From positions 64,001-128,000 of the IMG/VR virus record IMGVR_UViG_3300034152_000478: a stretch of 64,000 nucleotides of DNA, one strand, 5' to 3'. This DNA comes from a virus. The position numbers and the translations under genes were made by a program. The notes beneath the pieces are model-generated. The model did no database searches. It was not told the origin of the DNA and saw only the letters and a program-made list of their open reading frames with translations. Of this stretch, positions 1 through 64,000 are shown piece by piece. Positions within the stretch are counted from its first letter, which is position 1. Each line of letters begins with the position of its first letter.

Positions 1-762
1 ATCGTAGAGAACGGTTCGCGTGGTCTGGTGAAATCTTTGGCAGATACGCAGCATCGTCAGAAGTTTACCATCGACGGCGAAGTCTCACTGTATGCAACAG
101 AGGAAGCTGAATTTGATGCTGCTGTTGACATTATCAAGAGAGAGCCCGTGGGGTTTGACTCGTTGCTGATGGTGAGTCGAACGCGCAAAAACCCGTTCAT
201 ACAAGTCATAGACACCAATATTGCTGGCACTGGCCCATGGACCGTAACTATTACAGCTTCTGGTTATGCTTTTGATAAGAATAACGTGGCTATTGACAAT
301 GCCATTCACAATGCTTCTGTCGACTGGACCGATGGAGATTATGAGTCTCTGCCGAATACGACAGCCAGCGGCGAAATCTTCAAGTTCACACACGTTTATA
401 CAGCCAGTGGGCTTTATAAGCCCGTAGTGTCTGTGCAAGACAAGTTCGGCCGCCATGGAGCCGATGATACGACAGTTAATCTGGCCTCCGGACTTAGTCT
501 TCCGTATATTAAGTTGTTGGCTACACCTCGGCTGGGCACAACACCACCACCGTTCTATGCGGACATCGGAGTAGTGCTTTCTGGCGTACAGAATCCTTAC
601 AATCTATTCTGGAACTACGGTAACGGAATTCGCTTCTATAATAACGCCACAAGCGGAACTGCCCAGTATGCTTTACCAGGTGATTATATTCCATATGTAA
701 GAATCAAGGACGCACGAAAAATCTTCGTAGTGGATACACTGCGGGTTGGTTTCAACCAATAG
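1..762 (+). CDS. Putative virion protein with PKD/Ig-like domains (5' partial)
   Basis: Frame is open from base 1. PKD-like strands (VDWTDGD...FTHVYTASGLYKPVVSVQD; FWNYGNG...YALPGDYIPYVRIKD). Ser-Gly rich. Confidence 0.55.
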   Translation: MVENGSRGLVKSLADTQHRQKFTIDGEVSLYATEEAEFDAAVDIIKREPVGFDSLLMVSRTRKNPFIQVIDTNIAGTGPWTVTITASGYAFDKNNVAIDNAIHNASVDWTDGDYESLPNTTASGEIFKFTHVYTASGLYKPVVSVQDKFGRHGADDTTVNLASGLSLPYIKLLATPRLGTTPPPFYADIGVVLSGVQNPYNLFWNYGNGIRFYNNATSGTAQYALPGDYIPYVRIKDARKIFVVDTLRVGFNQ

Positions 763-776
763 GCAAGGAGTAGCAG

Positions 777-3700
777 ATGAGCCATCCATATATTTATGTT
801 AGCGGCGTGGGTGAGCCACTGATTTTCAATGATAGCGCCAGGATAGATGCTGACTTGGGGCTTCCTGATAGCTTTGGTCAGGTTTGGATAGCGAGCATCA
901 ATGCCAGCTTTGGCTTTAATAGCACGCCACACACTGTGGAAATGGAGCTTGTTAGCAGAGAGCGCATTACTGTCACAGAAGACCTTATTGAGAATGATTG
1001 TTCTATACAGATTGGTGAGCTGTATTTCATGGGCAAAATAGCCCATATTGACAGCAGTGTGGGAACCAACGGCTTTGTAACTCGCATGCGCTGCGAAGAC
1101 AACAGGGTCAGGCTGCTTAATGAATACCTGGTACATACTGAACCTCTACTGGAGAGCAATATTGATAAATTACTCGTGGTACCACAGGTGCTGGGTACTG
1201 CGGGAACCCTTTACCAGATCAATTCTCCTTTGTATATGATGTCTCGATACGGGGCAACTTATGCTGAGTTGTACCAGGCAATCAACACACTTGGTATCGT
1301 TACGCTACCTCCTCCTGGAGCTATAGCCAACAAACTTGGAAACCAAAAGGCATACCGTTGGGCCTTTAATTTGACGCCGCTATTTGATGCTATATTGCAA
1401 GTATTCGATGACACTGGATATGATGTCTATTTCTACAACAATGAAATTAAACTGATTGATCGCAGTAAATCAATCGAGGTCGATAGCACCTTTTTCGATG
1501 GTCAACACAAAATAGATTACCGTAGCGGCTATGACAACACGATGCGGCCAGACTCCTACTTCATCCTTGGAGCCAGGAAAGAAGGTGGTGTAGGCACAGT
1601 CTCTGGCGTTGTACAATACCAAAATCTTGTGAGTCTTGGCGCAACCTCACTGTCTCCTGCTTGGAATGATATTACTGTTAGCTATCATGATTCAGAAGGT
1701 CGACTACAAACCTACTATCCTACAGATGATGAACTAAAGATGGCACTAAAAAGCATTGAGCACTGGGTATACTTCAAGCGACAGGAGCTGGAAGCAGCCG
1801 GTGACCGAGTGTCAGAAGGCTGGATGGAGTCGAGAATAGATCCTGACGCCTTTGGCCTCCAGGGTAGCTTGTTGGAGTCGGCAATTTCATTCGGTGGTGG
1901 TCGAGACGATGTGTATCGCGTAATCCACAATAGACGATCAGAGAAATTCAATTGGGTGTGTGCTTGGTACGAGGCAGTTGCGCGTCACGCCAGGACATAT
2001 TATGGTAAATTATACTCATGTAGACCAGGCGAAAACTTCTTGCGAAAATGTGAAGTGATTGATGATACCTGGGTGCATGATAATATCGACAATCAGGTGG
2101 TGCCAGATGCGTATTCTCCATTCTATAAAGATGGCAGAATGAGCGCTTTTGCAAAATTCAGCAATACACAAGTTAAAGGGTTTGGTCCGGATGGAACAGC
2201 AACGCCGCTTGCTTTTACTGAATGGAACGAAGATGATAATTTCATCTACATGCCCGTGACTGTTACAATACACTCTCCTACAAGCGAGAAGGATACTCTG
2301 TTCCCTGGTATTACAGAAACACGCATGTTTGTTTCTCTGCCAGAGATTATAGTGGCTGACATTGAACCACATCCTCTGCTGAATAATCTGGGCACAATGG
2401 GCTTTGTCAATCAGTATGATCTGAGCAATCTTGCTACCAGCGGTAGCATTGAGGATCGATTCCAGTTGTATCTATCCAGCAAAGATATGAATGATCCACG
2501 ATTAACCATGGTGCCACTGAGTGGTGTTGACAATTTCTTTATTCCGGTACGTTACAACATTCGCTATGGGGACGATGGTAGTGCTTTGGCTGGAAGCACC
2601 AGTGGTCTTTATGGGGCAGAAATCGATGAGAAATACGCTCCATGGACCAAAACGAATCCTGCCAACCCTGAATCAGACATGTTGGTAAAAGCTCAAAAGA
2701 TAGTAGGGGATGATACAGTAGATGATTTCATAGAGGCGACCATAGTGGGTCTGCCAGAAACCAACTTCTTTGCAAACTTCTCAGATGAGAATTATGCACC
2801 GATTCATCCTTTTACCTCTATCAATGTAACAATCGGCTCAAATGGACTAACAACTCGCTATTCAGCTAAGTCTCAGATCGTTGAATTGGTAAGAGCAAAT
2901 GCTATTGAGTACAGCCGCTTCCAGTCTCGACTTAGCAGAATCCAGCATTGGGCCAACTTTTCTAAGCTTTCTTCTGACTTCAATCTGAATATTGATCTCA
3001 GCCGTGGTGGTATTTTATATGTGAGTCGTCCACCTGCTGGGAAAACGATCACTTCTACAATCGAATCTCGAAAGCCGGAAGAAGAAGTGGTCGAAGTTGA
3101 ACAGAGAAACTTTATCAAAACTGTAGAGATTATAGACGTAAAGCAGGCATCTGTAGCTGATCCTAATGGTGGCACCTCCAATATCACCATGGAGTTTTAC
3201 GCCGGAAAGGATGATAAGGGCTCTTACTGGCCAGCAAATTGGCAGGAAGTAGAGGACACACAATCTGCAGACCCAGGAGAAGAGGAAGAGGATAAGAGAA
3301 ATATTAGGGTTGTATTGGCTGGATTTGGAGTAAGTAAGACGCGAACCAAAATGCGTAAGCGAGGCTTTGCTCCATGCGTGGATGGCTACCTAAGAAAAGG
3401 TATGACTGCCCAATATCACCATGAAGATATCGAGGGTACTATCTACACCTATTTTACAGGCGGGATTGACCTCGCAGATACCAAATATGTGCGCATGATT
3501 ACTGAGGTGCAGAAAGACGAAACCAGTGGGCGCTGGTATGCGGATCTGGAAACTGTATCGCAGGTGCCAAATGTAGATCCTTTCAGGTTCAAGAAGGTGC
3601 CATTTCTCAATAACGATACTGTGGCTGGTCAAAGTTATGCAACTGGTGACAAGGTTGTCGTAGTGTGCAGTAAAGAATTCAAGGGTGGTTCAGCGAACGC

Positions 3701-4115
3701 CACAGCGGACAGTGCGAATGTGGCCAATGAAAATCAGGTATTTCCAACATGGGAAAAAGGCATTGTAAGACCAGAAGGTGATTTCCTGGATTCTGATGGC
3801 CAGCCTAACAATCTCATGTTTATAGATAATCCAAACATGATAGCGGCACTTGCAGTATATGTCGTAGAGCCACCTGATCCAATTACTGGTGTAGGAGGTA
3901 TTGTCGCCGTGGTGAACAATCCATCTAATCAATTCGGAAAGCTGCAAGGTAATGATTCCGAAGAGGGTGAAGACTTAACATTTGTTGGTGTGTCACCCGA
4001 TGTTATTCTTGAGGGTGATTATGGCATCCTCACAAAAGGTCTGAGTAATGAGTGGATTGTGATTATGCAGAAGCCTCTATTCAGCCCATATAATGAATTC
4101 AATCCGAGTGCATAA
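777..4115 (+). CDS. Large putative tail/baseplate structural protein (1112 aa)
   Basis: Long beta-rich acidic ORF with AGGAG RBS in the + strand module. N-terminus resembles tail hub proteins. Function inferred from context. Confidence 0.45.
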   Translation: MSHPYIYVSGVGEPLIFNDSARIDADLGLPDSFGQVWIASINASFGFNSTPHTVEMELVSRERITVTEDLIENDCSIQIGELYFMGKIAHIDSSVGTNGFVTRMRCEDNRVRLLNEYLVHTEPLLESNIDKLLVVPQVLGTAGTLYQINSPLYMMSRYGATYAELYQAINTLGIVTLPPPGAIANKLGNQKAYRWAFNLTPLFDAILQVFDDTGYDVYFYNNEIKLIDRSKSIEVDSTFFDGQHKIDYRSGYDNTMRPDSYFILGARKEGGVGTVSGVVQYQNLVSLGATSLSPAWNDITVSYHDSEGRLQTYYPTDDELKMALKSIEHWVYFKRQELEAAGDRVSEGWMESRIDPDAFGLQGSLLESAISFGGGRDDVYRVIHNRRSEKFNWVCAWYEAVARHARTYYGKLYSCRPGENFLRKCEVIDDTWVHDNIDNQVVPDAYSPFYKDGRMSAFAKFSNTQVKGFGPDGTATPLAFTEWNEDDNFIYMPVTVTIHSPTSEKDTLFPGITETRMFVSLPEIIVADIEPHPLLNNLGTMGFVNQYDLSNLATSGSIEDRFQLYLSSKDMNDPRLTMVPLSGVDNFFIPVRYNIRYGDDGSALAGSTSGLYGAEIDEKYAPWTKTNPANPESDMLVKAQKIVGDDTVDDFIEATIVGLPETNFFANFSDENYAPIHPFTSINVTIGSNGLTTRYSAKSQIVELVRANAIEYSRFQSRLSRIQHWANFSKLSSDFNLNIDLSRGGILYVSRPPAGKTITSTIESRKPEEEVVEVEQRNFIKTVEIIDVKQASVADPNGGTSNITMEFYAGKDDKGSYWPANWQEVEDTQSADPGEEEEDKRNIRVVLAGFGVSKTRTKMRKRGFAPCVDGYLRKGMTAQYHHEDIEGTIYTYFTGGIDLADTKYVRMITEVQKDETSGRWYADLETVSQVPNVDPFRFKKVPFLNNDTVAGQSYATGDKVVVVCSKEFKGGSANATADSANVANENQVFPTWEKGIVRPEGDFLDSDGQPNNLMFIDNPNMIAALAVYVVEPPDPITGVGGIVAVVNNPSNQFGKLQGNDSEEGEDLTFVGVSPDVILEGDYGILTKGLSNEWIVIMQKPLFSPYNEFNPSA

Positions 4116-4117
4116 TA

Positions 4118-6010
4118 ATGGCTAACGAAGAAAAACTCATAGAAGAATTAGAGGCAGCCCGACGCGCTGCTGGTGGAGGCCAAACAGAGCGTTTGAAATT
4201 GCGCTATGCCTATGGTCAGCCTGACCCATTTGTTCTTCCTTTGAATAACTTCGGTGATAAACACTTTGTGGTGCCATTTGATGGCCGCTATATCGAAGAG
4301 GTTATGTTCTACATCAACCTATACAGGCAAAATATGCTTGGTTGGTTGCCGCGATCTTTCAATCTTTATGATGCACATGGTAATCCTACAGAACAACATA
4401 TTCCCAAGGCTTCCTACATCACAAACTCCAGGTTGAATAACGTTGGCTCAATTGTCAATTTTGTACAATATGTAGAAGACCTCAAGGAAGCTGTCGAAGA
4501 AATCATTGTTGAGCCAGATACACTGGCGGCACATTTTGGTCGTTGCTTCAATAGACCACACTTTGATGATCCATATGTATTCATAAGTGAGGGATTACAT
4601 GAACGACGCCCAGTCGAAGTAGAAGCACGACTGACACACCGTGGTGAAGTGTTGCCGTTCTACAATTTCCCTGATACGATCAGCGAAGAGACACTGTATA
4701 ATGCGTTTAACAAGTTCCAATATTACACGCCTTCGCCAAGTCATCCGGCGCGGCAGATTTTGATTGATGCCTTCAAGACAGCCAGCAGACAGTTGCCAAC
4801 TATTCCGATGTTCCAACGTATGGAGAATGGCGAGTGGCCCATAACACGTAATGAATTACTCACAATGCTCGGCCTGGCCATCTACGGCAAACATCCTGAT
4901 CCCATCTATCGACCAGCAGAGCGTGAAGGATACACCAGCGAAACAAATAGATACACTATATCTGATCATAAGCGAATATTCTTGGCGGCCATCTCATTCG
5001 TGATGCAAGCGTTGCGCTTCCAGCCGCCTTTGATAGAAAGATTTCGCCCAGGCCATCCTCAAGTTGATACAAAATGGTGGACAAGTCGCTGGTATTGGAG
5101 AGTTGGTGAAATAGCATACGAGAAAGAAGACTGGTTTATCGAAGAGTTCCCACGCCAGGGCGTCAACAAGATGTGGCGCTTTGAAAATGGCTATTATCAT
5201 ATGATCGGACATGGCTCTGCGCCGGGACAAGGTTTCACCATTGACATGCCATTAGATCGATATGGTAAATCAACTCGCCAGAGAAATTATGATGATGGCT
5301 TAATCGGGCTGGGGCCTGGGCTACTTGGTATCGTGCTGGAGGAAGCTCGCGGAGTAGTGTCACACTTTGAAGAAACACTGCTGACATGGTTTGCTGGCAC
5401 TGCTTTTACTGACATCTATGGCCCGAATGCTCACCGGGAAAGCCAACCGGACAAAAACCACTACTTTTTCCATAAGTACAGTAATATGTTAATAGGTGGT
5501 TCTGCCGGTGTCTATCCTGGCGCTGGAGCCTCAGAAGGGCAAGGTGTTAGCGTGGTAATCCGCATCGATGATGGCAATAATGAGCCGTTCAGTATTTATG
5601 CTTATCATAATGCAGATAGTCAGCCGGGGATTATTTCGCTGCAAGGACTACCAGTTAATATCAATCTATACAATGAATTCCGTGCTCTTGGCCCGCAATA
5701 CGTCAATGCAGCAGACAATTGGCTGAAGATGGTCGGCATTAGGTTGGCAGCACATAGAAACAAAACTGTGACTACACCAATAACAAGTGCCTGGTGTGGT
5801 GGTTTTTACAAAGACTGTGGGCGTTTTTGCGAGAAGCTGCCCGCATCATGTTGCGATGTATATACGCCGTTTCATCATCCTTGTGGGCCAGCATATGATT
5901 TTTGGCGAAGTGGTGGCGGAATTTGGAGACCAGCGCCATCGGTCAATATACCGTACATCGCTATTATCGATGAGAAAATACACAAACCGGAAGACTTCTT
6001 AGACGATTAG
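4118..6010 (+). CDS. Hypothetical protein, probably virion-associated (630 aa), Cys-rich C-terminus
   Basis: Tightly coupled to the upstream ORF (TAATAATG). No recognisable catalytic motif. Confidence 0.5.
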   Translation: MANEEKLIEELEAARRAAGGGQTERLKLRYAYGQPDPFVLPLNNFGDKHFVVPFDGRYIEEVMFYINLYRQNMLGWLPRSFNLYDAHGNPTEQHIPKASYITNSRLNNVGSIVNFVQYVEDLKEAVEEIIVEPDTLAAHFGRCFNRPHFDDPYVFISEGLHERRPVEVEARLTHRGEVLPFYNFPDTISEETLYNAFNKFQYYTPSPSHPARQILIDAFKTASRQLPTIPMFQRMENGEWPITRNELLTMLGLAIYGKHPDPIYRPAEREGYTSETNRYTISDHKRIFLAAISFVMQALRFQPPLIERFRPGHPQVDTKWWTSRWYWRVGEIAYEKEDWFIEEFPRQGVNKMWRFENGYYHMIGHGSAPGQGFTIDMPLDRYGKSTRQRNYDDGLIGLGPGLLGIVLEEARGVVSHFEETLLTWFAGTAFTDIYGPNAHRESQPDKNHYFFHKYSNMLIGGSAGVYPGAGASEGQGVSVVIRIDDGNNEPFSIYAYHNADSQPGIISLQGLPVNINLYNEFRALGPQYVNAADNWLKMVGIRLAAHRNKTVTTPITSAWCGGFYKDCGRFCEKLPASCCDVYTPFHHPCGPAYDFWRSGGGIWRPAPSVNIPYIAIIDEKIHKPEDFLDD

Positions 6011-6035
6011 ACGTATCTATAAGTAGGAGGATATC

Positions 6036-6674
6036 ATGGCTGTAAGTGGTATTGTGACATTCCATGCTTGCCACAATAGTGGCATCATGATAAGCCAGCT
6101 TGGCTCAGGAACCTACGATCATATGGGTTTCTTTGGGGCTAATGGTGCTTCTGATGCCATTATCGTAGGTAGTTATAACGACACCACTCTGGTGGTAGAT
6201 GCTTCAGGAAATCCACGCACTCCTGTGGCTAACAGTGTCTTGGTCAACAACAAGTATATCCACAGTAGCGGTGTTTCTATATCAGGCTCACCGACTCTGA
6301 TTATCAACAATATCCAAGATGAAGTGCACCTGTCTTCTGGCACGCTTCTGATTTGGTTCCGAACGACTAACAGCGCAAAGGTTAATACCTACAATGCCAA
6401 ACTGTTTGTCTATGATAATACAGCCGATATATATACAGCACCTACAGATGTTGAAGTGGAAGGATATGAGATCAATGCTTCTGGAGTAGGTGTTGGTGGT
6501 TGGTACTCAATGAATGGGTTTGCGGCGGGTGTTAATTTTGTAGATCACGCCCCATCAACAAATTATGCTTTCAATGACACAGAACATAGATGGTATGCTG
6601 GAATTTCACTCAAGCCAATCAGCGTTGGTTTCCTCGATGATTTTGACTTTGTATTCCGATTCCAGTTTGCATAA
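6036..6674 (+). CDS. Putative virion structural protein (212 aa), Ser-Gly rich
   Basis: AGGAGG RBS, all-beta composition, 8 SG dipeptides. Confidence 0.55.
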   Translation: MAVSGIVTFHACHNSGIMISQLGSGTYDHMGFFGANGASDAIIVGSYNDTTLVVDASGNPRTPVANSVLVNNKYIHSSGVSISGSPTLIINNIQDEVHLSSGTLLIWFRTTNSAKVNTYNAKLFVYDNTADIYTAPTDVEVEGYEINASGVGVGGWYSMNGFAAGVNFVDHAPSTNYAFNDTEHRWYAGISLKPISVGFLDDFDFVFRFQFA

Positions 6675-6716
6675 TCCGTATATTACTAATAGACATTCCT
6701 CCTAACTCAACGTAGT

Positions 6717-6917
6717 TCAGGTTCTCCTCTCTCGCCCTCGGACGTTTCCGGGGGCTTTTTTATTGCGTAGATCCTCGCACTCACCTTTCCAGTACTGTGC
6801 TTCTCGATACAGCCTACATTGTGAGAGTTTGTACTTTAAAAACCAAGCAACACCGTAGCCACCCGTCAGTAGGCCAATGATAACGCCAAATAGAAACTCA
6901 AGCATTCTCTTAAACAT
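6717..6917 (-). CDS. Small membrane protein
   Basis: One N-terminal hydrophobic helix; coupled to the upstream ORF. Confidence 0.5.
   Translation of the reverse strand: MFKRMLEFLFGVIIGLLTGGYGVAWFLKYKLSQCRLYREAQYWKGECEDLRNKKAPGNVRGRERRT
6734..6761 (+). terminator. Rho-independent terminator ending the + strand module
   Basis: GCCCTCGGA-CGTT-TCCGGGGGC hairpin followed by T6 at the convergence point. Confidence 0.75.
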
Positions 6918-7122
6918 CTCCTGCCTCCTCCAATTCTTGTCTAATGGCAGCCAATTCGTTAGCTACTTCGCACAACTTACGCCGTAGCTTGCTACGCTGT
7001 TTGCGTTCTTCATCGTTTTTGGGTTGTGGGAAATTGTTCACTTGCAGTTGTAGCGATCGAGCATAGTTCTCCATGCGCATTTTCTTAGTACGCAGCCGTT
7101 TAAGCTGAGCTAAATCCATCAT
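6910..7122 (-). CDS. Hypothetical coiled-coil protein
   Basis: ATGA overlap with the upstream gene; helical composition. Confidence 0.55.
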   Translation of the reverse strand: MMDLAQLKRLRTKKMRMENYARSLQLQVNNFPQPKNDEERKQRSKLRRKLCEVANELAAIRQELEEAGDV

Positions 7123-8072
7123 TCCTCCAAGAGTTTTTCAAAATACTGACGCGTAGCAATCAGGCCGCCAGCTAATCCTACCTTAGGCTCCCATTTCAGA
7201 ATCTTTTTCGCTCGTGTTACATCTGGCATTCTTTGTTGTGGATCATGCTTGTCGCGTCCTTTGTGTTCAATCTTGATTGGCTTATCTACGGAGAACATGT
7301 TTTGGATAATCTTAGCAAAATCAGTGATTGTTTCTCCATGAGTAGAACCGAGATTTGTAGGACCAGGATAGCGCGAAGCCATAGCCAGCTTAAGGCCAAT
7401 TACCATGTCATTGACGTAACAGAAGCATCGCATTTGCCCCCCACCAAATATTGGTAGAGACCTGCCCTGGATTGCTCTCACAAGAAACTCTGACACCACA
7501 CGACCATCATCGACCCGCATGCCTGGGCCATATGTGTTGAATATTCTAACGATTGTAGTTTTGATATCATACAGAAGACGAGCATTTTCTACGATGGTTT
7601 CTGCTGTTCGTTTAGACTCATCATAGCATGCACGATCCGAAAGTACGTTCACATTGCCGCAGTATTCTTCCTTCTGTGGAATTTGTTCTGGGTCGCCATA
7701 TACTTCCGAAGTGGAAGTCAATAGCAGCTTGGCACCATGAACTCTTGCCAGCTCACACATGGCCATTGTGCCCATTACATTAGTGGTGATTGTTTCCATG
7801 GGATATTGCTTGTACCATACCGGACTTGCTATAGAAGCCAGATAATAGATTTCATGAAAGACAGTGTTGTTTGTGCGTGTCGCTATGGCTTTAGGCGTGA
7901 TTAACTCTACGCTTCCCTGTAGGAAATTAACTCTGGGATCATCTCGAATCATAATGGGCGATGGACAGCGCATATTATCCAGACACCAAACTTTGTGACC
8001 ATCATCGGCCAAGCTTTTACAAAGATTGACGCCGATAAACCCTTGACCACCAGTAACAAGTATATTTTTCAT
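7119..8072 (-). CDS. UDP-glucuronate decarboxylase (UDP-xylose synthase family SDR)
   Basis: TGGQGFIG NAD motif, LASIASP, STSEVYGDP, RACYDESKR (YxxxK), RIFNTYGPGM..DDGRVVS, DPQQRMPD. Start set at MKNILV (ATGA overlap). Confidence 0.88.
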   Translation of the reverse strand: MKNILVTGGQGFIGVNLCKSLADDGHKVWCLDNMRCPSPIMIRDDPRVNFLQGSVELITPKAIATRTNNTVFHEIYYLASIASPVWYKQYPMETITTNVMGTMAMCELARVHGAKLLLTSTSEVYGDPEQIPQKEEYCGNVNVLSDRACYDESKRTAETIVENARLLYDIKTTIVRIFNTYGPGMRVDDGRVVSEFLVRAIQGRSLPIFGGGQMRCFCYVNDMVIGLKLAMASRYPGPTNLGSTHGETITDFAKIIQNMFSVDKPIKIEHKGRDKHDPQQRMPDVTRAKKILKWEPKVGLAGGLIATRQYFEKLLEE

Positions 8073-8530
8073 TCGTCTTTCTCCCATGGCCAAACTACCC
8101 AATCAGTTGTACCATAGACGTAATAATCTGGCTCCCAATACCAAGGCTTCCAAATCAAGGTTGCGAAGATGAAATGACGCGGTCCTCCAGCATTCATATG
8201 GAAATCGAGCAACTCTTTCGTTTTGCCTGTGTCTATGATATCGTCAACCATCAGGATCTCATGTGGTAGCACTTCGATTTCAGTCGGATTGTAAGGGTCG
8301 ACCACAATCAGAGGCACCTCAAACTCATAGCTCAACATGGTGGCTGGTATAAGCCCTCCTCTGTTGACTCCAGCTATTACCTCGAAATGGGACTTGCCCG
8401 ATCGGATTTTTTCAGCCAGAGCCTGCACCATATGATCTACATTATCCCATGTTATTACCCGCTTGGTATTCGATGGGCTCCGGAATCGAGACTGAGACTT
8501 GTGTGTATGGAAATCAGACACTTTAGCCAC
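8069..8530 (-). CDS. Purine phosphoribosyltransferase-like protein
   Basis: GVNRGGLIPA, PRPP loop ILMVDDIIDTGKT, C-terminal WVVWPWE. Confidence 0.85.
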   Translation of the reverse strand: MAKVSDFHTHKSQSRFRSPSNTKRVITWDNVDHMVQALAEKIRSGKSHFEVIAGVNRGGLIPATMLSYEFEVPLIVVDPYNPTEIEVLPHEILMVDDIIDTGKTKELLDFHMNAGGPRHFIFATLIWKPWYWEPDYYVYGTTDWVVWPWEKDE

Positions 8531-9356
8531 GTTTTACCAAAATCGCCTGAGAGGCGCTCAGCGGCCTTCTCCTGCGATCTGCCGTGTACTTGACTCCTAC
8601 GTCATGTTTGTCCCAGCCGTCCCAAGAGGAGGCCATAGCGGCGCTCAGAGAGACGATTACAGTTGCTCCGAAGGCGTGCATGGCATTACACCATTTTTGG
8701 AGCATTTTTGCGTCGTCCATGTCGAATTCTGTTGAGTATTCAGCGTGTGTATCGCAGTAGGGTGGATCAACGTATATTACATGTCCAGTGAGATCGCCGA
8801 TGTCTATTAACTTCTTGAAATATTCCTGGTAGTCGCAACTCCAGATTTCCGTATTATCCAAGATACTTCCGGCTGCCATAAGGTGGTTCTTGTTGTACAG
8901 ATTCTTGAGAGGCTTCCCATAGGGCACATTGTAACGATAGGCTGCGCCAGAACGGCTTTCCACCAGCTTGAAACGCATCATGGAATTATAGGACAATTTA
9001 TTCATATAATAGAACTTGGCTACTAAGGCAGGACTAAGCTCCCAGGTGTCTGTTGGAAATATAGCTTCACTACGAATGCGGAGATAGTCCTCTTTTGCCT
9101 GTTGGGTGCTTAGCGTATCTAACAAATTGATCACAGCACAGAGATGTTTTGGAAGCTGGGAGTAGAAGGCCATCAAAAGTCTGAATTGGTCATTGATGGT
9201 CGCGTGTTTGGGCATTAAATCAAAGAATACTGCACCGCCGCCAAAAAACGGCTCATGGTACCATTCAAAGTCTTTGGGTATATGTGGTCGAATGTGTTTG
9301 AGTTGGCGCTGCTTTCCGCCAAGCCATCTAAGTATCGGTTTCATTGTCATCTCCAT
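8523..9356 (-). CDS. dam: DNA adenine methyltransferase (D12/Dam class)
   Basis: LRWLGGK, EPFFGGGAV, YNVPYG, YVDPPY. Confidence 0.9.
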   Translation of the reverse strand: MEMTMKPILRWLGGKQRQLKHIRPHIPKDFEWYHEPFFGGGAVFFDLMPKHATINDQFRLLMAFYSQLPKHLCAVINLLDTLSTQQAKEDYLRIRSEAIFPTDTWELSPALVAKFYYMNKLSYNSMMRFKLVESRSGAAYRYNVPYGKPLKNLYNKNHLMAAGSILDNTEIWSCDYQEYFKKLIDIGDLTGHVIYVDPPYCDTHAEYSTEFDMDDAKMLQKWCNAMHAFGATVIVSLSAAMASSWDGWDKHDVGVKYTADRRRRPLSASQAILVKRG

Positions 9357-9531
9357 TAAGGTCTACACCCATTGCTCGTAAAACTATACGAATATCCTCC
9401 CAGGCTTTTCTCCAGTCATCTGGATTATCTGAGTATGTTACTATGTCCATATTAAGACAGGCTTCGATCAATTCATCTACGTGCTGCATTTTTTTACAGA
9501 CCCGCTTGAAGTCGTCATTTATTGGGTCCAT
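9328..9531 (-). CDS. Hypothetical protein
   Basis: Fills the gap between flanking genes, overlapping both. Confidence 0.5.
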   Translation of the reverse strand: MDPINDDFKRVCKKMQHVDELIEACLNMDIVTYSDNPDDWRKAWEDIRIVLRAMGVDLNGDDNETDT

Positions 9532-10520
9532 ATTGCATTCTCCACATAATCAAGCAGTTTGCGCATACGTGCCTCATATGTGTGATGTTTTCGTAGTGAT
9601 CTTACTTTCTGTGTCACATGCCACAGTGCTCCTGCATTATGGTTGAAATGGTTTAGTAATGCATCAAAGTTATAATTGTCGTAATAAATAATATTTTGTC
9701 CACCCTCAAACATTGCAAGCTGTTCAGGAGTCTCATGCAGATCGGCTGGTCGATGGGTCATGCATGGAATACCAGCCCCCATTGCCTCGAAAATTCTCTG
9801 CTGAAATGCATAAGAACCGAGACGCTCCGGGGGTCCCAACTCTTTGTGATATAGTCCCAAGTTTAAGACAAGATGGTGCTTCTGATATATCTCGTTCACC
9901 AGCTTCGCACCGAAAATTGTATGTACACTCAGTTGATCGCCGAGAATCTTCTTGGCCCTATCAATCATGTGAATGCGATTACACCATTTACCTCCAACCG
10001 ACCCAACAAAACATGCGAGCTTTTTCTCGATTTTAGTTTCTGGGAATTTTAGAATTGGAGAGTACCATTTCGGATTGAACGCCTGCGGTAGAAAGATACA
10101 CTTCTTAGCTCCGTTGTCAAGGTATAAGGGGATTTCACCCTCGTCAAATGTAGCCCACAGATCGAAATGCTCAGCTTGAGATTTGAATCGCTGCATGTAG
10201 CTGCCAAGCCTGATCGGCTCACTATTCCAACACACCGTGAAGCTTCGCTTGAGTCCCTCGCCTACCAGGCGATGATCGAACGCTTTCGGCGGTAAACCTG
10301 GACCTACTACCAGCACGATCTTATGCCGCACCACAGAGAGTATATCACCCACATCTTTCCAGGTGAAGTTATTCTTTTGAGGATGGCGATTACTCATTCG
10401 AATGTAGGGAGGATCGAGAATGTCTACCTGATGCCCCAGAGTCTCTAAGGCATCCACTATGCCGCATTCAGCAGCATGGCCAGCATTATTGAAGTATTTG
10501 CCTATTACGCATATGTTCAT
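9519..10520 (-). CDS. GT-B glycosyltransferase (CgeB/Glyco_trans_1_2-like)
   Basis: FLPQAFNP, ACFVGS, QRIFEAMGAG, HHTYEARM. Confidence 0.8.
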   Translation of the reverse strand: MNICVIGKYFNNAGHAAECGIVDALETLGHQVDILDPPYIRMSNRHPQKNNFTWKDVGDILSVVRHKIVLVVGPGLPPKAFDHRLVGEGLKRSFTVCWNSEPIRLGSYMQRFKSQAEHFDLWATFDEGEIPLYLDNGAKKCIFLPQAFNPKWYSPILKFPETKIEKKLACFVGSVGGKWCNRIHMIDRAKKILGDQLSVHTIFGAKLVNEIYQKHHLVLNLGLYHKELGPPERLGSYAFQQRIFEAMGAGIPCMTHRPADLHETPEQLAMFEGGQNIIYYDNYNFDALLNHFNHNAGALWHVTQKVRSLRKHHTYEARMRKLLDYVENAIWTQ

Positions 10521-10544
10521 TTATAGCAACCTTACTGTAGTTTA

Positions 10545-10736
10545 CTATGATTTATCGCCGAAAAACTCATCCAAAAGCTCCTCCAACATACAGACTCGTC
10601 CCAAAGCAGACATCTTCAAGTTGCGGTAGAGCACTGCTTCCATGTTGGTTTCTGCGTCTTCTTGCGCTTCTTCCAATCTCGCGTATTCAGACTTGTAGTC
10701 TTTCAGCAGCTCTCGTAGTCGTTTCTTGGTTATCAT
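10545..10736 (-). CDS. Hypothetical protein
   Basis: TAATG coupling; helical. Confidence 0.5.
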   Translation of the reverse strand: MITKKRLRELLKDYKSEYARLEEAQEDAETNMEAVLYRNLKMSALGRVCMLEELLDEFFGDKS

Positions 10737-10993
10737 TAATCTGGTGGCATTTCATCAAGGGGCTCAAGAGGCATTTGACGGGGTGGCAATTCGTACTCCA
10801 TCGGTGTGTAAGAATGGAATACTTCTACAGAAACGATAATAGCTGCTATCGCCTGCCTTGATCTAATATAGCCACCGCATTTTCTTACAAGCCTGTCGGC
10901 TTCGCGCACTCTTGCAAGCACTGCCTGCTTGAATGCTTCATCATGGTTTTCGTCCTTTAACATTGCATGGGCAATCGCTTCAGCTTCGCTCAT
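10736..10993 (-). CDS. Hypothetical protein
   Basis: Operonic ORF with RBS. Confidence 0.5.
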   Translation of the reverse strand: MSEAEAIAHAMLKDENHDEAFKQAVLARVREADRLVRKCGGYIRSRQAIAAIIVSVEVFHSYTPMEYELPPRQMPLEPLDEMPPD

Positions 10994-12722
10994 TGTTAGT
11001 CTTCTCCATTAAGGCTTCAAACTTAGAAATCACCATTTCTACTGGCACATTAAGACAGCCGCGCTGTGAACAGTTCTTCCATTCGCCATGTTGGCAACGC
11101 ATACGCTTATCGCACGGCAACATTGCTATTGCGAGGTTTTTGTTAAGCGGCATATTCTTGATAGGATTTGTAAATGTCCAGACAGCAACGGTCGGTATTG
11201 CGAAACAGGCTCCAATGTGAAGTAATCCCCCGTCATTACCAATGAGACCTTTCCCTCCTGCAATAACTGCGGCAGATTCTTTAATACTGAGTCTTCCGCA
11301 GAGGTTAACGATTTTTCCTTCGCACAATGAATGTCCGGCAGCATGAAGAATTTCTTCGGCTTCTTCTTTGTCATCTTGATCTCCAAGCAAAGCGATGTTA
11401 TAGTTGGGCAATAGATGTTGAATCAATTGGGCATAGTTATTATTGCCCCAATGCTTCAAACTCCAATGTTCTTCGTGCAAATATCCTGCTGCTATACAAA
11501 TGTAATCGCGCTCTGGCACCAGGCCAAGCTCAACGCCAGCTATTTCTCGGTTCTCCTGCGTGATAAAACACTCAACAGAAGGAAACCTCTTGGGCGGATC
11601 ACAATTCATGGCATATGCCAAATCCATGTTGTAGTGAGCTTCGTGCTTGGCCCATACTCCTCCCTTTTCGGATGGCCTAATAATCTCTTTGGACAACTGC
11701 ATTGCCGCCGAATAGTAAATCGATGCAGTCGGAGAGAGTAGTAGATAATCAAATCCTCCTATTGAATGCACAAAATGATTGTGGTGTCTTGTTATCAGAT
11801 CATCTATAACTGGCCAACCTTGCAAAATGTCGCTGCCGCGTGGCCATGTTAATACTGAGATTCTCGCATCCGGATAATGATAGCGCAGAGTCTTTAACAT
11901 CGGAGTTGTCAGAATCAAATTGCCCATACCGGAATTGATAATGAAACCAATTTTCAGGCGTTCCTTGTGTTCAAAAGCTTCCGCAGGAGCCTTGGCCTGT
12001 AAAAGTGGATGATCCTTGACTATTTCTGGAATATGGCTTGTGGTGTGGAATTTGACACCGGGACGCTTCATATGCTCGCCATGTAGCTCCCACTTGAATT
12101 CCCCATGAGTCTCAGTTCTGTCGCGTATTTTGGTTAACATGCGGCTGGGGTTGCGCACATAGGAGTAGTGATAGAATTGGGCTATTGATCCTCGTGCGTG
12201 TTTAAGTACCTCGCCAGTCGGCTTGACCAAGTGGTTGGGGTCGGTGAATCTATATCCCTTGTCGACCAGAAATAAACGAGGGAAATCAATCGTGACATAA
12301 TGGAAGGCGTCATTGACAAACGTAAGCGATGTAGCGTCAAAGAATTCTGCATCCGTTCTCTGCGTAGCTGCAACAATCTTCTCCACCTCTTCAGGTTCAT
12401 AGATTTCATCAGAATCCACAATCCACATAAAGCACTTGCCAGGCACAAAATCAAAGAAGCGACTTCGTTGTTGAAGTTGGGTTGGCTCGTTGAGTAAATG
12501 AAGTTCGAGACGATCTGTTCCAAATTCATTTTGTAATCTCTGCAGAATTTCTATTGTGCCATCGGTAGAGCGAAGTTTGCCACAAGTTTTTGCGCATGTT
12601 CCCCACGATCCTTCGAAAACAATTATCTTGTCAACATAATTTATAACGCTACGAATTGATGGCTCTATAAAGGCAGACTCCTCAAAAGCAACCATGTGAA
12701 CAATCAAGGGAAATTTAGACAT
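10980..12722 (-). CDS. Bifunctional glycosyltransferase: N-terminal GT2-like plus C-terminal GT9 (heptosyltransferase-like)
   Basis: STDGTIEIL and VDSDE (GT-A DxD). [38 protein letters not shown] and a terminal 4-Cys cluster (GT9). Confidence 0.85.
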
Positions 12723-13183
12723 GCAAATTCTCCAAAGTGATGTTTGGCTGCTTTATCATATGCTAATGCCGCTTCTTTTGCTGAATCAAAATATCCGAGA
12801 AATAGATGTTGTTTTGGTAAACTAATGAATGCTTCCCATTTGTTGTGTGATTGTTTCCAGCTCACTCCTTTAAACTTGGAGCTTTTTGATTTTGTGGTTT
12901 TTCTTTTTCTCCGTATATTATTTTGTGGTGTTATGATTCTTATATTGTGTCTTCTGTTGTCAAGACCATTGCAATTAACATGATCTACATGCCGACTATC
13001 TCCAGGCATTAATCCCAAAAGAAATCTGTGCATATAGATATATGGCCCATTTTTACCTTGGCGTCTTGCCGCATAAAAATGGTTTTTTGTTGCTATAGTG
13101 TGCCAACTGTGTTCAATCAATACACTATAGTCTTCATCATCTACGAGTGCAAATTTATTCTTGGTTAAGGGGATTTTCTTCAC
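12704..13183 (-). CDS. HNH homing endonuclease with AP2 DNA-binding domain
   Basis: [23 protein letters not shown] (HNH), SSKFKGVSW...[18 protein letters not shown] (AP2). Visibly AT-rich. Confidence 0.92.
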
Positions 13184-13199
13184 AACAGCATGCTCCTCT

Positions 13200-13220
13200 C
13201 TATATAAATATCGGTCTAAT
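13200..13220 (-). promoter_or_regulatory. Phage promoter-like motif, copy 1 (most divergent)
   Basis: Minus strand ATTAGACCGATA-TTTATA-TAG, upstream of the HNH-AP2 gene. Confidence 0.55.
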
Positions 13221-13236
13221 ATGAAATGAAATTACA

Positions 13237-13656
13237 TTAATTTTGCTTAATGTCTATGATTTCTATTTGATGATGATCACATGTCTGAACATATTCCGGA
13301 ATATAGTAGCCTTTATAATCAAGCTTACCATTTTCATCTGCAACCCACCAACCTGGACACGGCCCAGAAGCTGCTACTGGATCTTTAGTCATATCGTAGG
13401 TACCAAGCCAGGTAGTGCATATTTTGCAGCGATGTACATAGCATGCTATTTTTGACTCTGCTCTACGATCTCTGAAAATTCGCCGCAAGTCTGCCAGTTC
13501 TTCTGTTAGATTATGCAATATAGTATCAGGACATTCTTCAAGCTTATTGTTTTCTACGTAATATTTTGCTATCTCACATAACCATTGCATTTCTCTTTTG
13601 ACTGCTGCAATTTTGCCCACGAAATGCTGGAAACTATCTTCATTTATATACTGCAT
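13237..13656 (-). CDS. Hypothetical protein, Cys-containing
   Basis: 139-aa AT-rich ORF overlapping the upstream stop. Confidence 0.55.
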   Translation of the reverse strand: MQYINEDSFQHFVGKIAAVKREMQWLCEIAKYYVENNKLEECPDTILHNLTEELADLRRIFRDRRAESKIACYVHRCKICTTWLGTYDMTKDPVAASGPCPGWWVADENGKLDYKGYYIPEYVQTCDHHQIEIIDIKQN

Positions 13657-16600
13657 TTGAATGCTCCTTTCAGCGGGTGTTGCATATCCACCTGGAGAAT
13701 CAACTCCTTATCTTCTTTGATTCTTTCTTCGATATCTTCAGTCGTATTATGAGTCCAACTGTTGCGGCCATGATAAGTGCTGCTCCAGAATCCACCGCGC
13801 TTTTTCTTGGTCTCCAAATCGGCCCAGCTATAATGCACAATATGTGGCATAGCCTCTGAAATCTGTTGCATCATAGTTTTGTAGTTTTCCAGAAATTCAG
13901 CCGGAACCTCCTGGCCTTCACGGAATAGCTTTACCACCTCAATGTGTAGCTTAGCAGCTTGTGGCGGCAGAATAGAAACATGTGGCGCAATTGCCAATGT
14001 GTCCCTATCGATATACTCGCAGCCATCGCTCTTGCGCTTGTCGAACACCACTTGCATGGTTTCCGGATCGAAATCACGTGCTTCGCCATATACGCCATGG
14101 ATAATTTTTGGATCGTTTTTGCTCAATCTCCACTTCCAGATAGAATCATCCACTCTGATGGTGTTGTCGCCACCATACATGTTGATTACTGGGAAGTCGA
14201 AAATCGGCACCTTGCGATTAGCTCGTATCAGGTCGCGTATCTGTCCCGGATGTGGTTCAACCAGCATTTCATCAGCATCAAGCTGTATCAGATACTCACC
14301 CGTGCACTGCTGACGTGCCCATGTCTTCTCGTTGCCCATGAGCATTGGATCGTCCATGTCCCACTCATGCTGCAATACCTTGAGTTTTGGCTCATTCTTT
14401 GCAAGAAACTGCAGGTCTTCGAAGGTGCCGTCAGTAGATCCACCATCGACTATCACAAATTCGTCTGCAACTTTCAGTGCCTCCTTAATACATGCTATAT
14501 ATGGAAAGCGATTTTCATTGCCATTCTTGATGATGCAATATGCTGATATGTTAATAGGCTTGGGTGGCTTAATGTGTTCATTACCAAGCTCTTCGCGCAT
14601 TGCATCAACAATAGTGTCGGGAACAATATTGTCGATACACTTTGGCTTGCCCTGCTTCTTCTGGATACATTCGACAAGATGGCAGCTTGTGTAGCAGCCA
14701 CTGCGATTCTCTGGCTCAATAGCCTTGCTATTCTGTATGCCCCCCTGGCGAGCATAGGTACCACCATATACGACAATGGATCGAGTATTCACTGCAGAGG
14801 CAACATGCGCAGGAAATGAATCAAGTCCTACGTGTAATGCCGCATTCTCAATAAGATAGGCAAGCTGCTGTGGTGTGGTCTCTCCGCGCATGTCCACCAC
14901 ATCGGGATGCTCTAATAGCGGTTCATCTTTGCTCCCTATTTGTACTATCTTAACACCATGGACACGAGAAAACACCTCTTCCCAGTTGCTATAGTCTTTA
15001 GGATCTTGAGTAGTCTTGGCATGGAAGGTAATGTATTTGCCTTCAAAGGGTAGTTCGACTGGCTCTTTCCCGATTCTTATCTTCTTACGCACCTCGTCAT
15101 CGGTTAGGGACAGCCCACACAAGTGTCCGTATGTTACAGCTAAAGAGTCGCCTTTGCCACCATGAATCCAGTGAGGTATTCTCTGTGTCACAATGAATGG
15201 ACAGAAGCACAAATCCACAAACCCACGAGCCGGACCGAATGGCTCTGCTGATCTGTAGTTCAATAGATTGTCATCGTATTCAAACACCTTGGAGATGACA
15301 GGATTATCTTTCAGAATGGGAAAATAGCGCTTTTCTGTGGCGAAATAGATAGTTGCCTCTGGATACTTTTCTTTCAGTGCCTTAATGACTGCTGTAGACA
15401 ATAGCACATCGCCAGCAGTTTGAGGCATGCAATACATGATCCTAAACTTGTCATCTGGATTCATTTCTTCTGCTATTTGCTCAAGCGGATTCTTAGATAT
15501 TACAACCTCTCCAGGCTTCTTGTCTTTTGATCCCTTGATCATTTCAATAGCGTGATTTTTAGCTTCAGTAATATTGCGGAAGTACTTTTCGATTTCTTCT
15601 CTTGGTTGTCCACGCTCTATGTTGCCAAGCCAGTTGGTCATGCCTTCTTCATCAGGCTCACGACCCAGTAGTTGTTTGTAGCATTCTACAATGAACTCCC
15701 TGTCGTTCAATCCTTCTTTTTCAGCCAGGCTTTCCTCTGGCATACTTAGTGGCTCTTCATCGGTGTCCCAGGTTTCATTGCGGTCTTTGATCTCTATGCT
15801 GTCGAGAATCCACTCCCACTTCTTAGCAGTCAAATCCCAGTTGTAATGTGTCTCGATGCATTCGCGGGCGGCACGACCGAGCTTTTCTATCATGCCTTTT
15901 TTCCTGAATAGCTTAGTGAGCTTTTCGACAAAAACTTCTCTGTCAAACCAATGCCTCCATTGCATTGTCTCACTCTCAGTTTCCAGGTCGCCTCTTACTG
16001 GGATGCCGCCGCCATTACGTGCCTTCTCATAAAGCGCCGCATAATCACTCATGATAACTGGCACGCCACAAGCTTTTGCGTTTTGCACTGGCATTCCATC
16101 ACCTTCGGCGATGCTCATTTGGATATATACATCCATCAGTCCGAAGATATTAGCAAAGTGCTCGTCTGGTAGTCCCACTTGTGTATTCGGAGTATCAAAC
16201 GTGGAATTTTTGCAGTTCGGACATTGGGCGGGTGAGCCTATAAAAGTACTAACACCAAACGTGCCACACTTAGTACACAGATAGGTGAAGTAAACCTCAC
16301 CCTCAAGTCCTTCTCTTCTGATGGCTTCTGGGATATCAAACCCAACATCCCTGACTCCGGTGTGTAGCAACAGCTTGATGTTATCAATATCTTTAATGCG
16401 CTTCTTTTGAGGGTCAGGATGCATCCAGCCATTGGCGTCTTTGAACATCCTAAAGGACTCAATGATTCTTGGAAACAGCTTTCGCTTCTGGTTGCGCATA
16501 ACTGTGCCGACAAAGCGAACTCGTGGGTCGATGTTGAATCTCGCCTTAATCTGGTTCTTGTCCATCGGCTTGAATGTTTCAATGTCAATGCCAGGCTGAC

Positions 16601-17291
16601 ATACAGCCTTAACATCTAAGGGAGGTAGCTTAATGCGCCCTGCCAGTTCACAACGGGATTGCTCCTCCAAGACGCGCTTGCCAAAATTACTGTAGGCGAT
16701 CAACGTGTCTGTCTGACTATAGGTGTTCAGCCACTTCCACTGCTGTGGATACGAGTCCACACAAGCCATGATAATCCAGTGAAATTTGTCACGCAGAATA
16801 CTGTCCTGCTGCCAAAACACCATCCACCAATCGCGGATATCGATAACTACATCGGGGCGAAAATCAAGCAGTACAGCCTCAAAGCGCCACTTGCCAAACT
16901 GATTGTACTGGTAGCGGGCCTGTTGTTCTGGAGTGCCTCGCGGATTGCCATACGCGTTTTGACCATGTTGATCATTAGGATCTGGGAGATTGCCATAATA
17001 TCTCCATGGCAGTTGTTGTCCGCGTGGATCGCTCTGTGCTGCATATGAGCCAAACTCTGCCAGCTCATATTTCCCTGTTTGAGCCAGCCTTGTCAGAACG
17101 TGGCGACAATAAGTAGAGAAGCCAGTTTGCAGGAAGCTGGCTTCTGAAACAAACAGCATACGCAGCTTTTCTTTGCGTTTCGGCAGCTTGTCTATTTCGT
17201 TCTGGAGTTTTTCGATAGTCCAAGGTTCTTGAAAGTCAGCTCCGCTTATCTTGGGGAGCTTACCAGGCTTATTGGTTTCTTCGTTCTTCAC
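13644..17291 (-). CDS. Multidomain glycosyltransferase: GT4 + DUF4214-like + GT9 + GT2
   Basis: TGFSTY, MRNQKRK, AEGDGMPVQNAKACGVPVI (GT4). FIVECYKQLLGREPDEEG (DUF4214-like). AGDVLLSTAVIKALKEKYP and GLDSFPAHVASA (GT9). VDGGSTDGT and QLDADE (GT2). GTG start. Confidence 0.88.
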   Translation of the reverse strand: MKNEETNKPGKLPKISGADFQEPWTIEKLQNEIDKLPKRKEKLRMLFVSEASFLQTGFSTYCRHVLTRLAQTGKYELAEFGSYAAQSDPRGQQLPWRYYGNLPDPNDQHGQNAYGNPRGTPEQQARYQYNQFGKWRFEAVLLDFRPDVVIDIRDWWMVFWQQDSILRDKFHWIIMACVDSYPQQWKWLNTYSQTDTLIAYSNFGKRVLEEQSRCELAGRIKLPPLDVKAVCQPGIDIETFKPMDKNQIKARFNIDPRVRFVGTVMRNQKRKLFPRIIESFRMFKDANGWMHPDPQKKRIKDIDNIKLLLHTGVRDVGFDIPEAIRREGLEGEVYFTYLCTKCGTFGVSTFIGSPAQCPNCKNSTFDTPNTQVGLPDEHFANIFGLMDVYIQMSIAEGDGMPVQNAKACGVPVIMSDYAALYEKARNGGGIPVRGDLETESETMQWRHWFDREVFVEKLTKLFRKKGMIEKLGRAARECIETHYNWDLTAKKWEWILDSIEIKDRNETWDTDEEPLSMPEESLAEKEGLNDREFIVECYKQLLGREPDEEGMTNWLGNIERGQPREEIEKYFRNITEAKNHAIEMIKGSKDKKPGEVVISKNPLEQIAEEMNPDDKFRIMYCMPQTAGDVLLSTAVIKALKEKYPEATIYFATEKRYFPILKDNPVISKVFEYDDNLLNYRSAEPFGPARGFVDLCFCPFIVTQRIPHWIHGGKGDSLAVTYGHLCGLSLTDDEVRKKIRIGKEPVELPFEGKYITFHAKTTQDPKDYSNWEEVFSRVHGVKIVQIGSKDEPLLEHPDVVDMRGETTPQQLAYLIENAALHVGLDSFPAHVASAVNTRSIVVYGGTYARQGGIQNSKAIEPENRSGCYTSCHLVECIQKKQGKPKCIDNIVPDTIVDAMREELGNEHIKPPKPINISAYCIIKNGNENRFPYIACIKEALKVADEFVIVDGGSTDGTFEDLQFLAKNEPKLKVLQHEWDMDDPMLMGNEKTWARQQCTGEYLIQLDADEMLVEPHPGQIRDLIRANRKVPIFDFPVINMYGGDNTIRVDDSIWKWRLSKNDPKIIHGVYGEARDFDPETMQVVFDKRKSDGCEYIDRDTLAIAPHVSILPPQAAKLHIEVVKLFREGQEVPAEFLENYKTMMQQISEAMPHIVHYSWADLETKKKRGGFWSSTYHGRNSWTHNTTEDIEERIKEDKELILQVDMQHPLKGAFKCSI

Positions 17292-17394
17292 ATCCCTCTC
17301 CGAAAAAAAAGAGGGACGCTGCCAGTTTGATTATTCGTTGTACAAAGCTGCGGCAACGAGTGAGGAGCTATAATAGGAGAGTGGCAGCGCCCCC
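17292..17394 (-). promoter_or_regulatory. Structured intergenic RNA: terminator-like long stem or alternative SD-sequestering hairpin
   Basis: GGGGCGCUGCCA pairs with UGGCAGCGUCCC, followed by UC-U8. Alternatively GUCCCUCU pairs with AGAGGGAU over the RBS. Confidence 0.55.
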
Positions 17395-17419
17395 GTGTCC
17401 CAACCCATCCTTTTCTGTC

Positions 17420-17857
17420 TTAGAACGGTATCTCGTTATCGTTCTCAGGTTCGTCTGCTGCTACTGGTCGTGCGGGCTCTGCCCTGATCTCGGTTGGTGG
17501 CGCAGGCTCAGTCCGTGCTGGCGGGGCTGCACTGTCACTACTTTCCTCATACACAGGACTTTCAACAAGCAGAAAGCGGTTAGATTTGATGTACAGCTTT
17601 GTGCGCTTCTGACCTTCATTGTTCTCCCAGCGATCCTGGCGAAGAACTCCCTCAAGCAAGACACGACATTTGTCAGTCATCATCTTGTCTGCTTGTTCCG
17701 CAATCTTCCCCCACATTACCACGTCGAGCATGGTCAGCGGTGTTTTAGCGTTGTCTTTTACGCCGACTCGAAGATTCAGAACAGCGTTGCCGTTCTTTGT
17801 GTAGCGAAGTTCCTTTTCGTAAACTCGGCCAACGATTGAAACGTGATTGTCGATCAT
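17420..17857 (-). CDS. ssb: Single-stranded DNA-binding protein
   Basis: NHVSIVGR, ELRYTKNGNAV, DVVMWGKIAE, EGVLRQDRWE, acidic tail ending EIPF. GGAGG RBS before MIDNH. Confidence 0.93.
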   Translation of the reverse strand: MIDNHVSIVGRVYEKELRYTKNGNAVLNLRVGVKDNAKTPLTMLDVVMWGKIAEQADKMMTDKCRVLLEGVLRQDRWENNEGQKRTKLYIKSNRFLLVESPVYEESSDSAAPPARTEPAPPTEIRAEPARPVAADEPENDNEIPF

Positions 17858-17904
17858 TAAAATACCTCCCTTGTCTCTAAATGGTACACCGTTGAACAAT
17901 CACT

Positions 17905-17929
17905 CTACTATACTATCGGTCCGATTTGC
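17905..17929 (-). promoter_or_regulatory. Phage promoter-like motif, copy 2
   Basis: Minus strand GCAAATCGGACCGATA-GTATAG-TAG, between dnaE and ssb. Confidence 0.7.
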
Positions 17930-17941
17930 AGAAAAACTACA

Positions 17942-20900
17942 CTATTTTAATAGTTTTTCTGGGATTTCGCACCTATTAACTACAAAAGAGCCGTATCCTG
18001 ATATCTGACCAGTTAATAACAGGACTGGCATATGCTTCATCATTTGGTAATACTGTTCAAATGCTTCTGAGAACATCGCAGCAGGAAACATGCCTTCATT
18101 GTCGTACACCTGAAACATGGCAAAAGTTTTGTCGCCTTTCTCGATAACCCTAATGTCGCTTGGGCAAGCTAATACCTCATAGTCGACTTTGCGTCTGCCT
18201 CCACGTTGCAGTGTCCCCACATTGACTGTCCGGTTGCTTCCCTGATAAGCCATGGTTCTACAGTATTTGATCGAGATTCCGAGCAGCTCATGTTCGATCT
18301 GAGCCATTTTCTCCATATCCATTTTGGGCTCTTCATCCAATAGCTGCTTGATCTTGTCATTGCGTACTTTCTCTCGGTGTTCCTCCAGCCATTCGCGTGC
18401 TGCTTCTATGAATGATTTGCCTTCTGTATTGGCAAGATAGTTATCATGAATCATTTCCCGTCTTTTGGGCGTCAGCGCATAGAACACTTCAAACTCTCGC
18501 GCCATGTGCAACCTGCTTTCATAATGATCCTTAACCATCCAGTCGTAAGCTCCTGCCATTATCAACGTATCTAACAGGGCACGACCGATATTGCGGGTAT
18601 TGATCATATGCTGTAGGTCGGCCGGTGTGTCTGCAGCTTGTAAAAACTGTATCTGCTTTTTGGCTGACTTCCCGATTCCTTTGATGTGTCCAAGACCGTA
18701 GTAGATTGCATCATCATGTATCTCGAAATCAAAATTGGCCATCTTGATATTGGGTGGCTGTACCGTAATTCCGTAGTTTTTGGCATCGTAATACAGCTCC
18801 GCAACTTCTTCGTGAGGCTTCTGTTCCTGAACGCTCATTTGCAACATGGCCAGGAAGAACTCCAAAGGATAATGTCTCTTGTAATAAGCCATCACGTAGC
18901 CAAGCATGGCATAGCCGACTGAGTGCGACTTGTTGAATGAATAGCCAGCTCCAGCTTCCAATAGGGTCCACAGCTTTTCAGTTTCTTCCTGTGAATATCC
19001 GTGCGTCTCCATGCCCTTGGCAAACTTGTCTTTGTGTTGTGCCATTACTTCTGGCAGCTTCTTGCCAATAGCCTTACGCAAATTGTCTGCCTCGCTCAGA
19101 CTGTAGCCCGCAAGCTGTTTGACCATTTCAATGGCCTGCTCTTGATACAACAGAATGCCATAGGTTGTAGCCAGCACAGAGGCAAGATCGTTGTGCACAT
19201 ACTCAATTGAGCCGCTGTTTTTATTGGCAACATAAGTATCGGCCATGCCCGTATCGAGTACGGCTGGCCTAATCATTGCGATAATGTCTGACCATTCTTC
19301 CAAAGAATGCGGTCGTACTTTTTGACACCAGGCTTTACCTAAGTAAGATTCTATCTGGAAGATTCCTTTTGTAAAACCCCTGGTTACCATGCGAAAAACA
19401 TCTGGGCTATCAAAGCGTTCAGACTCTAATGGATCATGTATAGCTTCACGTGCTTCGAGAATATCACGAATGCGGTTGACAACTGTAACTGACTTAACGC
19501 CTAAGATATCCAACTTCAGAAAGCCAAGCTTCTCCAATGTGTACATGTCCCAGCCAGTTAGCTGTTTCTTGTGTGTGGCATCATAGCTGATCGGGACCTT
19601 GCCTTCAATCGGTTTATCAGAAACAAGTATGGCGCATGCGTGGCTACTACGCTGTCTTCTGCAGCCTTCCAGGCGCAAGGCGTGCTTAAAGAGCATTTTC
19701 AACATGCGACTGCGATGGCGGATCTTTTTGTTCAACTCGGCTCTTAAGGCTTGACTATCCGCTGTCTCCAGCTCTGCCTCCCATGCTTCTATGTCGCTAT
19801 CGCGCCCCTCTGACATTTCGTGGATCTCTTTAGATTGTCCGATAGCATCTTTGACTGTATTGCACTTATGTGGGAAACAGGCAGTAATACGATTGAGATA
19901 ATTGAATTGCATACCTATGCCGCGCCCAACATCTTTCAGGGCAGCCTTACCGGCCAGCTTTGAAACTGTGGCCATTGGAAAAATCTTGTCTTCGCCGAAT
20001 GTCTTTCTTAGATAGGAGATAATATGTTCGCGGCGCAAGACGCAGAAGTCAAGGTCGATATCTGGCATGCTGCCTTTGCGACCCCGGTTATAGAAGCGCT
20101 CCCAAAAGAGACCATACTTGATGGGATCGATGCGGGTGATATCCAATACATAAGAAACCAGACTTCCTCCAGCGGAACCGCGACTATATCCTCTTGGTAT
20201 GCCATGTCTGTCTCCGTCCTTGACAACGTCATGAACAATCATGAAGTAGTGCTGTAGGTTGGCTTCTTTAATATCTGCCAGCTCAGTTTTGATTCTCTCT
20301 ACATATTCTGTATCGGCCTTGGTGAACATTTTACGGCGCATGACTTCTTTGCGACAGCGATCCACCAACAATTCATATACTTCGTCGTCACTCATGTCTT
20401 GACGATATCGTGGCATGTGCGCTGTGGCATCGAAGCTGATGGTCACGTTGCATCTTTCGGCTATTTCGAGCGATCGAGTTATCTCATCTGGCTCAAAGCG
20501 CACAAGCATTTCATCGTATGTTTGGACATAATAATCTTCGCCGCTGAACTTAATCCTTCCGGCTTTATTGCTGTCGGTCTTAACAGGGTCAAGTATAGAC
20601 TTCTTGCTCGATATTGCTTTCCAAATTTCATGCGAGAACGCGTCCTCCTTGAGAACATAATGGACATCATTAGTTGCCACAAGAGGAACACCAAGGCGCT
20701 TACTAAAATCCCGGCTAACATCTATGATTACCTCTTGCTCTGGTATGTGTTTAACATGTCTTCGATTGACATTCTGTATTTCCAGGTAAAACCTATCGCC
20801 AAAAGCTTCCTTGAATTGTAATGTCAGCGCTTCTGCCTTCTTGACATCATGCAGCATCCAGTGTGGTATTAATCCATGCATACATGCGGTAAGCACAATA

Positions 20901-21298
20901 ATGCCTTCGTTATGCCTAAATAATTGGTCAACATCGATTCTGGCACTATAATAGAAGCCTCCACCTTGGTCTATGGGGGTGTTGGCATAACTCATCAGTT
21001 TGATGATGTTTTCCCAGCCAGTATTGTTTTCGGCCAGTAGAACAACATGCTTGGCTGAGCGTTCTTTATCTGCTGTACGCTCGACGATGTATGCCTCTAC
21101 TCCAAGAATGGGCTTGACTTCTTGCTTGCGACATTCCTGGTAGAACTCGATTGCACCCATAATGTGGCCATGGTCAGTAATGGAAAGCGCCGGATATCCA
21201 AGCTCTTTAGCTCGTTTTACCAACTCTGGTATCTGGGCAATAGAATCCTGATATGAAAAGTCAGTGTGGTTGTGAAGGCTAACGTATTGACTACTCAT
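17942..21298 (-). CDS. dnaE: DNA polymerase III alpha subunit (family C)
   Basis: PHP domain SLHNHTDFS, ITDHG, ATNDVHY; RGSAGGSLV; MPDIDLDF; KLDILG; GYSFNKSHS. Confidence 0.96.
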   Translation of the reverse strand: MSSQYVSLHNHTDFSYQDSIAQIPELVKRAKELGYPALSITDHGHIMGAIEFYQECRKQEVKPILGVEAYIVERTADKERSAKHVVLLAENNTGWENIIKLMSYANTPIDQGGGFYYSARIDVDQLFRHNEGIIVLTACMHGLIPHWMLHDVKKAEALTLQFKEAFGDRFYLEIQNVNRRHVKHIPEQEVIIDVSRDFSKRLGVPLVATNDVHYVLKEDAFSHEIWKAISSKKSILDPVKTDSNKAGRIKFSGEDYYVQTYDEMLVRFEPDEITRSLEIAERCNVTISFDATAHMPRYRQDMSDDEVYELLVDRCRKEVMRRKMFTKADTEYVERIKTELADIKEANLQHYFMIVHDVVKDGDRHGIPRGYSRGSAGGSLVSYVLDITRIDPIKYGLFWERFYNRGRKGSMPDIDLDFCVLRREHIISYLRKTFGEDKIFPMATVSKLAGKAALKDVGRGIGMQFNYLNRITACFPHKCNTVKDAIGQSKEIHEMSEGRDSDIEAWEAELETADSQALRAELNKKIRHRSRMLKMLFKHALRLEGCRRQRSSHACAILVSDKPIEGKVPISYDATHKKQLTGWDMYTLEKLGFLKLDILGVKSVTVVNRIRDILEAREAIHDPLESERFDSPDVFRMVTRGFTKGIFQIESYLGKAWCQKVRPHSLEEWSDIIAMIRPAVLDTGMADTYVANKNSGSIEYVHNDLASVLATTYGILLYQEQAIEMVKQLAGYSLSEADNLRKAIGKKLPEVMAQHKDKFAKGMETHGYSQEETEKLWTLLEAGAGYSFNKSHSVGYAMLGYVMAYYKRHYPLEFFLAMLQMSVQEQKPHEEVAELYYDAKNYGITVQPPNIKMANFDFEIHDDAIYYGLGHIKGIGKSAKKQIQFLQAADTPADLQHMINTRNIGRALLDTLIMAGAYDWMVKDHYESRLHMAREFEVFYALTPKRREMIHDNYLANTEGKSFIEAAREWLEEHREKVRNDKIKQLLDEEPKMDMEKMAQIEHELLGISIKYCRTMAYQGSNRTVNVGTLQRGGRRKVDYEVLACPSDIRVIEKGDKTFAMFQVYDNEGMFPAAMFSEAFEQYYQMMKHMPVLLLTGQISGYGSFVVNRCEIPEKLLK

Positions 21299-22086
21299 GT
21301 AACCAGCTCTTTACCTACCTGCAAATCTCTCCAAAGTTCGTCACATCTGGTACGGTCGCACAGCTTATCGCATATCCAGTTGGCTGGCTCAATCCTGGTA
21401 GGCATATCCATGCCATGAATAGTGCGCCAGTAGCGCCCCAGAGCCTTCTTGGTGCCTTCGGCGTGCTTGTCTGTCAAGGCAACAGTAATTGGTCTGCGCT
21501 GTATGTAATCCAGCGTCACAAAGATGTACTTGTACTGCGGAAACATCAACCGAGCTGCCAGGTCATAAATACGGACCTGCGGATCTTTCTTGGCTTCCCT
21601 ATAGGAAAGAGTCCATGTGCCTGTCTTCCAGTCGTGGATTTCCAGTGTTTCTGAATCATGCTCAAGCAATAGATCGATATATCCTTTGATTAAAATGCCC
21701 CCGCCTATATCCAGCAAGAATTCTTTTTCTGCACCAATGATCTTGCGGTTAAGCGGATTGTGTTGTGGTGCTCGACCCAATACGAGACTAACAAGATTCT
21801 CAGTATCAGCCCAAACTTGAACTTTAACCTCGTCGGCTGACAGCTCCGGGTATTTGGTGGCAGCTATGCTATATAATGAATCTATTTCTTCCTTGGCAAA
21901 TCTGGGCCAATTTTGAGCATTCAATTCTCCCAGAGCCATGCCCTCAAAAATGGAGTGCACGAAAGTGCCAAGGTTTGCTGCATAGTTTTCCTTCATTCTG
22001 ATGCGCAGCACATACTCCAGGTAAAACTTGAAGGGGCATTGTTTGAAACATTTTATACAGCTTGCTGACAAGTGTTTACAGTCCAT
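21295..22086 (-). CDS. PD-(D/E)XK exonuclease (RecB/Cas4-like)
   Basis: LSASC...CPFKFY, GTFVH, GYIDL, DWKTG, QVRIY, C-terminal Cys cluster. Confidence 0.85.
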   Translation of the reverse strand: MDCKHLSASCIKCFKQCPFKFYLEYVLRIRMKENYAANLGTFVHSIFEGMALGELNAQNWPRFAKEEIDSLYSIAATKYPELSADEVKVQVWADTENLVSLVLGRAPQHNPLNRKIIGAEKEFLLDIGGGILIKGYIDLLLEHDSETLEIHDWKTGTWTLSYREAKKDPQVRIYDLAARLMFPQYKYIFVTLDYIQRRPITVALTDKHAEGTKKALGRYWRTIHGMDMPTRIEPANWICDKLCDRTRCDELWRDLQVGKELVT

Positions 22087-22087
22087 G

Positions 22088-22354
22088 CTATTTCTCCAGG
22101 ATCGCTTTGCCCAGTTGCGAATCTTTCCACGCTGCTGAAATATTGTCTCCATTCTCCAGAATCTGACGCGCCTCTTCGTATGCTACCACACGTAGAATGA
22201 TCTTAGCGCCAGTTACATCATCAAAAACTACATGATCGCCATCTTGTTGTTGGTCCTCGGGTATTTCTTTGAAGAAGATCGAATCGCCAGCATCATGCAT
22301 TGTTTGTAGGCAGGCAAGATTCTCCCTGATCTGTTCCCGATTGTTTTTTGGCAT
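22088..22354 (-). CDS. Hypothetical protein
   Basis: Operonic ORF. Confidence 0.5.
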   Translation of the reverse strand: MPKNNREQIRENLACLQTMHDAGDSIFFKEIPEDQQQDGDHVVFDDVTGAKIILRVVAYEEARQILENGDNISAAWKDSQLGKAILEK

Positions 22355-22991
22355 TTTTCAGTTCCTTCCTCTCGATATCTAAATAGCGCTGTACACAGTC
22401 TCTTAGACGCAACGCAATGCCTTCTGGCACTTTGATGTTCTCGCTGTCAGTTAACCATTCTGCCGTGGCCACTATAAAGGCATGACACTCATCACGAACT
22501 ACATGTTCACCATAACCTTGATCTCTGACGTATTCCTCCAGGGCACTGAGGTCATGTTCGGCCATTATAGCATCCACCTCAGCCTTATAGGATTCATTAG
22601 TGAAGTACAGGCCGTGCGCAGTTTCATGAACCTCTACATCTGGATCGCTACCCTCGTATGCTCCAATCACATAGAACTTATCTGTGCGATAACGAATAGC
22701 CTCGATTAGCTCGGCTTCTTCTTCTGTGAGCGGATTGAAGAGCCCTTGGATGAACGGGGCGAAGGTCCATGACGGGACATTATATCCCTGAGTGTCCTCA
22801 GTATACGTTGCTCCTCCGGACTCATATTCAGAATACCACGATAAATATTGTCCAATGGTGAAGATTGTCTTCGCGAATTCCGGTGACTCATAATACTCCT
22901 GGACTCTCAAGAACGCTTTTGCCGCTTCTTCCTTCGTGTCGTATCTGAAGAAGATGATGTGCCTTGTGATTTGCTTGACTGTAAATCCCAT
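22293..22991 (-). CDS. Hypothetical protein with HExxH motif (possible Zn metallopeptidase)
   Basis: HETAH plus a downstream DE; strong RBS. Confidence 0.55.
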   Translation of the reverse strand: MGFTVKQITRHIIFFRYDTKEEAAKAFLRVQEYYESPEFAKTIFTIGQYLSWYSEYESGGATYTEDTQGYNVPSWTFAPFIQGLFNPLTEEEAELIEAIRYRTDKFYVIGAYEGSDPDVEVHETAHGLYFTNESYKAEVDAIMAEHDLSALEEYVRDQGYGEHVVRDECHAFIVATAEWLTDSENIKVPEGIALRLRDCVQRYLDIERKELKNAKKQSGTDQGESCLPTNNA

Positions 22992-23365
22992 ATGTTCTCC
23001 CCCTCATCATTGGGTATAGAAAAATCCTTGACTCTATCATCAAAGTTTTCCGCAAACTTTGGGTCCATTTCCGCCATTAGCTCAAACTGCAAAAGCGTCA
23101 TTGCACACCACAAAACAGACGACAAATGATGTTGTCCATCTGTAGCATCAAATCGATGTCCCACCTTCCATTTTTCAAGGTGTCTTTGAAGTGCCGCTAT
23201 AACACGACCAAACTTCATTCCTTTGCGCCAATTGTTGTCGTCGTACTTCTTGGCTCCAATGGTGTAGACTCTTGCCAGCTCATTCAGTGGCATGACTGGA
23301 ATCAGGTCGTACCGCATTTTACCTTGATCGTACTTGACTCCTTCCTTCAACTTCTCCTTGCTCAT
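22907..23365 (-). CDS. DUF5664 (dATP/dGTP diphosphohydrolase-like) protein
   Basis: GVKYDQGKMRYDLIP, GAKKYDDNNWRKG, RHL, HHLSSV. Confidence 0.85.
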   Translation of the reverse strand: MSKEKLKEGVKYDQGKMRYDLIPVMPLNELARVYTIGAKKYDDNNWRKGMKFGRVIAALQRHLEKWKVGHRFDATDGQHHLSSVLWCAMTLLQFELMAEMDPKFAENFDDRVKDFSIPNDEGENIWDLQSSKSQGTSSSSDTTRRKKRQKRS

Positions 23366-23373
23366 TCTACCCC

Positions 23374-24360
23374 CTAAATATCCTCGGTTAACTGCCATTG
23401 ATTTCTGCGCAAGCTGTATATGGGGATCTCTCCAATGTCGTTATACCTTGTACTCCATCTCATGCGCAGAACATTGTATTCATGATCGCGTAAAAGTTTG
23501 GCGGCCTTTCTTGCGCCACTTTCTCCTGCTTTATCGTTGTCGTATGCTATAATCACATTCTCTATCTTAAGATTGCCAAGCAGCAATATCTGCTCCTGAG
23601 AAATGCTACTTCCCAATGTGGCCATGCTGTGGTGTATGTTGGCCGACTCAAAGCGCAAAACATCCAGCGGTCCTTCTACCAGTATAATAGCGCCCTTTTT
23701 GGGTTTGACCGCATGTATGTTATACAGGTTGACATTAGACTTGAACCCGATTGGTAGGTGTAGCCACTTAGGTCCGCTATCGCTTTCGATTACTTTACGC
23801 GCACTGAGACCGACTACCCTGCCATGGATATCGAATATCGGGACGCTGAATCGATGCAAGCCTGCTACGCTGTGTGTGCCCACCAGATATTTTTGTTGTA
23901 CATGTGCCGGTATGCCGCGAGAAGTTGCATACGAACTAAACATAACCTTCTGGGGGTCCATATCCAGCTTCTTTTGTGAGTTGTGTGTAGTCCGTTTGTA
24001 ATTACGACGCATCTCTTGGCGTCTTTCGATTGCTACGTCTTTATTAGCTTCGACTATTTGATTAGCTATCTCACGAGCCTCTTCTCTTGTGCAATCCTCC
24101 ATGGCCATAATGAAGGCCAATGCATCGTTACCATGAACATCATGACATCGATGAGAGAAACAATGCCACGTCAAGAATTGGCAACTCCACACAAATGCTG
24201 TCTTATTATCTCCTTTGTGCACTGGGCATGGGAGTCTAAGCTGCTGATCATCCCAGCGAAATGCATCGCCAGGACCATAACCATAATATTGCAAAACTTC
24301 TGGGAAAAGCAACCCAATGCGCTTGTAGGCTTTAGGGCTGAGTGTCTTCTTGGTCGTCAT
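23374..24360 (-). CDS. dnaG: DNA primase (zinc finger + TOPRIM)
   Basis: CPVHKGDN...HCFSHRC, VEGPLD, AYDNDKAG. Confidence 0.9.
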   Translation of the reverse strand: MTTKKTLSPKAYKRIGLLFPEVLQYYGYGPGDAFRWDDQQLRLPCPVHKGDNKTAFVWSCQFLTWHCFSHRCHDVHGNDALAFIMAMEDCTREEAREIANQIVEANKDVAIERRQEMRRNYKRTTHNSQKKLDMDPQKVMFSSYATSRGIPAHVQQKYLVGTHSVAGLHRFSVPIFDIHGRVVGLSARKVIESDSGPKWLHLPIGFKSNVNLYNIHAVKPKKGAIILVEGPLDVLRFESANIHHSMATLGSSISQEQILLLGNLKIENVIIAYDNDKAGESGARKAAKLLRDHEYNVLRMRWSTRYNDIGEIPIYSLRRNQWQLTEDI

Positions 24361-25702
24361 CGCTAAGTAATCTCCATACTCCCATGTCTCTGAAGTGTCC
24401 GCACGATTTGTCTGCTTCTACACTGACATATGAATTTGAACCAGCGCCCGCTCCATAGCGCGACTTTTCCACTACAAACATATGATTTCCCTGATCTCTA
24501 CCAAGATTCATTTCTTCTGGAGTTTTCATCAGGAATTTTACGGCAGCATCAGCCGGGTGTGTAATGCGATCGGTAATAGCGAAATCCATTTCTCGATTGA
24601 GCTGGCCGGTGACGATCATTGCAATGTTATACTTGGCAGCCAGATTGTGCAGTGCGTCTGCCTGTTTGCCAGCCGCCTCATATTCCTTGGTTCCTCTCTC
24701 ACTGTGTATTGCTTTGAAGTAGTCGTAGATAACCAGACTTCTTTTGTATTTGCCATCGTCATCAAAGCCAACTTCTTTGTTAATAAAGCGGTGCACCAAT
24801 CCAGTGATTTGCTCCACAGGCATATTACCGACGTAAGTCCAAAACAAAGGCAGCTTGGCCAGTTGCTCTTGTGCTTTCTTATATTTCCTGACTGAACTCT
24901 CTACGCGCTGCCAACGACCAGTTTCCAAATCTTCGAATCTGAGCTGAGTCATGGTGGCTATCATGCGTATTGTCTGTACTTCGTGAGGCAATTCTGTATC
25001 CAGATATAATACCGGAATACCTTTCATGGCATTATGGATAGCGGCGAACATGGACAGCAGGGATTTGCCAACGCCTGTACGCGCCCCCAGAAGCGTCACA
25101 GTGCCTCCTCGACAACCCCCACCCAAGAGCTTATCCAGGGAGGGGAAGCCCGTTGAGAGCCCTCTGACGGGCTCTGAAGCCATGAGAGCCAGTACGTCTT
25201 CAACACACTGCCCCAGGTTGTACATAGTGTCGTCTTTGACTTTGCGGGAAACAAAGTCGTATATCATCTTCTCAACAGCATACACCGAGGCCAGAGCGGT
25301 CGGGGCTTCTACCATGGCAGTTTTGGCTTTGCCGATAATATGGAGCAGCTCCCTCTTAAATGAATAATTCTTAATAATCCCAGCATAGACCAGGACATTC
25401 TCCTCATCCACTTCTTCCTTGCTCAGTTCAGTTGCAAGATTGATCGCGCTATTAGCGCCGACGCTTTTAGCATCCAGGTCGAAGCCGAGTTCTTGGCCTT
25501 TGGCTACCACACTGAGAGGTTCAACCTTGTGGTTGTTGTAGTGCAACTCTTTGATGATCTGGTAGATATCGCTATGGCACCCCGCATGGAAATCAGAATA
25601 ATCCAAATAGATATTGTCTATCTCCGCGATTAACTCAGGATGCTGGATGAGAATAGCCAAAAGAGCATGCTCTACGCCAGTGTCGTGCAGGTCTTTCTTC
25701 AT
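24332..25702 (-). CDS. dnaB: Replicative DNA helicase
   Basis: STGFPSLD, GARTGVGKS, DTE, IYDY, QLNRE, KSRYG. Confidence 0.92.
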   Translation of the reverse strand: MKKDLHDTGVEHALLAILIQHPELIAEIDNIYLDYSDFHAGCHSDIYQIIKELHYNNHKVEPLSVVAKGQELGFDLDAKSVGANSAINLATELSKEEVDEENVLVYAGIIKNYSFKRELLHIIGKAKTAMVEAPTALASVYAVEKMIYDFVSRKVKDDTMYNLGQCVEDVLALMASEPVRGLSTGFPSLDKLLGGGCRGGTVTLLGARTGVGKSLLSMFAAIHNAMKGIPVLYLDTELPHEVQTIRMIATMTQLRFEDLETGRWQRVESSVRKYKKAQEQLAKLPLFWTYVGNMPVEQITGLVHRFINKEVGFDDDGKYKRSLVIYDYFKAIHSERGTKEYEAAGKQADALHNLAAKYNIAMIVTGQLNREMDFAITDRITHPADAAVKFLMKTPEEMNLGRDQGNHMFVVEKSRYGAGAGSNSYVSVEADKSCGHFRDMGVWRLLSDDDQEDTQP

Positions 25703-26172
25703 CGGCGTTCACCTACCCTACGCTTTAGAATATCGCGCAGAATGCTGGCATGCATATTGATTGATACAGGCAAGCCCTCAATGCGTTCAGCCTTCATTTG
25801 ATATTCTTCCACCTTCTCTCGTAGGCCATTTAGCTCTTGATCTTTTTGACAGGCTACCAGAGCCCTCTCCTCTTTGCTTCTTCCTTCAATTTTGTGCGCC
25901 ACAAACACCTTGGCCAGTCTGTCATTATATAGCATGTTGAAGTACTTGTAGCGTGACCTTGCCTTGTTGTACTCGTTTGTGAGGAACATTGAATAGCGAG
26001 ACAGAACTAAAATAGCCTCTTCAAGTTCTGCAAGATCGATTGTTAGATAGGTCTTCTCCTCTCTGGCCATTATCTGATGTACGTAAGTCGGATCGCCAGA
26101 CACATAAACCAACGTGCGCTTAGTCCACGTCTTCAGTTCTTCACCTATTCGCTCAGACATCGAAACCTCCAC
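25699..26172 (-). CDS. Helical protein, possibly a UvsY-like recombination mediator
   Basis: Long amphipathic helices; lies between recA and dnaB. Function inferred from position. Confidence 0.35.
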   Translation of the reverse strand: MEVSMSERIGEELKTWTKRTLVYVSGDPTYVHQIMAREEKTYLTIDLAELEEAILVLSRYSMFLTNEYNKARSRYKYFNMLYNDRLAKVFVAHKIEGRSKEERALVACQKDQELNGLREKVEEYQMKAERIEGLPVSINMHASILRDILKRRVGERR

Positions 26173-26560
26173 GAATTAATCCTATCACTGATGATACGTC
26201 ACGCGCCTCTGCATCCTTGATCCGTATAAGCGTAAAATCATTAAGCTCACACAGGCTTTCTTTCTTGCCATCGTTGCGCTTGTATCTTCCAAAGATTGCA
26301 GCATTCTTGTGAAAGTGCTCTACGAATTCATCATGCTGCCTGCCATCCACTTCTATCGCAATATTCAACAGTGGTATTAGAAAGTCGAAATACACACCGT
26401 CGATGTAAACCTCTGCATATATGTCCACACACGGGAACAGTTGCTGCAGGGCTTTCAGTGTCAGCCGCTGCGGACGAGACATATTGATAGCGCGTCCAGT
26501 CTCTGCCGCTTTCACCAGGCTGATATTAACTAATCTCCCGCAAGTATCCTTAAACTTCAA
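26153..26560 (-). CDS. DUF559/Vsr-like endonuclease
   Basis: YFDFL...IAIEVDGRQH...D.KK...LIRI. Confidence 0.8.
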   Translation of the reverse strand: MKFKDTCGRLVNISLVKAAETGRAINMSRPQRLTLKALQQLFPCVDIYAEVYIDGVYFDFLIPLLNIAIEVDGRQHDEFVEHFHKNAAIFGRYKRNDGKKESLCELNDFTLIRIKDAEARDVSSVIGLIRGGFDV

Positions 26561-27551
26561 GATGCTCTTTCAGGTCTTTCATAAACTGCTGATAAAGCTC
26601 TGCGTCTTGATACAGAGCATTAACAAACCTGGCTTCACCTTGGAACTTTTGGTCGGCATATTCATACCAGGCTCCCTTGGTTTTTACCAGGTTAAACTGC
26701 ATAGCAAGATGCATCGCATCCCAACGACCATCAATACCACGTCCGTATATCAACGGAATTTCTGTCTCTTGAAACGGGGCTGCGTATCCTGTCTTCATTG
26801 TCTTTACGCGAATATAATGACCAACAGGCTTTCCACCTCCGCTTCCCTTGATTATCGTTCCACGTTTGAATCTGATTATATTATCAGAATAGAATTTGAT
26901 TGCCTCACCACCGGGGGCGCTTTCCGGGTCTCCATAGCTGACCATTTTCATGCGTATTTGATTCATGAGAATCAAAGCAACGTTGTTCTCCTCTAAGAAT
27001 CCAGCTATCTTAGGCAGAAAGGTGCTGAACAGTTTTGGTATAGGTGCATAGAAATCTTTCTCTGTGCTTTCTTTTAGCTGTGCTGAACTAATACAAGCAG
27101 GAATTGAGTCAAGGACCACAATGCTATTTGGCGACTGCTTGACGATAATCTCAATCACATCGGCTGCTTGTTGTCCGTGCTCCGGGCGAAACACTTTCCC
27201 TTCCAGCTTGCTCACATCCAGGCCGTGTATCGTCTCCAGCAATGATCGTCTCAGCCTACGCTCTTGATCAACATAATAGCCGACTATTCCTTTCTGTTGA
27301 CCCTGTGCAATAATACTGAGGCCCATTGAGGTTTTACCTGCACCATGGCTACCGAATATCTGAGTCACCCCAGGTGCTATGCCGCCACCTATAATATGGT
27401 CCAGAGAAACACTCCCCGTGCTCACCATAAACGATGGCGCAAGAGCCTCAATCGAACGAGCAATGCGCTCGCCGCACTTTTGCTTTACCAGGTCTACGAC
27501 AGCGATTGCTTCATCAATCTCGTCAGGCGTCTTCTTCCTTCGTCCCATCAC
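26550..27551 (-). CDS. recA: RecA/UvsX recombinase
   Basis: STGSVSLD, GSHGAGKT, VLDSI, NQIRMK, GGEAIKFYS, KGAWY. Confidence 0.95.
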   Translation of the reverse strand: MMGRRKKTPDEIDEAIAVVDLVKQKCGERIARSIEALAPSFMVSTGSVSLDHIIGGGIAPGVTQIFGSHGAGKTSMGLSIIAQGQQKGIVGYYVDQERRLRRSLLETIHGLDVSKLEGKVFRPEHGQQAADVIEIIVKQSPNSIVVLDSIPACISSAQLKESTEKDFYAPIPKLFSTFLPKIAGFLEENNVALILMNQIRMKMVSYGDPESAPGGEAIKFYSDNIIRFKRGTIIKGSGGGKPVGHYIRVKTMKTGYAAPFQETEIPLIYGRGIDGRWDAMHLAMQFNLVKTKGAWYEYADQKFQGEARFVNALYQDAELYQQFMKDLKEHLEV

Positions 27552-28077
27552 CTTCTCCTAAGTGCTGTGTAGCTTGGAAGACATTGGCTGGCTTCTGCTT
27601 CGTAGTAAGCTCTATCAGGGCTTCTTCAGCGAACGTATCTCCATTCGCATTTTCTTCTTCTGCGTTTACCAGCACTTGTTCAACTTCTTCTTCTTTGATT
27701 AGGCACTTGTATTGCTTCAATACTGGGATAATAAGTTGGAATGCAGTAATTCCTGGCTTACGTTTTATCATCCCAAACATCATTTTCTTGATTGCCAAAA
27801 ACTCATTGCGCAGACGCGACACTTTGGCCTTCTTTGTCCAGAAGTACGGCGGCACATTCTTAAATCCGTAGCGCTGCACTATTATCCATTCCGCAATAGC
27901 ATCCATAAGATACCATTCACGTTTGGGGGTTGTAATAGACCGCAGCTTTAGAGTTGTTCCGTCGCCAACTTGATTTTTAGGAGGTTCCCATCTTGGTCGC
28001 TTTGATCCCGATTTCACTTTCATAAAAAGGCTCTGCTCCTCTCTTGACTTCATTCTGTAGGAAGTGTCCATCATCAC
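27523..28077 (-). CDS. Hypothetical protein
   Basis: Operonic ORF; true start probably downstream of 28077. Confidence 0.5.
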   Translation of the reverse strand: MMMDTSYRMKSREEQSLFMKVKSGSKRPRWEPPKNQVGDGTTLKLRSITTPKREWYLMDAIAEWIIVQRYGFKNVPPYFWTKKAKVSRLRNEFLAIKKMMFGMIKRKPGITAFQLIIPVLKQYKCLIKEEEVEQVLVNAEEENANGDTFAEEALIELTTKQKPANVFQATQHLGEGDGTKEEDA

Positions 28078-28396
28078 TAAACCAAGTGCAATATGTTTTC
28101 GTCACGCCTTTTGGATGCCTGGCAGTCACCCCATAGCATTTGCGCATAGTCTGCTTGCCGGTTCTGAGTGAAGCTGCCACATCATAAAAGACAAAGAAGT
28201 AGCATTGATTGTTTCGCTTGATTTGATGCGCTTCTCCATCTTGGGAATAGACTGTCATTTTACTAACAGTCAGGCCATGCTCTATGCAGTAATCACGCAA
28301 CTCACGCCATGCGCTGATCTTGTTTTTCTCATAATGGACGCTGCCATCTGAAAGCGTGGTCTCAAAATGCACCGCTGGTACGCTGATGCTTGCCAT
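27977..28396 (-). CDS. Hypothetical protein
   Basis: RBS GGGGA; operonic. Confidence 0.5.
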   Translation of the reverse strand: MASISVPAVHFETTLSDGSVHYEKNKISAWRELRDYCIEHGLTVSKMTVYSQDGEAHQIKRNNQCYFFVFYDVAASLRTGKQTMRKCYGVTARHPKGVTKTYCTWFSDDGHFLQNEVKRGAEPFYESEIGIKATKMGTS

Positions 28397-28410
28397 ATAT
28401 TCCCCCGTTG

Positions 28411-29091
28411 CTACTCAGTCTTTTTCCTGTATGCCAGGATAATCTCCCTTACTAATCCTGCTCGCATAATATCATCTTCTGTGAACTCTACGACGCCTAC
28501 TTCTCTCAGATTACGCAGGCGATCTAATGCATCTGCCATACCATTGATGTGTTTACGAATGTCCGATTGATCAAGGTCTCCGCAGATTATTATCTTCGAT
28601 CGATCATCCATTCTGGTTAATACACATTGCATCTGACTTGGCTGTGTATTTTGTGCTTCATCGACAATAACAAACGCGTTGCGGAATGTGACACCCCTCA
28701 TGAAAGCGAGAGGCATGACATGGATGATGTCTTTGTTGATTAGCTCTTCGACTACTTCCTTAGGTAGCAATTGACAGAAGTTGTCATAGATCGGCCACAT
28801 GTATGGGCTAATTTTCTCGGCGACATCTCCTGGTAGGCTCCCTAACTTTTCACCTGCGCATTCAACAGCAGGGCGAGTTACGATGATCTGTTTGACGCCA
28901 CCCTTGCCGTTTTTCAGAAAGTAGTAATCAAGCGCTTTACAAACTGCCAGAAAGGTCTTCCCCGTTCCAGCAGGCCCAAGTCCGAACACAATTCTATTCT
29001 TGTCTATTTCCTCCAGGTATGTTTGCTGTGTTTTTGTTCTCGCGTCATATTCATAGTTCGGTCTCTTTGGGGCCGACTTTTTTTTGCTCAT
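28411..29091 (-). CDS. phoH: PhoH-family ATPase
   Basis: GPAGTGKT, TRPAVE, LAFMRGVTF, DEAQN, GDLDQSD. Confidence 0.95.
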   Translation of the reverse strand: MSKKKSAPKRPNYEYDARTKTQQTYLEEIDKNRIVFGLGPAGTGKTFLAVCKALDYYFLKNGKGGVKQIIVTRPAVECAGEKLGSLPGDVAEKISPYMWPIYDNFCQLLPKEVVEELINKDIIHVMPLAFMRGVTFRNAFVIVDEAQNTQPSQMQCVLTRMDDRSKIIICGDLDQSDIRKHINGMADALDRLRNLREVGVVEFTEDDIMRAGLVREIILAYRKKTE

Positions 29092-29154
29092 GCACGTACC
29101 TTCAGAATAGTACCCAATTCATGAACAGTAAACAACGAAAACAGCTTGCTTAGA

Positions 29155-29442
29155 TTAGATATCTTCTCGATATGTCTTAGTTACGTTGTCTTTGTCCAGT
29201 GTCGACGCGCCCACTCGTGGGTACGTTGCTGTCACTTCGCGGCCATCCAGTTCGACGGTGTGATCATGTTCATTCTCATTCCACACAACACCACTGGTTG
29301 GTAAAGCATCCGCTGGCCACTGCCCTGTTGGTTCAGGATCATATCCGTAGTCTTCGTCCTTGCTATGCACAGTCACATAGGCTGGCGTAGACACAGGATA
29401 TTTGTAACTATTGTAGTCTCTACTTACCCATATCTGAGGCAT
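29155..29442 (-). CDS. Hypothetical protein
   Basis: AGGAG RBS; 95 aa, acidic and beta-rich. Confidence 0.55.
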   Translation of the reverse strand: MPQIWVSRDYNSYKYPVSTPAYVTVHSKDEDYGYDPEPTGQWPADALPTSGVVWNENEHDHTVELDGREVTATYPRVGASTLDKDNVTKTYREDI

Positions 29443-29445
29443 TGT

Positions 29446-29946
29446 TCACTCCTTTGTCGTTGGTAGAGAGTTCCAAAAATCTTGAGTTTCTGCATAAATC
29501 TTGACGGCCTCCTTCAACTGTTCTGGGTTTCCACGGATAGCGTTGGGTTTTATAACAGCTTGGACCCAGATGTGAAGGTCTTCATCTTTAAGTACGTCAT
29601 CTGCGAAGTATGCTACTACTGGTTTTCCACAGTAATGAGCAAAGGCAATCTCGGTTGACGTACCAAATCCAGTATGCTGATTCAATATTGCTAATAGCAA
29701 ATCACAATCAGCGACCGCCCTAAGGTCTTGGCAGAGAACAGTTTTCGCCAACTCCTCCCAATCGTCATCGTAGCGTTTAGCCTCACTCAGGCTTTTGTAT
29801 TGGCTGTTAATATCGAAGTCGCAGGGGTCTATTAGCTTTACTGGCAAGTCTGATAATACAGCCTTCACATTCTCCCTAATCGACCTACCTCCATCCGGCG
29901 ACTTCTCAATCGCACCGGCCAGGTAGACTTTAATCATATCGTTCAC
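29446..29946 (-). CDS. Nucleoside 2-deoxyribosyltransferase-family protein
   Basis: VYLAGAI, DLRAVADCD, GTSTEIAFA..GKPV. Confidence 0.85.
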   Translation of the reverse strand: MNDMIKVYLAGAIEKSPDGGRSIRENVKAVLSDLPVKLIDPCDFDINSQYKSLSEAKRYDDDWEELAKTVLCQDLRAVADCDLLLAILNQHTGFGTSTEIAFAHYCGKPVVAYFADDVLKDEDLHIWVQAVIKPNAIRGNPEQLKEAVKIYAETQDFWNSLPTTKE

Positions 29947-30616
29947 ACTCCCTCAAATGTGGTCTAATGAATCCTCCGCAAATTTCTATTAAGCCATGCT
30001 GCCAGTCAGGCATTGCCACATAGTCCTGGACCATCTTGCACAAGCAGCCACTCTCAGCCGCTGTAATCACCTTCTTGTTGCCGAGTGTCCTGTGTTTAAT
30101 GGCAAGACGATGGCTGTGCCCTTGGACAGTAGAGACGCCGTAGCGACCCAAATTGTAGCTGCATGTGCTTTGCCCATACTTGACACCATGGAAAACGAGT
30201 ACATCCTGCTCATGGTAATACTCGCCATCTGCCACGATCTCCCAGTTCTTAGGGACTCTTAATAGTTCAGCGAAGGTGAATTCCATAAGGTCGGCAAATT
30301 CTGGGGCATTGCGCCATAGGTATTTCTGCAATCGCCGCTCGTGATTACCTTCCAAATAGACCACCTGGCAATGCTTGAGCCGCTTGGCGAACATGGCTAT
30401 AAAATCCCTGGCTTTTGCTATCTCTTCCTTAAAAAGCACCCGCTTGCTGGGATGTTTAAGAAACCTACTAATAGCATTGAAATCAACCAGGTCTCCAAGA
30501 AGTATTACCTTATAGGGACGCAATCTTGCCACAGTACGCAACGCCCACTCAACTGCTGCTGGGTCGTGGTCTGGGCAATGGGCATCACCCAGAACAATAG
30601 CTCTCTTGTTTGACAT
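29930..30616 (-). CDS. Calcineurin-like metallophosphoesterase
   Basis: GDAH, GDLVD, GNHE, HG, GHSH. Confidence 0.9.
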   Translation of the reverse strand: MSNKRAIVLGDAHCPDHDPAAVEWALRTVARLRPYKVILLGDLVDFNAISRFLKHPSKRVLFKEEIAKARDFIAMFAKRLKHCQVVYLEGNHERRLQKYLWRNAPEFADLMEFTFAELLRVPKNWEIVADGEYYHEQDVLVFHGVKYGQSTCSYNLGRYGVSTVQGHSHRLAIKHRTLGNKKVITAAESGCLCKMVQDYVAMPDWQHGLIEICGGFIRPHLRECERYD

Positions 30617-30630
30617 GTAGTGAACCTCTG

Positions 30631-30927
30631 TTAGTCTTGACCTTTTTCAATCGTCTTCACATCATCACGTCGTTTTACTGCGATGTGAAACTTCTTGTTA
30701 GGCTTCATCTGGTCAGGCATTGGGCCAACATTCGGGTCCCATGTATCATTCCCCAGCTCTTCCTGGGTAGGCTTTTGGGGCTCTGCCTTATCTCCAGCAA
30801 TCAGGGTCAAAATCGATCGCAATTCAGCTACTTCCTCTCTTAGGGTTGCTACTTCTTCTTCCAGTTCATCTAACTTTTTTAGTCTCTTTTGCACTGCGGT
30901 TGCACTGATAATGTTCCTCTTAGCCAT
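30631..30927 (-). CDS. Hypothetical coiled-coil protein
   Basis: TAATG coupling. Confidence 0.55.
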   Translation of the reverse strand: MAKRNIISATAVQKRLKKLDELEEEVATLREEVAELRSILTLIAGDKAEPQKPTQEELGNDTWDPNVGPMPDQMKPNKKFHIAVKRRDDVKTIEKGQD

Positions 30928-31757
30928 TAAGTTCCTCCGAGAATCTTCTTTCCTAACTCAACTTGCTTAAGCTCTTTAATTATCGATGTTACAGGAATTA
31001 CGCCTGCAACAAAATATCCTGGGTCCCATGTGATAACTGCGAGACCGATTAGTTTGCCAGTCTTCTTGTCGTATACTCCAGCTCCAGACACCCCACCAAC
31101 CAAATCCATAGTGATCAATATGGTGTCTATATACTTTCCTATATGGCTGTCTTGATGTCGACAATTAAACCGGGCAACATTGCCTGACAAATATACTGGT
31201 GGGAGACCATAAGGACAACCAATACAGAATGTCTCTTCTCCCACTCTTATATTATCAAACTCTTTTACTGTAGCCAACTCAATAGTCGGCATATTAAGCA
31301 AGAGCTTGGTTGGTTTCTTGACTGACAATTTCAGTATTGCCAGGTCGTTTTGCTCAAATCTCAGCCAGCCTTGACATTTGTAGTCTTCATGGCCCGTTCT
31401 TCTATCGCTTCGATCATACTGCCAGCAACACAGCTTCATTTCGACATTGCGAATATGTCTGTATTTCCCTACTTTGACTAAGCCCAGATCAACTACATCC
31501 TTCTGGCGTGTAATATGATCCGCCGTTAGGAAGTATAAGACTAATACCCCGTCTTTCGTAGTCTCTTTGTAAATACACGTTGCTGTACCACAATTGCCGG
31601 TTTGTATGTTGGTGGCCTTAACGACAGCTTGTAATACGAGCTGTGAATGTGGTCGAAAGTTAGGTTTCTGAGTTGTTACCTGCGGACATTCCTGACAACA
31701 GGACATAAGTAATAGAACCGGCACCACCAATCCAATGGCCAGGTGCTTGGCTATCAT
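30927..31757 (-). CDS. Trypsin-like serine protease with signal/lipoprotein N-terminus
   Basis: LTADH (His), DLAIL (Asp), GGVSGAGV (Ser); hydrophobic leader ending LMSC. Confidence 0.8.
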   Translation of the reverse strand: MIAKHLAIGLVVPVLLLMSCCQECPQVTTQKPNFRPHSQLVLQAVVKATNIQTGNCGTATCIYKETTKDGVLVLYFLTADHITRQKDVVDLGLVKVGKYRHIRNVEMKLCCWQYDRSDRRTGHEDYKCQGWLRFEQNDLAILKLSVKKPTKLLLNMPTIELATVKEFDNIRVGEETFCIGCPYGLPPVYLSGNVARFNCRHQDSHIGKYIDTILITMDLVGGVSGAGVYDKKTGKLIGLAVITWDPGYFVAGVIPVTSIIKELKQVELGKKILGGT

Positions 31758-32017
31758 TTAACTTCCTTTCGATAGGGACATTGTCGCACGTCACTAACTT
31801 TCCATGCGTTGTTTTTAGTGTACATGACATAGCAGGCGTGCTTTTTGTACGTACATTCATAGCCTTGATCGAAGCAGTGTTTCGGGCTATCTTTTAGCAC
31901 CGCTCGTACTAAGTCTACGAGGGTGTGTAATAGCCCTATGTCTTCTGGATTAAGATGATTCTTGCGCTTCAAGAACAAGCGCAACAGATTGATCGCTACT
32001 GGTAACCACTGATGCAT
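31754..32017 (-). CDS. Hypothetical protein, Cys-rich C-terminus
   Basis: Operonic ORF. Confidence 0.45.
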   Translation of the reverse strand: MHQWLPVAINLLRLFLKRKNHLNPEDIGLLHTLVDLVRAVLKDSPKHCFDQGYECTYKKHACYVMYTKNNAWKVSDVRQCPYRKEVK

Positions 32018-32456
32018 CTTCCAGCCCTCCGAGAATCCAATCGCAACCTTCGATTATACCCTGGAAGAATGCCCTGATAAGAATGACAGCCTCTGGGCTG
32101 AGTACGTCATCATCAAGAACCTTGTAACCGATAAGAATGTCAAATGCATCCTTTAGAAATGGTCTCAAAAACGGCGGGACTTTCGCAAACAGTAGATTCG
32201 CCGTCGAAGGATTCAACACAACTTCCTCGTTGTCTAAGAACGCGAGGACATTAGTGGAGATATCATCCTTCAGTAATCTGGCGATCCTCTGGCGGTCTTC
32301 CTCGCTGTCGAGCAATTCTGTGATGCACGCCATCGTACCAGTTCTTGCCGCTGCTTTGACAAGGATTTTACCTTGATGAACGTTAATTTGTTCGAATAGT
32401 GCACAACTGGGCAACAGCGCCAAGATTAATAGTAAACTGATAATACGAGTTCTCAT
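31950..32456 (-). CDS. Putative lipoprotein
   Basis: MRTRIISLLLILALLPSC lipobox-like leader. Confidence 0.6.
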   Translation of the reverse strand: MRTRIISLLLILALLPSCALFEQINVHQGKILVKAAARTGTMACITELLDSEEDRQRIARLLKDDISTNVLAFLDNEEVVLNPSTANLLFAKVPPFLRPFLKDAFDILIGYKVLDDDVLSPEAVILIRAFFQGIIEGCDWILGGLEDASVVTSSDQSVALVLEAQESS

Positions 32457-32465
32457 TGTTCCCCC

Positions 32466-32804
32466 CTAAATCTGATACTGCAGCAAGGCCGCTTCCACAC
32501 GAGCCTTTAATACTTCTGCTGCCATTTCGGTTAGACCAAGACGATTCATTTCATTCCTAATATATGATATTGCCTTAGCCAACTTTTCACCGCTCTCAAG
32601 TCTCTGTGAGTGTTTGGTCTCTAATGTGCGAGCCAGTTTTTCTACAGAAGTAACTGCCGTAACCACCAGTCTATCAATCAGCTCCTCTTGGTTGATGTAT
32701 TCTTCCAACTTGTACTTTTTGACAAGCTGCCTAACCACCCAACCAATAAGGGCAACCAGTACTGGAACGGCAATTTCAAGGATAACAGGAAGTGCTCCCT
32801 CCAT
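32466..32804 (-). CDS. Putative holin (LL-H-like)
   Basis: One N-terminal TM helix, AVTSVEK, GEKLAKA, RVEAAL. Confidence 0.6.
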   Translation of the reverse strand: MEGALPVILEIAVPVLVALIGWVVRQLVKKYKLEEYINQEELIDRLVVTAVTSVEKLARTLETKHSQRLESGEKLAKAISYIRNEMNRLGLTEMAAEVLKARVEAALLQYQI

Positions 32805-32805
32805 T

Positions 32806-33522
32806 TTAGCCTCCTTTAAGCTTTTTCTTGTTCACTTTCTTGGTAAGAGTCTCGATTGCGTTGGCGGCTTCTTCCTCAGTGAGGACATCCACCTTGTCGA
32901 TAGCCCTTCCTACTACTTTAGATACGTCATCCAGCGTAAATAGCCCATTATCTATGAATTTTACCTTAATATGTTGCTTCTGAATCGGCGTCAAAGGCCC
33001 TGTGCGATCCCTAACCTCCTCAAGGGTGCACATTTCAATCCCCAACGCACGCCGCAATGCTCGGCCGAGAGCCCGCGTTTCCGCCAATGCTGTTGTGTAC
33101 CGATGAAATCCGTCTCTGGCATTGCCAAGCCGACAATCAGCAGCGCCGCACCAGCTTTGACCATTTCTGAAATAAACAGTCGCCACCACAGTAGCACTCC
33201 ATTGATTTTCTTTCTGAGGTGATTGCACCACCTCAACGTCATAGCCATTCATTCCGGCATGCTCTCTTGCGATACGAACCAGGGCATTTACAGTAATGTA
33301 GTCGCTACCGTCGTCACCCTGCTGAATGTCATCATCCCGTAGGAATTCACTATAATCTACTCTGTTTTTTGGCTCTTTCTTAATCTCTTTAGATCGAGCC
33401 TCAAAGTCATTTTTGATTTCTTCCAAGACGGCTTTTTGTTTGGCCGGGTCGAGTTGACTGAACTTCTCAAAGTTCACAGCAATTGTTTCCAGCCGAAGGA
33501 TCGGGTCGTCGCTTTTTTCCAT
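32806..33522 (-). CDS. Rad52/Rad22-like single-strand annealing protein
   Basis: ATVVATV, GAAD, ALAETRALGRALRRALGI. RBS GAGGTG before MEKSD. Confidence 0.65.
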   Translation of the reverse strand: MEKSDDPILRLETIAVNFEKFSQLDPAKQKAVLEEIKNDFEARSKEIKKEPKNRVDYSEFLRDDDIQQGDDGSDYITVNALVRIAREHAGMNGYDVEVVQSPQKENQWSATVVATVYFRNGQSWCGAADCRLGNARDGFHRYTTALAETRALGRALRRALGIEMCTLEEVRDRTGPLTPIQKQHIKVKFIDNGLFTLDDVSKVVGRAIDKVDVLTEEEAANAIETLTKKVNKKKLKGG

Positions 33523-33529
33523 TTTCACC

Positions 33530-34495
33530 TCACCGAGTAAAAGGTAATCCAAAAACTCCAGTTATCTCATCTGCAGTCAAAACATAACTGCCCCTATGTC
33601 GCACAGTTCGCGAAGCAGCGTAGTTAGCATGTCGCATTGCATGATACATGCCAAGCCCATCTGCTTTATAACCACTGCGTGCTAAGGATAGCGCCAGAAA
33701 TGATATTACTGTATCTCCAGCACCACAAGTATCTGCCACCTCTACTGTGTGTGCCTCTTGATGCTGTAGTAGTTCGCCTCTTTGGTATAGGTCCATACCG
33801 GCAGCCCCTTTTGTGTGTAGTAGGAATGTATCTTCCAGTTGTTCCGAGAGTTCATTGGGCTCCAGGATGGTCTTTTCCATCTCTGCCTGATTAGGGGTAA
33901 CAATGGTCAAGCCCTTGATAGATCGATACGTAGGTCGCTTGGGATCAAGTATTGTGAGAACGCCGCGAGCATTGCACAAATCCACTACGGACTGTATAAA
34001 GTCATCGTCAAGAGTACCCTTGTTGTAGTCTGAAAGAATAACCAGGCGCACATTCCACTCAGTTAATAGATGGCCAATTGCTTCAATCCACTGATCACGC
34101 ATTAGATCATCGACATTGATTTCATGCGGCTCCAGCTCTTTGTCGAGACGACAGACTTGCTGCCCTGCCCAAACGCGTATCTTAGTCGGAATAATGTAGT
34201 CTGGACAACCGAAGAGGCCACGATCGACAATATTTTGTTCGCGCAACATGAGGCTAAGCTGGGTTTCTTTTAGCGCCAAGTCGGGCGCTATGTGTCGTTC
34301 TTCATCCAGATATATAAAAACACACTGTTGGTCGCGGGCGATCTGGGCTGCGACATTGGCTGCTCCTCCAAGACTGTATTCGTCTTTGTTGAACAGGCAG
34401 ACTGGTACCGGCGCTTCTGGACTAATGCGTGTGCTTTTGCAATCCCACTTAACGTCCAGCATGGCATCGCCGATTACCATAATACTACTGTCCAT
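33530..34495 (-). CDS. PfkB sugar kinase, HldE/RfaE domain I-like
   Basis: GDAMLD, RISPEAPVPV, GGAANVA, SDYNKG, DPK, TPNQAE, DTCGAGDT. Confidence 0.88.
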   Translation of the reverse strand: MDSSIMVIGDAMLDVKWDCKSTRISPEAPVPVCLFNKDEYSLGGAANVAAQIARDQQCVFIYLDEERHIAPDLALKETQLSLMLREQNIVDRGLFGCPDYIIPTKIRVWAGQQVCRLDKELEPHEINVDDLMRDQWIEAIGHLLTEWNVRLVILSDYNKGTLDDDFIQSVVDLCNARGVLTILDPKRPTYRSIKGLTIVTPNQAEMEKTILEPNELSEQLEDTFLLHTKGAAGMDLYQRGELLQHQEAHTVEVADTCGAGDTVISFLALSLARSGYKADGLGMYHAMRHANYAASRTVRHRGSYVLTADEITGVFGLPFTR

Positions 34496-34922
34496 CTTTA
34501 CTCCCCTTGATTGCTCTAAACACATCGCTGACACTGGTGCCGTTCATGTTCTCAATCATCATGATTTCATCAGCGTATCCAGCACCGGGCAGATGCGCGA
34601 CCTGCGTATGTTTAAGTTCGTGTGAGTGAAAAACAATAAGGGAGTTTTCCGAATCTTTAATGCAGCGCTCAAAGAAGTCTTCAGCGTATCGGTCGAGGTC
34701 TGGATCAGAAACAATCTTAACACTATCGACACAACCCAGCTCCAACAGTATCTCACGCCGCTCCATCGCGGTTAGCGGCAGACATCCCTTTTTCTTGATG
34801 GTGTAGTCGTCGTCATTGATTAGGACGATAAGCGTGTCACAATGTTCCCTACAAACCTGAAGAGTCTTCACATGATGTGGCATGAGTAGGGCAAAGCAGC
34901 CCATCTTGATTCCGTATCTCAT
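34485..34922 (-). CDS. Nucleotidyltransferase, HldE/RfaE domain II-like (degenerate HxGH)
   Basis: GCFALLMPHH, LIVLINDD...KKG, ERREILLELGCVD, TSVS. Confidence 0.75.
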   Translation of the reverse strand: MRYGIKMGCFALLMPHHVKTLQVCREHCDTLIVLINDDDYTIKKKGCLPLTAMERREILLELGCVDSVKIVSDPDLDRYAEDFFERCIKDSENSLIVFHSHELKHTQVAHLPGAGYADEIMMIENMNGTSVSDVFRAIKGSKDGQ

Positions 34923-35359
34923 CTGTTGTCAGGACTCCTGCTTTTAGTGAAGCGGTAGCTATCTGCCGGATCGTCGTGGGTAGATGCTTCGATAAAAACA
35001 TTCAACTGCCCAAGACCCGTAAAACGATGAGGAACAAGATGGTTAATATACACTGCAGCAGTGCCATATTTCTCATCTAAAACAAGAATTTGATCGGGCT
35101 TTGTTAGATCAACTCCATGAGCCTCTGGAACCAGCAAACCCTCCTCATCGCGCAACCCTGGAGGACAGACTAATTCCTCCCAGAGTTCTATCATAATAAC
35201 GCCTTTAGTGACAATGAACATCTCTTTCTTCACATGATGAAAATGCACACTACACTGAGCCCCTTGATCTACGCCCATTCTTTTAACACAAAATTCCTTG
35301 TTGCGTAGATGGCTCTCATAGCCCCATACTTTATCGACGTGTTTAGTTTCAGGCATCAT
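34919..35359 (-). CDS. Cupin, sugar isomerase-like
   Basis: VDKVWGYE, SVHFHHVKKEMF, PHRF, EASTHD...DSYR. Confidence 0.8.
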   Translation of the reverse strand: MMPETKHVDKVWGYESHLRNKEFCVKRMGVDQGAQCSVHFHHVKKEMFIVTKGVIMIELWEELVCPPGLRDEEGLLVPEAHGVDLTKPDQILVLDEKYGTAAVYINHLVPHRFTGLGQLNVFIEASTHDDPADSYRFTKSRSPDNR

Positions 35360-35886
35360 ACAGGATAAACCTCCAGGAGGTATTCCATGGCATCTTCAAG
35401 CGTAGGTACGACAAGCGAGGCCGCCTGCGTTACGAAGGCGTGGTCGTGGCAATTGCCCTTGTCTTCCATGATGACGAGACATATCTTGCCAAGCTTTTCG
35501 GCCCAGGCCAGCTCGAACATGGTTCCAATGCTGACAGTCTCAGCCTGAGCCAGATTGAAGATAACAATGTCAGCTCGCTCCACATCACACTTATCTCGAC
35601 GGTAGATAGCCTGGTCTGAGGAAATACCAAGTCGGTCACCGCCCGGCGTATTATCTTGCGGATGAGCCTTAAGCTTCCTCTTGCGACTTAGGAATTCTTT
35701 GCCACGCATGGGTGAGTATGCTTTGTAATGGCCGCTCTCTTCCAGCTCTTTCTTTACCTGCTGCCTCCAGCCAGTACAACCCTTATAGCTGAGTCCCGTA
35801 ATAGGACCGGCCAGATACACCATCAATCTTGCTTCTCTATCCAGCATGTTAGCCTCCTTTAGACTATAAACAGTTTCTCTTTCCAA
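35356..35886 (-). CDS. Nucleoside 2-deoxyribosyltransferase-family protein
   Basis: VYLAGPITG, RDKCDVERAD, SIGTMFELAWA. Start likely 35847. Confidence 0.85.
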   Translation of the reverse strand: MERETVYSLKEANMLDREARLMVYLAGPITGLSYKGCTGWRQQVKKELEESGHYKAYSPMRGKEFLSRKRKLKAHPQDNTPGGDRLGISSDQAIYRRDKCDVERADIVIFNLAQAETVSIGTMFELAWAEKLGKICLVIMEDKGNCHDHAFVTQAASLVVPTLEDAMEYLLEVYPV

Positions 35887-36272
35887 TCTTTTGGATTAAG
35901 GTCTCTGAATTTTCGACAAGTGTAATTCGTACCTCCGCTGGCCTTGATATCAAATGGCAATACAGCACATGCTATTAAGATATCGCAATAGGCCGCTATT
36001 TCATTGTTTCTCTCATAGTAGCGCTGAGGGCTCGGCTTATGATTACTTGGTGGAAATATGAGTTTCGGTATCCCATATTCATCTGCGATTTGCTCAGCAA
36101 ACTTGTCGCCTCCCTCAGGACAACCTCCGGAGCATATCCAATCACCTTCTTTGTAAAACTCCCAGAATTTCATTAGAATGCAAGTCAGATCCTTGCCTTC
36201 GTTACGTTTACGTGAACCAATGATGCCGATTACTTTACTTGCAGCATTCCTGGAGGAGATTAACAATATCAT
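35859..36272 (-). CDS. SLOG-superfamily (DprA/YspA-like) protein
   Basis: IIGSR, SGGCPEGGDKFAE, RNNEIA, SGGTNYT. Confidence 0.8.
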   Translation of the reverse strand: MILLISSRNAASKVIGIIGSRKRNEGKDLTCILMKFWEFYKEGDWICSGGCPEGGDKFAEQIADEYGIPKLIFPPSNHKPSPQRYYERNNEIAAYCDILIACAVLPFDIKASGGTNYTCRKFRDLNPKDWKEKLFIV

Positions 36273-36569
36273 TTAGCTATCGTCAGCAAAAATGCCAACG
36301 TCTCCGTTCTCTTCGATCTTCACATCTTCATAAGGGCCAGCCACCTTGCGGTAGACTTCCAGCTTGGCGCATTCCAGAACGCCTACAATCTGCTGAATGC
36401 GAGCATAGCGTACACCGGGAGTCAGGATCAGGCGGTGCACAATCTCAGTAATGACATAGTTCAGAACTCCGTCATACTGATCTTCAGGAATGGCTGTGGT
36501 GATTCTATTGACCAGCTCCTGGATCTCATCCTCTAAAACTGTTCGTTGGGTTTGTTTGATGTACGGCAT
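36273..36569 (-). CDS. Conserved phage protein (DUF6899-like)
   Basis: MPYIKQ, GVLNYVIT, GVLECAKLEVYRK..PYED.KI.ENGDV. Confidence 0.75.
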   Translation of the reverse strand: MPYIKQTQRTVLEDEIQELVNRITTAIPEDQYDGVLNYVITEIVHRLILTPGVRYARIQQIVGVLECAKLEVYRKVAGPYEDVKIEENGDVGIFADDS

Positions 36570-36572
36570 AAA

Positions 36573-36917
36573 CTACTCCTTTACTGGCTTTTCTTCTCGT
36601 AACAAATCTCCTCTATGCTCTAAACAGGCTATTGTAAGAGCAGCTACTTTTACTAAGTCTTTAAGCACTTCTTCTTCATGAACTATTTGAGCATTGGATG
36701 GATTTTCCTTGTAAGCATCTAATACGAGCCTTCCGCCAGCTCCTCCGAGAAACTTACTCTTAGCTCTATTAAGATAGGCTTCTATATAAAGAACCCATTG
36801 AGCTACATGGTTCAATTCGTCAAAAGACAGAGTATTTTCTGGTCTGTCACTATCATACATAGAATTTTGATAGGATCTTTCCTTATTGATTAATTCGAAC
36901 ACTTCTTCTCTTTTCAT
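36573..36917 (-). CDS. MazG-like helical protein
   Basis: ERSYQ and LVKVAALTIACLE. AT-rich. Confidence 0.55.
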   Translation of the reverse strand: MKREEVFELINKERSYQNSMYDSDRPENTLSFDELNHVAQWVLYIEAYLNRAKSKFLGGAGGRLVLDAYKENPSNAQIVHEEEVLKDLVKVAALTIACLEHRGDLLREEKPVKE

Positions 36918-36925
36918 GTTTTCTC

Positions 36926-37771
36926 CTAAAAGTTCTGACTGATAACTGTACCGAACGGTGCCGTACCCCATTTGCCTGCTCTATTTCGTGCAACCACTGC
37001 TTCAATGTTCTTCAGCTTCTCCTCAAATATCTTGTGATTGCGAGCCGAGTTTCTTGCCATATTCATATGTGCTACACCATGCCAAAGATGAATGGCAGAA
37101 AAGTCTTCGTAGCAGGCTTTATAATCCTGGAGACCGACTTCACGCAAGGCATAAACCCACCAGTCCTCATCTCTCGCCCAGTTCTTTCCGGCGAAATCTT
37201 CATCGTATCCACCAGCTTCAATAGCCGCTTCTCTTGGGTAAGCTACGATCCAACCAGATTTTGGTGATCTTATTGGAATTTTGAATTGGTCGTACATTTC
37301 CAGGATGTTGGCTTCTCTGCATACTTTTTCGTGCAAAAGAAACTCATTCACTCTGGTCGGCTTGAATGCAGTGCTCTCTGAGGAATCCCACACCATGGCA
37401 AAGTTCAGGGCATTATCAACGCCCTCGCGGTATGGCTCCAAGGCATAGTATATAAAGTCTTCGCTGATCCAGTGATCGGCATCAGTAGTGCAACACACTT
37501 CTCCGATGGCGTGACGAAGGCAGATGTTACGAGGCAAGCTTGGATTAGTCCATCCATTGAATGGCACGAAGATGTAGTGTAATTTGAATGGCGCGGTGTT
37601 GAGATACCCCTCCATGAATTCCCTTGTTCCATCCGGGCTGTTGCCATCAAGCACGATACATTCAAAATCAATACCAGGATTGCGTATTTTGTTAAGCTCT
37701 AACCGAGCCAAGAATGCTTTTAGATGTGGTAGCCTATGATATGTCGTATGGATAATTGAAAGCTGTGTCAT
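36926..37771 (-). CDS. GT2 glycosyltransferase with GT7C-like C-terminus
   Basis: LDGNSPDGT, PRN, TDAD, GGYDEDF...W..DED, HLWH. Confidence 0.85.
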   Translation of the reverse strand: MTQLSIIHTTYHRLPHLKAFLARLELNKIRNPGIDFECIVLDGNSPDGTREFMEGYLNTAPFKLHYIFVPFNGWTNPSLPRNICLRHAIGEVCCTTDADHWISEDFIYYALEPYREGVDNALNFAMVWDSSESTAFKPTRVNEFLLHEKVCREANILEMYDQFKIPIRSPKSGWIVAYPREAAIEAGGYDEDFAGKNWARDEDWWVYALREVGLQDYKACYEDFSAIHLWHGVAHMNMARNSARNHKIFEEKLKNIEAVVARNRAGKWGTAPFGTVISQNF

Positions 37772-38424
37772 TCAGGAAACTCCAAGTTGAGAGGCGGTTG
37801 AAGCACCAGCATCTCTGGATTAAAAACAGTTGGCACATGCGCGTGGAGTAGGCCGTAGATAAATTGCGCTATCTGACGTATTTCCCATTGCGCATGCTTG
37901 TCGAGACGAAGGCGCAAAAAATCCCACCAGCCCTGCAATGTGCCGCTTACCACCATTTGTGTTTTGCATGCATTTGGCAGCACGAATCTGGCATCTTCTC
38001 TTTTGAATTTTTCTCTTAGCTCATTATAGAATTGCCAAAGCCTCAGCATACATCGGTGGAATAGCTCTGGCATAGCGCCCTTGTCAGTTCTTATACTATC
38101 AGGCAGAACATACTCTGGAAAGTCTTCTGCACACCAGCGCTGGCTGCGCTGAAGGTATCTAAGGTGGGCATGTCTGACAAGCTGATGGCTGCAGGCGCGA
38201 CTAATGCCGCTAATCACGAAGGAACAGTGAGCATGGCTGAGAATGGAGAAATGACCTTCTCTAAGTCTGGCGGGAAGGAATCGCTTATACGAATCCTCGG
38301 TCATTTTGTGCAGCGTATTGTAACAGAAGCGAGCACAATATTCGAGGTGTCGCTCAACATCGGGGGTGAGCCCACGAATGCTCACAGATGGGTCCATGAG
38401 CTGTAGATATCCACTTGTCTCCAT
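37768..38424 (-). CDS. thyX: FAD-dependent thymidylate synthase
   Basis: GHFSILSH, SRACSHQLVRH, SQRW, EDARFVLP, HAQWEIR. Confidence 0.93.
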   Translation of the reverse strand: METSGYLQLMDPSVSIRGLTPDVERHLEYCARFCYNTLHKMTEDSYKRFLPARLREGHFSILSHAHCSFVISGISRACSHQLVRHAHLRYLQRSQRWCAEDFPEYVLPDSIRTDKGAMPELFHRCMLRLWQFYNELREKFKREDARFVLPNACKTQMVVSGTLQGWWDFLRLRLDKHAQWEIRQIAQFIYGLLHAHVPTVFNPEMLVLQPPLNLEFPE

Positions 38425-38447
38425 TTTCTATCCTTGCTGGCCGATTC

Positions 38448-38999
38448 TTACGGCTTTCGCCAGGTTATACATATCACCTTGGCTATAATGTCCTTCTTCT
38501 TGATCGGCCCATAGTCGCGTGAGTCCATGGACCTTTGACGATTATCCCCCATGACCCAGTATTCATTTGATCCCAGCGTATAAGTTCTCGATCGTACTTT
38601 TAGCGGCTTGTAGTCATAAAGGTATGGCTCCTCCAGAACCTTTTCTCGTCCTCGAATTGACTGAACGATAATACCACTCTTGTTGACCGTAACAGTTTCG
38701 CCAGGCAGCCCTATTACCCGCTTGATCACATCCACATCAGGACGATTGATCGTTATAATGTCTCCTCTATCCACATTGGTTGTGAGATAAGTGACACACA
38801 TGTCCCCATGATTCAAAGCAGGAAACATCGAAAAGCCTGATACCTGACAAAGACGAATCTTACATAGTATGAATATGGCCACGGAAAGCAGGATGGCCAA
38901 TCTGATCCATTGTGTGATGTTAGTTTTTGCGCGGCAGCCTTTTGAGTTGGTCGAGGATTTTTCCTGCATCATTTGCAAAGCCTCCCGTGTAACACGCAA
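38448..38999 (-). CDS. lepB: Signal peptidase I (S26)
   Basis: TM helix, SGFSMFPAL (Ser), IKRVIGLPGE (Lys), GDNR..SMDSRDYG. Start uncertain. Confidence 0.9.
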   Translation of the reverse strand: MRVTREALQMMQEKSSTNSKGCRAKTNITQWIRLAILLSVAIFILCKIRLCQVSGFSMFPALNHGDMCVTYLTTNVDRGDIITINRPDVDVIKRVIGLPGETVTVNKSGIIVQSIRGREKVLEEPYLYDYKPLKVRSRTYTLGSNEYWVMGDNRQRSMDSRDYGPIKKKDIIAKVICITWRKP

Positions 39000-39696
39000 C
39001 TGAACAACGGTTTAAATCTGCACTCCAATAAGCTTCTATCAATTGCGGCTCATGAAACAGGATAATGTTGGGTACGTTGTATATGAATGCCGCGTAGCCG
39101 AGTAGTCCATCGGGCGCTATAACTAAGCTGGCTCCCAGTGTGTATCGCAATGCTTCCAGCAGGGAAGTCTTGCCACGATGGTCCTCTATAATACTATCGG
39201 TCCAATTTGCTGGTCGACTACCAACTTTTTTCCCTAAAAGCACAATTTTTTTGCCGATAAATTCAGCCAGCTCATTAATACATTTGTTTGTGAGCCCCCT
39301 TGTGCCACCTCCGCCATCGGCCACCAGGGCCACGTAGTCGCCGCGTGATACTTCTACGATCGGCATGGGTACGTCAATACATAGAGCGTCCACGCACGTT
39401 GTGAGGGCTGTAGCGACGTTCCAGACGCGCTTAGGAACCACACTCCAGAACTGGCCATTTGGATAGCTATTGACAGTGTATTGTAAACATACACCATAGC
39501 CACGAGCAGCCTGAGAGACCAGTTGCCAATATTCTCTCAATGGCTCTTCGTATGTGCTGGCCCTACGCTCAGCCTCGAAGTGGTCGTAATAGACTCGCTG
39601 CCCAGGAGGTACGGTGCGACGGATGATGTTTAGTAGCTTGCAGCTTAAGATGACACTATCACCCAAGCCTCCGCTACCTATGAATCTCGTCTGCAT
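38920..39696 (-). CDS. Divergent GT9-like glycosyltransferase
   Basis: SGGLGDSV, DHRGKTSLLEA, APDGLLGYAA..NVPNIILF. Confidence 0.65.
   Translation of the reverse strand: MQTRFIGSGGLGDSVILSCKLLNIIRRTVPPGQRVYYDHFEAERRASTYEEPLREYWQLVSQAARGYGVCLQYTVNSYPNGQFWSVVPKRVWNVATALTTCVDALCIDVPMPIVEVSRGDYVALVADGGGGTRGLTNKCINELAEFIGKKIVLLGKKVGSRPANWTDSIIEDHRGKTSLLEALRYTLGASLVIAPDGLLGYAAFIYNVPNIILFHEPQLIEAYWSADLNRCSVACYTGGFANDAGKILDQLKRLPRKN
39186..39210 (-). promoter_or_regulatory. Phage promoter-like motif, copy 3 (intragenic)
   Basis: Minus strand GCAAATTGGACCGATA-GTATTA-TAG, about 200 bp upstream of the signal peptidase. Confidence 0.6.
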
Positions 39697-40340
39697 TATT
39701 CAAAGTACTCCAACTGAGGAAAAAGCGTCGTCGGATCTTCGTGGTAATGATAATGTATCTTGCCAACCCAGTAGTGACGGATCTCCCAAATGTGCCTGAA
39801 GCCTCTCTGTCCGTGTCCTTCCCACATGGCATTGAATACCGGATCTCGGAAAAGTTTCTGTTCAAACAGCTCTGCCATTCGCTGCAGAACGCTATATTGT
39901 GGTCGCTTTGCTATATGTAGTACGCCCTCTATCAGCCTACATAGATTCACATGGCCAAAATGTGGCTTGGCTGTCATGAATTCGAAGTCGCTACCAGGCA
40001 GCGCAAAGAAGCCTCGTTTGCATGTACGATTTATCTGCCTAATGGCCGCAGGTAGGTCTTCAATGTGCTCAAATGTGTGACTCGAATACATAAAGTCGAA
40101 GTAGTTGTCTGGATAATCACGCAGCACTGAGACTGCATCGCCCTCCAGCAACTCTCTATCTCCGACATTCAATCCACGTCTATGTCTCTGGGCGTTCGTG
40201 TCCACCATGTCGATGATGTGCGTCGCCTTCGGATATGGCTTATCACCTCCACCAATATCCACAACACGATCATTAGGCCCAATTCCGAAATCAATATGTA
40301 AAAGGCCAGCATATCGTCCGTCTCCTGTGAAGAGTTTCAT
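39696..40340 (-). CDS. Class I SAM-dependent methyltransferase
   Basis: VDIGGG, FDFMYSSHTFEHIED. Confidence 0.85.
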   Translation of the reverse strand: MKLFTGDGRYAGLLHIDFGIGPNDRVVDIGGGDKPYPKATHIIDMVDTNAQRHRRGLNVGDRELLEGDAVSVLRDYPDNYFDFMYSSHTFEHIEDLPAAIRQINRTCKRGFFALPGSDFEFMTAKPHFGHVNLCRLIEGVLHIAKRPQYSVLQRMAELFEQKLFRDPVFNAMWEGHGQRGFRHIWEIRHYWVGKIHYHYHEDPTTLFPQLEYFE

Positions 40341-41206
40341 TTAACTCTCCTCGATAGAAAATCTGGCAGAGTAGGCGATTGAAAACCTGCGGCTCCTTTG
40401 TGACCTCCTCCACCTCTTGCCTTGCACATTTCTCCGCACTCAACATGCTCTTTGTTGCTATACAGTGACATTGTGTATTGGTTGCCATCAAAGACGAATG
40501 AAACGCAGAGATCATACTCGTCCAGAAGACCACCAAAAGCCAGAGAAGAAGCTCGACCGAGATTTATTGCAAACACACTGTAGTCTTCCAACTCAGTTTC
40601 AAATCCCCACGATTTCACATATTCCTTGTAAAACTGACTCTGGAATTTCTGTGCGATTTTCCCAGCTTCTATACAGTCTGTCACTGCTTCCAGTGCTGCC
40701 TCTTGGCTGTAGTCAATAGCGAAAAGCTTGCTCCACACTTCCTCTTCGGGACCAGTTTCTCCCATCTCTATGCCCATTTTGAATGGAATAGTATCTTCAA
40801 TGGAATGAATCCAGCGATCCCAGTCATCAACGATTCTCAGCGCAAAAGGAATACTCACTTGCGGCATTATATATTGCCAGGTCAACAATGCGCCACATCC
40901 ATCTTCGCTGCGTACACCAGGTAGACTGTGTTGTACGCCTTCTGGATCACCCTTAATAGCTGTCTTATGATGGTCAATCCACGTTACATGTCGAGTTATA
41001 GCCAACAGCTTGTCCCAATCGCCGGGTTTTTGCAATGAGAAATCTATAATCCAAACTTCTTCGCCAGGCTCAATGTCATCAAATGGCACTTCCCTATTGT
41101 AATCCATTTCCACAAACTTAATTGTGTACTCTTGGTGGCTTAAGCTTAGGCGAACCACGGCAGCAGCCGCACGTCCATCAAGATCATTGTGATGTAGAAC
41201 TATCAT
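40337..41206 (-). CDS. DHH/DHHA1 phosphoesterase
   Basis: HHNDLDG, IDFS, IDHHKT, GGGGHKGAAGF. Confidence 0.92.
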   Translation of the reverse strand: MIVLHHNDLDGRAAAAVVRLSLSHQEYTIKFVEMDYNREVPFDDIEPGEEVWIIDFSLQKPGDWDKLLAITRHVTWIDHHKTAIKGDPEGVQHSLPGVRSEDGCGALLTWQYIMPQVSIPFALRIVDDWDRWIHSIEDTIPFKMGIEMGETGPEEEVWSKLFAIDYSQEAALEAVTDCIEAGKIAQKFQSQFYKEYVKSWGFETELEDYSVFAINLGRASSLAFGGLLDEYDLCVSFVFDGNQYTMSLYSNKEHVECGEMCKARGGGGHKGAAGFQSPTLPDFLSRRVK

Positions 41207-41534
41207 CTTGTTCCTCTCTCAGATTGTTTAGTAGATCATCCAGAATCATCTTTACTTCTTGTCCAGGTCCTTCGTTGGCTATTATCCAGTCCCGCTGTAG
41301 GACGATGGCTCGATCACTATGGTGTCGCTTCCAAAATGCGGCATCCATTTCGAAAGGCATCCAACCAAAGCAGCGTATGCGCAACAGCCTTCCCTCCTTG
41401 AAGAAGCCTGATGGTATATCTATTTTGCCATCCTCTGGAATCTCATCACAAAATATCAATTCGCTATTAACAGGCTTCTCAAAGTTAGGTTGCACGATAG
41501 CAATGATTGCACCCGGCAATGTTCGCACAATCAT
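41184..41534 (-). CDS. Hypothetical protein
   Basis: ATGA overlap with the upstream gene. Confidence 0.5.
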   Translation of the reverse strand: MIVRTLPGAIIAIVQPNFEKPVNSELIFCDEIPEDGKIDIPSGFFKEGRLLRIRCFGWMPFEMDAAFWKRHHSDRAIVLQRDWIIANEGPGQEVKMILDDLLNNLREEQDDSSTSQ

Positions 41535-42265
41535 ATGATCTTCCTCTTTTTGAGATATTTAACAACTTGCTTTACGCACTGCTCAACAGTTTTCGATTCT
41601 GTATCTAATTTAAGCTCTGCTTCATAAGGTATTTCATATGGATCATCCACGCCAGTAAAACCCATTATTTCGCCACGTCTTGCTTTGGCGTACATACCTT
41701 TCACATCGCGACGCTCACATTCTTCAACTGAGCAATCAGCATAAACCTCAATGAAGTTGTACATGCGTTGGCGTAGTTCTTCACGTGCCTCGCGGAAAGG
41801 CGATATGAAAGTACATATAGTAACTACTCCATTGCGAGCTAAGCGCTCAGCCACAAAACGAATGCGTTGCAAGTTCTCTGCTCGATCTTCTTTTGAAAAG
41901 CCCAGATCAGATGTCAAGTCTTCCCGTACAATATCTCCATCCAGACGTTCAACTTTGACACCAGCTTGTCTTAGTCGTTCGGCTGTGGCATCTCCAACGG
42001 TAGTTTTGCCAGAACAAGGCAGTCCCGTGAACCAAAGCACACAGCCAGTATCTGTCGTCACCGAGAATAGCTTATTGAAAACGCAGTCGTATGCAAAGTA
42101 TACTCCAGTTTTTGCTGTTTCCATTAAAAGACTAAACGTCACAGCCACATGAACGCTGCCAGTCAGGATGAATGACCCAATGAATTGGAATATCAGTGCA
42201 AATATTCTGTAGAGCCCAGCTTTAGTGAGTAGAATTCTGGGCTGAAGTTTTCTCCAATTCTTCAT
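41531..42265 (-). CDS. cysC: Adenylyl-sulfate (APS) kinase with N-terminal two-helix membrane domain (DUF2061-like)
   Basis: WFTGLPCSGKTT, LDGDIVR, LGFSKEDR, RDVKGMY, FTGVDDPYE. Confidence 0.92.
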   Translation of the reverse strand: MKNWRKLQPRILLTKAGLYRIFALIFQFIGSFILTGSVHVAVTFSLLMETAKTGVYFAYDCVFNKLFSVTTDTGCVLWFTGLPCSGKTTVGDATAERLRQAGVKVERLDGDIVREDLTSDLGFSKEDRAENLQRIRFVAERLARNGVVTICTFISPFREAREELRQRMYNFIEVYADCSVEECERRDVKGMYAKARRGEIMGFTGVDDPYEIPYEAELKLDTESKTVEQCVKQVVKYLKKRKII

Positions 42266-42645
42266 ATGCTATCCTCCAACTCGTCAATGATTGCCTGTAC
42301 TTCACGCGGCACCTCGCTGGACAAGCCAGCCCTGATCTCAGTGCCGGAAATACGCTTGACATCTTCGGGTGCTTCCACAATGTAGTATCCGACTTGTCTG
42401 CCTATAATCACACCATCTATGTCAGGTATGATAATCACCTTTAACAACCCAGACCGCAGCTCGTCTTCATAGCAAGCTTCTATCATTCTCTTGCGTTGGA
42501 ATGCTGACCATTTTTCATGGCCGTCTCTAACTGCCACACAAACTGGCTTTTTGTTCATCAGGAAAGTGTCGATAATGTGTTTATGTCCACAGTGGAATGG
42601 ACTCCATCTGCCAATGAATAGATTATACTTCACAAACTCCCCCAT
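42262..42645 (-). CDS. Small HxGH nucleotidyltransferase (ATP-sulfurylase/cytidylyltransferase fold)
   Basis: FIGRWSPFHCGH, GRQVGY, ISGTEIR. Confidence 0.8.
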   Translation of the reverse strand: MGEFVKYNLFIGRWSPFHCGHKHIIDTFLMNKKPVCVAVRDGHEKWSAFQRKRMIEACYEDELRSGLLKVIIIPDIDGVIIGRQVGYYIVEAPEDVKRISGTEIRAGLSSEVPREVQAIIDELEDSI

Positions 42646-43541
42646 ACGATCCCATTGTGTGCTAAATCAGGCACGTCTAAAATCCTAATCTCGTGGCACT
42701 GATTCACTTTCTTGATTTCAGTTGTCCCAGTTACTCTTAGTTGATGGTTCAGCTCAGTGATGTGAATTGAATGGCTTCCTACGCCTCTTACTACTCGTGG
42801 ACAGTGCGTCGATGAGCCGACCAGTATTCTGTCCTTGCTAATAGCAAGTCCCCTTGTATATTTGCAATCCCCCTTATAGACCAACTCTTTGGCTCTTGCT
42901 CCACGTCGTTTCTGCATATTGTAGCGTCGTATCATAGACTTTGGCGAATGACAGAAGTACATAAAGTCGCCAACGATCGCCACATTGTGCAATTGTGAGC
43001 CGACATGGACATTGTCAAGCACCTTAGTGAACCCAACATCGACACATTTAATGTTGCTTGGAAACTGGTAATTATGCTCGACCACCCAGAAGTTTCCATC
43101 TTGTTTCCAGATTGAATTCAGGTGATTGTTCTTGTGGTTTTTATATCCTTTCTTGTCGTTCCATTTTCTGGCAAATCCCCAGGTGTATGGCTTAGCAAAA
43201 ACGCCGCTTGTCCGCATGCGTTCTATGCGACCACGATACGTATTTACTATGTACAGCATTGAAGTTTCTGGATCATAGTAAGCCTGATGTACGCCATGGA
43301 TCTTTGTCGGATATGTAGCTTCTACTTTGAATTTTTTGTTGAGTATAGCCACGGTGTCTGTTAGTTTTCTGTCACCGCTTCTTTGGCAGACGAACAAGAA
43401 ATCTTCACTCCAAGATACACCAAAACAGCTATCCTTAAAAACCTTTTTGTACCTTCCTTTATGCACCAAAAATAGACCGCAGGGTGTTGCTACCAGGTAT
43501 CTCAAATTTGAGGCTGCCATATCAATACACCTATTCCGCAC
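42630..43541 (-). CDS. Beta-propeller protein, paralog 1
   Basis: HQ, HLNS, HN, RGLA, DLAHNG motifs shared with two paralogs. Confidence 0.7.
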   Translation of the reverse strand: MRNRCIDMAASNLRYLVATPCGLFLVHKGRYKKVFKDSCFGVSWSEDFLFVCQRSGDRKLTDTVAILNKKFKVEATYPTKIHGVHQAYYDPETSMLYIVNTYRGRIERMRTSGVFAKPYTWGFARKWNDKKGYKNHKNNHLNSIWKQDGNFWVVEHNYQFPSNIKCVDVGFTKVLDNVHVGSQLHNVAIVGDFMYFCHSPKSMIRRYNMQKRRGARAKELVYKGDCKYTRGLAISKDRILVGSSTHCPRVVRGVGSHSIHITELNHQLRVTGTTEIKKVNQCHEIRILDVPDLAHNGIVWGSL

Positions 43542-44200
43542 CCTACTTTTCCATCAGGTCGCCTATGGCTGATTTCTCTTGTCTCAAACTGTCTCTTCAC
43601 TCCCTCCCAGACTCTCCAGACGCGGAACTTCGGCCCGTGCTTATTCTTGATATCATGGAACACGATAATACCGCCAGGTCTGACAAAACTTCGGTACATA
43701 CACCAATCCTTGCGGCAGCCAGCTTCCGTATGATCACCATCTATAAACAACAAATCAAGCTGACGACACTTTAGTGCAGTCTCTACGGCATCTTGGCTCT
43801 CAATCTTATGAGAATCACCTATTATGATTTCATGTTTGAAAGTCGGCTTATGTCTCGGAATTGCTGACACAACACTTTGACCCGTGCCTTCCCACTGTTT
43901 GGGAGTCGGCATATCCATCCCAATACCAAAAACATTCTCGCTTTGCCAGCTCAACACATTGCCTATCAGCACAAAGTTGGCACCATAGGCCAGCCCTATT
44001 TCCATGAAGTTAATCTGCTCAGTGCGATCTTTTAGATGGTTAGTGGCAAAATCCAGGAAGTCTACTATCTCCTTTTTGCGCTGCAATGAAGACTGAATCT
44101 TGCCTGTGACTTTCTTGAAATACTCAAGACGATCATATTCTGCAGCTATTAACTTCTTGTTCACTTGTGTGCTCCGAACGGAATGCCGTTGTGCGCCCAA
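43502..44200 (-). CDS. Class I methyltransferase (Methyltransf_24-like)
   Basis: FMEIG..YG, GDSH, LLFIDGDH, GGIIVFHDI. Confidence 0.88.
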   Translation of the reverse strand: MGAQRHSVRSTQVNKKLIAAEYDRLEYFKKVTGKIQSSLQRKKEIVDFLDFATNHLKDRTEQINFMEIGLAYGANFVLIGNVLSWQSENVFGIGMDMPTPKQWEGTGQSVVSAIPRHKPTFKHEIIIGDSHKIESQDAVETALKCRQLDLLFIDGDHTEAGCRKDWCMYRSFVRPGGIIVFHDIKNKHGPKFRVWRVWEGVKRQFETREISHRRPDGKVGCGIGVLIWQPQI

Positions 44201-45027
44201 TCCAATTCCGAAATGAGTCGCAGACAGAATACCTGGTTCACTTGTGGTAATCTGATTACGTCTCTGATTTCCAGCGTCTCCTGGTCGACAATGGTCACAT
44301 ATCCAGCTCGATCATCTTTCCTCTCTTGTGGGGTGCCCCAGCATGATTGGCCTATCACGAAGAAGTCTGAGCCCACTGCGAACCCACGAGGATAATCCTT
44401 GAAGTGTGGTTTGGGCAAATGAAACTCCTTGCGGCCGACTATTTGCTTGGTCGCCATGTCCATTTGAATCAGCGTGCGGTCCAATGACATTAGGCTGTAC
44501 AGCATGCCGTCTCTAATGAAGATGTTGTGACCCTCGTTTTCAAGCTGGTAGGTATTGATTGGATGTTCAAGATCACTGTCATAGAACTCTTGCACCCTGC
44601 AGTTGAAGTCACGCTTCCCATTCTGCTCACCGACATAGATACACTCGCCATATCTGTAGATCGAATTAATATGATTCCAGTTGTCGGATCGCCCGGTGTA
44701 GTTGAAGCTGGCAAATTCGTGCACCGCTGGGTCCCAAATCTCTACTCGGTTGCGGTCGGTATTAGTCATATAAAGTAGCTCGTGCTTGTCATCATACAGT
44801 GCTTGATGAACACGACACACGCTCTTTGCGGGCACTTTGTTAAGTAGCCGCAGACTGTGGTCAAACAGCCAAATTTCCGTATGTAGCGTTGGATGTCGAT
44901 GACAAACATACAGAGTGTATTCGTCCCAGCTAATGCCGTAGCAGGCTCCTCGCTGGACGAGGTGCACATTCTGACCGTCCACGAAAAAGAGGCCGCGTGC
45001 TGTTGTTACCAGTAGTTTAATACTCAT
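44161..45027 (-). CDS. Beta-propeller protein, paralog 2
   Basis: HQ, HINS, HN, RGFA, DWAHNG. Confidence 0.7.
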   Translation of the reverse strand: MSIKLLVTTARGLFFVDGQNVHLVQRGACYGISWDEYTLYVCHRHPTLHTEIWLFDHSLRLLNKVPAKSVCRVHQALYDDKHELLYMTNTDRNRVEIWDPAVHEFASFNYTGRSDNWNHINSIYRYGECIYVGEQNGKRDFNCRVQEFYDSDLEHPINTYQLENEGHNIFIRDGMLYSLMSLDRTLIQMDMATKQIVGRKEFHLPKPHFKDYPRGFAVGSDFFVIGQSCWGTPQERKDDRAGYVTIVDQETLEIRDVIRLPQVNQVFCLRLISELDWAHNGIPFGAHK

Positions 45028-45911
45028 AGTACTATTCCGTTATGTGCCAGGTCAGGTTCTCCCAAGGCTCTCACTTCGTATACTTGGTTGCCTTTGGGGA
45101 TACAGACTGAGCCAATCTCTTTGAACTCTTCGTCCATCTTAATGATCCAGGCGTCAAATAGCTCCATGCGCTTCTCTCTGCCACAGTGCATTGAAGCTCC
45201 CATTAGGAAGTAGCCGTCGCAGCGAGCAAGTCCCCTGGAATATGTACGCGGAAAGGCATCTTCAAAGCTTCTGTTTTGTACAATACGATCTTCGACCATA
45301 GAGTACTTGGCTATCTCACTCGTCAATGATACGGTTGTATATATGAATTCGCCTTCAACGTACACATTGTGAATCTGACTTGCAACCACCCATGCTTGTG
45401 GACGACCCACTATCTCAGGAGGCATCTTAATTACCCTGGAAGGATGATGTTTCTTGTTGTGTTCACAGGACCACCAGCATTCGCCATCAAACCATACAGA
45501 GTTAATATGGTTGTAGTCGCAGCCTGCTACTGGGGTCCAGTTATTAACCAGTATCTTATTGCCAGCAATATCAAAAAAGTCAACACGATTCTGGTGTGTG
45601 TTGGTTACGGCGATTGTCTTGGTTTTTGGATCATAGTGTGCTTGATGATTGTCTTTCACTTGTGGCAAATGCACTTCATCCATCACGCCGAAATCTTCAG
45701 GGTGCAAGGAGACCATTTTAGTTTGAGTATTTTGATTTATCCGCTGAAAAGCAAAGATTCGAGTCTTGCTCCAGGTTAATCCGTAGACATGTCCCTCATA
45801 GACCAACTCACAGTCTCTACCATCTATGTAAAAGATGCCCCTTGGTGTCGTGGCTAAGCAGCGCATCATATTAAATACTCCCTCCAGTTGTCTCTGATTT
45901 CCGGCAACCAA
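45024..45911 (-). CDS. Beta-propeller protein, paralog 3
   Basis: HQ, HINS, HN, RGLA, DLAHNG. Start likely 45869. Confidence 0.7.
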   Translation of the reverse strand: MVAGNQRQLEGVFNMMRCLATTPRGIFYIDGRDCELVYEGHVYGLTWSKTRIFAFQRINQNTQTKMVSLHPEDFGVMDEVHLPQVKDNHQAHYDPKTKTIAVTNTHQNRVDFFDIAGNKILVNNWTPVAGCDYNHINSVWFDGECWWSCEHNKKHHPSRVIKMPPEIVGRPQAWVVASQIHNVYVEGEFIYTTVSLTSEIAKYSMVEDRIVQNRSFEDAFPRTYSRGLARCDGYFLMGASMHCGREKRMELFDAWIIKMDEEFKEIGSVCIPKGNQVYEVRALGEPDLAHNGIVL

Positions 45912-46717
45912 TCATCTGTAAAGTCCACAAGTTCGTTGGGTAGTGCGACAGGCTGATTTCTCAACGGCTCTGTTTGTCCTTCAGCAAATCCATCTATTGT
46001 ATTGCCCTGTGATGGCCAGCGTAAGAATCTCTCGTTGTACCATTTCGTTAGGCTTGGTCTATCAAACGTGAGCACTTTATCTCTTATAAGCCGGGGATGT
46101 TTTACCCAGCACAAGTGAGTCATTTGCGAACGCTTCCTTGACAGCGAGACACGCCTATCCTTTATGACATCTTTACCATCAACCAGAAAATGATTAGACG
46201 CAGTATAACGCCCGCCTTTCTGAAAGCGGATAAACCGTCCCAGGTGCGACGCAGGGAACCACCAGCGAAGATTGTAGGCATACTGATATTCTCCAATCTG
46301 TACGTGTTGAACCTCGTCATACATGCGGAAAATGCGCAAGATATCCCAGAGTCCCTCGCCCCCATAGAATTCGTCAGTGTCCATAAGATGAATCACATCA
46401 CCAGGCTCTATGTCTGAAAATTCCAGCAGGTAGTTCTTGTTAATGCCATGTTGAGCCTCTCTACTGTGCCCACGCATTCTTTCTATGGGAATAGGCGGTG
46501 CTATAAATATCTGATCAGGATACTTGGCCTCCATTTCCTTCAGTACAGCCATGGTGTTGTCGGTTGAGCGTTCTGGAAGATTCCGGTTGATAGCAAGCGA
46601 TCCTTCTGCAATCAGAATTCTGTCGATATGCTCTATCCGATTCTCTATTACTCGTCTTGCCAGGTCTTCTTCATTGTAGACTTCCATTAAGCCTATAACA
46701 CGCATATTATCCTCCAA
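45866..46717 (-). CDS. GT2-like glycosyltransferase
   Basis: VYNEED, AEGS, STDNT, MDTDEF; resembles the N-terminal domain of 10980-12722. Confidence 0.8.
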   Translation of the reverse strand: MEDNMRVIGLMEVYNEEDLARRVIENRIEHIDRILIAEGSLAINRNLPERSTDNTMAVLKEMEAKYPDQIFIAPPIPIERMRGHSREAQHGINKNYLLEFSDIEPGDVIHLMDTDEFYGGEGLWDILRIFRMYDEVQHVQIGEYQYAYNLRWWFPASHLGRFIRFQKGGRYTASNHFLVDGKDVIKDRRVSLSRKRSQMTHLCWVKHPRLIRDKVLTFDRPSLTKWYNERFLRWPSQGNTIDGFAEGQTEPLRNQPVALPNELVDFTDDWLPEIRDNWREYLI

Positions 46718-47309
46718 CGTACACTACACCAAAACCATGAAAGCCAGTGGTATGCTTACAGCGCTTACGGATTTTCTCCCAGGCTTTTTTCGGCTTGTTG
46801 TTAACATCATCGAACACTATCAGTCCACCCTTTCGGACCAATGGCCTATACATGGTATAATCTTCCAGACAGCCCTCAACACTGTGATTACCGTCTATGA
46901 ACAGGAGATCAATCCCACGACCCTGTAGATCATCCTTGAGTTTATTTAGCGTTTTCTTTTCGTGTGAGTCGCCCTCAATAATTCCCCATAGGAACTGTGG
47001 ATTTAAGGCTGCGACTGCTTGGTCTGGGGGTAGCGTAGTGTGCTTATCATATGTCATATTGAAGATATCTATGCCAATTGCCACTACTGTTTTGCCAGCT
47101 TGCAATAGACAGTTTCCAATCAACACAAAGCTGCCACCCATGTGAACGCCTATCTCTACAAAGACAACTTCTTTCTGTTCCTTGAAGTGCTGTAAGATAA
47201 AATCAACCAGCCTGCAGGCACCATGCTGTGTTTGCATAATGACTTCTCGGCGATCCTTACGCCCCTTGAGCAGTCGATTGAGTTCTTCCCTGATTTCTTT
47301 CTCGTTCAT
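46707..47309 (-). CDS. Class I methyltransferase (Methyltransf_24-like)
   Basis: FVEIGVHMGGS, GDSH, LLFIDGNH, GGLIVFDD. Confidence 0.88.
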   Translation of the reverse strand: MNEKEIREELNRLLKGRKDRREVIMQTQHGACRLVDFILQHFKEQKEVVFVEIGVHMGGSFVLIGNCLLQAGKTVVAIGIDIFNMTYDKHTTLPPDQAVAALNPQFLWGIIEGDSHEKKTLNKLKDDLQGRGIDLLFIDGNHSVEGCLEDYTMYRPLVRKGGLIVFDDVNNKPKKAWEKIRKRCKHTTGFHGFGVVYVGG

Positions 47310-47938
47310 GGCTTACTAAAGAAAGTGTCTCCCTGACATTTGCCCGTTGCTTTATAGCCGTATGGGCGCAGCAGGGCTAAGGCTTCTTCAGCCCCCACCT
47401 GATGGGTTTCGATGCAGAATACTCGCGGCAAGACCGGACAGTCCTGAATACCACGAAGCGCTGCCAGCTCATTGCCTTCGATATCCAAAACAAACAAGTC
47501 GACTTCTGTTATTCCATGTCTTTCTATTAGTGTCTTGTAGGTTATCGTGTTTACTTTATGGCGTTCTAATCGAAGCTCACCCCTCTTAAGTGTGTCCCAT
47601 ATCTCCCACTTGTGCTTGAAGACAATCGACCCTCGTCCTGTCATTTTGTTTTTGTTGTCTGATTCATTCAGAGGCAGCATGAATTCTACTTCTTCGTCGT
47701 CAGCATCACTCAGCGCATACTTAAGATTGAGACAGTTAGGCCGGTTCTTTTTCAGAGCACTGAAGCAATAGGGATTACATTCAATATTAATGCCGTGCCA
47801 CTCGTTCTTCGCCTCAAACCAGCGACAGGTGCTGATAAACTTTCCATCATTGGCACCACACTCTATGAAAGTGCCACCTTTATGCTTGCGTAGCCAAGGG
47901 AATCTCTTCAAAAGGGCTTCAGTCAGCTTTGTTTTCAT
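47306..47938 (-). CDS. FkbM-family methyltransferase
   Basis: FIECGANDG, GINIE, LDIEGNE, PRVFCIE. Confidence 0.9.
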   Translation of the reverse strand: MKTKLTEALLKRFPWLRKHKGGTFIECGANDGKFISTCRWFEAKNEWHGINIECNPYCFSALKKNRPNCLNLKYALSDADDEEVEFMLPLNESDNKNKMTGRGSIVFKHKWEIWDTLKRGELRLERHKVNTITYKTLIERHGITEVDLFVLDIEGNELAALRGIQDCPVLPRVFCIETHQVGAEEALALLRPYGYKATGKCQGDTFFSKP

Positions 47939-48869
47939 TGCGATAGCGATTCTTTACCCAGTCTTGTTCTGGTCGATAGAATGTGTTCAAAGCCTGGACC
48001 ACCTGTAAGATGGCAGGGTCAAGCCCCAGCTCTTGACAACATGCCTCCAGCGCCCCAATGTCTTTCATGAAGCAGCTCCCACCGGCACCACGCAGGCCGT
48101 CTGGTCCTGGCACGTAGGTGTGCGAAGGACCAATGCGATCATCGAGAGCAATGCCTCGCCGCACTACATCGTAATTACATCCAAGCATGCCAGCGATATC
48201 GTAATAGAAGTTGAAGAGCATTAGCTTGGTAAACAATGTGACATTAGATCCATATTTGATTAGCTCGGCCGCCGTGTTAATGCAAAGAATCAGGCGATCA
48301 TCAAAATTACAGACATGTGGATTGGTGTTGATTCTGCGTAGGACATCCACCAGTCTCGTGTCATGCGCTTCATCGCTCCCAATTACAACCCTTGTGGCAT
48401 CCATTAGTGTTCCAACAGGATCAGCTTCGGTCAAGAATTCCGGGCTGAAGTGTAAATGTAGGCCACGAAATTGTGTAGCAAATTTACTTGTTGTGCCTGG
48501 TGGCACCGTAGACTTGATGCACACAGGTAGGCGTCCATTCGCTTCTATCGCGTGCAGAATGTTCAGCTTATTGAGAACATCCTTGACAATAGATAGATTG
48601 GCTTTCTCACATCGTCCATCTTCACAGTAAGCCAGTGGCGGAGTTGGCACACATACCAGTACGATATCTGCACGTTCTACTAAATGATTCAGCGAAGGAA
48701 CCGATAAAGGCAAATTCCATCCTGGAAATCTGCGTCCAAAATTAGGCTCTATATCATAGATAATGACGTTATGATATCCTCGATTTCTTAATGCCACATA
48801 GTGGGCAGCTCCCACAAAACCGCCACCAACAATTCCAATAACTGGCCCAGGGAAATCTTCGCAGCCCAT
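47919..48869 (-). CDS. UDP-glucose 6-dehydrogenase-family protein (lacks C-terminal domain)
   Basis: GGGFVG, VCVPTP, KSTVPPGTT, PEFL.E, AELIKY..N, GGSCFMKD. Confidence 0.88.
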   Translation of the reverse strand: MGCEDFPGPVIGIVGGGFVGAAHYVALRNRGYHNVIIYDIEPNFGRRFPGWNLPLSVPSLNHLVERADIVLVCVPTPPLAYCEDGRCEKANLSIVKDVLNKLNILHAIEANGRLPVCIKSTVPPGTTSKFATQFRGLHLHFSPEFLTEADPVGTLMDATRVVIGSDEAHDTRLVDVLRRINTNPHVCNFDDRLILCINTAAELIKYGSNVTLFTKLMLFNFYYDIAGMLGCNYDVVRRGIALDDRIGPSHTYVPGPDGLRGAGGSCFMKDIGALEACCQELGLDPAILQVVQALNTFYRPEQDWVKNRYRNENKAD

Positions 48870-48872
48870 AGT

Positions 48873-49613
48873 TCACCTCACCATAATGCGATCAAAGCGT
48901 ACAACACCTACGCCACGGTCATGTCCGTTGCCAAATACCCAGTGTTTATAGAAATGTGAAATGCGGTTCCACAACATTACGCCTTTATTAACATAGCAGC
49001 CAGTAACATCATGAACAGCCACAAGGCCACCACTTTTAACCATGCCTGTATAGTAGTCCCAATCGTGATTGCAAGTTGGGCAATCGTGTCCGCCATCAAT
49101 GTAAAGCAAGTCAAGTCTCCGCCCTCCTCTAAGCGCTGCGATCTGTGCACCGTGTATGGTTTCCTTCTTGGTAGAATCACCCTTGACAAAATCCCAGGTG
49201 AACTTAGGCCCAAGATTCTTAATGCACTCATCAGCCCCCATCAGTTTCTGGTAGGCCCAGCCACGTCCAGGTCGCTCTGGAGTCGGTATCTCTGGCATGT
49301 CGACGGCAATCCCGTGCACCTTGCCAAAGGCTTTCATTAACATATTGCCCATCAAAACAAAGTTGCCGCCACGATTAGTACCTATCTCCATAAAGACAAT
49401 CTCGGAAGGATACTGATGGCGAAAGTAATCTATCATGAATTGCGTGCATGCCAGGGCTTCTCCTTTGCGCTGCATAATACAGTCAGCAGGAGGACATTTG
49501 TTACCCGTGAACTTCACGATCCGTTCATACTCAGCGGTAATATCCGGGATCATGCTTCCTTTGTTGATAATGCGCTTGATCAGCGCGTCACTTTGCTCTC
49601 TGGTGAAGTCCAT
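48873..49613 (-). CDS. Class I methyltransferase (Methyltransf_24-like)
   Basis: FMEIGTNRGG, GDS, LLYIDGGH, GGLVAVHD. Confidence 0.88.
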   Translation of the reverse strand: MDFTREQSDALIKRIINKGSMIPDITAEYERIVKFTGNKCPPADCIMQRKGEALACTQFMIDYFRHQYPSEIVFMEIGTNRGGNFVLMGNMLMKAFGKVHGIAVDMPEIPTPERPGRGWAYQKLMGADECIKNLGPKFTWDFVKGDSTKKETIHGAQIAALRGGRRLDLLYIDGGHDCPTCNHDWDYYTGMVKSGGLVAVHDVTGCYVNKGVMLWNRISHFYKHWVFGNGHDRGVGVVRFDRIMVR

Positions 49614-50009
49614 CTATTCCCCCTTGACTCCTTTAGCTAATGCCTGTCTGTATTTGTCGACTTTGTCAGGATGTCTCTTCTTGTATTCCTGAAAGCTTTT
49701 CTTCCCCTTGCGGCGCTCGGCAAGAACTTCGTTGCTATTCTCTTGCTCTTGCTTTTTTTCTTCTGTGCGCTTTTCATGCGCCTCGATATCTCCAGGATGC
49801 TCGCCAGTTTTCTCGATCCGTATGTCTTTACCAGGCCAGCCCTCGCCTTTGAAGACTACATTGGTACTAAAAATACGGTTCATTTGCGTTTGACATTCTT
49901 CACAAATCATTTCCTCAGGCGGACCTACATCTATTGGTGCTGAGAAAGATTGCGTGTTGCCGCAATTGGCGCATTTCCATTCGTATATCATTTTTCCTCC
50001 GGGTCCCAT
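49614..50009 (-). CDS. FmdB-like zinc-ribbon protein
   Basis: YEWKCANCG...CEEC...VFKGEGW. Confidence 0.8.
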   Translation of the reverse strand: MGPGGKMIYEWKCANCGNTQSFSAPIDVGPPEEMICEECQTQMNRIFSTNVVFKGEGWPGKDIRIEKTGEHPGDIEAHEKRTEEKKQEQENSNEVLAERRKGKKSFQEYKKRHPDKVDKYRQALAKGVKGE

Positions 50010-50464
50010 TGGCTCCAGCCATATGCGCCTTTGTGTGGACCTTCATATTCTTCAATGAGTATACCTGCTTCTGTCATTATTTCAGTCGACAAATCATATT
50101 TTGAATCTGGACGATCCGGTTTCTCCAGGTACACGAGCCGTTTAATGCCAGCTTGTATTAAGTCAGTAGCGCAACGCACACAAGGATAAAGAGTCAAGTA
50201 AAGAGTCCAGCCTTCCAAGTCTTCCTTGGCGTTTAGCAGCGCATTATCTTCAGCATGTATTACAAGATCGTACTTGTGTGGCCGCTTCCATCTTTCAACA
50301 GTATCTTTGACGCCTGCGGGAAATCCATTGTAGCCAACATAAACCTTCCGATTATCAGGACTGACAACAACTGAACCAACTTGTGTGTCTGGGTCTTTCG
50401 ATCGCTCTTTGATAACCAGAGCAACATTCATCCAAACCATATCCCAATCCCAAGGTTCTCTCAT
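49988..50464 (-). CDS. dCMP deaminase
   Basis: RSKDPDTQVG, GYNG, HAEDNA, PCVRCA. Confidence 0.93.
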   Translation of the reverse strand: MREPWDWDMVWMNVALVIKERSKDPDTQVGSVVVSPDNRKVYVGYNGFPAGVKDTVERWKRPHKYDLVIHAEDNALLNAKEDLEGWTLYLTLYPCVRCATDLIQAGIKRLVYLEKPDRPDSKYDLSTEIMTEAGILIEEYEGPHKGAYGWSQWDPEEK

Positions 50465-51405
50465 TCGTCCGCCTTTCTATACACCCTTGTCCCTAAGAAA
50501 TAGTTGGCCGACTTGCTCATGGTACCAGGCTCCAGCTCGCTAATAGCAGCGTCCATAATCCCAATGCGACTGTCTGCCATGTCGGCAATATGTAGTAGTT
50601 GTGCCTCTGGTGTCGCAGGCTCAACCGGAGAGCCCCATTCCATTTTACCATGATGCGCCAGCATACAGTGAGCCAACTGAATGAATTCCTCTTTTGTTAG
50701 TGTCAGATTGTTTTCTTCTATGCATTTGATTAACAGTTCATAGCCAATAACAATATGGTTGACGAGGCTCCCAATCAGCGTGTAGTCGATAGAAAACTGA
50801 TCCACTGTATAGGTGGGTACTTTACCTATGTCATGTAATAGTGCAGCAGTTAATAGCAGGCTACGATTGACATGGTTGCCATATACGTCTGCCATTTTAT
50901 CGCACAGCATAGCAACGTGAACAGTGTGTTTCAGAAGACCACCAAGACAAGCCTCGTGCACCTTTGCAGCGGCCGGTGTGCGACATAGATCCTCGCCATA
51001 CTTCTTAAGCATAGCAATTAGAACCGCCTTATAGCGCTCGTTCTTGATCTTGCGCATAAGCGCTCCCATCTCTTTTTTGTATTCAGCAATTTCTGCTGTG
51101 TCAAGAGAGAGTAGCATGTCTTCCATTAGCTCGGGAGACGGCTTTTCTATTCTGGTGACACGACTGGTATTGAGGCTTTTGTTGTTTTTGAATTCGTTCA
51201 CAGTCCCCGTAATAGAAACCACATCTTTGTGCTTCACACCACAGCGTTCAAGATCCGTATCCCACATGAAGCAACGGACACTCTTGCCGCCAGCAGATAC
51301 CAGAAGCTCAACGTATGTCTTCTGGGTTTTGGTTTTCTTTTCTTGGATGCTGTCAACAAACCCCTCGATAGTAACAACTTCGCCTGCATTCTTCTCAGAT
51401 AACAT
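50461..51405 (-). CDS. YhaM-like 3'-5' exonuclease (OB + HD)
   Basis: N-terminal OB fold, PAA..HE..GGLLKHT, LLHDIGK, HHGKMEWGSP, ADMAD. Confidence 0.9.
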   Translation of the reverse strand: MLSEKNAGEVVTIEGFVDSIQEKKTKTQKTYVELLVSAGGKSVRCFMWDTDLERCGVKHKDVVSITGTVNEFKNNKSLNTSRVTRIEKPSPELMEDMLLSLDTAEIAEYKKEMGALMRKIKNERYKAVLIAMLKKYGEDLCRTPAAAKVHEACLGGLLKHTVHVAMLCDKMADVYGNHVNRSLLLTAALLHDIGKVPTYTVDQFSIDYTLIGSLVNHIVIGYELLIKCIEENNLTLTKEEFIQLAHCMLAHHGKMEWGSPVEPATPEAQLLHIADMADSRIGIMDAAISELEPGTMSKSANYFLGTRVYRKADE

Positions 51406-51407
51406 TT

Positions 51408-52442
51408 CTACGCCTTCCTCTTCATAAACTTCGCGTTTTTCTTAAGCTCGAACAAGTTTGTAGCGCCGACTAAGGATAGGCCAGACTTAATCTCGCCAGC
51501 CAGACGCCTGATAATAATTTCGCTTTTCTCCTTTACTGGGAGAATCTTGCTGCCTCCCTCTGGCGCTGTGCCAGGCTTGACCCCGCCTTTGCGTAGCTTT
51601 TGAGCCTGCTCAGAAGCCATGCCATAATACAGCGCTTTCAGCTCCCCGTTAATGACAGTGAATCCCTCGGGTGGACACCAGCTTGAACCCGCCAGGAGAC
51701 CACCTATCATGACTGCATCAGCTCCCAAGGCTAAAGCTTTGGTCATTGATCCACCAGCGACATGACTGCCGTCAGCTATAACAGTGACTATCCTGTCGCC
51801 AGTTTCTGCTATGCGTGCGCCATCTACACATTCCGCCAATGAGGTTGCAGTAGGAACACCTACGCCTGTTACTTTCAGCGTCCAGCATACAGAGCCTCCC
51901 CCATTGGTTGCTCTAATGCAATCAGCGCCAGCTTCAGCCAGGTCTTTTGCTCCCTCGTAGGTAGAAACATTGCCAGCTATTATCTGTAGCTTGGAGTAGT
52001 GTTTCTTGATGTATTTGATCATAGTGATGACGCGTGTGTAGTGCCCTATGTTGACATCAATACACACAATGCCAGCCAGTGAAGCCAGGGCTTTGAGTAC
52101 TTCTTTACCCTCAGCTCCCAGCCCGATAGCAAATGCTGCATATTTTTTGGGAACTCCACCTTTGCGGATCGCCTTCATTTCTGATACAAGAGTTTGGGTG
52201 TCGGCCCAGCGATGAAGGATGCCAAGGGCTCCGATCTTATACATTCGGATGCACATTTTGGAGCCACAAACAGTGGGCATGGGGGCAGCTATAATGGGGA
52301 TCTTCAGCGTAACGCCAGGTAGAATCTCGCTGTAAAGCTTGACGTGGCTACGCGAAACCACTTTTGATAGGCGGGGACGAACCGTCAGCTCGTCGTATGT
52401 GTATCCCCTTTGTAATCCCTCTAACTTGTCTCTTGCTCCCAT
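51408..52442 (-). CDS. IMP dehydrogenase / GMP reductase family protein (no CBS domain)
   Basis: AAPMPTV, IAGNV, GGGSVCWT (catalytic Cys), KALALGADAVMIGG, YYGMAS, APEG. Confidence 0.9.
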   Translation of the reverse strand: MGARDKLEGLQRGYTYDELTVRPRLSKVVSRSHVKLYSEILPGVTLKIPIIAAPMPTVCGSKMCIRMYKIGALGILHRWADTQTLVSEMKAIRKGGVPKKYAAFAIGLGAEGKEVLKALASLAGIVCIDVNIGHYTRVITMIKYIKKHYSKLQIIAGNVSTYEGAKDLAEAGADCIRATNGGGSVCWTLKVTGVGVPTATSLAECVDGARIAETGDRIVTVIADGSHVAGGSMTKALALGADAVMIGGLLAGSSWCPPEGFTVINGELKALYYGMASEQAQKLRKGGVKPGTAPEGGSKILPVKEKSEIIIRRLAGEIKSGLSLVGATNLFELKKNAKFMKRKA

Positions 52443-52445
52443 AGG

Positions 52446-53120
52446 CTATCCTATTGCATCGATTAGATTGTATGCATGCTTGAAGATTTTTAGATAATCT
52501 TCCCGGCTTAATCCACCTCTCAATATATACGACGGATGGTATGTGGCAAAAACCATATACTCATAGCCGGTATAACCAGCTTGTATCCCAAACAGGCGAG
52601 CTTGTCTCAGCTCTCTGTAAGACATTTCCTTCACTTCATCAGTGATAGCGAATCGCTGGAAAAACTCACAGGCCGTAGCTCCCAACGCAACAATAGTAGC
52701 TGGATTAGTGACAGTAATCTCATTCCACAGATAGCCATTACACCTGGCAATCTCTGTAAAGTTGGGTTTCCTATTACCTGGCGGCCTACACTTTACCACA
52801 TTTGTAATAGCATAACTTTGAAAGCCTGCCTCCTCCATGGTTGCTCTCAGCAATTGGCCAGCTTTGCCGACAAATGGTATTCCTTGTTCATCTTCATCCG
52901 CGCCAGGAGCTTCGCCTACAAACATAACCACTTTGTTACGGATACCCATTCGTATTTCGCTTTCAAGATCCGAGCAGCCAACAAATCTGTAATCTATACC
53001 GACTACCTGTTTGCAGTGTGTGCAAAGATCGCAACAGTTACAATGGGCTATCTTAAAGTACATGGGATAATCTTGATTTTCCTCTTTCGGTGCAGACGCG
53101 TCTGTTCGTATAGTCGTCAC
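52446..53120 (-). CDS. Uracil-DNA glycosylase, family 4
   Basis: CNCCDL, GEAPGADED, FVGKAG, NVVKCRPPGNR, YHPSY. Confidence 0.92.
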   Translation of the reverse strand: MTTIRTDASAPKEENQDYPMYFKIAHCNCCDLCTHCKQVVGIDYRFVGCSDLESEIRMGIRNKVVMFVGEAPGADEDEQGIPFVGKAGQLLRATMEEAGFQSYAITNVVKCRPPGNRKPNFTEIARCNGYLWNEITVTNPATIVALGATACEFFQRFAITDEVKEMSYRELRQARLFGIQAGYTGYEYMVFATYHPSYILRGGLSREDYLKIFKHAYNLIDAIG

Positions 53121-54183
53121 CGTTCTTATTGAGAATGCGAGCCTCGATCATCTTGTGCAGCGTTCGCTTCAGTCGAGTCGTAGTGGTCATATAACCATGA
53201 TCCTCGCAATGATTAGCAACCTGCGCAAAGGATGCTCTGTTGCCATTGGTTTCAATGAACTGATACACGTGCCGCTCAATCGGAGCCATTACGAGAAACT
53301 TGGCCGGGTTGCAATGCACAGTTTTGTCGACCAGATCCTTGGCGACAGCGAGCAAAGCATCGTCACCAAGCAGATCAGACACGTTACACAGACGCTTGAG
53401 AAACGTCAGGATATCTATTACGTCATTCGCCTGTCGATAGAGAGCCTTGCCCGGCTCCAAATTCTCAGCCGCCTTCTTCAGGAATAGTTGCTTGGCGTAC
53501 TCAGTCTCATCATCAGTGAGATTGTGGTCACACACAGAAAGCATGGCGTCCTGTAGTGCGTGCCACTCTTCCTGGGTCGGCTTCTGTCTGGTATCTGCAG
53601 TCGAGAAGAATGCCTCGTCGCTATCGTGCTGAGCCTCAATGTAACACAGTGTGAATCTCTCCAGCATGGCGACGATATGATCATTCAGAGCCTTCTTAAA
53701 AGGTATTCCGTTGGTGGCTCCCAGCAAAACACCCGTGAACGGAATCGAGCTGGTGTTGCCATGCTTCAACCGGGACAGCGCACCAGAGGCGATCTGCTTC
53801 AGGATGTTAATGTGCATAGCGGTATCTGCATCCAACTCATCTACAACTATTACGGCATCGTGATGTTCGACCAGCAACTCAAACAGTCCAGGACCAGTAG
53901 ATATACCAGACGGCACCCAGATTCCAAGCTGGTTGCCATACTGATCGACCTTGTGCAACTCCAGACCGTAGTAAATGCTCTTCAGGGTGCTCGTCTTGCC
54001 GCCGCCACCCTGGCCGACAGCCAGCACACCCTTGAATCCATTCTCAAACGACCTGCCGATACGAGGCGCATTGAATACACCTTGCAGTGTCAAATTGTAT
54101 TCTATGCGGGCACGCAATGCTTTCAGAATAGACAATGCGAACTCGAAGTTTTCAGTCTTCCTGATAATTTCCAGAATGTTCAT
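53053..54183 (-). CDS. AAA+ ATPase with C-terminal winged-helix-like domain
   Basis: Walker A GQGGGGKT, Walker B VVDE, sensor GATN, Arg finger ERF. Confidence 0.7.
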   Translation of the reverse strand: MNILEIIRKTENFEFALSILKALRARIEYNLTLQGVFNAPRIGRSFENGFKGVLAVGQGGGGKTSTLKSIYYGLELHKVDQYGNQLGIWVPSGISTGPGLFELLVEHHDAVIVVDELDADTAMHINILKQIASGALSRLKHGNTSSIPFTGVLLGATNGIPFKKALNDHIVAMLERFTLCYIEAQHDSDEAFFSTADTRQKPTQEEWHALQDAMLSVCDHNLTDDETEYAKQLFLKKAAENLEPGKALYRQANDVIDILTFLKRLCNVSDLLGDDALLAVAKDLVDKTVHCNPAKFLVMAPIERHVYQFIETNGNRASFAQVANHCEDHGYMTTTTRLKRTLHKMIEARILNKNGDDYTNRRVCTERGKSRLSHVL

Positions 54184-54196
54184 GGCATCACACCTT

Positions 54197-55015
54197 TCAG
54201 ATGTGCAACTCCTGCAGTCGCAGGCTAAAACCTCTGTCCGTCCAGAACTTCATGTGCATCATGGTAGCATACAAACAATAGGCTGCATGCTCGTGTGCCA
54301 ACTCATGCCGCACGACTCCTGGCGTAATATATATCTCCTCCATGCTAAGGCGCTCAAGAGGACGGTGCCCGTTTACCAGGCGAGCCTTCAAGTCCTTAGA
54401 ATGGATGGCGACAAATGCATCGTACATTCTCTTTAATAACTTCTGTATTACCTCCTGCTTTAATGGCTCACGTCCAGAATGCACCGACAGGACTCGCTTA
54501 AACTCTCGCAGATCCATCGTTCCTCGAAACGCATGGAAGATCCTGCTTATGTCTAATGTCAAAGGAAAAACTATGTTGTGAGACTTGTCAGTTTTCACTA
54601 CAGGACCGAGCCCGTGCATCTTATCTGGCACCACATGATCGTAAAGATGAAAACAAAAGTAACCAGTCAGATAACCTCGCAGTGCCTTGGTGTCAACGAG
54701 CAGTTTAGATACAAGCTTTTTACCGAACCAGTATTTGTATGTTTGTACGACCTGACCACCATCCTCTGCATTATCCAGCAGCCACTTGTCGGCAGCTTCG
54801 TGCTTGCCTATTTGTGGTATTCCTAAGTAGGACGCCGGGTGTTCACAGCTATTAAGATACTCGCTCCACAGCATACAGTGGCGCATTAAGTCTCGATAGT
54901 TAGGATCATTCTTCGCATGAACCCGCACGTGACTCATTGCATCAAGTAAAGCTATGCACCTATCGGTGTCTTCCATTTTAGGAAGGATGGTGATGAAGGG
55001 TCCTATGCTCCCCAT
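54197..55015 (-). CDS. Hypothetical protein
   Basis: 272-aa ORF; start likely 54976. Confidence 0.55.
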   Translation of the reverse strand: MGSIGPFITILPKMEDTDRCIALLDAMSHVRVHAKNDPNYRDLMRHCMLWSEYLNSCEHPASYLGIPQIGKHEAADKWLLDNAEDGGQVVQTYKYWFGKKLVSKLLVDTKALRGYLTGYFCFHLYDHVVPDKMHGLGPVVKTDKSHNIVFPLTLDISRIFHAFRGTMDLREFKRVLSVHSGREPLKQEVIQKLLKRMYDAFVAIHSKDLKARLVNGHRPLERLSMEEIYITPGVVRHELAHEHAAYCLYATMMHMKFWTDRGFSLRLQELHI

Positions 55016-55553
55016 TGAAAAACTTGAATGCCCTTATAGCTTGCGCGGGTCCAAGTGTGTTGTCATCAATCGTGATACCCGCATATGGTTTTATGGTCTC
55101 AGTCCAAATCTTGAAACGCTTAAGTCCGTACTTGTCGAGCAGTTTTTGTAGCTGCTTCTTATGCCATGCAGCTTCACATTGCCCGCCGACAGTCATAGGG
55201 TCAAGACGACATGTCCAAACGTATATCTCGTACTCTTCTGGTAGCTGTAATAGCCAGTTGATCAGCGGCCAATTCAATTTGCCGAACCAGGGATACTCAT
55301 TGACAGCCAGTGTATCGTCCATATCGACAAAGACACGCTTTTTACCCACCTCATAAAATTCATCAGGATAGACTGCATAATCATGAGAATTGATGTCATT
55401 GTGATCGTACAGGCTGGTTTCGTCGGAATCTTCTGAGCTTTCTATGCTAATGTTGCCACACTTACACGTCCAGTCTGATGGATAATGCGTGGCTTCTTTG
55501 CAACGCAGGCATTTAATAACACCATGACCTTCAAGAAGAGAAGTTTCTATCAT
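54978..55553 (-). CDS. HAD-superfamily phosphatase with N-terminal Zn ribbon
   Basis: CLRC..CKCGN, FVDMDDTL, WTCR, KP....IDD. Confidence 0.8.
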   Translation of the reverse strand: MIETSLLEGHGVIKCLRCKEATHYPSDWTCKCGNISIESSEDSDETSLYDHNDINSHDYAVYPDEFYEVGKKRVFVDMDDTLAVNEYPWFGKLNWPLINWLLQLPEEYEIYVWTCRLDPMTVGGQCEAAWHKKQLQKLLDKYGLKRFKIWTETIKPYAGITIDDNTLGPAQAIRAFKFFNGEHRTLHHHPS

Positions 55554-55747
55554 TGCAAATCTACTCCGAAGCAGGCAAACGCATCGTTCTCGCCTTCGTG
55601 GAATTTGCGCCTTGACTTCTTAGCCAGCTTAGCCCAGGTTCGCATTTCCAAATCAGCGCTATGAATCCTTGCGTAACAATCCAAGCATACATCTTCGCGT
55701 ATGTCTTCGATCTCTACTTGATTGCCACAGTGCGGACACTGAATCAT
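55550..55747 (-). CDS. Small zinc-finger protein
   Basis: CPHC...CLDC; ATGA coupling. Confidence 0.55.
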   Translation of the reverse strand: MIQCPHCGNQVEIEDIREDVCLDCYARIHSADLEMRTWAKLAKKSRRKFHEGENDAFACFGVDLQ

Positions 55748-56004
55748 TCGACTTGCTCTTTCGGTTGTGTTAAAATATACAGCTCCAAGCCAGCCGCGCT
55801 CACAGTCTCATATGCACCGTGTATCATCGCAGCCAGCCTGGCGGAACATTCCACCAGCATTCCAGCCTTAAACCAAAGCAGATAAGTATTATTCACCAAA
55901 CGGTAAATCTCCAAAGTCCAATCCGTCGAACGGGCTCCCATGTTGTCCGTAAGACTGCAGGTTGGTGCCACCCTCCTCCGGGCTAAATCGCAAACAAATA
56001 TCAA
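55744..56004 (-). CDS. Hypothetical protein
   Basis: Needed to fill the operon; start uncertain. Confidence 0.35.
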   Translation of the reverse strand: MIFVCDLARRRVAPTCSLTDNMGARSTDWTLEIYRLVNNTYLLWFKAGMLVECSARLAAMIHGAYETVSAAGLELYILTQPKEQVE

Positions 56005-56278
56005 TGTTCGGTGATGTCAATACCTGACGAGGTATCTTTCCGATACAAGCCAGCAAGGTAGTAATGTGCTCCATGCTTTGTTGTACCGTCGAGTTAATTG
56101 CTGCTTCACCTCCAGCTCCCTCACTGAGAGTGTTTCTCAATAGCTCGCACAGCATTCTGCTGATATGCGCCTGTCCGTTTTTCACACCCACTGCAAGTGA
56201 CAGCAGGTTATAGACTGTGTAGAAAACTTTCAGCGGTATGTGGAGTGTTAGTTCGGTCTTGTAGTTTTCACCTTCCAC
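55889..56278 (-). CDS. Hypothetical protein
   Basis: Operonic ORF ending GDLPFGE. Confidence 0.5.
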   Translation of the reverse strand: MEGENYKTELTLHIPLKVFYTVYNLLSLAVGVKNGQAHISRMLCELLRNTLSEGAGGEAAINSTVQQSMEHITTLLACIGKIPRQVLTSPNIDICLRFSPEEGGTNLQSYGQHGSPFDGLDFGDLPFGE

Positions 56279-56504
56279 ACCAAACCTCTATCATAGTTCT
56301 GTCGTAGCCGCGCCCTTGTCCCAACTCCGTTCTATGTCGACGAATGAAGTAAGTGTGGTTCTTGATGCGCTCAACCACCTCGGCATACCAACGCATCCAA
56401 AAGTCTGTGCCTTTATACCCTTCCGCCTTTAGTAGTGTCGCTGTTCTGAAAGTACCGATCCAAGTGCGCTCGGACATGACGTACCTCTTTGAGAATGTCG
56501 CCAA
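56268..56504 (-). CDS. Hypothetical protein
   Basis: Operonic ORF. Confidence 0.45.
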   Translation of the reverse strand: MATFSKRYVMSERTWIGTFRTATLLKAEGYKGTDFWMRWYAEVVERIKNHTYFIRRHRTELGQGRGYDRTMIEVWCGR

Positions 56505-56595
56505 GTCTGAAAAGACAAAGTGTCAATATAAAGACAGTAAGGACGCCAATAGGCATCACCCAACCAAGTATATCACGCACTTCGTTTGTTGTCAA
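56413..56595 (-). CDS. Small membrane protein
   Basis: One TM helix. Confidence 0.45.
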   Translation of the reverse strand: MTTNEVRDILGWVMPIGVLTVFILTLCLFRLGDILKEVRHVRAHLDRYFQNSDTTKGGRV

Positions 56596-56601
56596 GTGAT
56601 T

Positions 56602-56961
56602 TTATTCCTCTCGCGGATTAAATTGCTCTAAGATATCATCATAGGTGGCTTCTTCAACTTCGTCTTCGCCACAGCAAGAAGGATCGACAGCAACCTCTTC
56701 GTCAATAGCAGGGCCGTCAGGATCAACAGCAGGAACGTCGAGCACTGGTTCACCAGTGTCGGTAGCTCGGACTCCAGCGACTTCAGGAGCCTCAGGGGCG
56801 GGGGACGCCCCCACTTTCTTTTTGGGCGTTCGAGGGGCGCGTGTCTCACGCACGTTGTTTTCTCGATTGGCACGATAGAGACCCCAACAGCCTTCGCAGT
56901 CTGTGCGTGGCTTACGTAGTCCTTTATAAGTTGGGTGCTCAGAACACTTTACTTCACTCAT
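56602..56961 (-). CDS. Hypothetical protein with basic Cys/His N-terminus and acidic C-terminus
   Basis: AAGGAGG RBS; first gene after the tandem promoters. Confidence 0.65.
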   Translation of the reverse strand: MSEVKCSEHPTYKGLRKPRTDCEGCWGLYRANRENNVRETRAPRTPKKKVGASPAPEAPEVAGVRATDTGEPVLDVPAVDPDGPAIDEEVAVDPSCCGEDEVEEATYDDILEQFNPREE

Positions 56962-57009
56962 TTCAATCCCTCCTTACAGTTGGATGTGTACACATAGGCA
57001 AAATGTCCT

Positions 57010-57034
57010 CTATTATAATATCGGTCCGATTTGC
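57010..57034 (-). promoter_or_regulatory. Phage promoter-like motif, copy 4
   Basis: Minus strand GCAAATCGGACCGATA-TTATAA-TAG, containing TATAAT. Confidence 0.72.
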
Positions 57035-57065
57035 CACTTGACTTTAATCTTTTTCCCTTTTTAAT

Positions 57066-57094
57066 ATTATACCATCTTTTCCCAGATTTGTCAA
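57066..57094 (-). promoter_or_regulatory. Consensus sigma70 promoter
   Basis: TTGACA, 17-bp spacer, TATAAT, with TGn extended -10. Confidence 0.85.
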
Positions 57095-57180
57095 ATGTAT
57101 GGTTTTCAGACACCGTTCGTAGAAAGCTGTCAGATCGTCTGTATTGGCTTGTAATCGCACCCTACTCAGAACATTCGGGG

Positions 57181-57216
57181 AAAAACGAGAGCCCCCAGGG
57201 GCTGCCTGAGGGCTCT
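57181..57216 (-). terminator. Rho-independent terminator downstream of the tRNA
   Basis: AGAGCCCUCAGG pairs with CCUGGGGGCUCU, followed by CGUUUUU. Confidence 0.7.
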
Positions 57217-57256
57217 TGGCTGGAGGACTGCGGCCCTCGGACTTCTCATTGTGTAA

Positions 57257-57331
57257 TGGAGCGGCCAGCGGGACTCGAACCCGCATTGTCGACTTGGCAA
57301 GCCGATGCACTACCAGTTGTACTATGGCCGC
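57257..57331 (-). tRNA. tRNA-Gly (GCC)
   Basis: GCGGCCA/TGGCCGC acceptor stem, TCGGC-TTGCCAA-GTCGA anticodon arm, GTTCGAGTC T-loop, encoded CCA. Confidence 0.95.
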
Positions 57332-57385
57332 CTTATTATCTGTAATACGTCACAGAACCAGTCCGGCTATTACTGACCCTGCTAA

Positions 57386-57964
57386 TTACTCAGACATATC
57401 CAGACTGATTAGTACCTTCCCAACGCGCAGCGGCTGGTCGCTGATATGCACGATCTGGCCACCACTAATATAGTGCTTGTGGAATGTGCCCTGCGGCGTC
57501 TTCCAGTACAGATACCTGATTGAGCTACCATAGGTGCCATCGTCCTGGATTACCTCGGTCGTGCGACGCATCTGTCCGCTGATCTCCACCGGGATACCAC
57601 GAAGCTCATAGCTACAACTCTGATTGTCCTGCGCTGCAACGCTGTAAGGCTTCAGTCGCTTCCCGGAAGATGTCACCTTGCCATCAACAGCCGAGTAGAG
57701 AATGACATCGCCACTAAAGGCAGAGATAACATACAGGTGCTTAATAGAGCCCGGCCTGTTGTCTTCCCTCAAGCGATGAACGATGTTGCGCTGTTCAGCC
57801 GTCATGCCCTTGGCATCAGTCTTAACAATGTCGTTGGTGACTGAAACCTGACGCACGCCAGACTCAGTAGTGGGCTTACTTTCCTCTCCACTGGGACAAC
57901 CAGTCAGAGTAAGCAGCACGATTACTGCCGCAAGAATAGCAAAAACAAACCAAACGTTTCTCAT
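57386..57964 (-). CDS. Lipoprotein
   Basis: Signal peptide with LTGC lipobox; GKVTSSGKRL, DDGTYGSS. Confidence 0.75.
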   Translation of the reverse strand: MRNVWFVFAILAAVIVLLTLTGCPSGEESKPTTESGVRQVSVTNDIVKTDAKGMTAEQRNIVHRLREDNRPGSIKHLYVISAFSGDVILYSAVDGKVTSSGKRLKPYSVAAQDNQSCSYELRGIPVEISGQMRRTTEVIQDDGTYGSSIRYLYWKTPQGTFHKHYISGGQIVHISDQPLRVGKVLISLDMSE

Positions 57965-57976
57965 AAGTGACCTCCT

Positions 57977-58447
57977 TTATCGAGTAAGGTAAGTAGCAAA
58001 CTTGCGAGGCAAAGGCTCCAGGTTAGCCGGTAGACCTGCAGGCATCTGTCCAGCATTACAAAATGCATAGTTGAACTTGGCCATTTGTGCATTGTAGTCG
58101 GCTGCCAGGTTGTTGAATTGTGACTTGACCGCGACAGTTTCTGCTCGACTCATAGCGTAATCCTGTCTCACATCTCGTGGCCAATCTTTGCGGTCCTCAC
58201 CATAGTTATCCACAAAAGACTTGACGTTCTCTTCAAAGACAGCGATCTTGGATCTCATACTGTCCAAAGCAGCAGCCTGATCCTTGAACCACTCGTACTT
58301 CTGGAGCAGCCTGGTCGGGCTAAACTCTTTCTTTGCTACGTTAATAGCATCCTTTGCGAACCAGCCGACAAGGCTGGCAACGCAACCGCCCGCCACCAGA
58401 ATGACCACACACATTGTGATGCCTAAACCTAAAGCGACTTTCTTCAT
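57977..58447 (-). CDS. Membrane-anchored coiled-coil protein (LemA-like)
   Basis: N-terminal TM, YEWF, NNLAADYNA. Confidence 0.6.
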   Translation of the reverse strand: MKKVALGLGITMCVVILVAGGCVASLVGWFAKDAINVAKKEFSPTRLLQKYEWFKDQAAALDSMRSKIAVFEENVKSFVDNYGEDRKDWPRDVRQDYAMSRAETVAVKSQFNNLAADYNAQMAKFNYAFCNAGQMPAGLPANLEPLPRKFATYLTR

Positions 58448-58474
58448 GAAACTACCTCCGTAAAAGTGAAACTA

Positions 58475-58819
58475 CTACTCTTCTTTGAAAAAGGGATGTC
58501 GTTTACAAAAGAAGTCTGGCGGCGAGTGTCGATCATGCATTTGCATACCAGGCTCGTGACAGCAGCCAAGCCCAGCTTCTTCACGTGATATGTGTCGCTC
58601 TCCCCTGTCGTCCCAAATTGTACCAAAGTGTTCCCAATACTCACAGGTGCGACAGCAAACGTCCTCGCCAAGAGTAAGCTGTTTGCCTTCGGCAGCTTTG
58701 ACTATTAATCCGTAGAACTGGTCTGTAGCCCTCTTAAGCTTATACAAAGCTGGCAGATTTTCTTCTACCTCTTTCAGCAGCTTGACCATTGCGTCGAGGT
58801 CTTCTTGCTTCATGACCAC
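58475..58819 (-). CDS. Hypothetical protein, Cys-rich C-terminus
   Basis: CRTCEYW...GCC...FFC. Confidence 0.55.
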   Translation of the reverse strand: MVMKQEDLDAMVKLLKEVEENLPALYKLKRATDQFYGLIVKAAEGKQLTLGEDVCCRTCEYWEHFGTIWDDRGERHISREEAGLGCCHEPGMQMHDRHSPPDFFCKRHPFFKEE

Positions 58820-58821
58820 TC

Positions 58822-59070
58822 CTAATCAGGTGGCAGCCAAGTCTCAATAAGTTTCGGCTTCGGTCCAGACAGATCGTATTCGCAACATTCGTTTTCTTCT
58901 GGCACGGTATCAAACAGGGCGCACACCCCGATACCGCACAAACATCGAAGTGTCAGGTGATTCAATCTGCTTGATATGTCCCAGGTTTGCTGCCCTTTAT
59001 ACCAACGTGGTTCGACAGTAAATACATCATAGTCGTCCCATTCTTTATTGTATGTCAACCAAACTATCAT
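58822..59070 (-). CDS. Hypothetical protein
   Basis: GAGG RBS; operonic. Confidence 0.5.
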   Translation of the reverse strand: MIVWLTYNKEWDDYDVFTVEPRWYKGQQTWDISSRLNHLTLRCLCGIGVCALFDTVPEENECCEYDLSGPKPKLIETWLPPD

Positions 59071-59073
59071 GGC

Positions 59074-59502
59074 CTATTCCTCGTCAAATGTCACAACGAA
59101 GCTAATCGAATTAGACTGGTCAGATTCAAGCCCGTTGCGGAAGTGTGTAGCGTACAGGTCGTATGTGCCTGCTGCCAGATTGTACTGTTCACGCAAGTCT
59201 TTGAATGGTACTCGTGTCGTGCCAGGCTCTACCTCCAGTGTGAATCCGTTTGAGAAGTATAAGTAGGTACCATCGATGTTGGTATCGCCCTCGTCCCAGG
59301 CAATCACACCGTGCCAAATAGATGCTCGCGTCGTTGCCACGATCTCCCCGGCCTTGTACACGTGCATGGTATAGACTAAATGGCCGTATTCTTCTGGTGT
59401 ATCTACAATGGTGCCATGGGTCGCACTGCCACCCACCACGATCCTTTCACCCTGCTTGACAACAAACGAATAGAGTAGCGGACTATGCCCATTCCAGGAC
59501 AC
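59074..59502 (-). CDS. Fibronectin type III-like protein or fragment
   Basis: IAWD..DGTYLYF...LAAGTYDLYATHFRNGLESDQSN. Overlaps the upstream ORF by 100 bp. Confidence 0.45.
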   Translation of the reverse strand: MSWNGHSPLLYSFVVKQGERIVVGGSATHGTIVDTPEEYGHLVYTMHVYKAGEIVATTRASIWHGVIAWDEGDTNIDGTYLYFSNGFTLEVEPGTTRVPFKDLREQYNLAAGTYDLYATHFRNGLESDQSNSISFVVTFDEE

Positions 59503-59729
59503 TTCAATTCGCCTTCGGGCGTCAGAATAAAATCACACTCCTTGTTCTCATTGTATTCTTCACGGTATTCCTCTGCACTATCGTGGAACTCCATGTATTC
59601 CATGGGTGGCTGGTCTTCGCCACCGCAGTTTTCCATATAAGGCAGGAGAGCCTTGCGGACAGCCTCTTGCAGACCCAGCTCGTTTACCTTTTCGTTGGAA
59701 AGCTTAACCAGAACAGTAAAGTGTGACAT
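59403..59729 (-). CDS. Phage protein, possibly truncated
   Basis: MSHFTVLV start with GAGGAG RBS; composition changes abruptly after ELKCP. Confidence 0.5.
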   Translation of the reverse strand: MSHFTVLVKLSNEKVNELGLQEAVRKALLPYMENCGGEDQPPMEYMEFHDSAEEYREEYNENKECDFILTPEGELKCPGMGIVRYSIRLLSSRVKGSWWVAVRPMAPL

Positions 59730-59738
59730 GATTGCTCC

Positions 59739-60020
59739 TCAAGTTTTTCTTCTTGGCCTCTTACATTTCAAAAACGTCGGGCATTTTTTTGGTATTACAA
59801 ACGCTGTGAATCTTTCGCCCAAGCCCGCTTCCGGTTGATTCTTAACTGCCTCCGCCAGATCGCTATTGGCAAACCCCAGCGGGATAGCGTAGTCTCCCCA
59901 GTAGCAGGCATACAACTCGTCATCCAGATATTTTCCTCCGACTTTGCCGCATGAACACCATCTAATCTCCTGCGCCATTTTTATTACGTCGGAGCACTTC
60001 GCGCATAGCAGTAACTTCAT
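59739..60020 (-). CDS. Zinc-ribbon hypothetical protein
   Basis: CAKCSD...CSCG. Confidence 0.6.
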   Translation of the reverse strand: MKLLLCAKCSDVIKMAQEIRWCSCGKVGGKYLDDELYACYWGDYAIPLGFANSDLAEAVKNQPEAGLGERFTAFVIPKKCPTFLKCKRPRRKT

Positions 60021-60276
60021 CTTCTTCTATCTCCATTTCGCAAATCTCATGTATAAACACGAGCTTTGCCCGTGACAAATCTCTCTCTTGCAACAGTCTA
60101 CTCGTGGTTTTAGTTTTGACATCCTGGCTTACTTCAAGTGAAGCAACTTTGGCTTTGAGTTTCTTTTCTTTCTTCTGTGCCAGCAATAAGCTAATACCGA
60201 GTAGTATGTCGCATACAATCGCAACAATACCAGCACCAATAATGATGCCGAATATTCCTTCAGGTAGTGTTATCAT
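59962..60276 (-). CDS. Membrane protein with coiled coil
   Basis: N-terminal TM helix. Confidence 0.5.
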   Translation of the reverse strand: MITLPEGIFGIIIGAGIVAIVCDILLGISLLLAQKKEKKLKAKVASLEVSQDVKTKTTSRLLQERDLSRAKLVFIHEICEMEIEEDEVTAMREVLRRNKNGAGD

Positions 60277-60491
60277 TATCTCACTCCATCGAATCCGTCT
60301 TTATAACCCATGAAGTATGTCAAAGCATCATGGGCATTGGCGAACTTTCTTTCCTGACCATATCTTACGAAGATCAGCACCACACTGAAGTCTCCGTCAC
60401 TTATTTCCGAGTGCACTTCCTCCAGTAACGGCACTCGTTCGTTGAATGCACTCAGCACTTCCTTTAGCGTTTGAATCGTGCTCTCACTCAT
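60276..60491 (-). CDS. Hypothetical protein
   Basis: GGAGG RBS; TAATG coupling. Confidence 0.5.
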   Translation of the reverse strand: MSESTIQTLKEVLSAFNERVPLLEEVHSEISDGDFSVVLIFVRYGQERKFANAHDALTYFMGYKDGFDGVR

Positions 60492-60501
60492 GGCTGCCTC
60501 C

Positions 60502-61185
60502 TCACGTAATATTGAGATCGCTTTTACTTAGGCTAATCAATTTGTGATAGCGCCGCCAGTAGACTTTATCTGTCATGCCAGCGCCCTTTAGTTTGCCGTC
60601 CACTTGATTTTCAAGAATATAGCCTCGACCCAAACACTGCATAACGAGCTTACGGATTGCAGGCAAGTCCAAGCCCAATCGCTCTGCTTGTTTGTGTGCC
60701 CATTCCCATGCTTTCAATTCATGGTACAGGGTATAGTTGTCGTAGTTGAGTTTCGTGCCGAGATCAGTGACAATGTGTCCCGCCTCGTGCAGTGTCAATC
60801 CATATACCTGGTCCCGTGGTAGTGTGCCGGTGAAAGCCATTACTATCTGGCTGTTGAAAATCTCGATCCCCTCGAACGGCTTCCGCACTATGTCAATGTC
60901 TTCCTGTGCCAACTCCATCAGCATCATTGCAATCGGTGGATGTCCTTCGACGGCAATGAAGCACCAGCCGAAATTCTTGAAAAACTCCAGTATGGAAATT
61001 CCTATGTCGTTAAGGAAGTAATCAAGGTAGCTGCCGTGCCGGTAGATTATGATTGCGAAGAGGTTGTCCAGCTTCGCTCTTTCCAGCATGGCATCAAACA
61101 GGGCGTCGTCGTGATGCCCGTATACCTTGTCGCTTTCTTTGGAATCCCACTCCTGGAAATAATAGGCTATCTTGTACCTTTTCAT
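60502..61185 (-). CDS. Zn metallopeptidase-like protein
   Basis: LHEAGH and downstream HELKAWEWA. Confidence 0.6.
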   Translation of the reverse strand: MKRYKIAYYFQEWDSKESDKVYGHHDDALFDAMLERAKLDNLFAIIIYRHGSYLDYFLNDIGISILEFFKNFGWCFIAVEGHPPIAMMLMELAQEDIDIVRKPFEGIEIFNSQIVMAFTGTLPRDQVYGLTLHEAGHIVTDLGTKLNYDNYTLYHELKAWEWAHKQAERLGLDLPAIRKLVMQCLGRGYILENQVDGKLKGAGMTDKVYWRRYHKLISLSKSDLNIT

Positions 61186-61376
61186 CTAATCTCGATTGGC
61201 TGTAGGTTCCGGTTAAAGTAGCCATGATTATCACAGCGCCAAACCATTCTCCCTCGCCCGCCTCGAATGCACAGACGCACGATCGGCATCTTGGCACTAC
61301 ACTTGGGACAGGGCTTTTCGACTCTCTGAATTGGTGTGCCAGCTTGTTTCTTAGCCATTCTTAAACCCGCAGACAA
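61182..61376 (-). CDS. Small zinc-ribbon protein
   Basis: CPKC...CDNH. Confidence 0.5.
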   Translation of the reverse strand: MSAGLRMAKKQAGTPIQRVEKPCPKCSAKMPIVRLCIRGGRGRMVWRCDNHGYFNRNLQPIEIR

Positions 61377-61563
61377 TAGCCGCGATGAAAATCACATTGA
61401 TGAACAGTAGTCCTATCACACCCATCATGATCGGGTCTATGTAGTCCGATAGAGTTTTGCCTTTAGAACGCTCTTCCTTAATGATGCCTACCAACATCTT
61501 AATCATGAAGAAGTTGGCTGCTACCACCAGTATAATTAATGCAATCACTACGATGATCTGCAC
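61351..61563 (-). CDS. Small two-TM membrane protein
   Basis: Two hydrophobic helices. Confidence 0.55.
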   Translation of the reverse strand: MQIIVVIALIILVVAANFFMIKMLVGIIKEERSKGKTLSDYIDPIMMGVIGLLFINVIFIAAIVCGFKNG

Positions 61564-61564
61564 C

Positions 61565-61804
61565 TTACTTCTCCTCGTGATGGACTATCTTGTGACAGTT
61601 AGCACAGAGAACTATACACTTCTTCATTTCTTTCATAGCCGCCGTAAAAGACTGACGAGCCAGGACAGCTACGTTTGCTTTCTTCGTGTTTCCATCCACG
61701 TGATGATATTCGTGTGTCCTCCAGTCTCTATTGCCGCAACGTGAGCACACCTGCTGTATGCGCCAGTTGTGGAATTTTATCAGAGCTTTTCTGCGATTCG
61801 ACAT
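61565..61804 (-). CDS. Minimal HNH endonuclease
   Basis: CSRCG..EYHHVD...KCIVLCANCHKIVH. Confidence 0.85.
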   Translation of the reverse strand: MSNRRKALIKFHNWRIQQVCSRCGNRDWRTHEYHHVDGNTKKANVAVLARQSFTAAMKEMKKCIVLCANCHKIVHHEEK

Positions 61805-61809
61805 CTTGT

Positions 61810-61834
61810 CTATCCTATTATCGGTCCAATTTTC
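61810..61834 (-). promoter_or_regulatory. Phage promoter-like motif, copy 5
   Basis: Minus strand GAAAATTGGACCGATA-ATAGGA-TAG, 5 nt before the HNH start codon. Confidence 0.65.
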
Positions 61835-61857
61835 CAGTAGACTACGTTAATTTCCTT

Positions 61858-62064
61858 TCACCTTTCACTTTCTACCAGTTTGGCTTCTGCCAGCGCCTCG
61901 AACAGCTCCCTGTAAACTGCCTGTATTATGTCCAGTGGGTTCTTGTCTGCCCCGCTGTCGATAGTGCTCATAGCGGATTCGACCGCTGCCTTCAGGATAA
62001 TAGCGGTACGTTCTCCTTTACGCCTCTTCATTCCTTGTGTGAATGAGTATGCTTCACTTGCCAT
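61858..62064 (-). CDS. Hypothetical protein
   Basis: TAATG coupling. Confidence 0.5.
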   Translation of the reverse strand: MASEAYSFTQGMKRRKGERTAIILKAAVESAMSTIDSGADKNPLDIIQAVYRELFEALAEAKLVESER

Positions 62065-62411
62065 TAGTCTATCTCTTCATCGTCCTCGGCCCACGGCTGC
62101 CTTTCCTGGAGAAAGACCACCTTCACCTCTGCTACCTCGCCGTTCTCAGTCCGGCGAATATAGACAGGATAGCTCCCATCACCCATGCCGGTTCGCACGG
62201 TAACGCCAAGTCCAGGGTGCCCCTTCTGGTAGCTGAACTGCTGATGCCCCCTCTTGAAGAAGCCACCAGCGTGCAGAATGCTGCAGAACTCTTTCCAGTC
62301 TTTCGCTGGATGTTCATCGGCATCCGGCGTGACACAGTAACAGGGATCACCGACCCAGCAAAGCCCAGCGTCTACTCCGATTCGTCCGACTTCTTCCCAG
62401 TCGTAACACAT
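62064..62411 (-). CDS. DUF4241-like hypothetical protein
   Basis: GVDAGLCWVGDPCY, TGMGDGSYPV. GGAGG RBS before MCYDW. Confidence 0.65.
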   Translation of the reverse strand: MCYDWEEVGRIGVDAGLCWVGDPCYCVTPDADEHPAKDWKEFCSILHAGGFFKRGHQQFSYQKGHPGLGVTVRTGMGDGSYPVYIRRTENGEVAEVKVVFLQERQPWAEDDEEID

Positions 62412-62623
62412 CCTGGTATTGCCTCCATGTGAAAGGTGTGATATCTGTAGTCTACCCGCCACTCGTGGCCGTATTGACAACGCATTTGCAGGCGGATCTC
62501 GTTACCTCCCTTGGGCGGCGGAACCTTCCAACCAATACTCATTAGCGTAGTCCCAGTCGTGCCACAGCGAGGGCAAACTGTACCATTACTCCACTCGCAC
62601 TGCTCCTCATACACCGTTGGCAT
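62372..62623 (-). CDS. Small zinc-ribbon protein
   Basis: CPRC...CQYGH. Confidence 0.5.
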   Translation of the reverse strand: MPTVYEEQCEWSNGTVCPRCGTTGTTLMSIGWKVPPPKGGNEIRLQMRCQYGHEWRVDYRYHTFHMEAIPGCVTTGKKSDESE

Positions 62624-62900
62624 ATCCTTGACCCTCCTCTTCTTCAGGACAGTCGGCTATCTCCAGCCATATTTCACCCTTGTCAACGCCGATCTGGATC
62701 GGCCCCTCAGCCTCCACAAACTCTCTCAGGGCTGCCAGGTTCTCTATTTCCAGCTCCCATCCATTGGCTGGTTGTCCTGCCTGGTTTTTGTTAGTGCGCT
62801 CAGCTCCGTAGCATGGGGCTTGCCATGCCCGCCTGGTTGTGTGCTGACTGCGCCGCGAGATTTCAAACTTCACTCTACTTCTCCTTGGTGCGCTTCTCAA
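62607..62900 (-). CDS. Hypothetical protein
   Basis: Operonic; start likely near 62873. Confidence 0.45.
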   Translation of the reverse strand: MRSAPRRSRVKFEISRRSQHTTRRAWQAPCYGAERTNKNQAGQPANGWELEIENLAALREFVEAEGPIQIGVDKGEIWLEIADCPEEEEGQGYANGV

Positions 62901-63291
62901 TGATCGCAGGATTAACCGGCAGATCGATCATTCCTGCTCCCCACAATTTCTCCAACCTCTCCAGCAGAAGAGTACACAATGCGTCTTCTATCGGTGTCTT
63001 CCAGCCGAAGCGTTTGATTATTAGCTCGTACAGCGTTATGACAGGAAGAATCTCATCAGAATACTCATCGCATTTCTGATGTTTGACATACACCATATAT
63101 GCATCTTGTGGTTTTATCCGGTAGGTCCCAGTGTTTGGTTCTCTTTCGCTATTTTTAATAGCCGCCTCCCAGGAAGCTTTCAAGTCCTCGTCGTGTTTTG
63201 CCAATTCATCAAGGTACCGATAAAACTCATAAATCCTCTGCCGCATTCTGGTCAGTCTCATATTACACCTCGTCCGGCGGATCGCTTTCAA
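62875..63291 (-). CDS. Hypothetical protein
   Basis: Operonic; start likely 63261. Confidence 0.5.
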   Translation of the reverse strand: MKAIRRTRCNMRLTRMRQRIYEFYRYLDELAKHDEDLKASWEAAIKNSEREPNTGTYRIKPQDAYMVYVKHQKCDEYSDEILPVITLYELIIKRFGWKTPIEDALCTLLLERLEKLWGAGMIDLPVNPAIIEKRTKEK

Positions 63292-63640
63292 CGTAGTCTA
63301 CTTCGTCCTGTAGGGCCTCAGCCAGCAGCTCGAACGCAGCCCGGTCTCTTAGCTCCTCTGAGTCAGCTCGCAGGATCTTATTGTCCACCTCTATCTCGGT
63401 AATGATTCGCTCACTGTCGCCTTCCTCCTCATGACAGCGCTCAGGCGGACCGTGTATCTTCGCAGGCAAATACCACCACTGCACATCAAACTGCACTACC
63501 ACCTCCACAGTGTCGCCCATGAAGTAGTGCTGCAGCAGCTCCCAGTCTTCCTCGGACAGCTCAGTATCGCCGATCATGGCCCGTCCTTTAGCCCATGTTA
63601 CTTCCAAGGGTACGCTGTCCTGATAGAAACCGCTTGACAT
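63263..63640 (-). CDS. Acidic hypothetical protein
   Basis: GGAGAG RBS before MSSGFY; PAKIHGPPERCHEEEG. Confidence 0.55.
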   Translation of the reverse strand: MSSGFYQDSVPLEVTWAKGRAMIGDTELSEEDWELLQHYFMGDTVEVVVQFDVQWWYLPAKIHGPPERCHEEEGDSERIITEIEVDNKILRADSEELRDRAAFELLAEALQDEVDYVESDPPDEV

Positions 63641-63668
63641 AACTCTCTCCACAGTAGGAAAATTAGTG

Positions 63669-63711
63669 GCGGGGTGGGCGGCGGCCAATTTTGGCGGCGG
63701 CCACACCCCGC
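63669..63711 (-). other. GC-rich intergenic stem-loop
   Basis: GCGGGGTG/CACCCCGC inverted repeat with only a weak U-tract. Confidence 0.45.
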
Positions 63712-63730
63712 ATTCCGAATGAAGGTGCAA

Positions 63731-64000
63731 TCAGTTTGTAGGAGTCTTCGCCAGCTCCCCGGTCGTGAGAAGCTTGAACGCCTTCTCTTTGAACTGCTCG
63801 CCCGAACCGAAGGTCAGGGCCATGGCGCGGCGCTGCGCTCGCTCCAAGCCTTCCGTCTTCCCTTCCCGGTAACGCTTCTCATGGTCAGCGTACTCGGTGG
63901 CGGCATTGTAGAGCCCGTAGAAGGTGCCCCGAACGCCGGGAATGTCAGTGCCACGTCCACCCTCGATTAACTGGTGGAGACGAGACTTGTTAGCCTCCCA
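63731..64000 (-). CDS. DUF932/DUF945-family protein, C-terminal part (5' partial, absent from the ORF track)
   Basis: Manual translation: ...GVRGTFYGLYNAATEYADH...LTFGSGEQFKEKAF...stop. Confidence 0.75.
   Translation of the reverse strand, partial: WEANKSRLHQLIEGGRGTDIPGVRGTFYGLYNAATEYADHEKRYREGKTEGLERAQRRAMALTFGSGEQFKEKAFKLLTTGELAKTPTN

Follow-up and report, generated by a model that had tools for sequence, protein, structure and literature searches.

An uncultured phage with a conserved Ser-Gly excess in its outer tail proteins and heptosyltransferase-like genes that probably serve to coat its own particle with sugar

Introduction

The stretch of DNA analysed here (the window, 64,000 nucleotides) spans bases 64001-128000 of an uncultured, siphovirus-like phage from IMG/VR whose complete genome measures 150,882 bp. 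The end of its tail module is followed by genes for sugar-nucleotide enzymes, glycosyltransferases and methyltransferases. A previous sequence-only reading proposed a proteoglycan-like system acting on Ser-Gly (SG) sites of the virion. Given that a conserved SG excess on outer tail proteins adjoins sugar-making and glycosyltransferase (GT) genes of the phage's own, the particle is probably sugar-coated, and the most likely route is through heptosyltransferase-like enzymes rather than through the one that builds animal proteoglycans.

Results and discussion

Ser-Gly is over-represented in outer structural proteins

In the structural ORFs of the phage (n = 34), SG occurs 184 times, against 84.2 ± 8.2 in shuffled sequences, where the maximum is 108. 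It is the most over-represented dipeptide of these ORFs (z about 10.8-12, against at most 3.2 for all others). The reverse dipeptide, GS, occurs 97 times, and the excess is thus directional; non-structural ORFs contain 105 SG for 114 expected, a ratio of 0.93. The Ser-Gly richness of virion proteins, first noticed in the sequence-only reading, therefore holds under a statistical treatment. The excess is specific to serine, with Thr seldom substituting between orthologues, and is limited to outer structural proteins, at least ten of them unrelated; paralogy does not account for it, and the capsid protein lacks it (1 SG against 1.2). Because the SG serines use both codon families, TCN and AGY, the excess is not a nucleotide motif. 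Acidic residues are rarer near SG (0.079 versus 0.118), and 55% of sites have a hydrophobic residue following Gly.

These sites are also conserved. Between orthologues SG is kept at 68% of aligned positions in the relative G001 and at 57% in G002. The corresponding figures are 25% and 22% across all dipeptides, 29% and 24% when GS is taken, and 35% and 33% for the remaining serines. Retention of SG is thus 2.5-3 times that of other dipeptides. Four genes at the start of the window encode structural proteins:

1-762, plus strand: SG-rich C-terminal portion of a distal tail/fibre protein (810 aa; 62330-64762 in the genome)
777-4115, plus strand: 1112-aa conserved structural protein; 7 SG against 6.3 expected, no enrichment
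4118-6010, plus strand: 630-aa structural protein; 1 SG against 2.3 expected, no enrichment
6036-6674, plus strand: 212-aa protein, last gene of the tail module and candidate acceptor; 8 SG

All SG richness within the window accordingly lies in the first and last of these genes and not in the two between them, which narrows the earlier description. ORF 1-762 has 20 SG for 6.9 expected (GS 5), and the orthologues of the fibre protein in G001 and G002 are as SG-rich. The 1112-aa protein is 52-57% identical in the same two genomes and has no Pfam or PHROG match. Each of 59 homologues of the 212-aa protein has 7-10 SG against about 2.2 expected, and in an alignment of 56 homologues, down to about 31% identity, all sequences have SG at 83, 101 and 149. 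In its AF2 model (pLDDT 94), each of the eight SG is placed in a loop or where a loop meets a strand.

This last placement counts for SG as a glycosylation site but also against it, as it could reflect a purely structural turn motif. It is what would be expected if SG were an unrelated structural feature and the sugar genes either modified the host's envelope (the LPS core, inner or outer, or exopolysaccharide) or made a free glycan during infection, an alternative that we regard as possible but doubtful. A Ser-specific, directional excess that is independent of fold and extends over at least ten unrelated proteins is, however, hard to explain by structure alone. Alternatively, the glycosylation genes might have nothing to do with the SG-hydrophobic motif, which could instead mark another kind of post-translational modification, be recognised by a chaperone or protease, or serve as a signal in assembly. 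The genome does encode an S26 signal peptidase and a secreted trypsin-like protease, and three structural proteins begin with M-A-(x)-S-G. This explanation appears highly unlikely, given that SG co-occurs with GT9 genes and that, apart from glycosyltransferases, no enzyme family with known SG specificity was seen.

Sugar-nucleotide and PAPS enzymes

The window encodes the following enzymes for activated sugars and sulphate:

7119-8102, minus strand: UDP-glucuronate decarboxylase (UDP-xylose synthase, UXS); Pfam Epimerase, E 5.6e-45
33530-34534, minus strand: heptose-7-phosphate kinase resembling HldE domain I; TIGR02198, E 1.1e-57; PfkB
34485-34922, minus strand: cytidylyl/adenylyltransferase-like protein; TIGR02199, E 3.4e-10
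34919-35359, minus strand: cupin, sugar-phosphate isomerase-like; PF01050, E 8.9e-6, and PF07385, E 4e-4
41531-42265, minus strand: APS kinase with an N-terminal hydrophobic DUF2061 segment; PF01583, E 2e-59
42262-42645, minus strand: HxGH nucleotidyltransferase of 127 aa, motif FHCGH
47919-48869, minus strand: NDP-sugar dehydrogenase without the C-terminal UDP-binding domain; TIGR03026, 126 bits

Most of the enzymes named in the sequence-only reading are real. The UDP-glucuronate decarboxylase is confirmed by its best PDB matches, which are to human UXS1 over the full length (E 9e-72; next family 4e-30), and it has orthologues in G001 (44%) and G002 (52%). The APS kinase scores 215.6 bits against TIGR00455, above the curated cut-off of 138.7, and the nucleotidyltransferase carries its motif, with only weak matches to nucleotidyltransferase models. 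What had been called a UDP-glucose dehydrogenase proved incomplete: the 316-aa protein has the NAD domain and a central domain with GGSCF but lacks the UDP-binding domain, and its 126 bits fall below the TIGR03026 cut-off of 190. The short form is also kept in G003 (307 aa, 36% identity). The HldE-like set at 33530-35359 had been overlooked. Its kinase matches TIGR02198 with 195.6 bits over positions 8-312 of 315, below the 345-bit cut-off, and the HxGH motif of its adenylyltransferase-like member is degenerate (PHHV).

Glycosyltransferases and methyltransferases

Six ORFs were considered as glycosyltransferases:

9519-10520, minus strand: GT-B glycosyltransferase, CgeB-like (Glyco_trans_1_2); PF13524, E 2e-11
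10980-12722, minus strand: 580-aa GT2 + GT9 (heptosyltransferase-like) protein with a C-terminal Cys4 cluster; PF00535, PF01075
13644-17291, minus strand: 1215-aa multi-GT protein with GT1/4-like (about 40-517), DUF4214, GT9 and GT2 parts
36926-37771, minus strand: GT2 glycosyltransferase; PF00535, E 2.5e-15
38920-39696, minus strand: 258-aa protein, GT9-like motifs possible, by eye only
45866-46717, minus strand: probable GT-A glycosyltransferase, 283 aa; weak PF04724 (GT17), E 0.0026

Pfam backs seven GT domains in five of these genes, fewer than the nine in six counted before; searches with Pfam, NCBIfam, PDB and BLAST lend the 258-aa ORF no support as a glycosyltransferase, and the GT7C-like domain reported previously has no match at E <= 0.01. 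The GT-B enzyme has an orthologue in G001 (44%). The G003 homologue of the 283-aa protein (25% identity, E 6e-13) overlaps a stretch that matches PF00535 (5.7e-9). In the 1215-aa protein, the GT2 part matches the Listeria flagellin glycosyltransferase GmaR at 1e-5, and residues 40-517 correspond to a core gene of the whole family, next to Pol III alpha. The 580-aa GT2 + GT9 protein is the best candidate for a protein-directed transferase. Its closest solved structure is WaaF (1psw), its GNDGGLLH aligns with the donor-site NDSGLMH of WaaF, and C-x5-CQH-...-C-...-C is present in 25 of 25 homologues.

The remaining ORFs of this region are mostly methyltransferases:

39696-40340, minus strand: class I SAM methyltransferase; PF08241, PF13489
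42630-43541, minus strand: beta-propeller (DUF4915/SMP-30-like); ESM Atlas model, pTM 0.86
43502-44200, minus strand: Methyltransf_24 (CmcI-like sugar O-methyltransferase class)
44161-45027 and 45024-45911, minus strand: two ORFs with no Pfam match
46707-47309, minus strand: Methyltransf_24/rhamnosyl O-methyltransferase-like; PF13578, E 1.9e-16, and PF04989, E 1.4e-9
47306-47938, minus strand: FkbM-family methyltransferase; PF05050, E 1.5e-17
48873-49613, minus strand: Methyltransf_24

Pfam upholds all five SAM methyltransferases previously listed. The propeller has no Pfam match; the structural neighbours of its ESM Atlas model are SGL/DUF4915 propellers (TM 0.8). ORF 45024-45911 gave a single-sequence fold of pLDDT 33.

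The proposal that this enzyme set builds a proteoglycan-like chain, with xylose placed first on Ser-Gly, fed by the dehydrogenase and UXS and sulphated from PAPS, draws on a genuine UXS closest to the human enzyme, on a genuine APS kinase, and on Ser-Gly being the core of animal xylosylation sites. In its specifics it now seems quite unlikely. No GT14 xylosyltransferase and no GT7, GT31 or GT43 linkage enzyme was found at Pfam E <= 0.01, nor was a sulphotransferase domain found; the surroundings of SG are poor in acidic residues and hydrophobic after Gly; and the UGD-like gene is short of its UDP-binding domain.

Conservation across related phages

The distribution of genes among relatives bears on the same question. 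In favour of the proteoglycan-like chain, G000, G001 and G002 all carry UXS; G001 is syntenic and shares the GTs and the SG excess, which G002 shows as well. In three distant SG-rich relatives that keep GT9, the 10-kb flanks yielded no UXS call, a further point against a xylose-first chain. The conserved neighbour across distant relatives is instead the GT2 + GT9 protein with its invariant four-Cys cluster, an architecture that adjoins the tail module there too. In contigs L134, L135 and P0046 the last tail gene directly faces GT9(+GT2) genes, and structural SG observed/expected ratios are 1.75 in L134, 2.20 in L135 and 2.29 in L136, a contig that ends ahead of the GT region, with GS about 1 in all three. 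Adjacent GT9/GT2 genes accompany the SG excess in every relative in which that region is visible, and the two travel jointly across GC contents of 34-49%, which is not readily expected if the sugar genes serve the host envelope.

In G005, G007 and G008, which have neither GT9 nor a close UXS, the ratio falls to 1.25-1.36 from 1.7-2.2; unrelated phages give 1.1-1.4 with GS similar. However, G007, whose closest UXS counterpart is a 24%-identical SDR, has six structural ORFs with significant SG excess, fibres among its SG-rich proteins. SG richness thus also occurs outside the GT9 carriers, as the host-envelope alternative would allow, and the co-occurrence rests on one clade and hence on few independent events.

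Proposed targets and pathway

The best NCBIfam scores of the GT9 domains are to LPS heptosyltransferases I-III, enzymes that act at the cytoplasmic face and would make a phage-encoded exporter unnecessary; both points fit an envelope target, with the reservation that every score misses its equivalog cut-off by a wide margin. No polytopic membrane protein fit for a flippase, polymerase or initiating transferase (Wzx, Wzy or WbaP-like) was found in the genome, where proteins have at most four predicted helices. Nor was a tyrosine integrase, which makes lysogenic conversion unlikely.

The least probable of the alternatives is that phage DNA is the substrate, hypermodified with sugars by all or a subset of the GTs. 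There is precedent, since phage clusters of kinase, cytidylyltransferase and GT-B put mono- or di-heptose on 5hmC (bioRxiv 10.1101/2023.12.21.572611). Genes for DNA and nucleotide functions are interspersed in the GT block (Dam, phosphoribosyltransferase, UDG and deoxyribosyltransferase-like genes, with UDG and MT-A70 in relatives), an interleaving that also speaks against a virion target, and the GT1/4-like core always lies beside Pol III alpha. However, Tet/JBP gave no match, in a search whose control genomes were equally silent, and no ThyA-type hydroxymethylase is present in G000-G003; ThyX and dCMP deaminase, both encoded, point to an ordinary dTMP supply. A set of about nine GT domains, four O-methyltransferases of the sugar type and a source of PAPS goes far beyond known DNA glycans, and the SG pattern would be left unexplained. 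Together, the lack of a flippase/polymerase-type membrane protein, an integrase, Tet/JBP and a ThyA-type hydroxymethylase disfavours host-surface and DNA targets.

Our best reading, to which we give about an even chance, is therefore O-glycosylation of the virion at Ser-Gly-hydrophobic sites. What survives from the earlier proposal is thus its broad claim of a phage that glycosylates Ser-Gly sites on its own outer proteins, on the indirect evidence of the SG pattern and GT9/GT2 co-occurrence. Phage-made machinery would modify serines of conserved x-Ser-Gly-hydrophobic sites in the host cytoplasm, on head-proximal decoration-like proteins, the probable tail tube, baseplate and fibres, sparing the capsid shell, portal, terminase and tape measure. 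The likeliest first transferase would be the 580-aa protein, whose GT9 half, with its invariant four cysteines, resembles ADP-heptose-dependent heptosyltransferases; by analogy, it may work like the autotransporter heptosyltransferases TibC and Aah, which heptosylate Ser, including in an N-S-G-G context. ADP-heptose would come from the HldE-like genes. In this lineage other GT domains might then extend the glycan with xylose from UDP-xylose and possibly with a uronic acid made via the truncated dehydrogenase, the four Methyltransf_24/FkbM enzymes would supply O-methyl groups, and sulphate might be added from PAPS. The sub-threshold GT9 scores, degenerate HxGH, short dehydrogenase and missing sulphotransferase weigh against this pathway.

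Comparison with known systems

TibC heptosylates TibA at Ser-313 in QNSGG, modifying Ser and not Thr (PMC4358343). TibC and Aah, acting on TibA and AIDA-I (PMC4358343), resemble the phage proposal in a GT9-type GT-B catalytic domain, in cytoplasmic O-glycosylation of many Ser but not Thr residues of a beta-rich surface protein, including N-S-G-G, and in an enzyme gene that adjoins the substrate gene. They also have a four-Cys, metal-finger-like element in the C-lobe; the phage Cys4 cluster may be a counterpart of this iron finger. In contrast, the phage GT9 is fused to GT2, it would act on virion proteins, and it is accompanied by numerous other GTs and methyltransferases. No autotransporter-heptosyltransferase model is among the NCBIfam matches of the GT9 domains (E <= 0.01), and a PDB sequence search with the phage GT9 did not retrieve TibC. 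Its best sequence and structure matches are WaaC, WaaF and WaaQ, with the donor-site NDxG..H aligned; unlike these, with scores well below equivalog cut-offs, the phage domain is fused to GT2 or GT4, and no Cys of WaaF aligns with the Cys4 cluster.

The animal proteoglycan linkage (xylosyltransferase, UGDH/UXS1, PAPS) shares with the phage the Ser-Gly core, a UXS1-like enzyme and a PAPS-making kinase, but not the GT14, GT7, GT31 and GT43 enzymes, the sulphotransferase, a full-length UGD or an acidic sequon. Mycobacteriophages, according to the account of Freeman et al. (2023) given in PMC12619734, use phage-encoded GTs on their own virion proteins, as proposed here. The glycans described in that account lie at the C-termini of capsid and tail-tube subunits, whereas the putative sites here are dispersed Ser-Gly-hydrophobic motifs of outer tail and decoration proteins, the capsid is not enriched, and the enzyme set (GT9, UXS, HldE-like, APS kinase) differs from the one described there. 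Chloroviruses and mimiviruses likewise make atypical virion glycans without host machinery, using sugar-nucleotide enzymes, GTs and methyltransferases of their own (PMC9614988); these giant viruses infect eukaryotes and employ other enzyme families and attachment sites (PMC9614988), whereas the virus considered here is a tailed bacteriophage.

Genomic context and Ser-Gly content of the structural proteins

The 150,882-bp IMG/VR record that holds the window is complete according to CheckV. Its plus strand carries a siphovirus-type structural module (genome 24.4-70.7 kb) that encodes the large terminase, the portal, the major head protein and a 2220-aa tape measure, with many unassigned tail-end proteins downstream; the window starts within the last of the large fibre-like genes. 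This module converges at window 6.7 kb with a long minus-strand block, which contains Pol III alpha, DnaB, primase, RecA, PhoH, ThyX and dCMP deaminase together with two groups of sugar genes. No close cultured phage was found (megablast of 10 kb against cultured phages gave no match), and tblastn with the terminase returned relatives at ≤24% identity only.

A sequence-only reading of this DNA had proposed that the phage builds a proteoglycan-like glycan, from UDP-xylose, UDP-glucuronate and PAPS, on Ser-Gly (SG) sites of its own virion. The observation behind this proposal is largely real. The 34 structural ORFs contain 184 SG dipeptides, compared with 84.2 ± 8.2 in within-protein shuffles (shuffle maximum 108), and the reverse dipeptide GS occurs 97 times in the same ORFs. 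No other dipeptide stands out as SG does (z 10.8, against 3.2 for the runner-up), and the other 179 ORFs hold 105 SG where 114 are expected. A nucleotide-level cause was rejected because both Ser codon families are used at these sites, as was paralogy, which is limited. The sites have the context [A/P/G/T]-S-G-[V/I/L/T], and the residue following Gly is hydrophobic in 55% of cases versus a background of 32%.

The excess is found in the proteins encoded after the capsid gene, in the probable tail tube and in most post-tape-measure proteins; the terminase, the portal, the capsid protein (1 SG, 1.2 expected) and the tape measure are not enriched. Two enriched structural ORFs lie inside the window, at 1-762 and 6036-6674, the latter encoding the last tail protein (212 aa). 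Three SG-rich structural proteins (6036-6674; genome 60273 and 61404) start with M-A-(x)-S-G, namely MAVSGI, MAGSGQ and MASGIN. Outside the structural module, a single ORF has a significant SG excess:

57386-57964, minus strand, 192-aa protein with an N-terminal signal or transmembrane segment, 6 SG versus 1.7 expected

Conservation of Ser-Gly sites

Three records of the same clade were compared. G001 is a syntenic 79.8-kb IMG/VR contig with 40-68% protein identity and the same three glycosyltransferase (GT) genes plus a UDP-glucuronate decarboxylase (UXS); it has 187 SG versus 84.6 expected. G002, whose capsid protein is 69% identical and which carries UXS at the contig end, has 222 versus 130. 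G003 (capsid protein 65% identical) is a fragment that ends a few kb past the capsid gene, within which UXS had no match; its protein after the capsid gene has 11 SG versus 4.3. The positions of SG sites are conserved between orthologues, and Thr almost never replaces their Ser.

Residues kept between orthologues (versus G001; versus G002)
SG: 68%; 57%
All dipeptides: 25%; 22%
GS: 29%; 24%
Other Ser: 35%; 33%

In public metagenomes 59 homologues of the 212-aa protein were found, with 7-10 SG apiece, and three SG sites are invariant in a 56-homologue alignment that extends down to ~31% identity. In an AF2 model built from that alignment (pLDDT 94), 8 of 8 SG sites fall in loops or at loop-to-strand edges. 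A Foldseek search of the PDB with this model returned no structure at E ≤ 0.001, only weak resemblances to pilin- or CBM-like beta-sandwiches. The orthologues in G001 and G002 start with MATSGV. A 59%-identical homologue lies on an 82.7-kb contig (P0027) in a Candidatus Makaraimicrobium thalassicum (Omnitrophota) MAG, which either gives a lead to the host or reflects mis-binning of a phage contig.

Glycosyltransferases and their association with Ser-Gly sites

Where nine GT domains in six genes had been proposed, one of them GT7C-like, Pfam supports GT domains in five genes; scans of the window contained no GT7C or GT14 domain.

ORF starting at 9519: Glyco_trans_1_2 (Pfam)
ORF starting at 10980: GT2 + GT9 (Pfam), 580 aa
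ORF starting at 13644: GT1/4-like + DUF4214 + GT9 + GT2 (Pfam), 1215 aa
ORF starting at 36926: GT2 (Pfam)
ORF starting at 45866: weak GT17 match (Pfam); the stretch of G003 that holds its homologue matches GT2

A 258-aa ORF (38920-39696) was considered as a third GT9 and rejected, as it has motif resemblance only and lacks BLAST, PDB or NCBIfam support.

The GT9 domain of the 580-aa enzyme (10980-12722) matches PF01075 with E 1.4e-21. Residues 178-342 align to WaaF, with GNDGGLLH opposite NDSGLMH, as expected of a GT9-type catalytic domain that has an ADP-heptose pocket. At the end of the domain a cluster of four Cys, C-x5-CQH...C...C (537, 543, 551, 556), is present in 25 of 25 homologues of the enzyme; the nearest solved structure, that of WaaF, lacks Cys at all the aligned positions.

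Genes of this type accompany SG-rich tails in distant genomes as well. In all three contigs inspected that carry distant homologues of the 212-aa protein, GT9-containing genes lie directly opposite the last tail gene across the convergence point. Most are GT2+GT9 genes of ~580-620 aa, sometimes with Methyltransf_24 or FkbM alongside, and no UXS was called in the flanks. Structural SG observed/expected (O/E) is 1.75 and 2.20 in two distant GT9 contigs, and 2.29 in another (L136) that ends before the GT region, with GS ~1 in each; the GC content of these SG-rich contigs is 34-49%. The capsid (MCP) family has >560 IMG/VR matches. Among its members that are complete or nearly so, G005, G007 and G008 lack GT9 as well as a close UXS, and their SG O/E is 1.25-1.36; unrelated phages have 1.1-1.4, with similar GS. 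Equal SG enrichment in relatives without the GT and UXS genes was not seen, but the comparison essentially sets one clade against its outgroups and G007, which has six ORFs with significant SG excess despite having no GT9, is an imperfect negative. A correlation of SG O/E with GT9 over 80 MCP loci was uninformative, because GT9 is missing from all 45 records searched, which are fragments.

Together these data make glycosylation of the virion at SG sites the best-supported reading, to which we give about an even chance. Another possibility is that the sugar genes remodel host LPS or EPS. The GT9 domains are similar to LPS-type heptosyltransferases, and among NCBIfam models their only matches are LPS heptosyltransferase I-III and RfaQ, all below cut-off. 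However, no integrase was found in the genome, nor any membrane protein resembling a flippase, polymerase or initiating transferase, and host remodelling leaves the SG pattern unexplained; we regard it as somewhat unlikely.

Comparison with known glycosylation systems

To our knowledge, virion glycosylation has been proven by experiment in few tailed phages. In mycobacteriophages it occurs at the C-termini of capsid and tail-tube proteins, according to a summary in PMC12619734 of Freeman et al. (2023); the capsid C-terminus is glycosylated there, whereas the capsid protein here has no SG excess. Giant viruses are also known to glycosylate virions with enzymes that they encode (PMC9614988).

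A closer parallel to virion glycosylation at SG sites is offered by the autotransporter heptosyltransferases (BAHT) TibC and Aah, GT9-fold enzymes that act in the cytoplasm and attach heptose to many serines, but to no threonines, of autotransporters (PMC4358343). One mapped site of TibA is Ser-313 in QNSGG, and substrate recognition by TibC involves an iron finger with four Cys (PMC4358343). The phage case is similar in that its sites are Ser-only with Gly next, its GT9 domain bears a Cys4 element that may be comparable, its enzymes are soluble, a putative ADP-heptose-type kinase is encoded, and the enzyme gene adjoins the presumed substrate genes. Further BAHT traits are a dodecameric assembly and an N-terminal beta-barrel; at its N-terminus the 580-aa enzyme has a GT2 domain instead. 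The BAHT model was absent from the NCBIfam matches at E ≤ 0.01 of six GT9-bearing proteins, and TibC was not among the PDB sequence matches of the phage GT9 up to E 10. Because neither the autotransporter-type model nor TibC was matched, we propose by analogy that the 580-aa enzyme may work like a BAHT; membership of that family is not supported. Complex prediction for this enzyme and the 212-aa protein gave a score of 0.00, which speaks neither for nor against binding.

Sugar-nucleotide, sulphate and methyl-transfer enzymes

Most of the donor-forming enzymes that had been named were upheld. UXS matches human UXS1 structures with E 9e-72 over residues 8-326 (next family, GalE-like, 4e-30). The APS kinase (CysC) scores 215.6 bits against TIGR00455 (cut-off 138.7), has the P-loop GLPCSGKT and carries a hydrophobic DUF2061 segment at its N-terminus; the adjoining HxGH nucleotidyltransferase is a 127-aa protein with the motif FHCGH. 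All five SAM methyltransferases were recovered, among them three Methyltransf_24 and one FkbM, and one Methyltransf_24 protein scores above the cut-off of the CmcI/rhamnosyl O-methyltransferase model. The assignment of a UDP-glucose dehydrogenase (47919-48869) stands in part: PF03721, PF00984 and GGSCF are present, but the C-terminal UDP-binding domain (PF03720) is absent. The protein stops at residue 316, where structures run ~130 residues further, and scores 126 bits against TIGR03026 (cut-off 190); the short form is conserved in one relative.

A further gene set, which the sequence-only reading had not reported, encodes an HldE-like kinase for heptose 7-phosphate (195.6 bits and E 1e-57 across the entire model, below the 345-bit cut-off), an adjacent adenylyltransferase-like protein (39.9 bits, its HxGH degenerate and reading PHHV) and a protein like a cupin isomerase. 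Taken with two GT9 domains, this set suggests heptose chemistry.

The proteoglycan-like version of virion glycosylation is unlikely. Acidic residues (D/E) within ±5 positions of SG are depleted (0.079 versus a background of 0.118), not enriched, which together with the lack of a GT14 match tells against animal-type xylosylation. PAPS-dependent sulphation fared no better: the APS kinase is present, but Pfam scans of the window contained no Sulfotransfer family and a regex search no 5'-PSB motif. The three ORFs beside the APS kinase, putative propellers, resemble SGL/DUF4915/SMP-30 proteins, not aryl-sulphotransferases; a single-sequence fold model of one ORF (45024-45911) had pLDDT 33 and was set aside.

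If the virion is glycosylated at SG sites, the APS kinase, the O-methyltransferases, the additional GTs, UXS and the truncated dehydrogenase look like means of extending and decorating the glycan in this lineage. In a fuller form of this reading, a GT2+GT9 Cys4 enzyme would O-heptosylate an SG-hydrophobic sequon on the outer virion proteins of siphophages that form a widespread, environmental and uncultured clade, and the present lineage would extend this to a methylated, xylose/uronate-containing, sulphated heteroglycan. We consider this complete scheme quite unlikely. If true, it would mean that a tailed phage makes, entirely with its own genes, a glycoprotein coat directed by a sequon, and would add a protein-directed GT9 heptosyltransferase branch beyond the autotransporter enzymes. 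The literature searched contained no description of a dispersed sequon of the Ser-Gly-hydrophobic type linked to GT9 enzymes. With a sequon this short, conserved and countable, phage glycoproteins could be predicted from sequence, which bears on studies of host range, stability and immune recognition. Co-expression of the 580-aa enzyme with the 212-aa protein, a compact combination, offers a test that does not depend on growing this uncultured phage.

A family-wide glycosyltransferase core and neighbouring nucleotide genes

Residues ~40-517 of the 1215-aa protein (13644-17291, minus strand), its GT1/4-like part, correspond, at 31-37% identity, to a stand-alone gene of 536-560 aa in distant family members. 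It lies 0.5 kb from Pol III alpha in all three and is therefore a family-wide core gene. Within the window a single ORF of 1118 aa encodes Pol III alpha. Its counterparts in the distant relatives are broken up into two or three ORFs separated by gaps, which may reflect inteins, introns or inserted homing endonucleases.

G005:130914-132524, stand-alone GT1/4-like gene; G005:133091-137434, split Pol III alpha
G007:33140-34792, stand-alone GT1/4-like gene; G007:27152-32640, split Pol III alpha
G008:84722-86404, stand-alone GT1/4-like gene; G008:86891-91179, split Pol III alpha

Of all the GTs, this core is the part most compatible with glycosylation of phage DNA. Other phages place heptose on 5hmC by means of a kinase, a cytidylyltransferase and a GT-B enzyme (bioRxiv 10.1101/2023.12.21.572611). 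That some or all of the GTs act on DNA is nevertheless highly improbable, as no ThyA-type hydroxymethylase was found and the enzyme set far exceeds the need of any known DNA glycan; a search for Tet/JBP also gave no match, though its control genomes were silent too. Weaker relatives of the GT1/4-like core occur beside primase in Synechococcus phage S-EIVl and, in Tetrasphaera phage TJE1, inside a nucleotidyltransferase-kinase-epimerase-methyltransferase-GT cluster.

Several other genes lie in the minus-strand block:

12704-13183, minus strand, HNH/AP2 homing-endonuclease-like ORF between both large GT genes
22907-23398, minus strand, MazZ-like dATP/dGTP diphosphohydrolase (PF18909, E 7e-29)
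29446-29946, 35356-35886 and 35859-36272, minus strand, two nucleoside 2-deoxyribosyltransferase-like genes and a weak SLOG/YspA-like gene, adjoining the HldE-like set
30927-31757, minus strand, phage-encoded trypsin-like peptidase with an N-terminal hydrophobic segment
38448-38999, minus strand, phage-encoded S26 signal peptidase
50461-52442, minus strand, HD-domain protein with an N-terminal OB fold and GMP reductase/IMPDH-family enzyme, adjoining dCMP deaminase and a UDG-superfamily protein

Despite the MazZ-like gene, 2-aminoadenine (Z-base) DNA was rejected, since the genome has no PurZ/adenylosuccinate-synthetase homologue. The deoxyribosyltransferase-like and SLOG genes may belong to a nucleotide or base-exchange pathway instead of sugar chemistry. 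At the site of the HNH/AP2 ORF, G001 has an unrelated 167-aa ORF.

Follow-up and report, generated by a model that had tools for sequence, protein, structure and literature searches.

Three paralogous beta-propellers encoded next to an APS kinase in a phage genome are candidate non-canonical sulfotransferases

We describe here three paralogous beta-propeller proteins of a phage that are candidate non-canonical sulfotransferases, a reading to which we give a probability of roughly 40%. Their genes belong to an unbroken chain of overlapping genes that runs from propeller paralogs 3 and 2 over a Methyltransf_24 protein, paralog 1, a nucleotidyltransferase, an APS kinase and a protein of 116 amino acids to a DHH-type phosphoesterase (Table 1). 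The three paralogs and the genes for donor synthesis and by-product removal all lie within 5.6 kb, and this compact operon is directly testable. In the proposed pathway, PAPS would be supplied by the APS kinase together with the mini nucleotidyltransferase. Each propeller would take over the sulfuryl group, probably via a histidine by analogy with the arylsulfate sulfotransferases (ASST), and would pass it to a different hydroxyl group of a heavily O-methylated glycan that is built by the phage. The DHH enzyme would then destroy the inhibitory by-product 3'-phosphoadenosine-5'-phosphate (pAp). We infer here the donor, the acceptor, the sulfo-His chemistry and a separate role for each of the three copies.

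Results

Organization of the gene chain

The window, a stretch of 64,000 nucleotides, is part of a CheckV-complete phage record of 150,882 bp (~151 kb). A sequence-only reading had described the propellers as three paralogs with common motifs whose genes run straight into an HxGH transferase and cysC, and both descriptions hold. The three minus-strand ORFs encode proteins with 25-31% pairwise identity from end to end, and 46 alignment columns are invariant, including the motifs HQ, NT, H[IL]NS, HN, RG[LF]A, GxS, NQ and DxAHNG; no gaps separate these genes from the nucleotidyltransferase and the APS kinase. The genes of paralogs 2 and 3 overlap by 4 nt, paralog 1 overlaps the start of the nucleotidyltransferase by 16 nt, and nucleotidyltransferase and APS kinase are joined by an ATGA overlap. 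The true starts of the propeller ORFs are probably internal to the listed ones, that of paralog 1 probably by a few codons. For paralog 3, the likely start is an ATG at 45869 that overlaps the upstream stop and yields a protein of 281 aa, the same length as its ortholog P0001 (67% identity) from a related phage contig. Paralog 2 has an ortholog with 54% identity in the related contigs L014/L015, and the best family representative for paralog 1 is P0015 (1.7e-101).

Table 1. Genes of the propeller chain and its surroundings
Feature	Position	Strand	Size	Basis and remarks
Glycan-tailoring genes, upstream same-strand run	45866-49613	-		Pfam: GT17-like, Methyltransf_24, FkbM methyltransferase, UDP-glucose dehydrogenase, Methyltransf_24
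Propeller paralog 3	45024-45911	-	295 aa as listed	ORF and AlphaFold2 model
Propeller paralog 2	44161-45027	-	288 aa	Alignment with the other two paralogs
Methyltransf_24 (CmcI / rhamnosyl O-methyltransferase-like)	43502-44200	-		Pfam PF13578, 2.5e-12; between paralogs 2 and 1
Propeller paralog 1	42630-43541	-	303 aa as listed	Alignment with the other paralogs
HIGH-motif nucleotidyltransferase	42262-42645	-	127 aa	GRWSPFHCGH ... ISGTEIR; weak PF01467 and NMNAT models
APS kinase with N-terminal DUF2061 membrane segment	41531-42265	-		PF01583 2e-59; TIGR00455
ORF of unknown function	41184-41534	-	116 aa	Inside the coupled chain; no family match
Probable DHH/DHHA1 phosphoesterase	40337-41206	-		HHNDLDG, IDHH, GGGGHKGAAG in translation

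The APS kinase reaches 215.6 bits with TIGR00455 (cut-off 138.7) and hence passes the equivalog level, and its P-loop, LDGD, FISP and KGxYxKAR motifs are visible. The nucleotidyltransferase is a candidate for a mini ATP-sulfurylase-like enzyme. A homolog adjoins the APS kinase or is fused to it in 20 of 29 phage loci, and structural relatives in the Atlas are likewise fused to APS_kinase. The DHH gene stays below the Pfam cut-offs for DHH (0.0013; score 19.5 against 28.1) and DHHA1 (0.02; 15.8 against 25.9), and the DxD, D, DHH and GGGH motifs are all readable in its translation. The protein is a probable NrnA-like pAp phosphatase, and an ortholog (64%) directly follows the APS kinase in L014/L015. 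The upstream glycan-tailoring gene set is also present in L014, and the window encodes five methyltransferases in all.

The propellers form a distant branch of DUF4915

None of the three propellers matches any Pfam, NCBIfam or PHROG model. Searches of the annotated phage collection, by megablast with positions 41000-47000 and by tblastn with the paralog 3 protein, gave no match, and profile searches for related loci with four alignments (A1-A4) returned none, or just 1-4 loci. The propellers belong to a large unnamed family with 1,221 representatives at the 50%-identity level. PF16261 detects nothing in the three proteins at E <= 10, so that its gathering cut-off (35 bits) is not reached, and the six-frame translation of the phage genome yielded nothing with this model, whereas a control genome was positive. 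In hhalign, the family profile (A2) and a DUF4915 profile (A5) align over 251 columns at 98.8% (E 1.1e-16), which bears out the suspected kinship with DUF4915/TIGR03032. Weak PF16261 matches occur in 37 of 78 family members, the A2 profile retrieves a bona fide DUF4915 protein at 4e-10, and models of the ESM Atlas match at TM 0.82. On the strength of these profiles, we regard the family as a distant branch of DUF4915/TIGR03032 (PF16261). Neither the phage propellers nor DUF4915 have a published function, and a literature search found no paper mentioning DUF4915, TIGR03032 or PF16261.

Fusion partners in this superfamily comprise Sulfotransfer_3 and methyltransferase domains as well as an acetyltransferase and Asp/Asn hydroxylases, a range that would also suit an accessory function or another kind of catalysis. 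When A2 was used to look for longer, fused proteins, none emerged at E <= 0.001; this null is weak, because P0038 (570 aa), a phage-type propeller fused to Sulfotransfer_3 that turned up in the representative search, is such a form and was missed.

A six-bladed fold with a putative conserved pocket

The beta-propeller fold that had been proposed for these proteins is recovered by structure prediction. AlphaFold2 models paralog 3 with six blades and 24 strands (pLDDT 93.6, pTM 0.91); the propeller occupies residues 16-295 and no further domain is present. In the numbering of the protein encoded at 45024-45911, the residues G44, W47, H89, Q90, H135, N137, S138, H181 and N182 as well as R226, G227, G238, R248, R281, D287, H290 and N291 are at least 90% conserved in 78 family members. 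In the model, conserved His, Asn and Arg are arranged around the central channel at the first-strand starts of successive blades: H89, H135 and H181 lie ahead of strand A in blades 2-4, and strand B terminates with E150-H151. This would form a basic pocket at one channel mouth, with four His, three Arg, several Asn, plus Gln, Ser and Asp.

Among the structural matches, non-enzymatic YWTD propellers reach a Z of 26. Foldseek against PDB and BFVD retrieved generic propellers, the sole close viral match being an uncharacterised Caudovirales protein, and a PDB sequence profile search gave designed or NHL-type propellers only. The E. coli ASST (3ELQ) matches with a Z of 21.6 (rmsd 3.2, 264 residues aligned). 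This match is unspecific because YWTD propellers score higher, and ASST has to be given up as the closest fold. The same applies to membership in the ASST family by sequence: hhalign against ASST remains at noise level both for the propeller family (0.95%) and for DUF4915 (0.6%), and PF05935 matches none of the three propellers and just 2 of 78 family members, at E 0.06 or worse. What is retained is a topological analogy in the layout of the histidines. In a modelled ASST homolog, the equivalents of His252, His356, His436 and Arg374 fall in the same topological places as H89/H135/H181/E150-H151, with the histidines at the starts of the innermost strand in three consecutive blades. The position that matches Arg374 is Glu150 in the propeller (~70% conserved), followed by His151. 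In ASST, the active site with His356-x-Asn358 lies at the channel mouth, and the enzyme uses a ping-pong mechanism via sulfo-His436 (PMC13426309).

Search for other users of PAPS in the phage genome

That the window holds no canonical P-loop sulfotransferase had been noted before, and this can be extended to the whole phage record with six Pfam families. PF00685, PF13469, PF03567, PF17784 and PF19798 gave nothing at E <= 1 in the 150,882-bp record. PF09037 and a phage Sulfotransfer_3 protein also gave nothing at E <= 1, a result that, without a positive control, says little. An ATP sulfurylase was not found in the complete phage genome either. Because none of these families was found, the phage PAPS is left without another visible user. 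The propeller model itself is all-beta, unlike the P-loop alpha/beta fold of canonical PAPS-dependent sulfotransferases (Sulfotransfer_1 to _5, Stf0). The protein p258 (38920-39696) was considered as a hidden sulfotransferase and rejected; its GGLGD motif near the N-terminus and a weak resemblance to a GT9-like neighbour suggest a glycosyltransferase of the GT9 type instead.

Sulfate genes in related phages and bacteria

Synteny of the chain is kept in relatives down to ~37% identity. L014 and L015 carry two propellers, the Methyltransf_24 gene at the same position, a nucleotidyltransferase-like gene, an APS kinase (fused in L014) and the DHH gene, while the P0017 contig contains an APS kinase and a 125-aa gene along with three propellers. 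In phage locus L052, Sulfotransfer_3, nucleotidyltransferase and APS kinase follow each other, the canonical enzyme taking the slot of propeller 1. Small Sulfotransfer_3-like genes accompany the cassette of nucleotidyltransferase and APS kinase in 4/29 phage loci, and all-against-all clustering of the neighbours in the 29 APS-kinase loci leaves this family and the nucleotidyltransferase as the only recurrent ones. These loci therefore indicate that the product of the cassette is most likely PAPS. A literature search found no paper on a phage APS kinase with a sulfotransferase.

The proposed linkage of the propellers with sulfate genes stands in part. It is supported independently by bacterial members of the superfamily: of seven DUF4915 proteins from Acidobacteriota, three carry a Sulfotransfer_3 fusion and two lie within 10 kb of an APS kinase or a sat-cysC fusion (~0.3% expected), and an APS kinase is present in 10/10 bacterial genomes with a propeller versus 244/401 overall. 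Among phage-type members, on the other hand, adjacency to cysC is in effect confined to one phage lineage. One further propeller locus (L042) lies amid four Sulfotransfer_3 genes, and in about 11 of the 16 family loci with context, neither an APS kinase nor a sulfotransferase is encoded in the vicinity. A family without published function recurs here beside, or fused with, genes of sulfate activation and sulfotransferases.

Discussion

To our knowledge, the established sulfotransferases have one of two architectures: they are either P-loop enzymes that use PAPS or periplasmic ASST propellers that do not depend on it. It is possible, albeit doubtful, that the DUF4915 superfamily including its phage branch would constitute a third, structurally distinct class, in which minimal cytoplasmic propellers move the sulfuryl group directly from PAPS to a hub histidine. 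The phage, equipped with a PAPS synthase and a pAp phosphatase of its own, would then employ three such propellers to mark a methylated glycan of the virion or the host envelope with a position-specific sulfate code. If the propellers do move sulfate, they would account for the "missing sulfotransferase" of many glycan loci and provide new biocatalysts, and phages would be able to sulfate glycans by a complete pathway of their own.

The alternative that deserves most attention, although we consider it rather unlikely, is that the propellers carry out another kind of glycan or protein tailoring, as metal-dependent hydrolase, lyase, epimerase or phosphate-/carboxylate-recognising enzyme, that the product of the kinase is not used by them, and that the adjacency reflects a shared tailoring operon. 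The His hub could equally well bind metal, and among enzymes, lactonases and the Zn-dependent lyase PAL (Z 22.9) are some of the best fold matches. This reading is also in line with the most constant neighbours of the family, namely GT2, GT4, Methyltransf_24, polysaccharide deacetylase, FdtA and Wzx, which occur without sulfate genes, with the fusions to methyltransferase, acetyltransferase and hydroxylase domains, and with the lack of propellers within 10 kb at all 29 other APS-kinase loci of phages. However, it leaves the PAPS of the phage without a user, and it does not explain the Sulfotransfer_3 fusions, the proximity to APS kinases in bacteria and the ASST-like arrangement of H-x-N-S and further histidines.

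Quite improbable, in our view, is a logic as in the MeOPN pathway of Campylobacter jejuni, in which the nucleotidyltransferase would make an NDP-X other than APS, the APS-kinase homolog would add a 3'-phosphate, the propellers would move phospho-X to sugars and the methyltransferases would methylate it. We take Cj1415 to be an APS-kinase homolog that adds the 3'-phosphate to cytidine diphosphoramidate, and Cj1416 to be a nucleotidyltransferase. Cj1415-Cj1418 together produce CDP-phosphoramidate 3'-phosphate, and the capsule lacks methyl phosphoramidate when Cj1421 or Cj1422 is lost (PMC11800397). The phage parallels this Cj1415-Cj1422 precedent in having a homolog of APS kinase, a nucleotidyltransferase and methyltransferases, together with paralogous candidate transferases that may serve different sugar positions; five methyltransferases and three candidate transferases are available in the window, and the nucleotidyltransferase resembles NMNAT and cytidylyltransferases rather than ATP sulfurylase. 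In contrast to the MeOPN pathway, this nucleotidyltransferase is of the HIGH type and the phage has no glutamine kinase of the PPDK_N type: PF01326 gave no match in the phage genome and was positive in 13 of 14 control genomes. Moreover, homologous cassettes of other phages adjoin canonical PAPS-type sulfotransferases, and the bacterial relatives associate with true sat-cysC.

Very improbable is a dependence of the propellers on a canonical sulfotransferase supplied by the host, for which they would act as relay transferases that do not use PAPS or as partners that bind the acceptor, comparable to Cpz8/Cpz4 in caprazamycin biosynthesis. The Sulfotransfer_3 fusions suit a partner of a sulfotransferase as well as a sulfotransferase, and the model has a match of Z 20.6 to Cpz4 (PDB 9KF6), a propeller of the ASST type by which a sugar hydroxyl is sulfated (PMC13426309). 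However, the phage has genes for making the donor and removing the by-product but no canonical sulfotransferase, three paralogs are hard to account for as passive partners, and the conservation pattern is of the catalytic pocket type.

Regarded as candidate sulfotransferases, the phage propellers can be set beside three further known systems. With ASST they share six blades and an invariant H-x-N-S that matches His356-x-Asn358-Ser. ASST is a periplasmic homodimer with an N-terminal beta-sandwich domain (PMC13426309), whereas the propellers, with 281-303 aa, lack this domain, have blades that are about one third shorter and possess three extra invariant Arg and a fourth His. They are probably cytoplasmic and not periplasmic, because a recognisable signal peptide is missing, and, unlike the PAPS-independent ASSTs, they are linked to PAPS synthesis. 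DUF4915 proteins have the H-[QE], H-x-N, RGLA and GxS motifs in common with the phage propellers, while the latter are ~30-100 residues shorter, are mostly viral or metagenomic and carry an additional invariant C-terminal D-x-A-H-N-G. The L052-type cassette of PAPS synthesis plus sulfotransferase has the same pair of nucleotidyltransferase and APS kinase with a transferase gene directly upstream; in the phage described here, an all-beta propeller replaces the P-loop sulfotransferase and a DHH phosphoesterase is added.

A phage propeller family related to DUF4915

The window covers bases 64001-128000 of an IMG/VR virus record (150,882 bp) rated complete by CheckV, and the three propeller genes are part of a long minus-strand gene run. 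Propellers 1 to 3 (see table) align end to end with 25-31% identity and 46 invariant columns, and the motifs that the sequence-only reading had listed for them all fall within these columns. Even at E 10 none of the three proteins matched Pfam, NCBIfam or PHROGs. With a cut-off of E <= 0.001, an exhaustive profile search recovered a phage-type family of 1,221 representatives (612 at E <= 1e-10), nearly all about 280 aa long and, where the source names them, called hypothetical. At least 90% conserved in an alignment of 78 sequences are G44, W47, H89, Q90, H135, N137, S138, H181, N182, R226, G227, G238, R248, R281, D287, H290 and N291 (numbering of propeller 3). Sub-threshold DUF4915 matches occur in 37 of 78 family members, and when the family profile was compared with one of seven genuine Acidobacteriota DUF4915 domains, the probability was 98.8% (E 1e-16, 251 columns); H-Q fell opposite H-E, H-x-N-S opposite H-L-N-G and RGLA opposite TRGLAF. 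This match makes the phage proteins, as judged from sequence, a distant and shorter branch within the DUF4915/TIGR03032 superfamily. The literature searched contained no paper mentioning DUF4915/TIGR03032; new here is that the propellers occur in a phage and in three copies, and that they form a distant sub-family.

An AlphaFold2 model built on the 78-sequence alignment (pLDDT 93.6, pTM 0.91) has 24 strands arranged as a six-bladed propeller, with the N-terminal strands closing it. In this model H89-Q90, H135-x-N137-S138, H181-N182, R226-G227 and R281 are placed on innermost strand A of blades 2 to 6 or immediately ahead of it, strand B ends at E150-H151, S195 and G238/S240, and R248 sits in a B-C loop. 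Propeller topology, applied to the secondary structure, would make all of these positions face one mouth of the central channel. Structural searches returned generic six-bladed propellers, led by YWTD domains (Z about 26), the Zn lyase PAL (Z 22.9) and lactonases (Z about 22); arylsulfate sulfotransferase (ASST)-type structures ranked below these (E. coli 3ELQ, Z 21.6 over 264 residues; Cpz4 9KF6, Z 20.6). The closest predicted structures were unnamed or DUF4915 clusters (TM 0.82-0.83).

Genomic context and possible chemistry

Coordinates of features in the window and in relative loci
Location	Position	Feature	Remarks
Window	10980-12722	580-aa protein, GT2 + GT9	neighbour of the 1215-aa protein
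Window	13644-17291	1215-aa protein, GT4-like + DUF4214 + GT9 + GT2
Window	33530-38424 and 49988-53120	ThyX, nucleoside 2-deoxyribosyltransferase, PfkB kinase, dCMP deaminase, OB-HD protein, GMP reductase/IMPDH-family gene, UDG-family gene	nucleotide metabolism, interleaved with glycan genes
Window	38448-38999	signal peptidase I (S26)	inside the operon; shorter S26 gene (126 aa) at the equivalent position in L014/L015
Window	38920-39696	conserved 258-aa protein, N-terminal GGLGD motif	missed by Pfam; looks like a GT9-type glycosyltransferase by sequence
Window	40337-41206	putative DHH/DHHA1 phosphoesterase	end of chain; DHH and GGGH motifs readable
Window		116-aa ORF	between APS kinase and DHH gene; no assigned function
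Window	41531-42265	APS kinase	above equivalog cut-off; residues 14-60 DUF2061, predicted membrane segment
Window	42262-42645	mini nucleotidyltransferase (NTase)	127 aa; HIGH motif
Window	42630-43541	propeller 1	minus strand
Window	44161-45027	propeller 2	minus strand
Window	45024-45911	propeller 3	minus strand
Window		GT17-like gene, two further Methyltransf_24, FkbM methyltransferase, UDP-glucose dehydrogenase	5' of propeller chain
L014	1-4109	B12-binding radical SAM enzyme, amine-oxidase-like flavoprotein, second radical SAM enzyme	also on P0017 contig; just upstream of methyltransferase and propeller array
L024	9705-12767	[Asp/Arg beta-hydroxylase]-[Sulfotransfer_3]-[DUF4915]	Acidobacteriota
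L025	9686-12670	same tri-domain architecture	Acidobacteriota
L026	9563-11347	same tri-domain architecture	Acidobacteriota; adjoins sat-cysC fusion and 1008-aa Calx-beta/DUF11 protein

The genes form an overlapping chain in the order propeller 3, propeller 2, Methyltransf_24, propeller 1, NTase, APS kinase, 116-aa ORF and DHH/DHHA1. Elsewhere the window has further multidomain glycosyltransferases (GT2, GT9 and GT4) as well as a UXS-like SDR, and the region is one of glycan building and tailoring in a large phage. Nucleotide-metabolism genes are interleaved with it, and a DNA-modification role for part of the region is possible. The arrangement is kept in related contigs. Two propellers, MT24 and the DHH gene are present in L014 and L015, along with a cytidylyltransferase-like gene of 253 aa that in L014 is fused to the kinase. 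On the more distant P0017 contig, at about 37% identity, three propellers occur with a gene of 125 aa and an APS kinase of 247 aa. The DUF2061 segment of the window kinase may tie PAPS synthesis to the membrane; the P0017-contig kinase would, on length only, have room for a similar extension, and the L015 kinase (173 aa) is without one.

We consider the three propellers candidate non-canonical sulfotransferases (probability roughly 0.4), which an in-operon PAPS synthase would feed and an in-operon pAp phosphatase would relieve. The case gains from the DHH gene and from the slot, described below, in which a propeller stands here in place of a canonical sulfotransferase.

Rather unlikely, though foremost among the alternatives, is a different tailoring chemistry that leaves the kinase product unused. 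Most phage-type loci with context have glycosyltransferases, Methyltransf_24, polysaccharide deacetylase, FdtA or Wzx flippase as neighbours, and sulfate genes are absent near the propellers of L004, L007, L008, L011, L013, L016, L041, L072, L073 and the P0172 contig; in L039 and L040 the neighbours are unrelated. The cysC adjacency of phage-type propellers is effectively that of one phage lineage. On the other side stand independent sulfate links in bacteria and metagenomes; a DUF4915-cysC link, tested separately in Acidobacteriota, was upheld there. DUF4915 is present in 6 of the 401 Acidobacteriota genomes sampled, and three of seven such proteins are fused to Sulfotransfer_3, with or without an Asp/Arg hydroxylase domain in front; two of the seven have an APS kinase or sat-cysC fusion within 10 kb. 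Phage-type members occur in a few additional genomes, and all ten genomes with either propeller type encode APS kinase, compared with 244 among all 401 (p about 0.007, without phylogenetic correction); this tally includes one unpublished genome (G050), which carries no specific claim. Among metagenomic proteins, P0038 is a phage-type propeller fused to Sulfotransfer_3; P0132 is one fused to a methyltransferase, and in L042 a propeller lies amid four Sulfotransfer_3-like genes. The neighbourhood of the L026 fusion hints at a protein-modification system.

An MeOPN-like transfer, with another 3'-phospho-NDP-X as donor, appears improbable. Scanning an APS-kinase alignment against IMG/VR yielded 29 phage loci, of which 20 have a mini-NTase homolog adjacent or fused to the kinase and four have a small Sulfotransfer_3-like family alongside the cassette; L052 reads [Sulfotransfer_3][NTase][APS kinase]. 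From this order and these companions, the cassette most likely makes PAPS. The slot of propeller 1 is taken in L052 by a canonical sulfotransferase, and propellers are missing from all 29 loci. Atlas models of the NTase match archaeal and viral proteins with an NTase-APS kinase fusion. As an observation in its own right, APS kinase with a HIGH NTase of roughly 125 aa (41531-42645 in the window; L043-L071) is a recurrent mobile phage cassette with very variable neighbourhoods, also fused in Archaea, and may represent a minimal PAPS synthase that has escaped notice.

Least probable is a role as relay or partner for a canonical sulfotransferase of the host. As to another user for PAPS in the phage, six-frame searches of its entire genome (E <= 1) found no Sulfotransfer_1 to _5, ATP sulfurylase or PPDK_N, and those for Stf0 and with a phage Sulfotransfer_3 protein as query, run without positive control, gave nothing at the same threshold.

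Comparison with arylsulfate sulfotransferase

According to a review, E. coli ASST consists of a beta-sandwich and a six-bladed propeller; its His436 is transiently sulfated, and the sulfuryl group is held by His252, His356, Asn358, Arg374 and Thr501 (PMC13426309). Mapping an alignment of eight Acidobacteriota homologs onto 3ELQ gave the motifs WAH356VN358S, SSR374HQ and YTQH436T. In profile comparison with ASST the phage family reached 0.95% and DUF4915 0.6%, which places the phage propellers outside the ASST family at sequence level. The sole local alignment sets H135-I-N-S...E150-H151 opposite H356-V-N-S...R374-H375. In a model of an ASST homolog (pLDDT 82) the equivalents of His252, His356 and His436 each stand where the first strand begins in one of three successive blades, and that of Arg374 ends the following strand, a pattern also shown by H89, H135, H181 and E150-H151 in the phage propeller model. 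Given this matching pattern, the propellers may work like ASST although they are outside its family. They differ from ASST by a fourth His and three additional Arg, and these, we speculate, would suit the further phosphates of PAPS.
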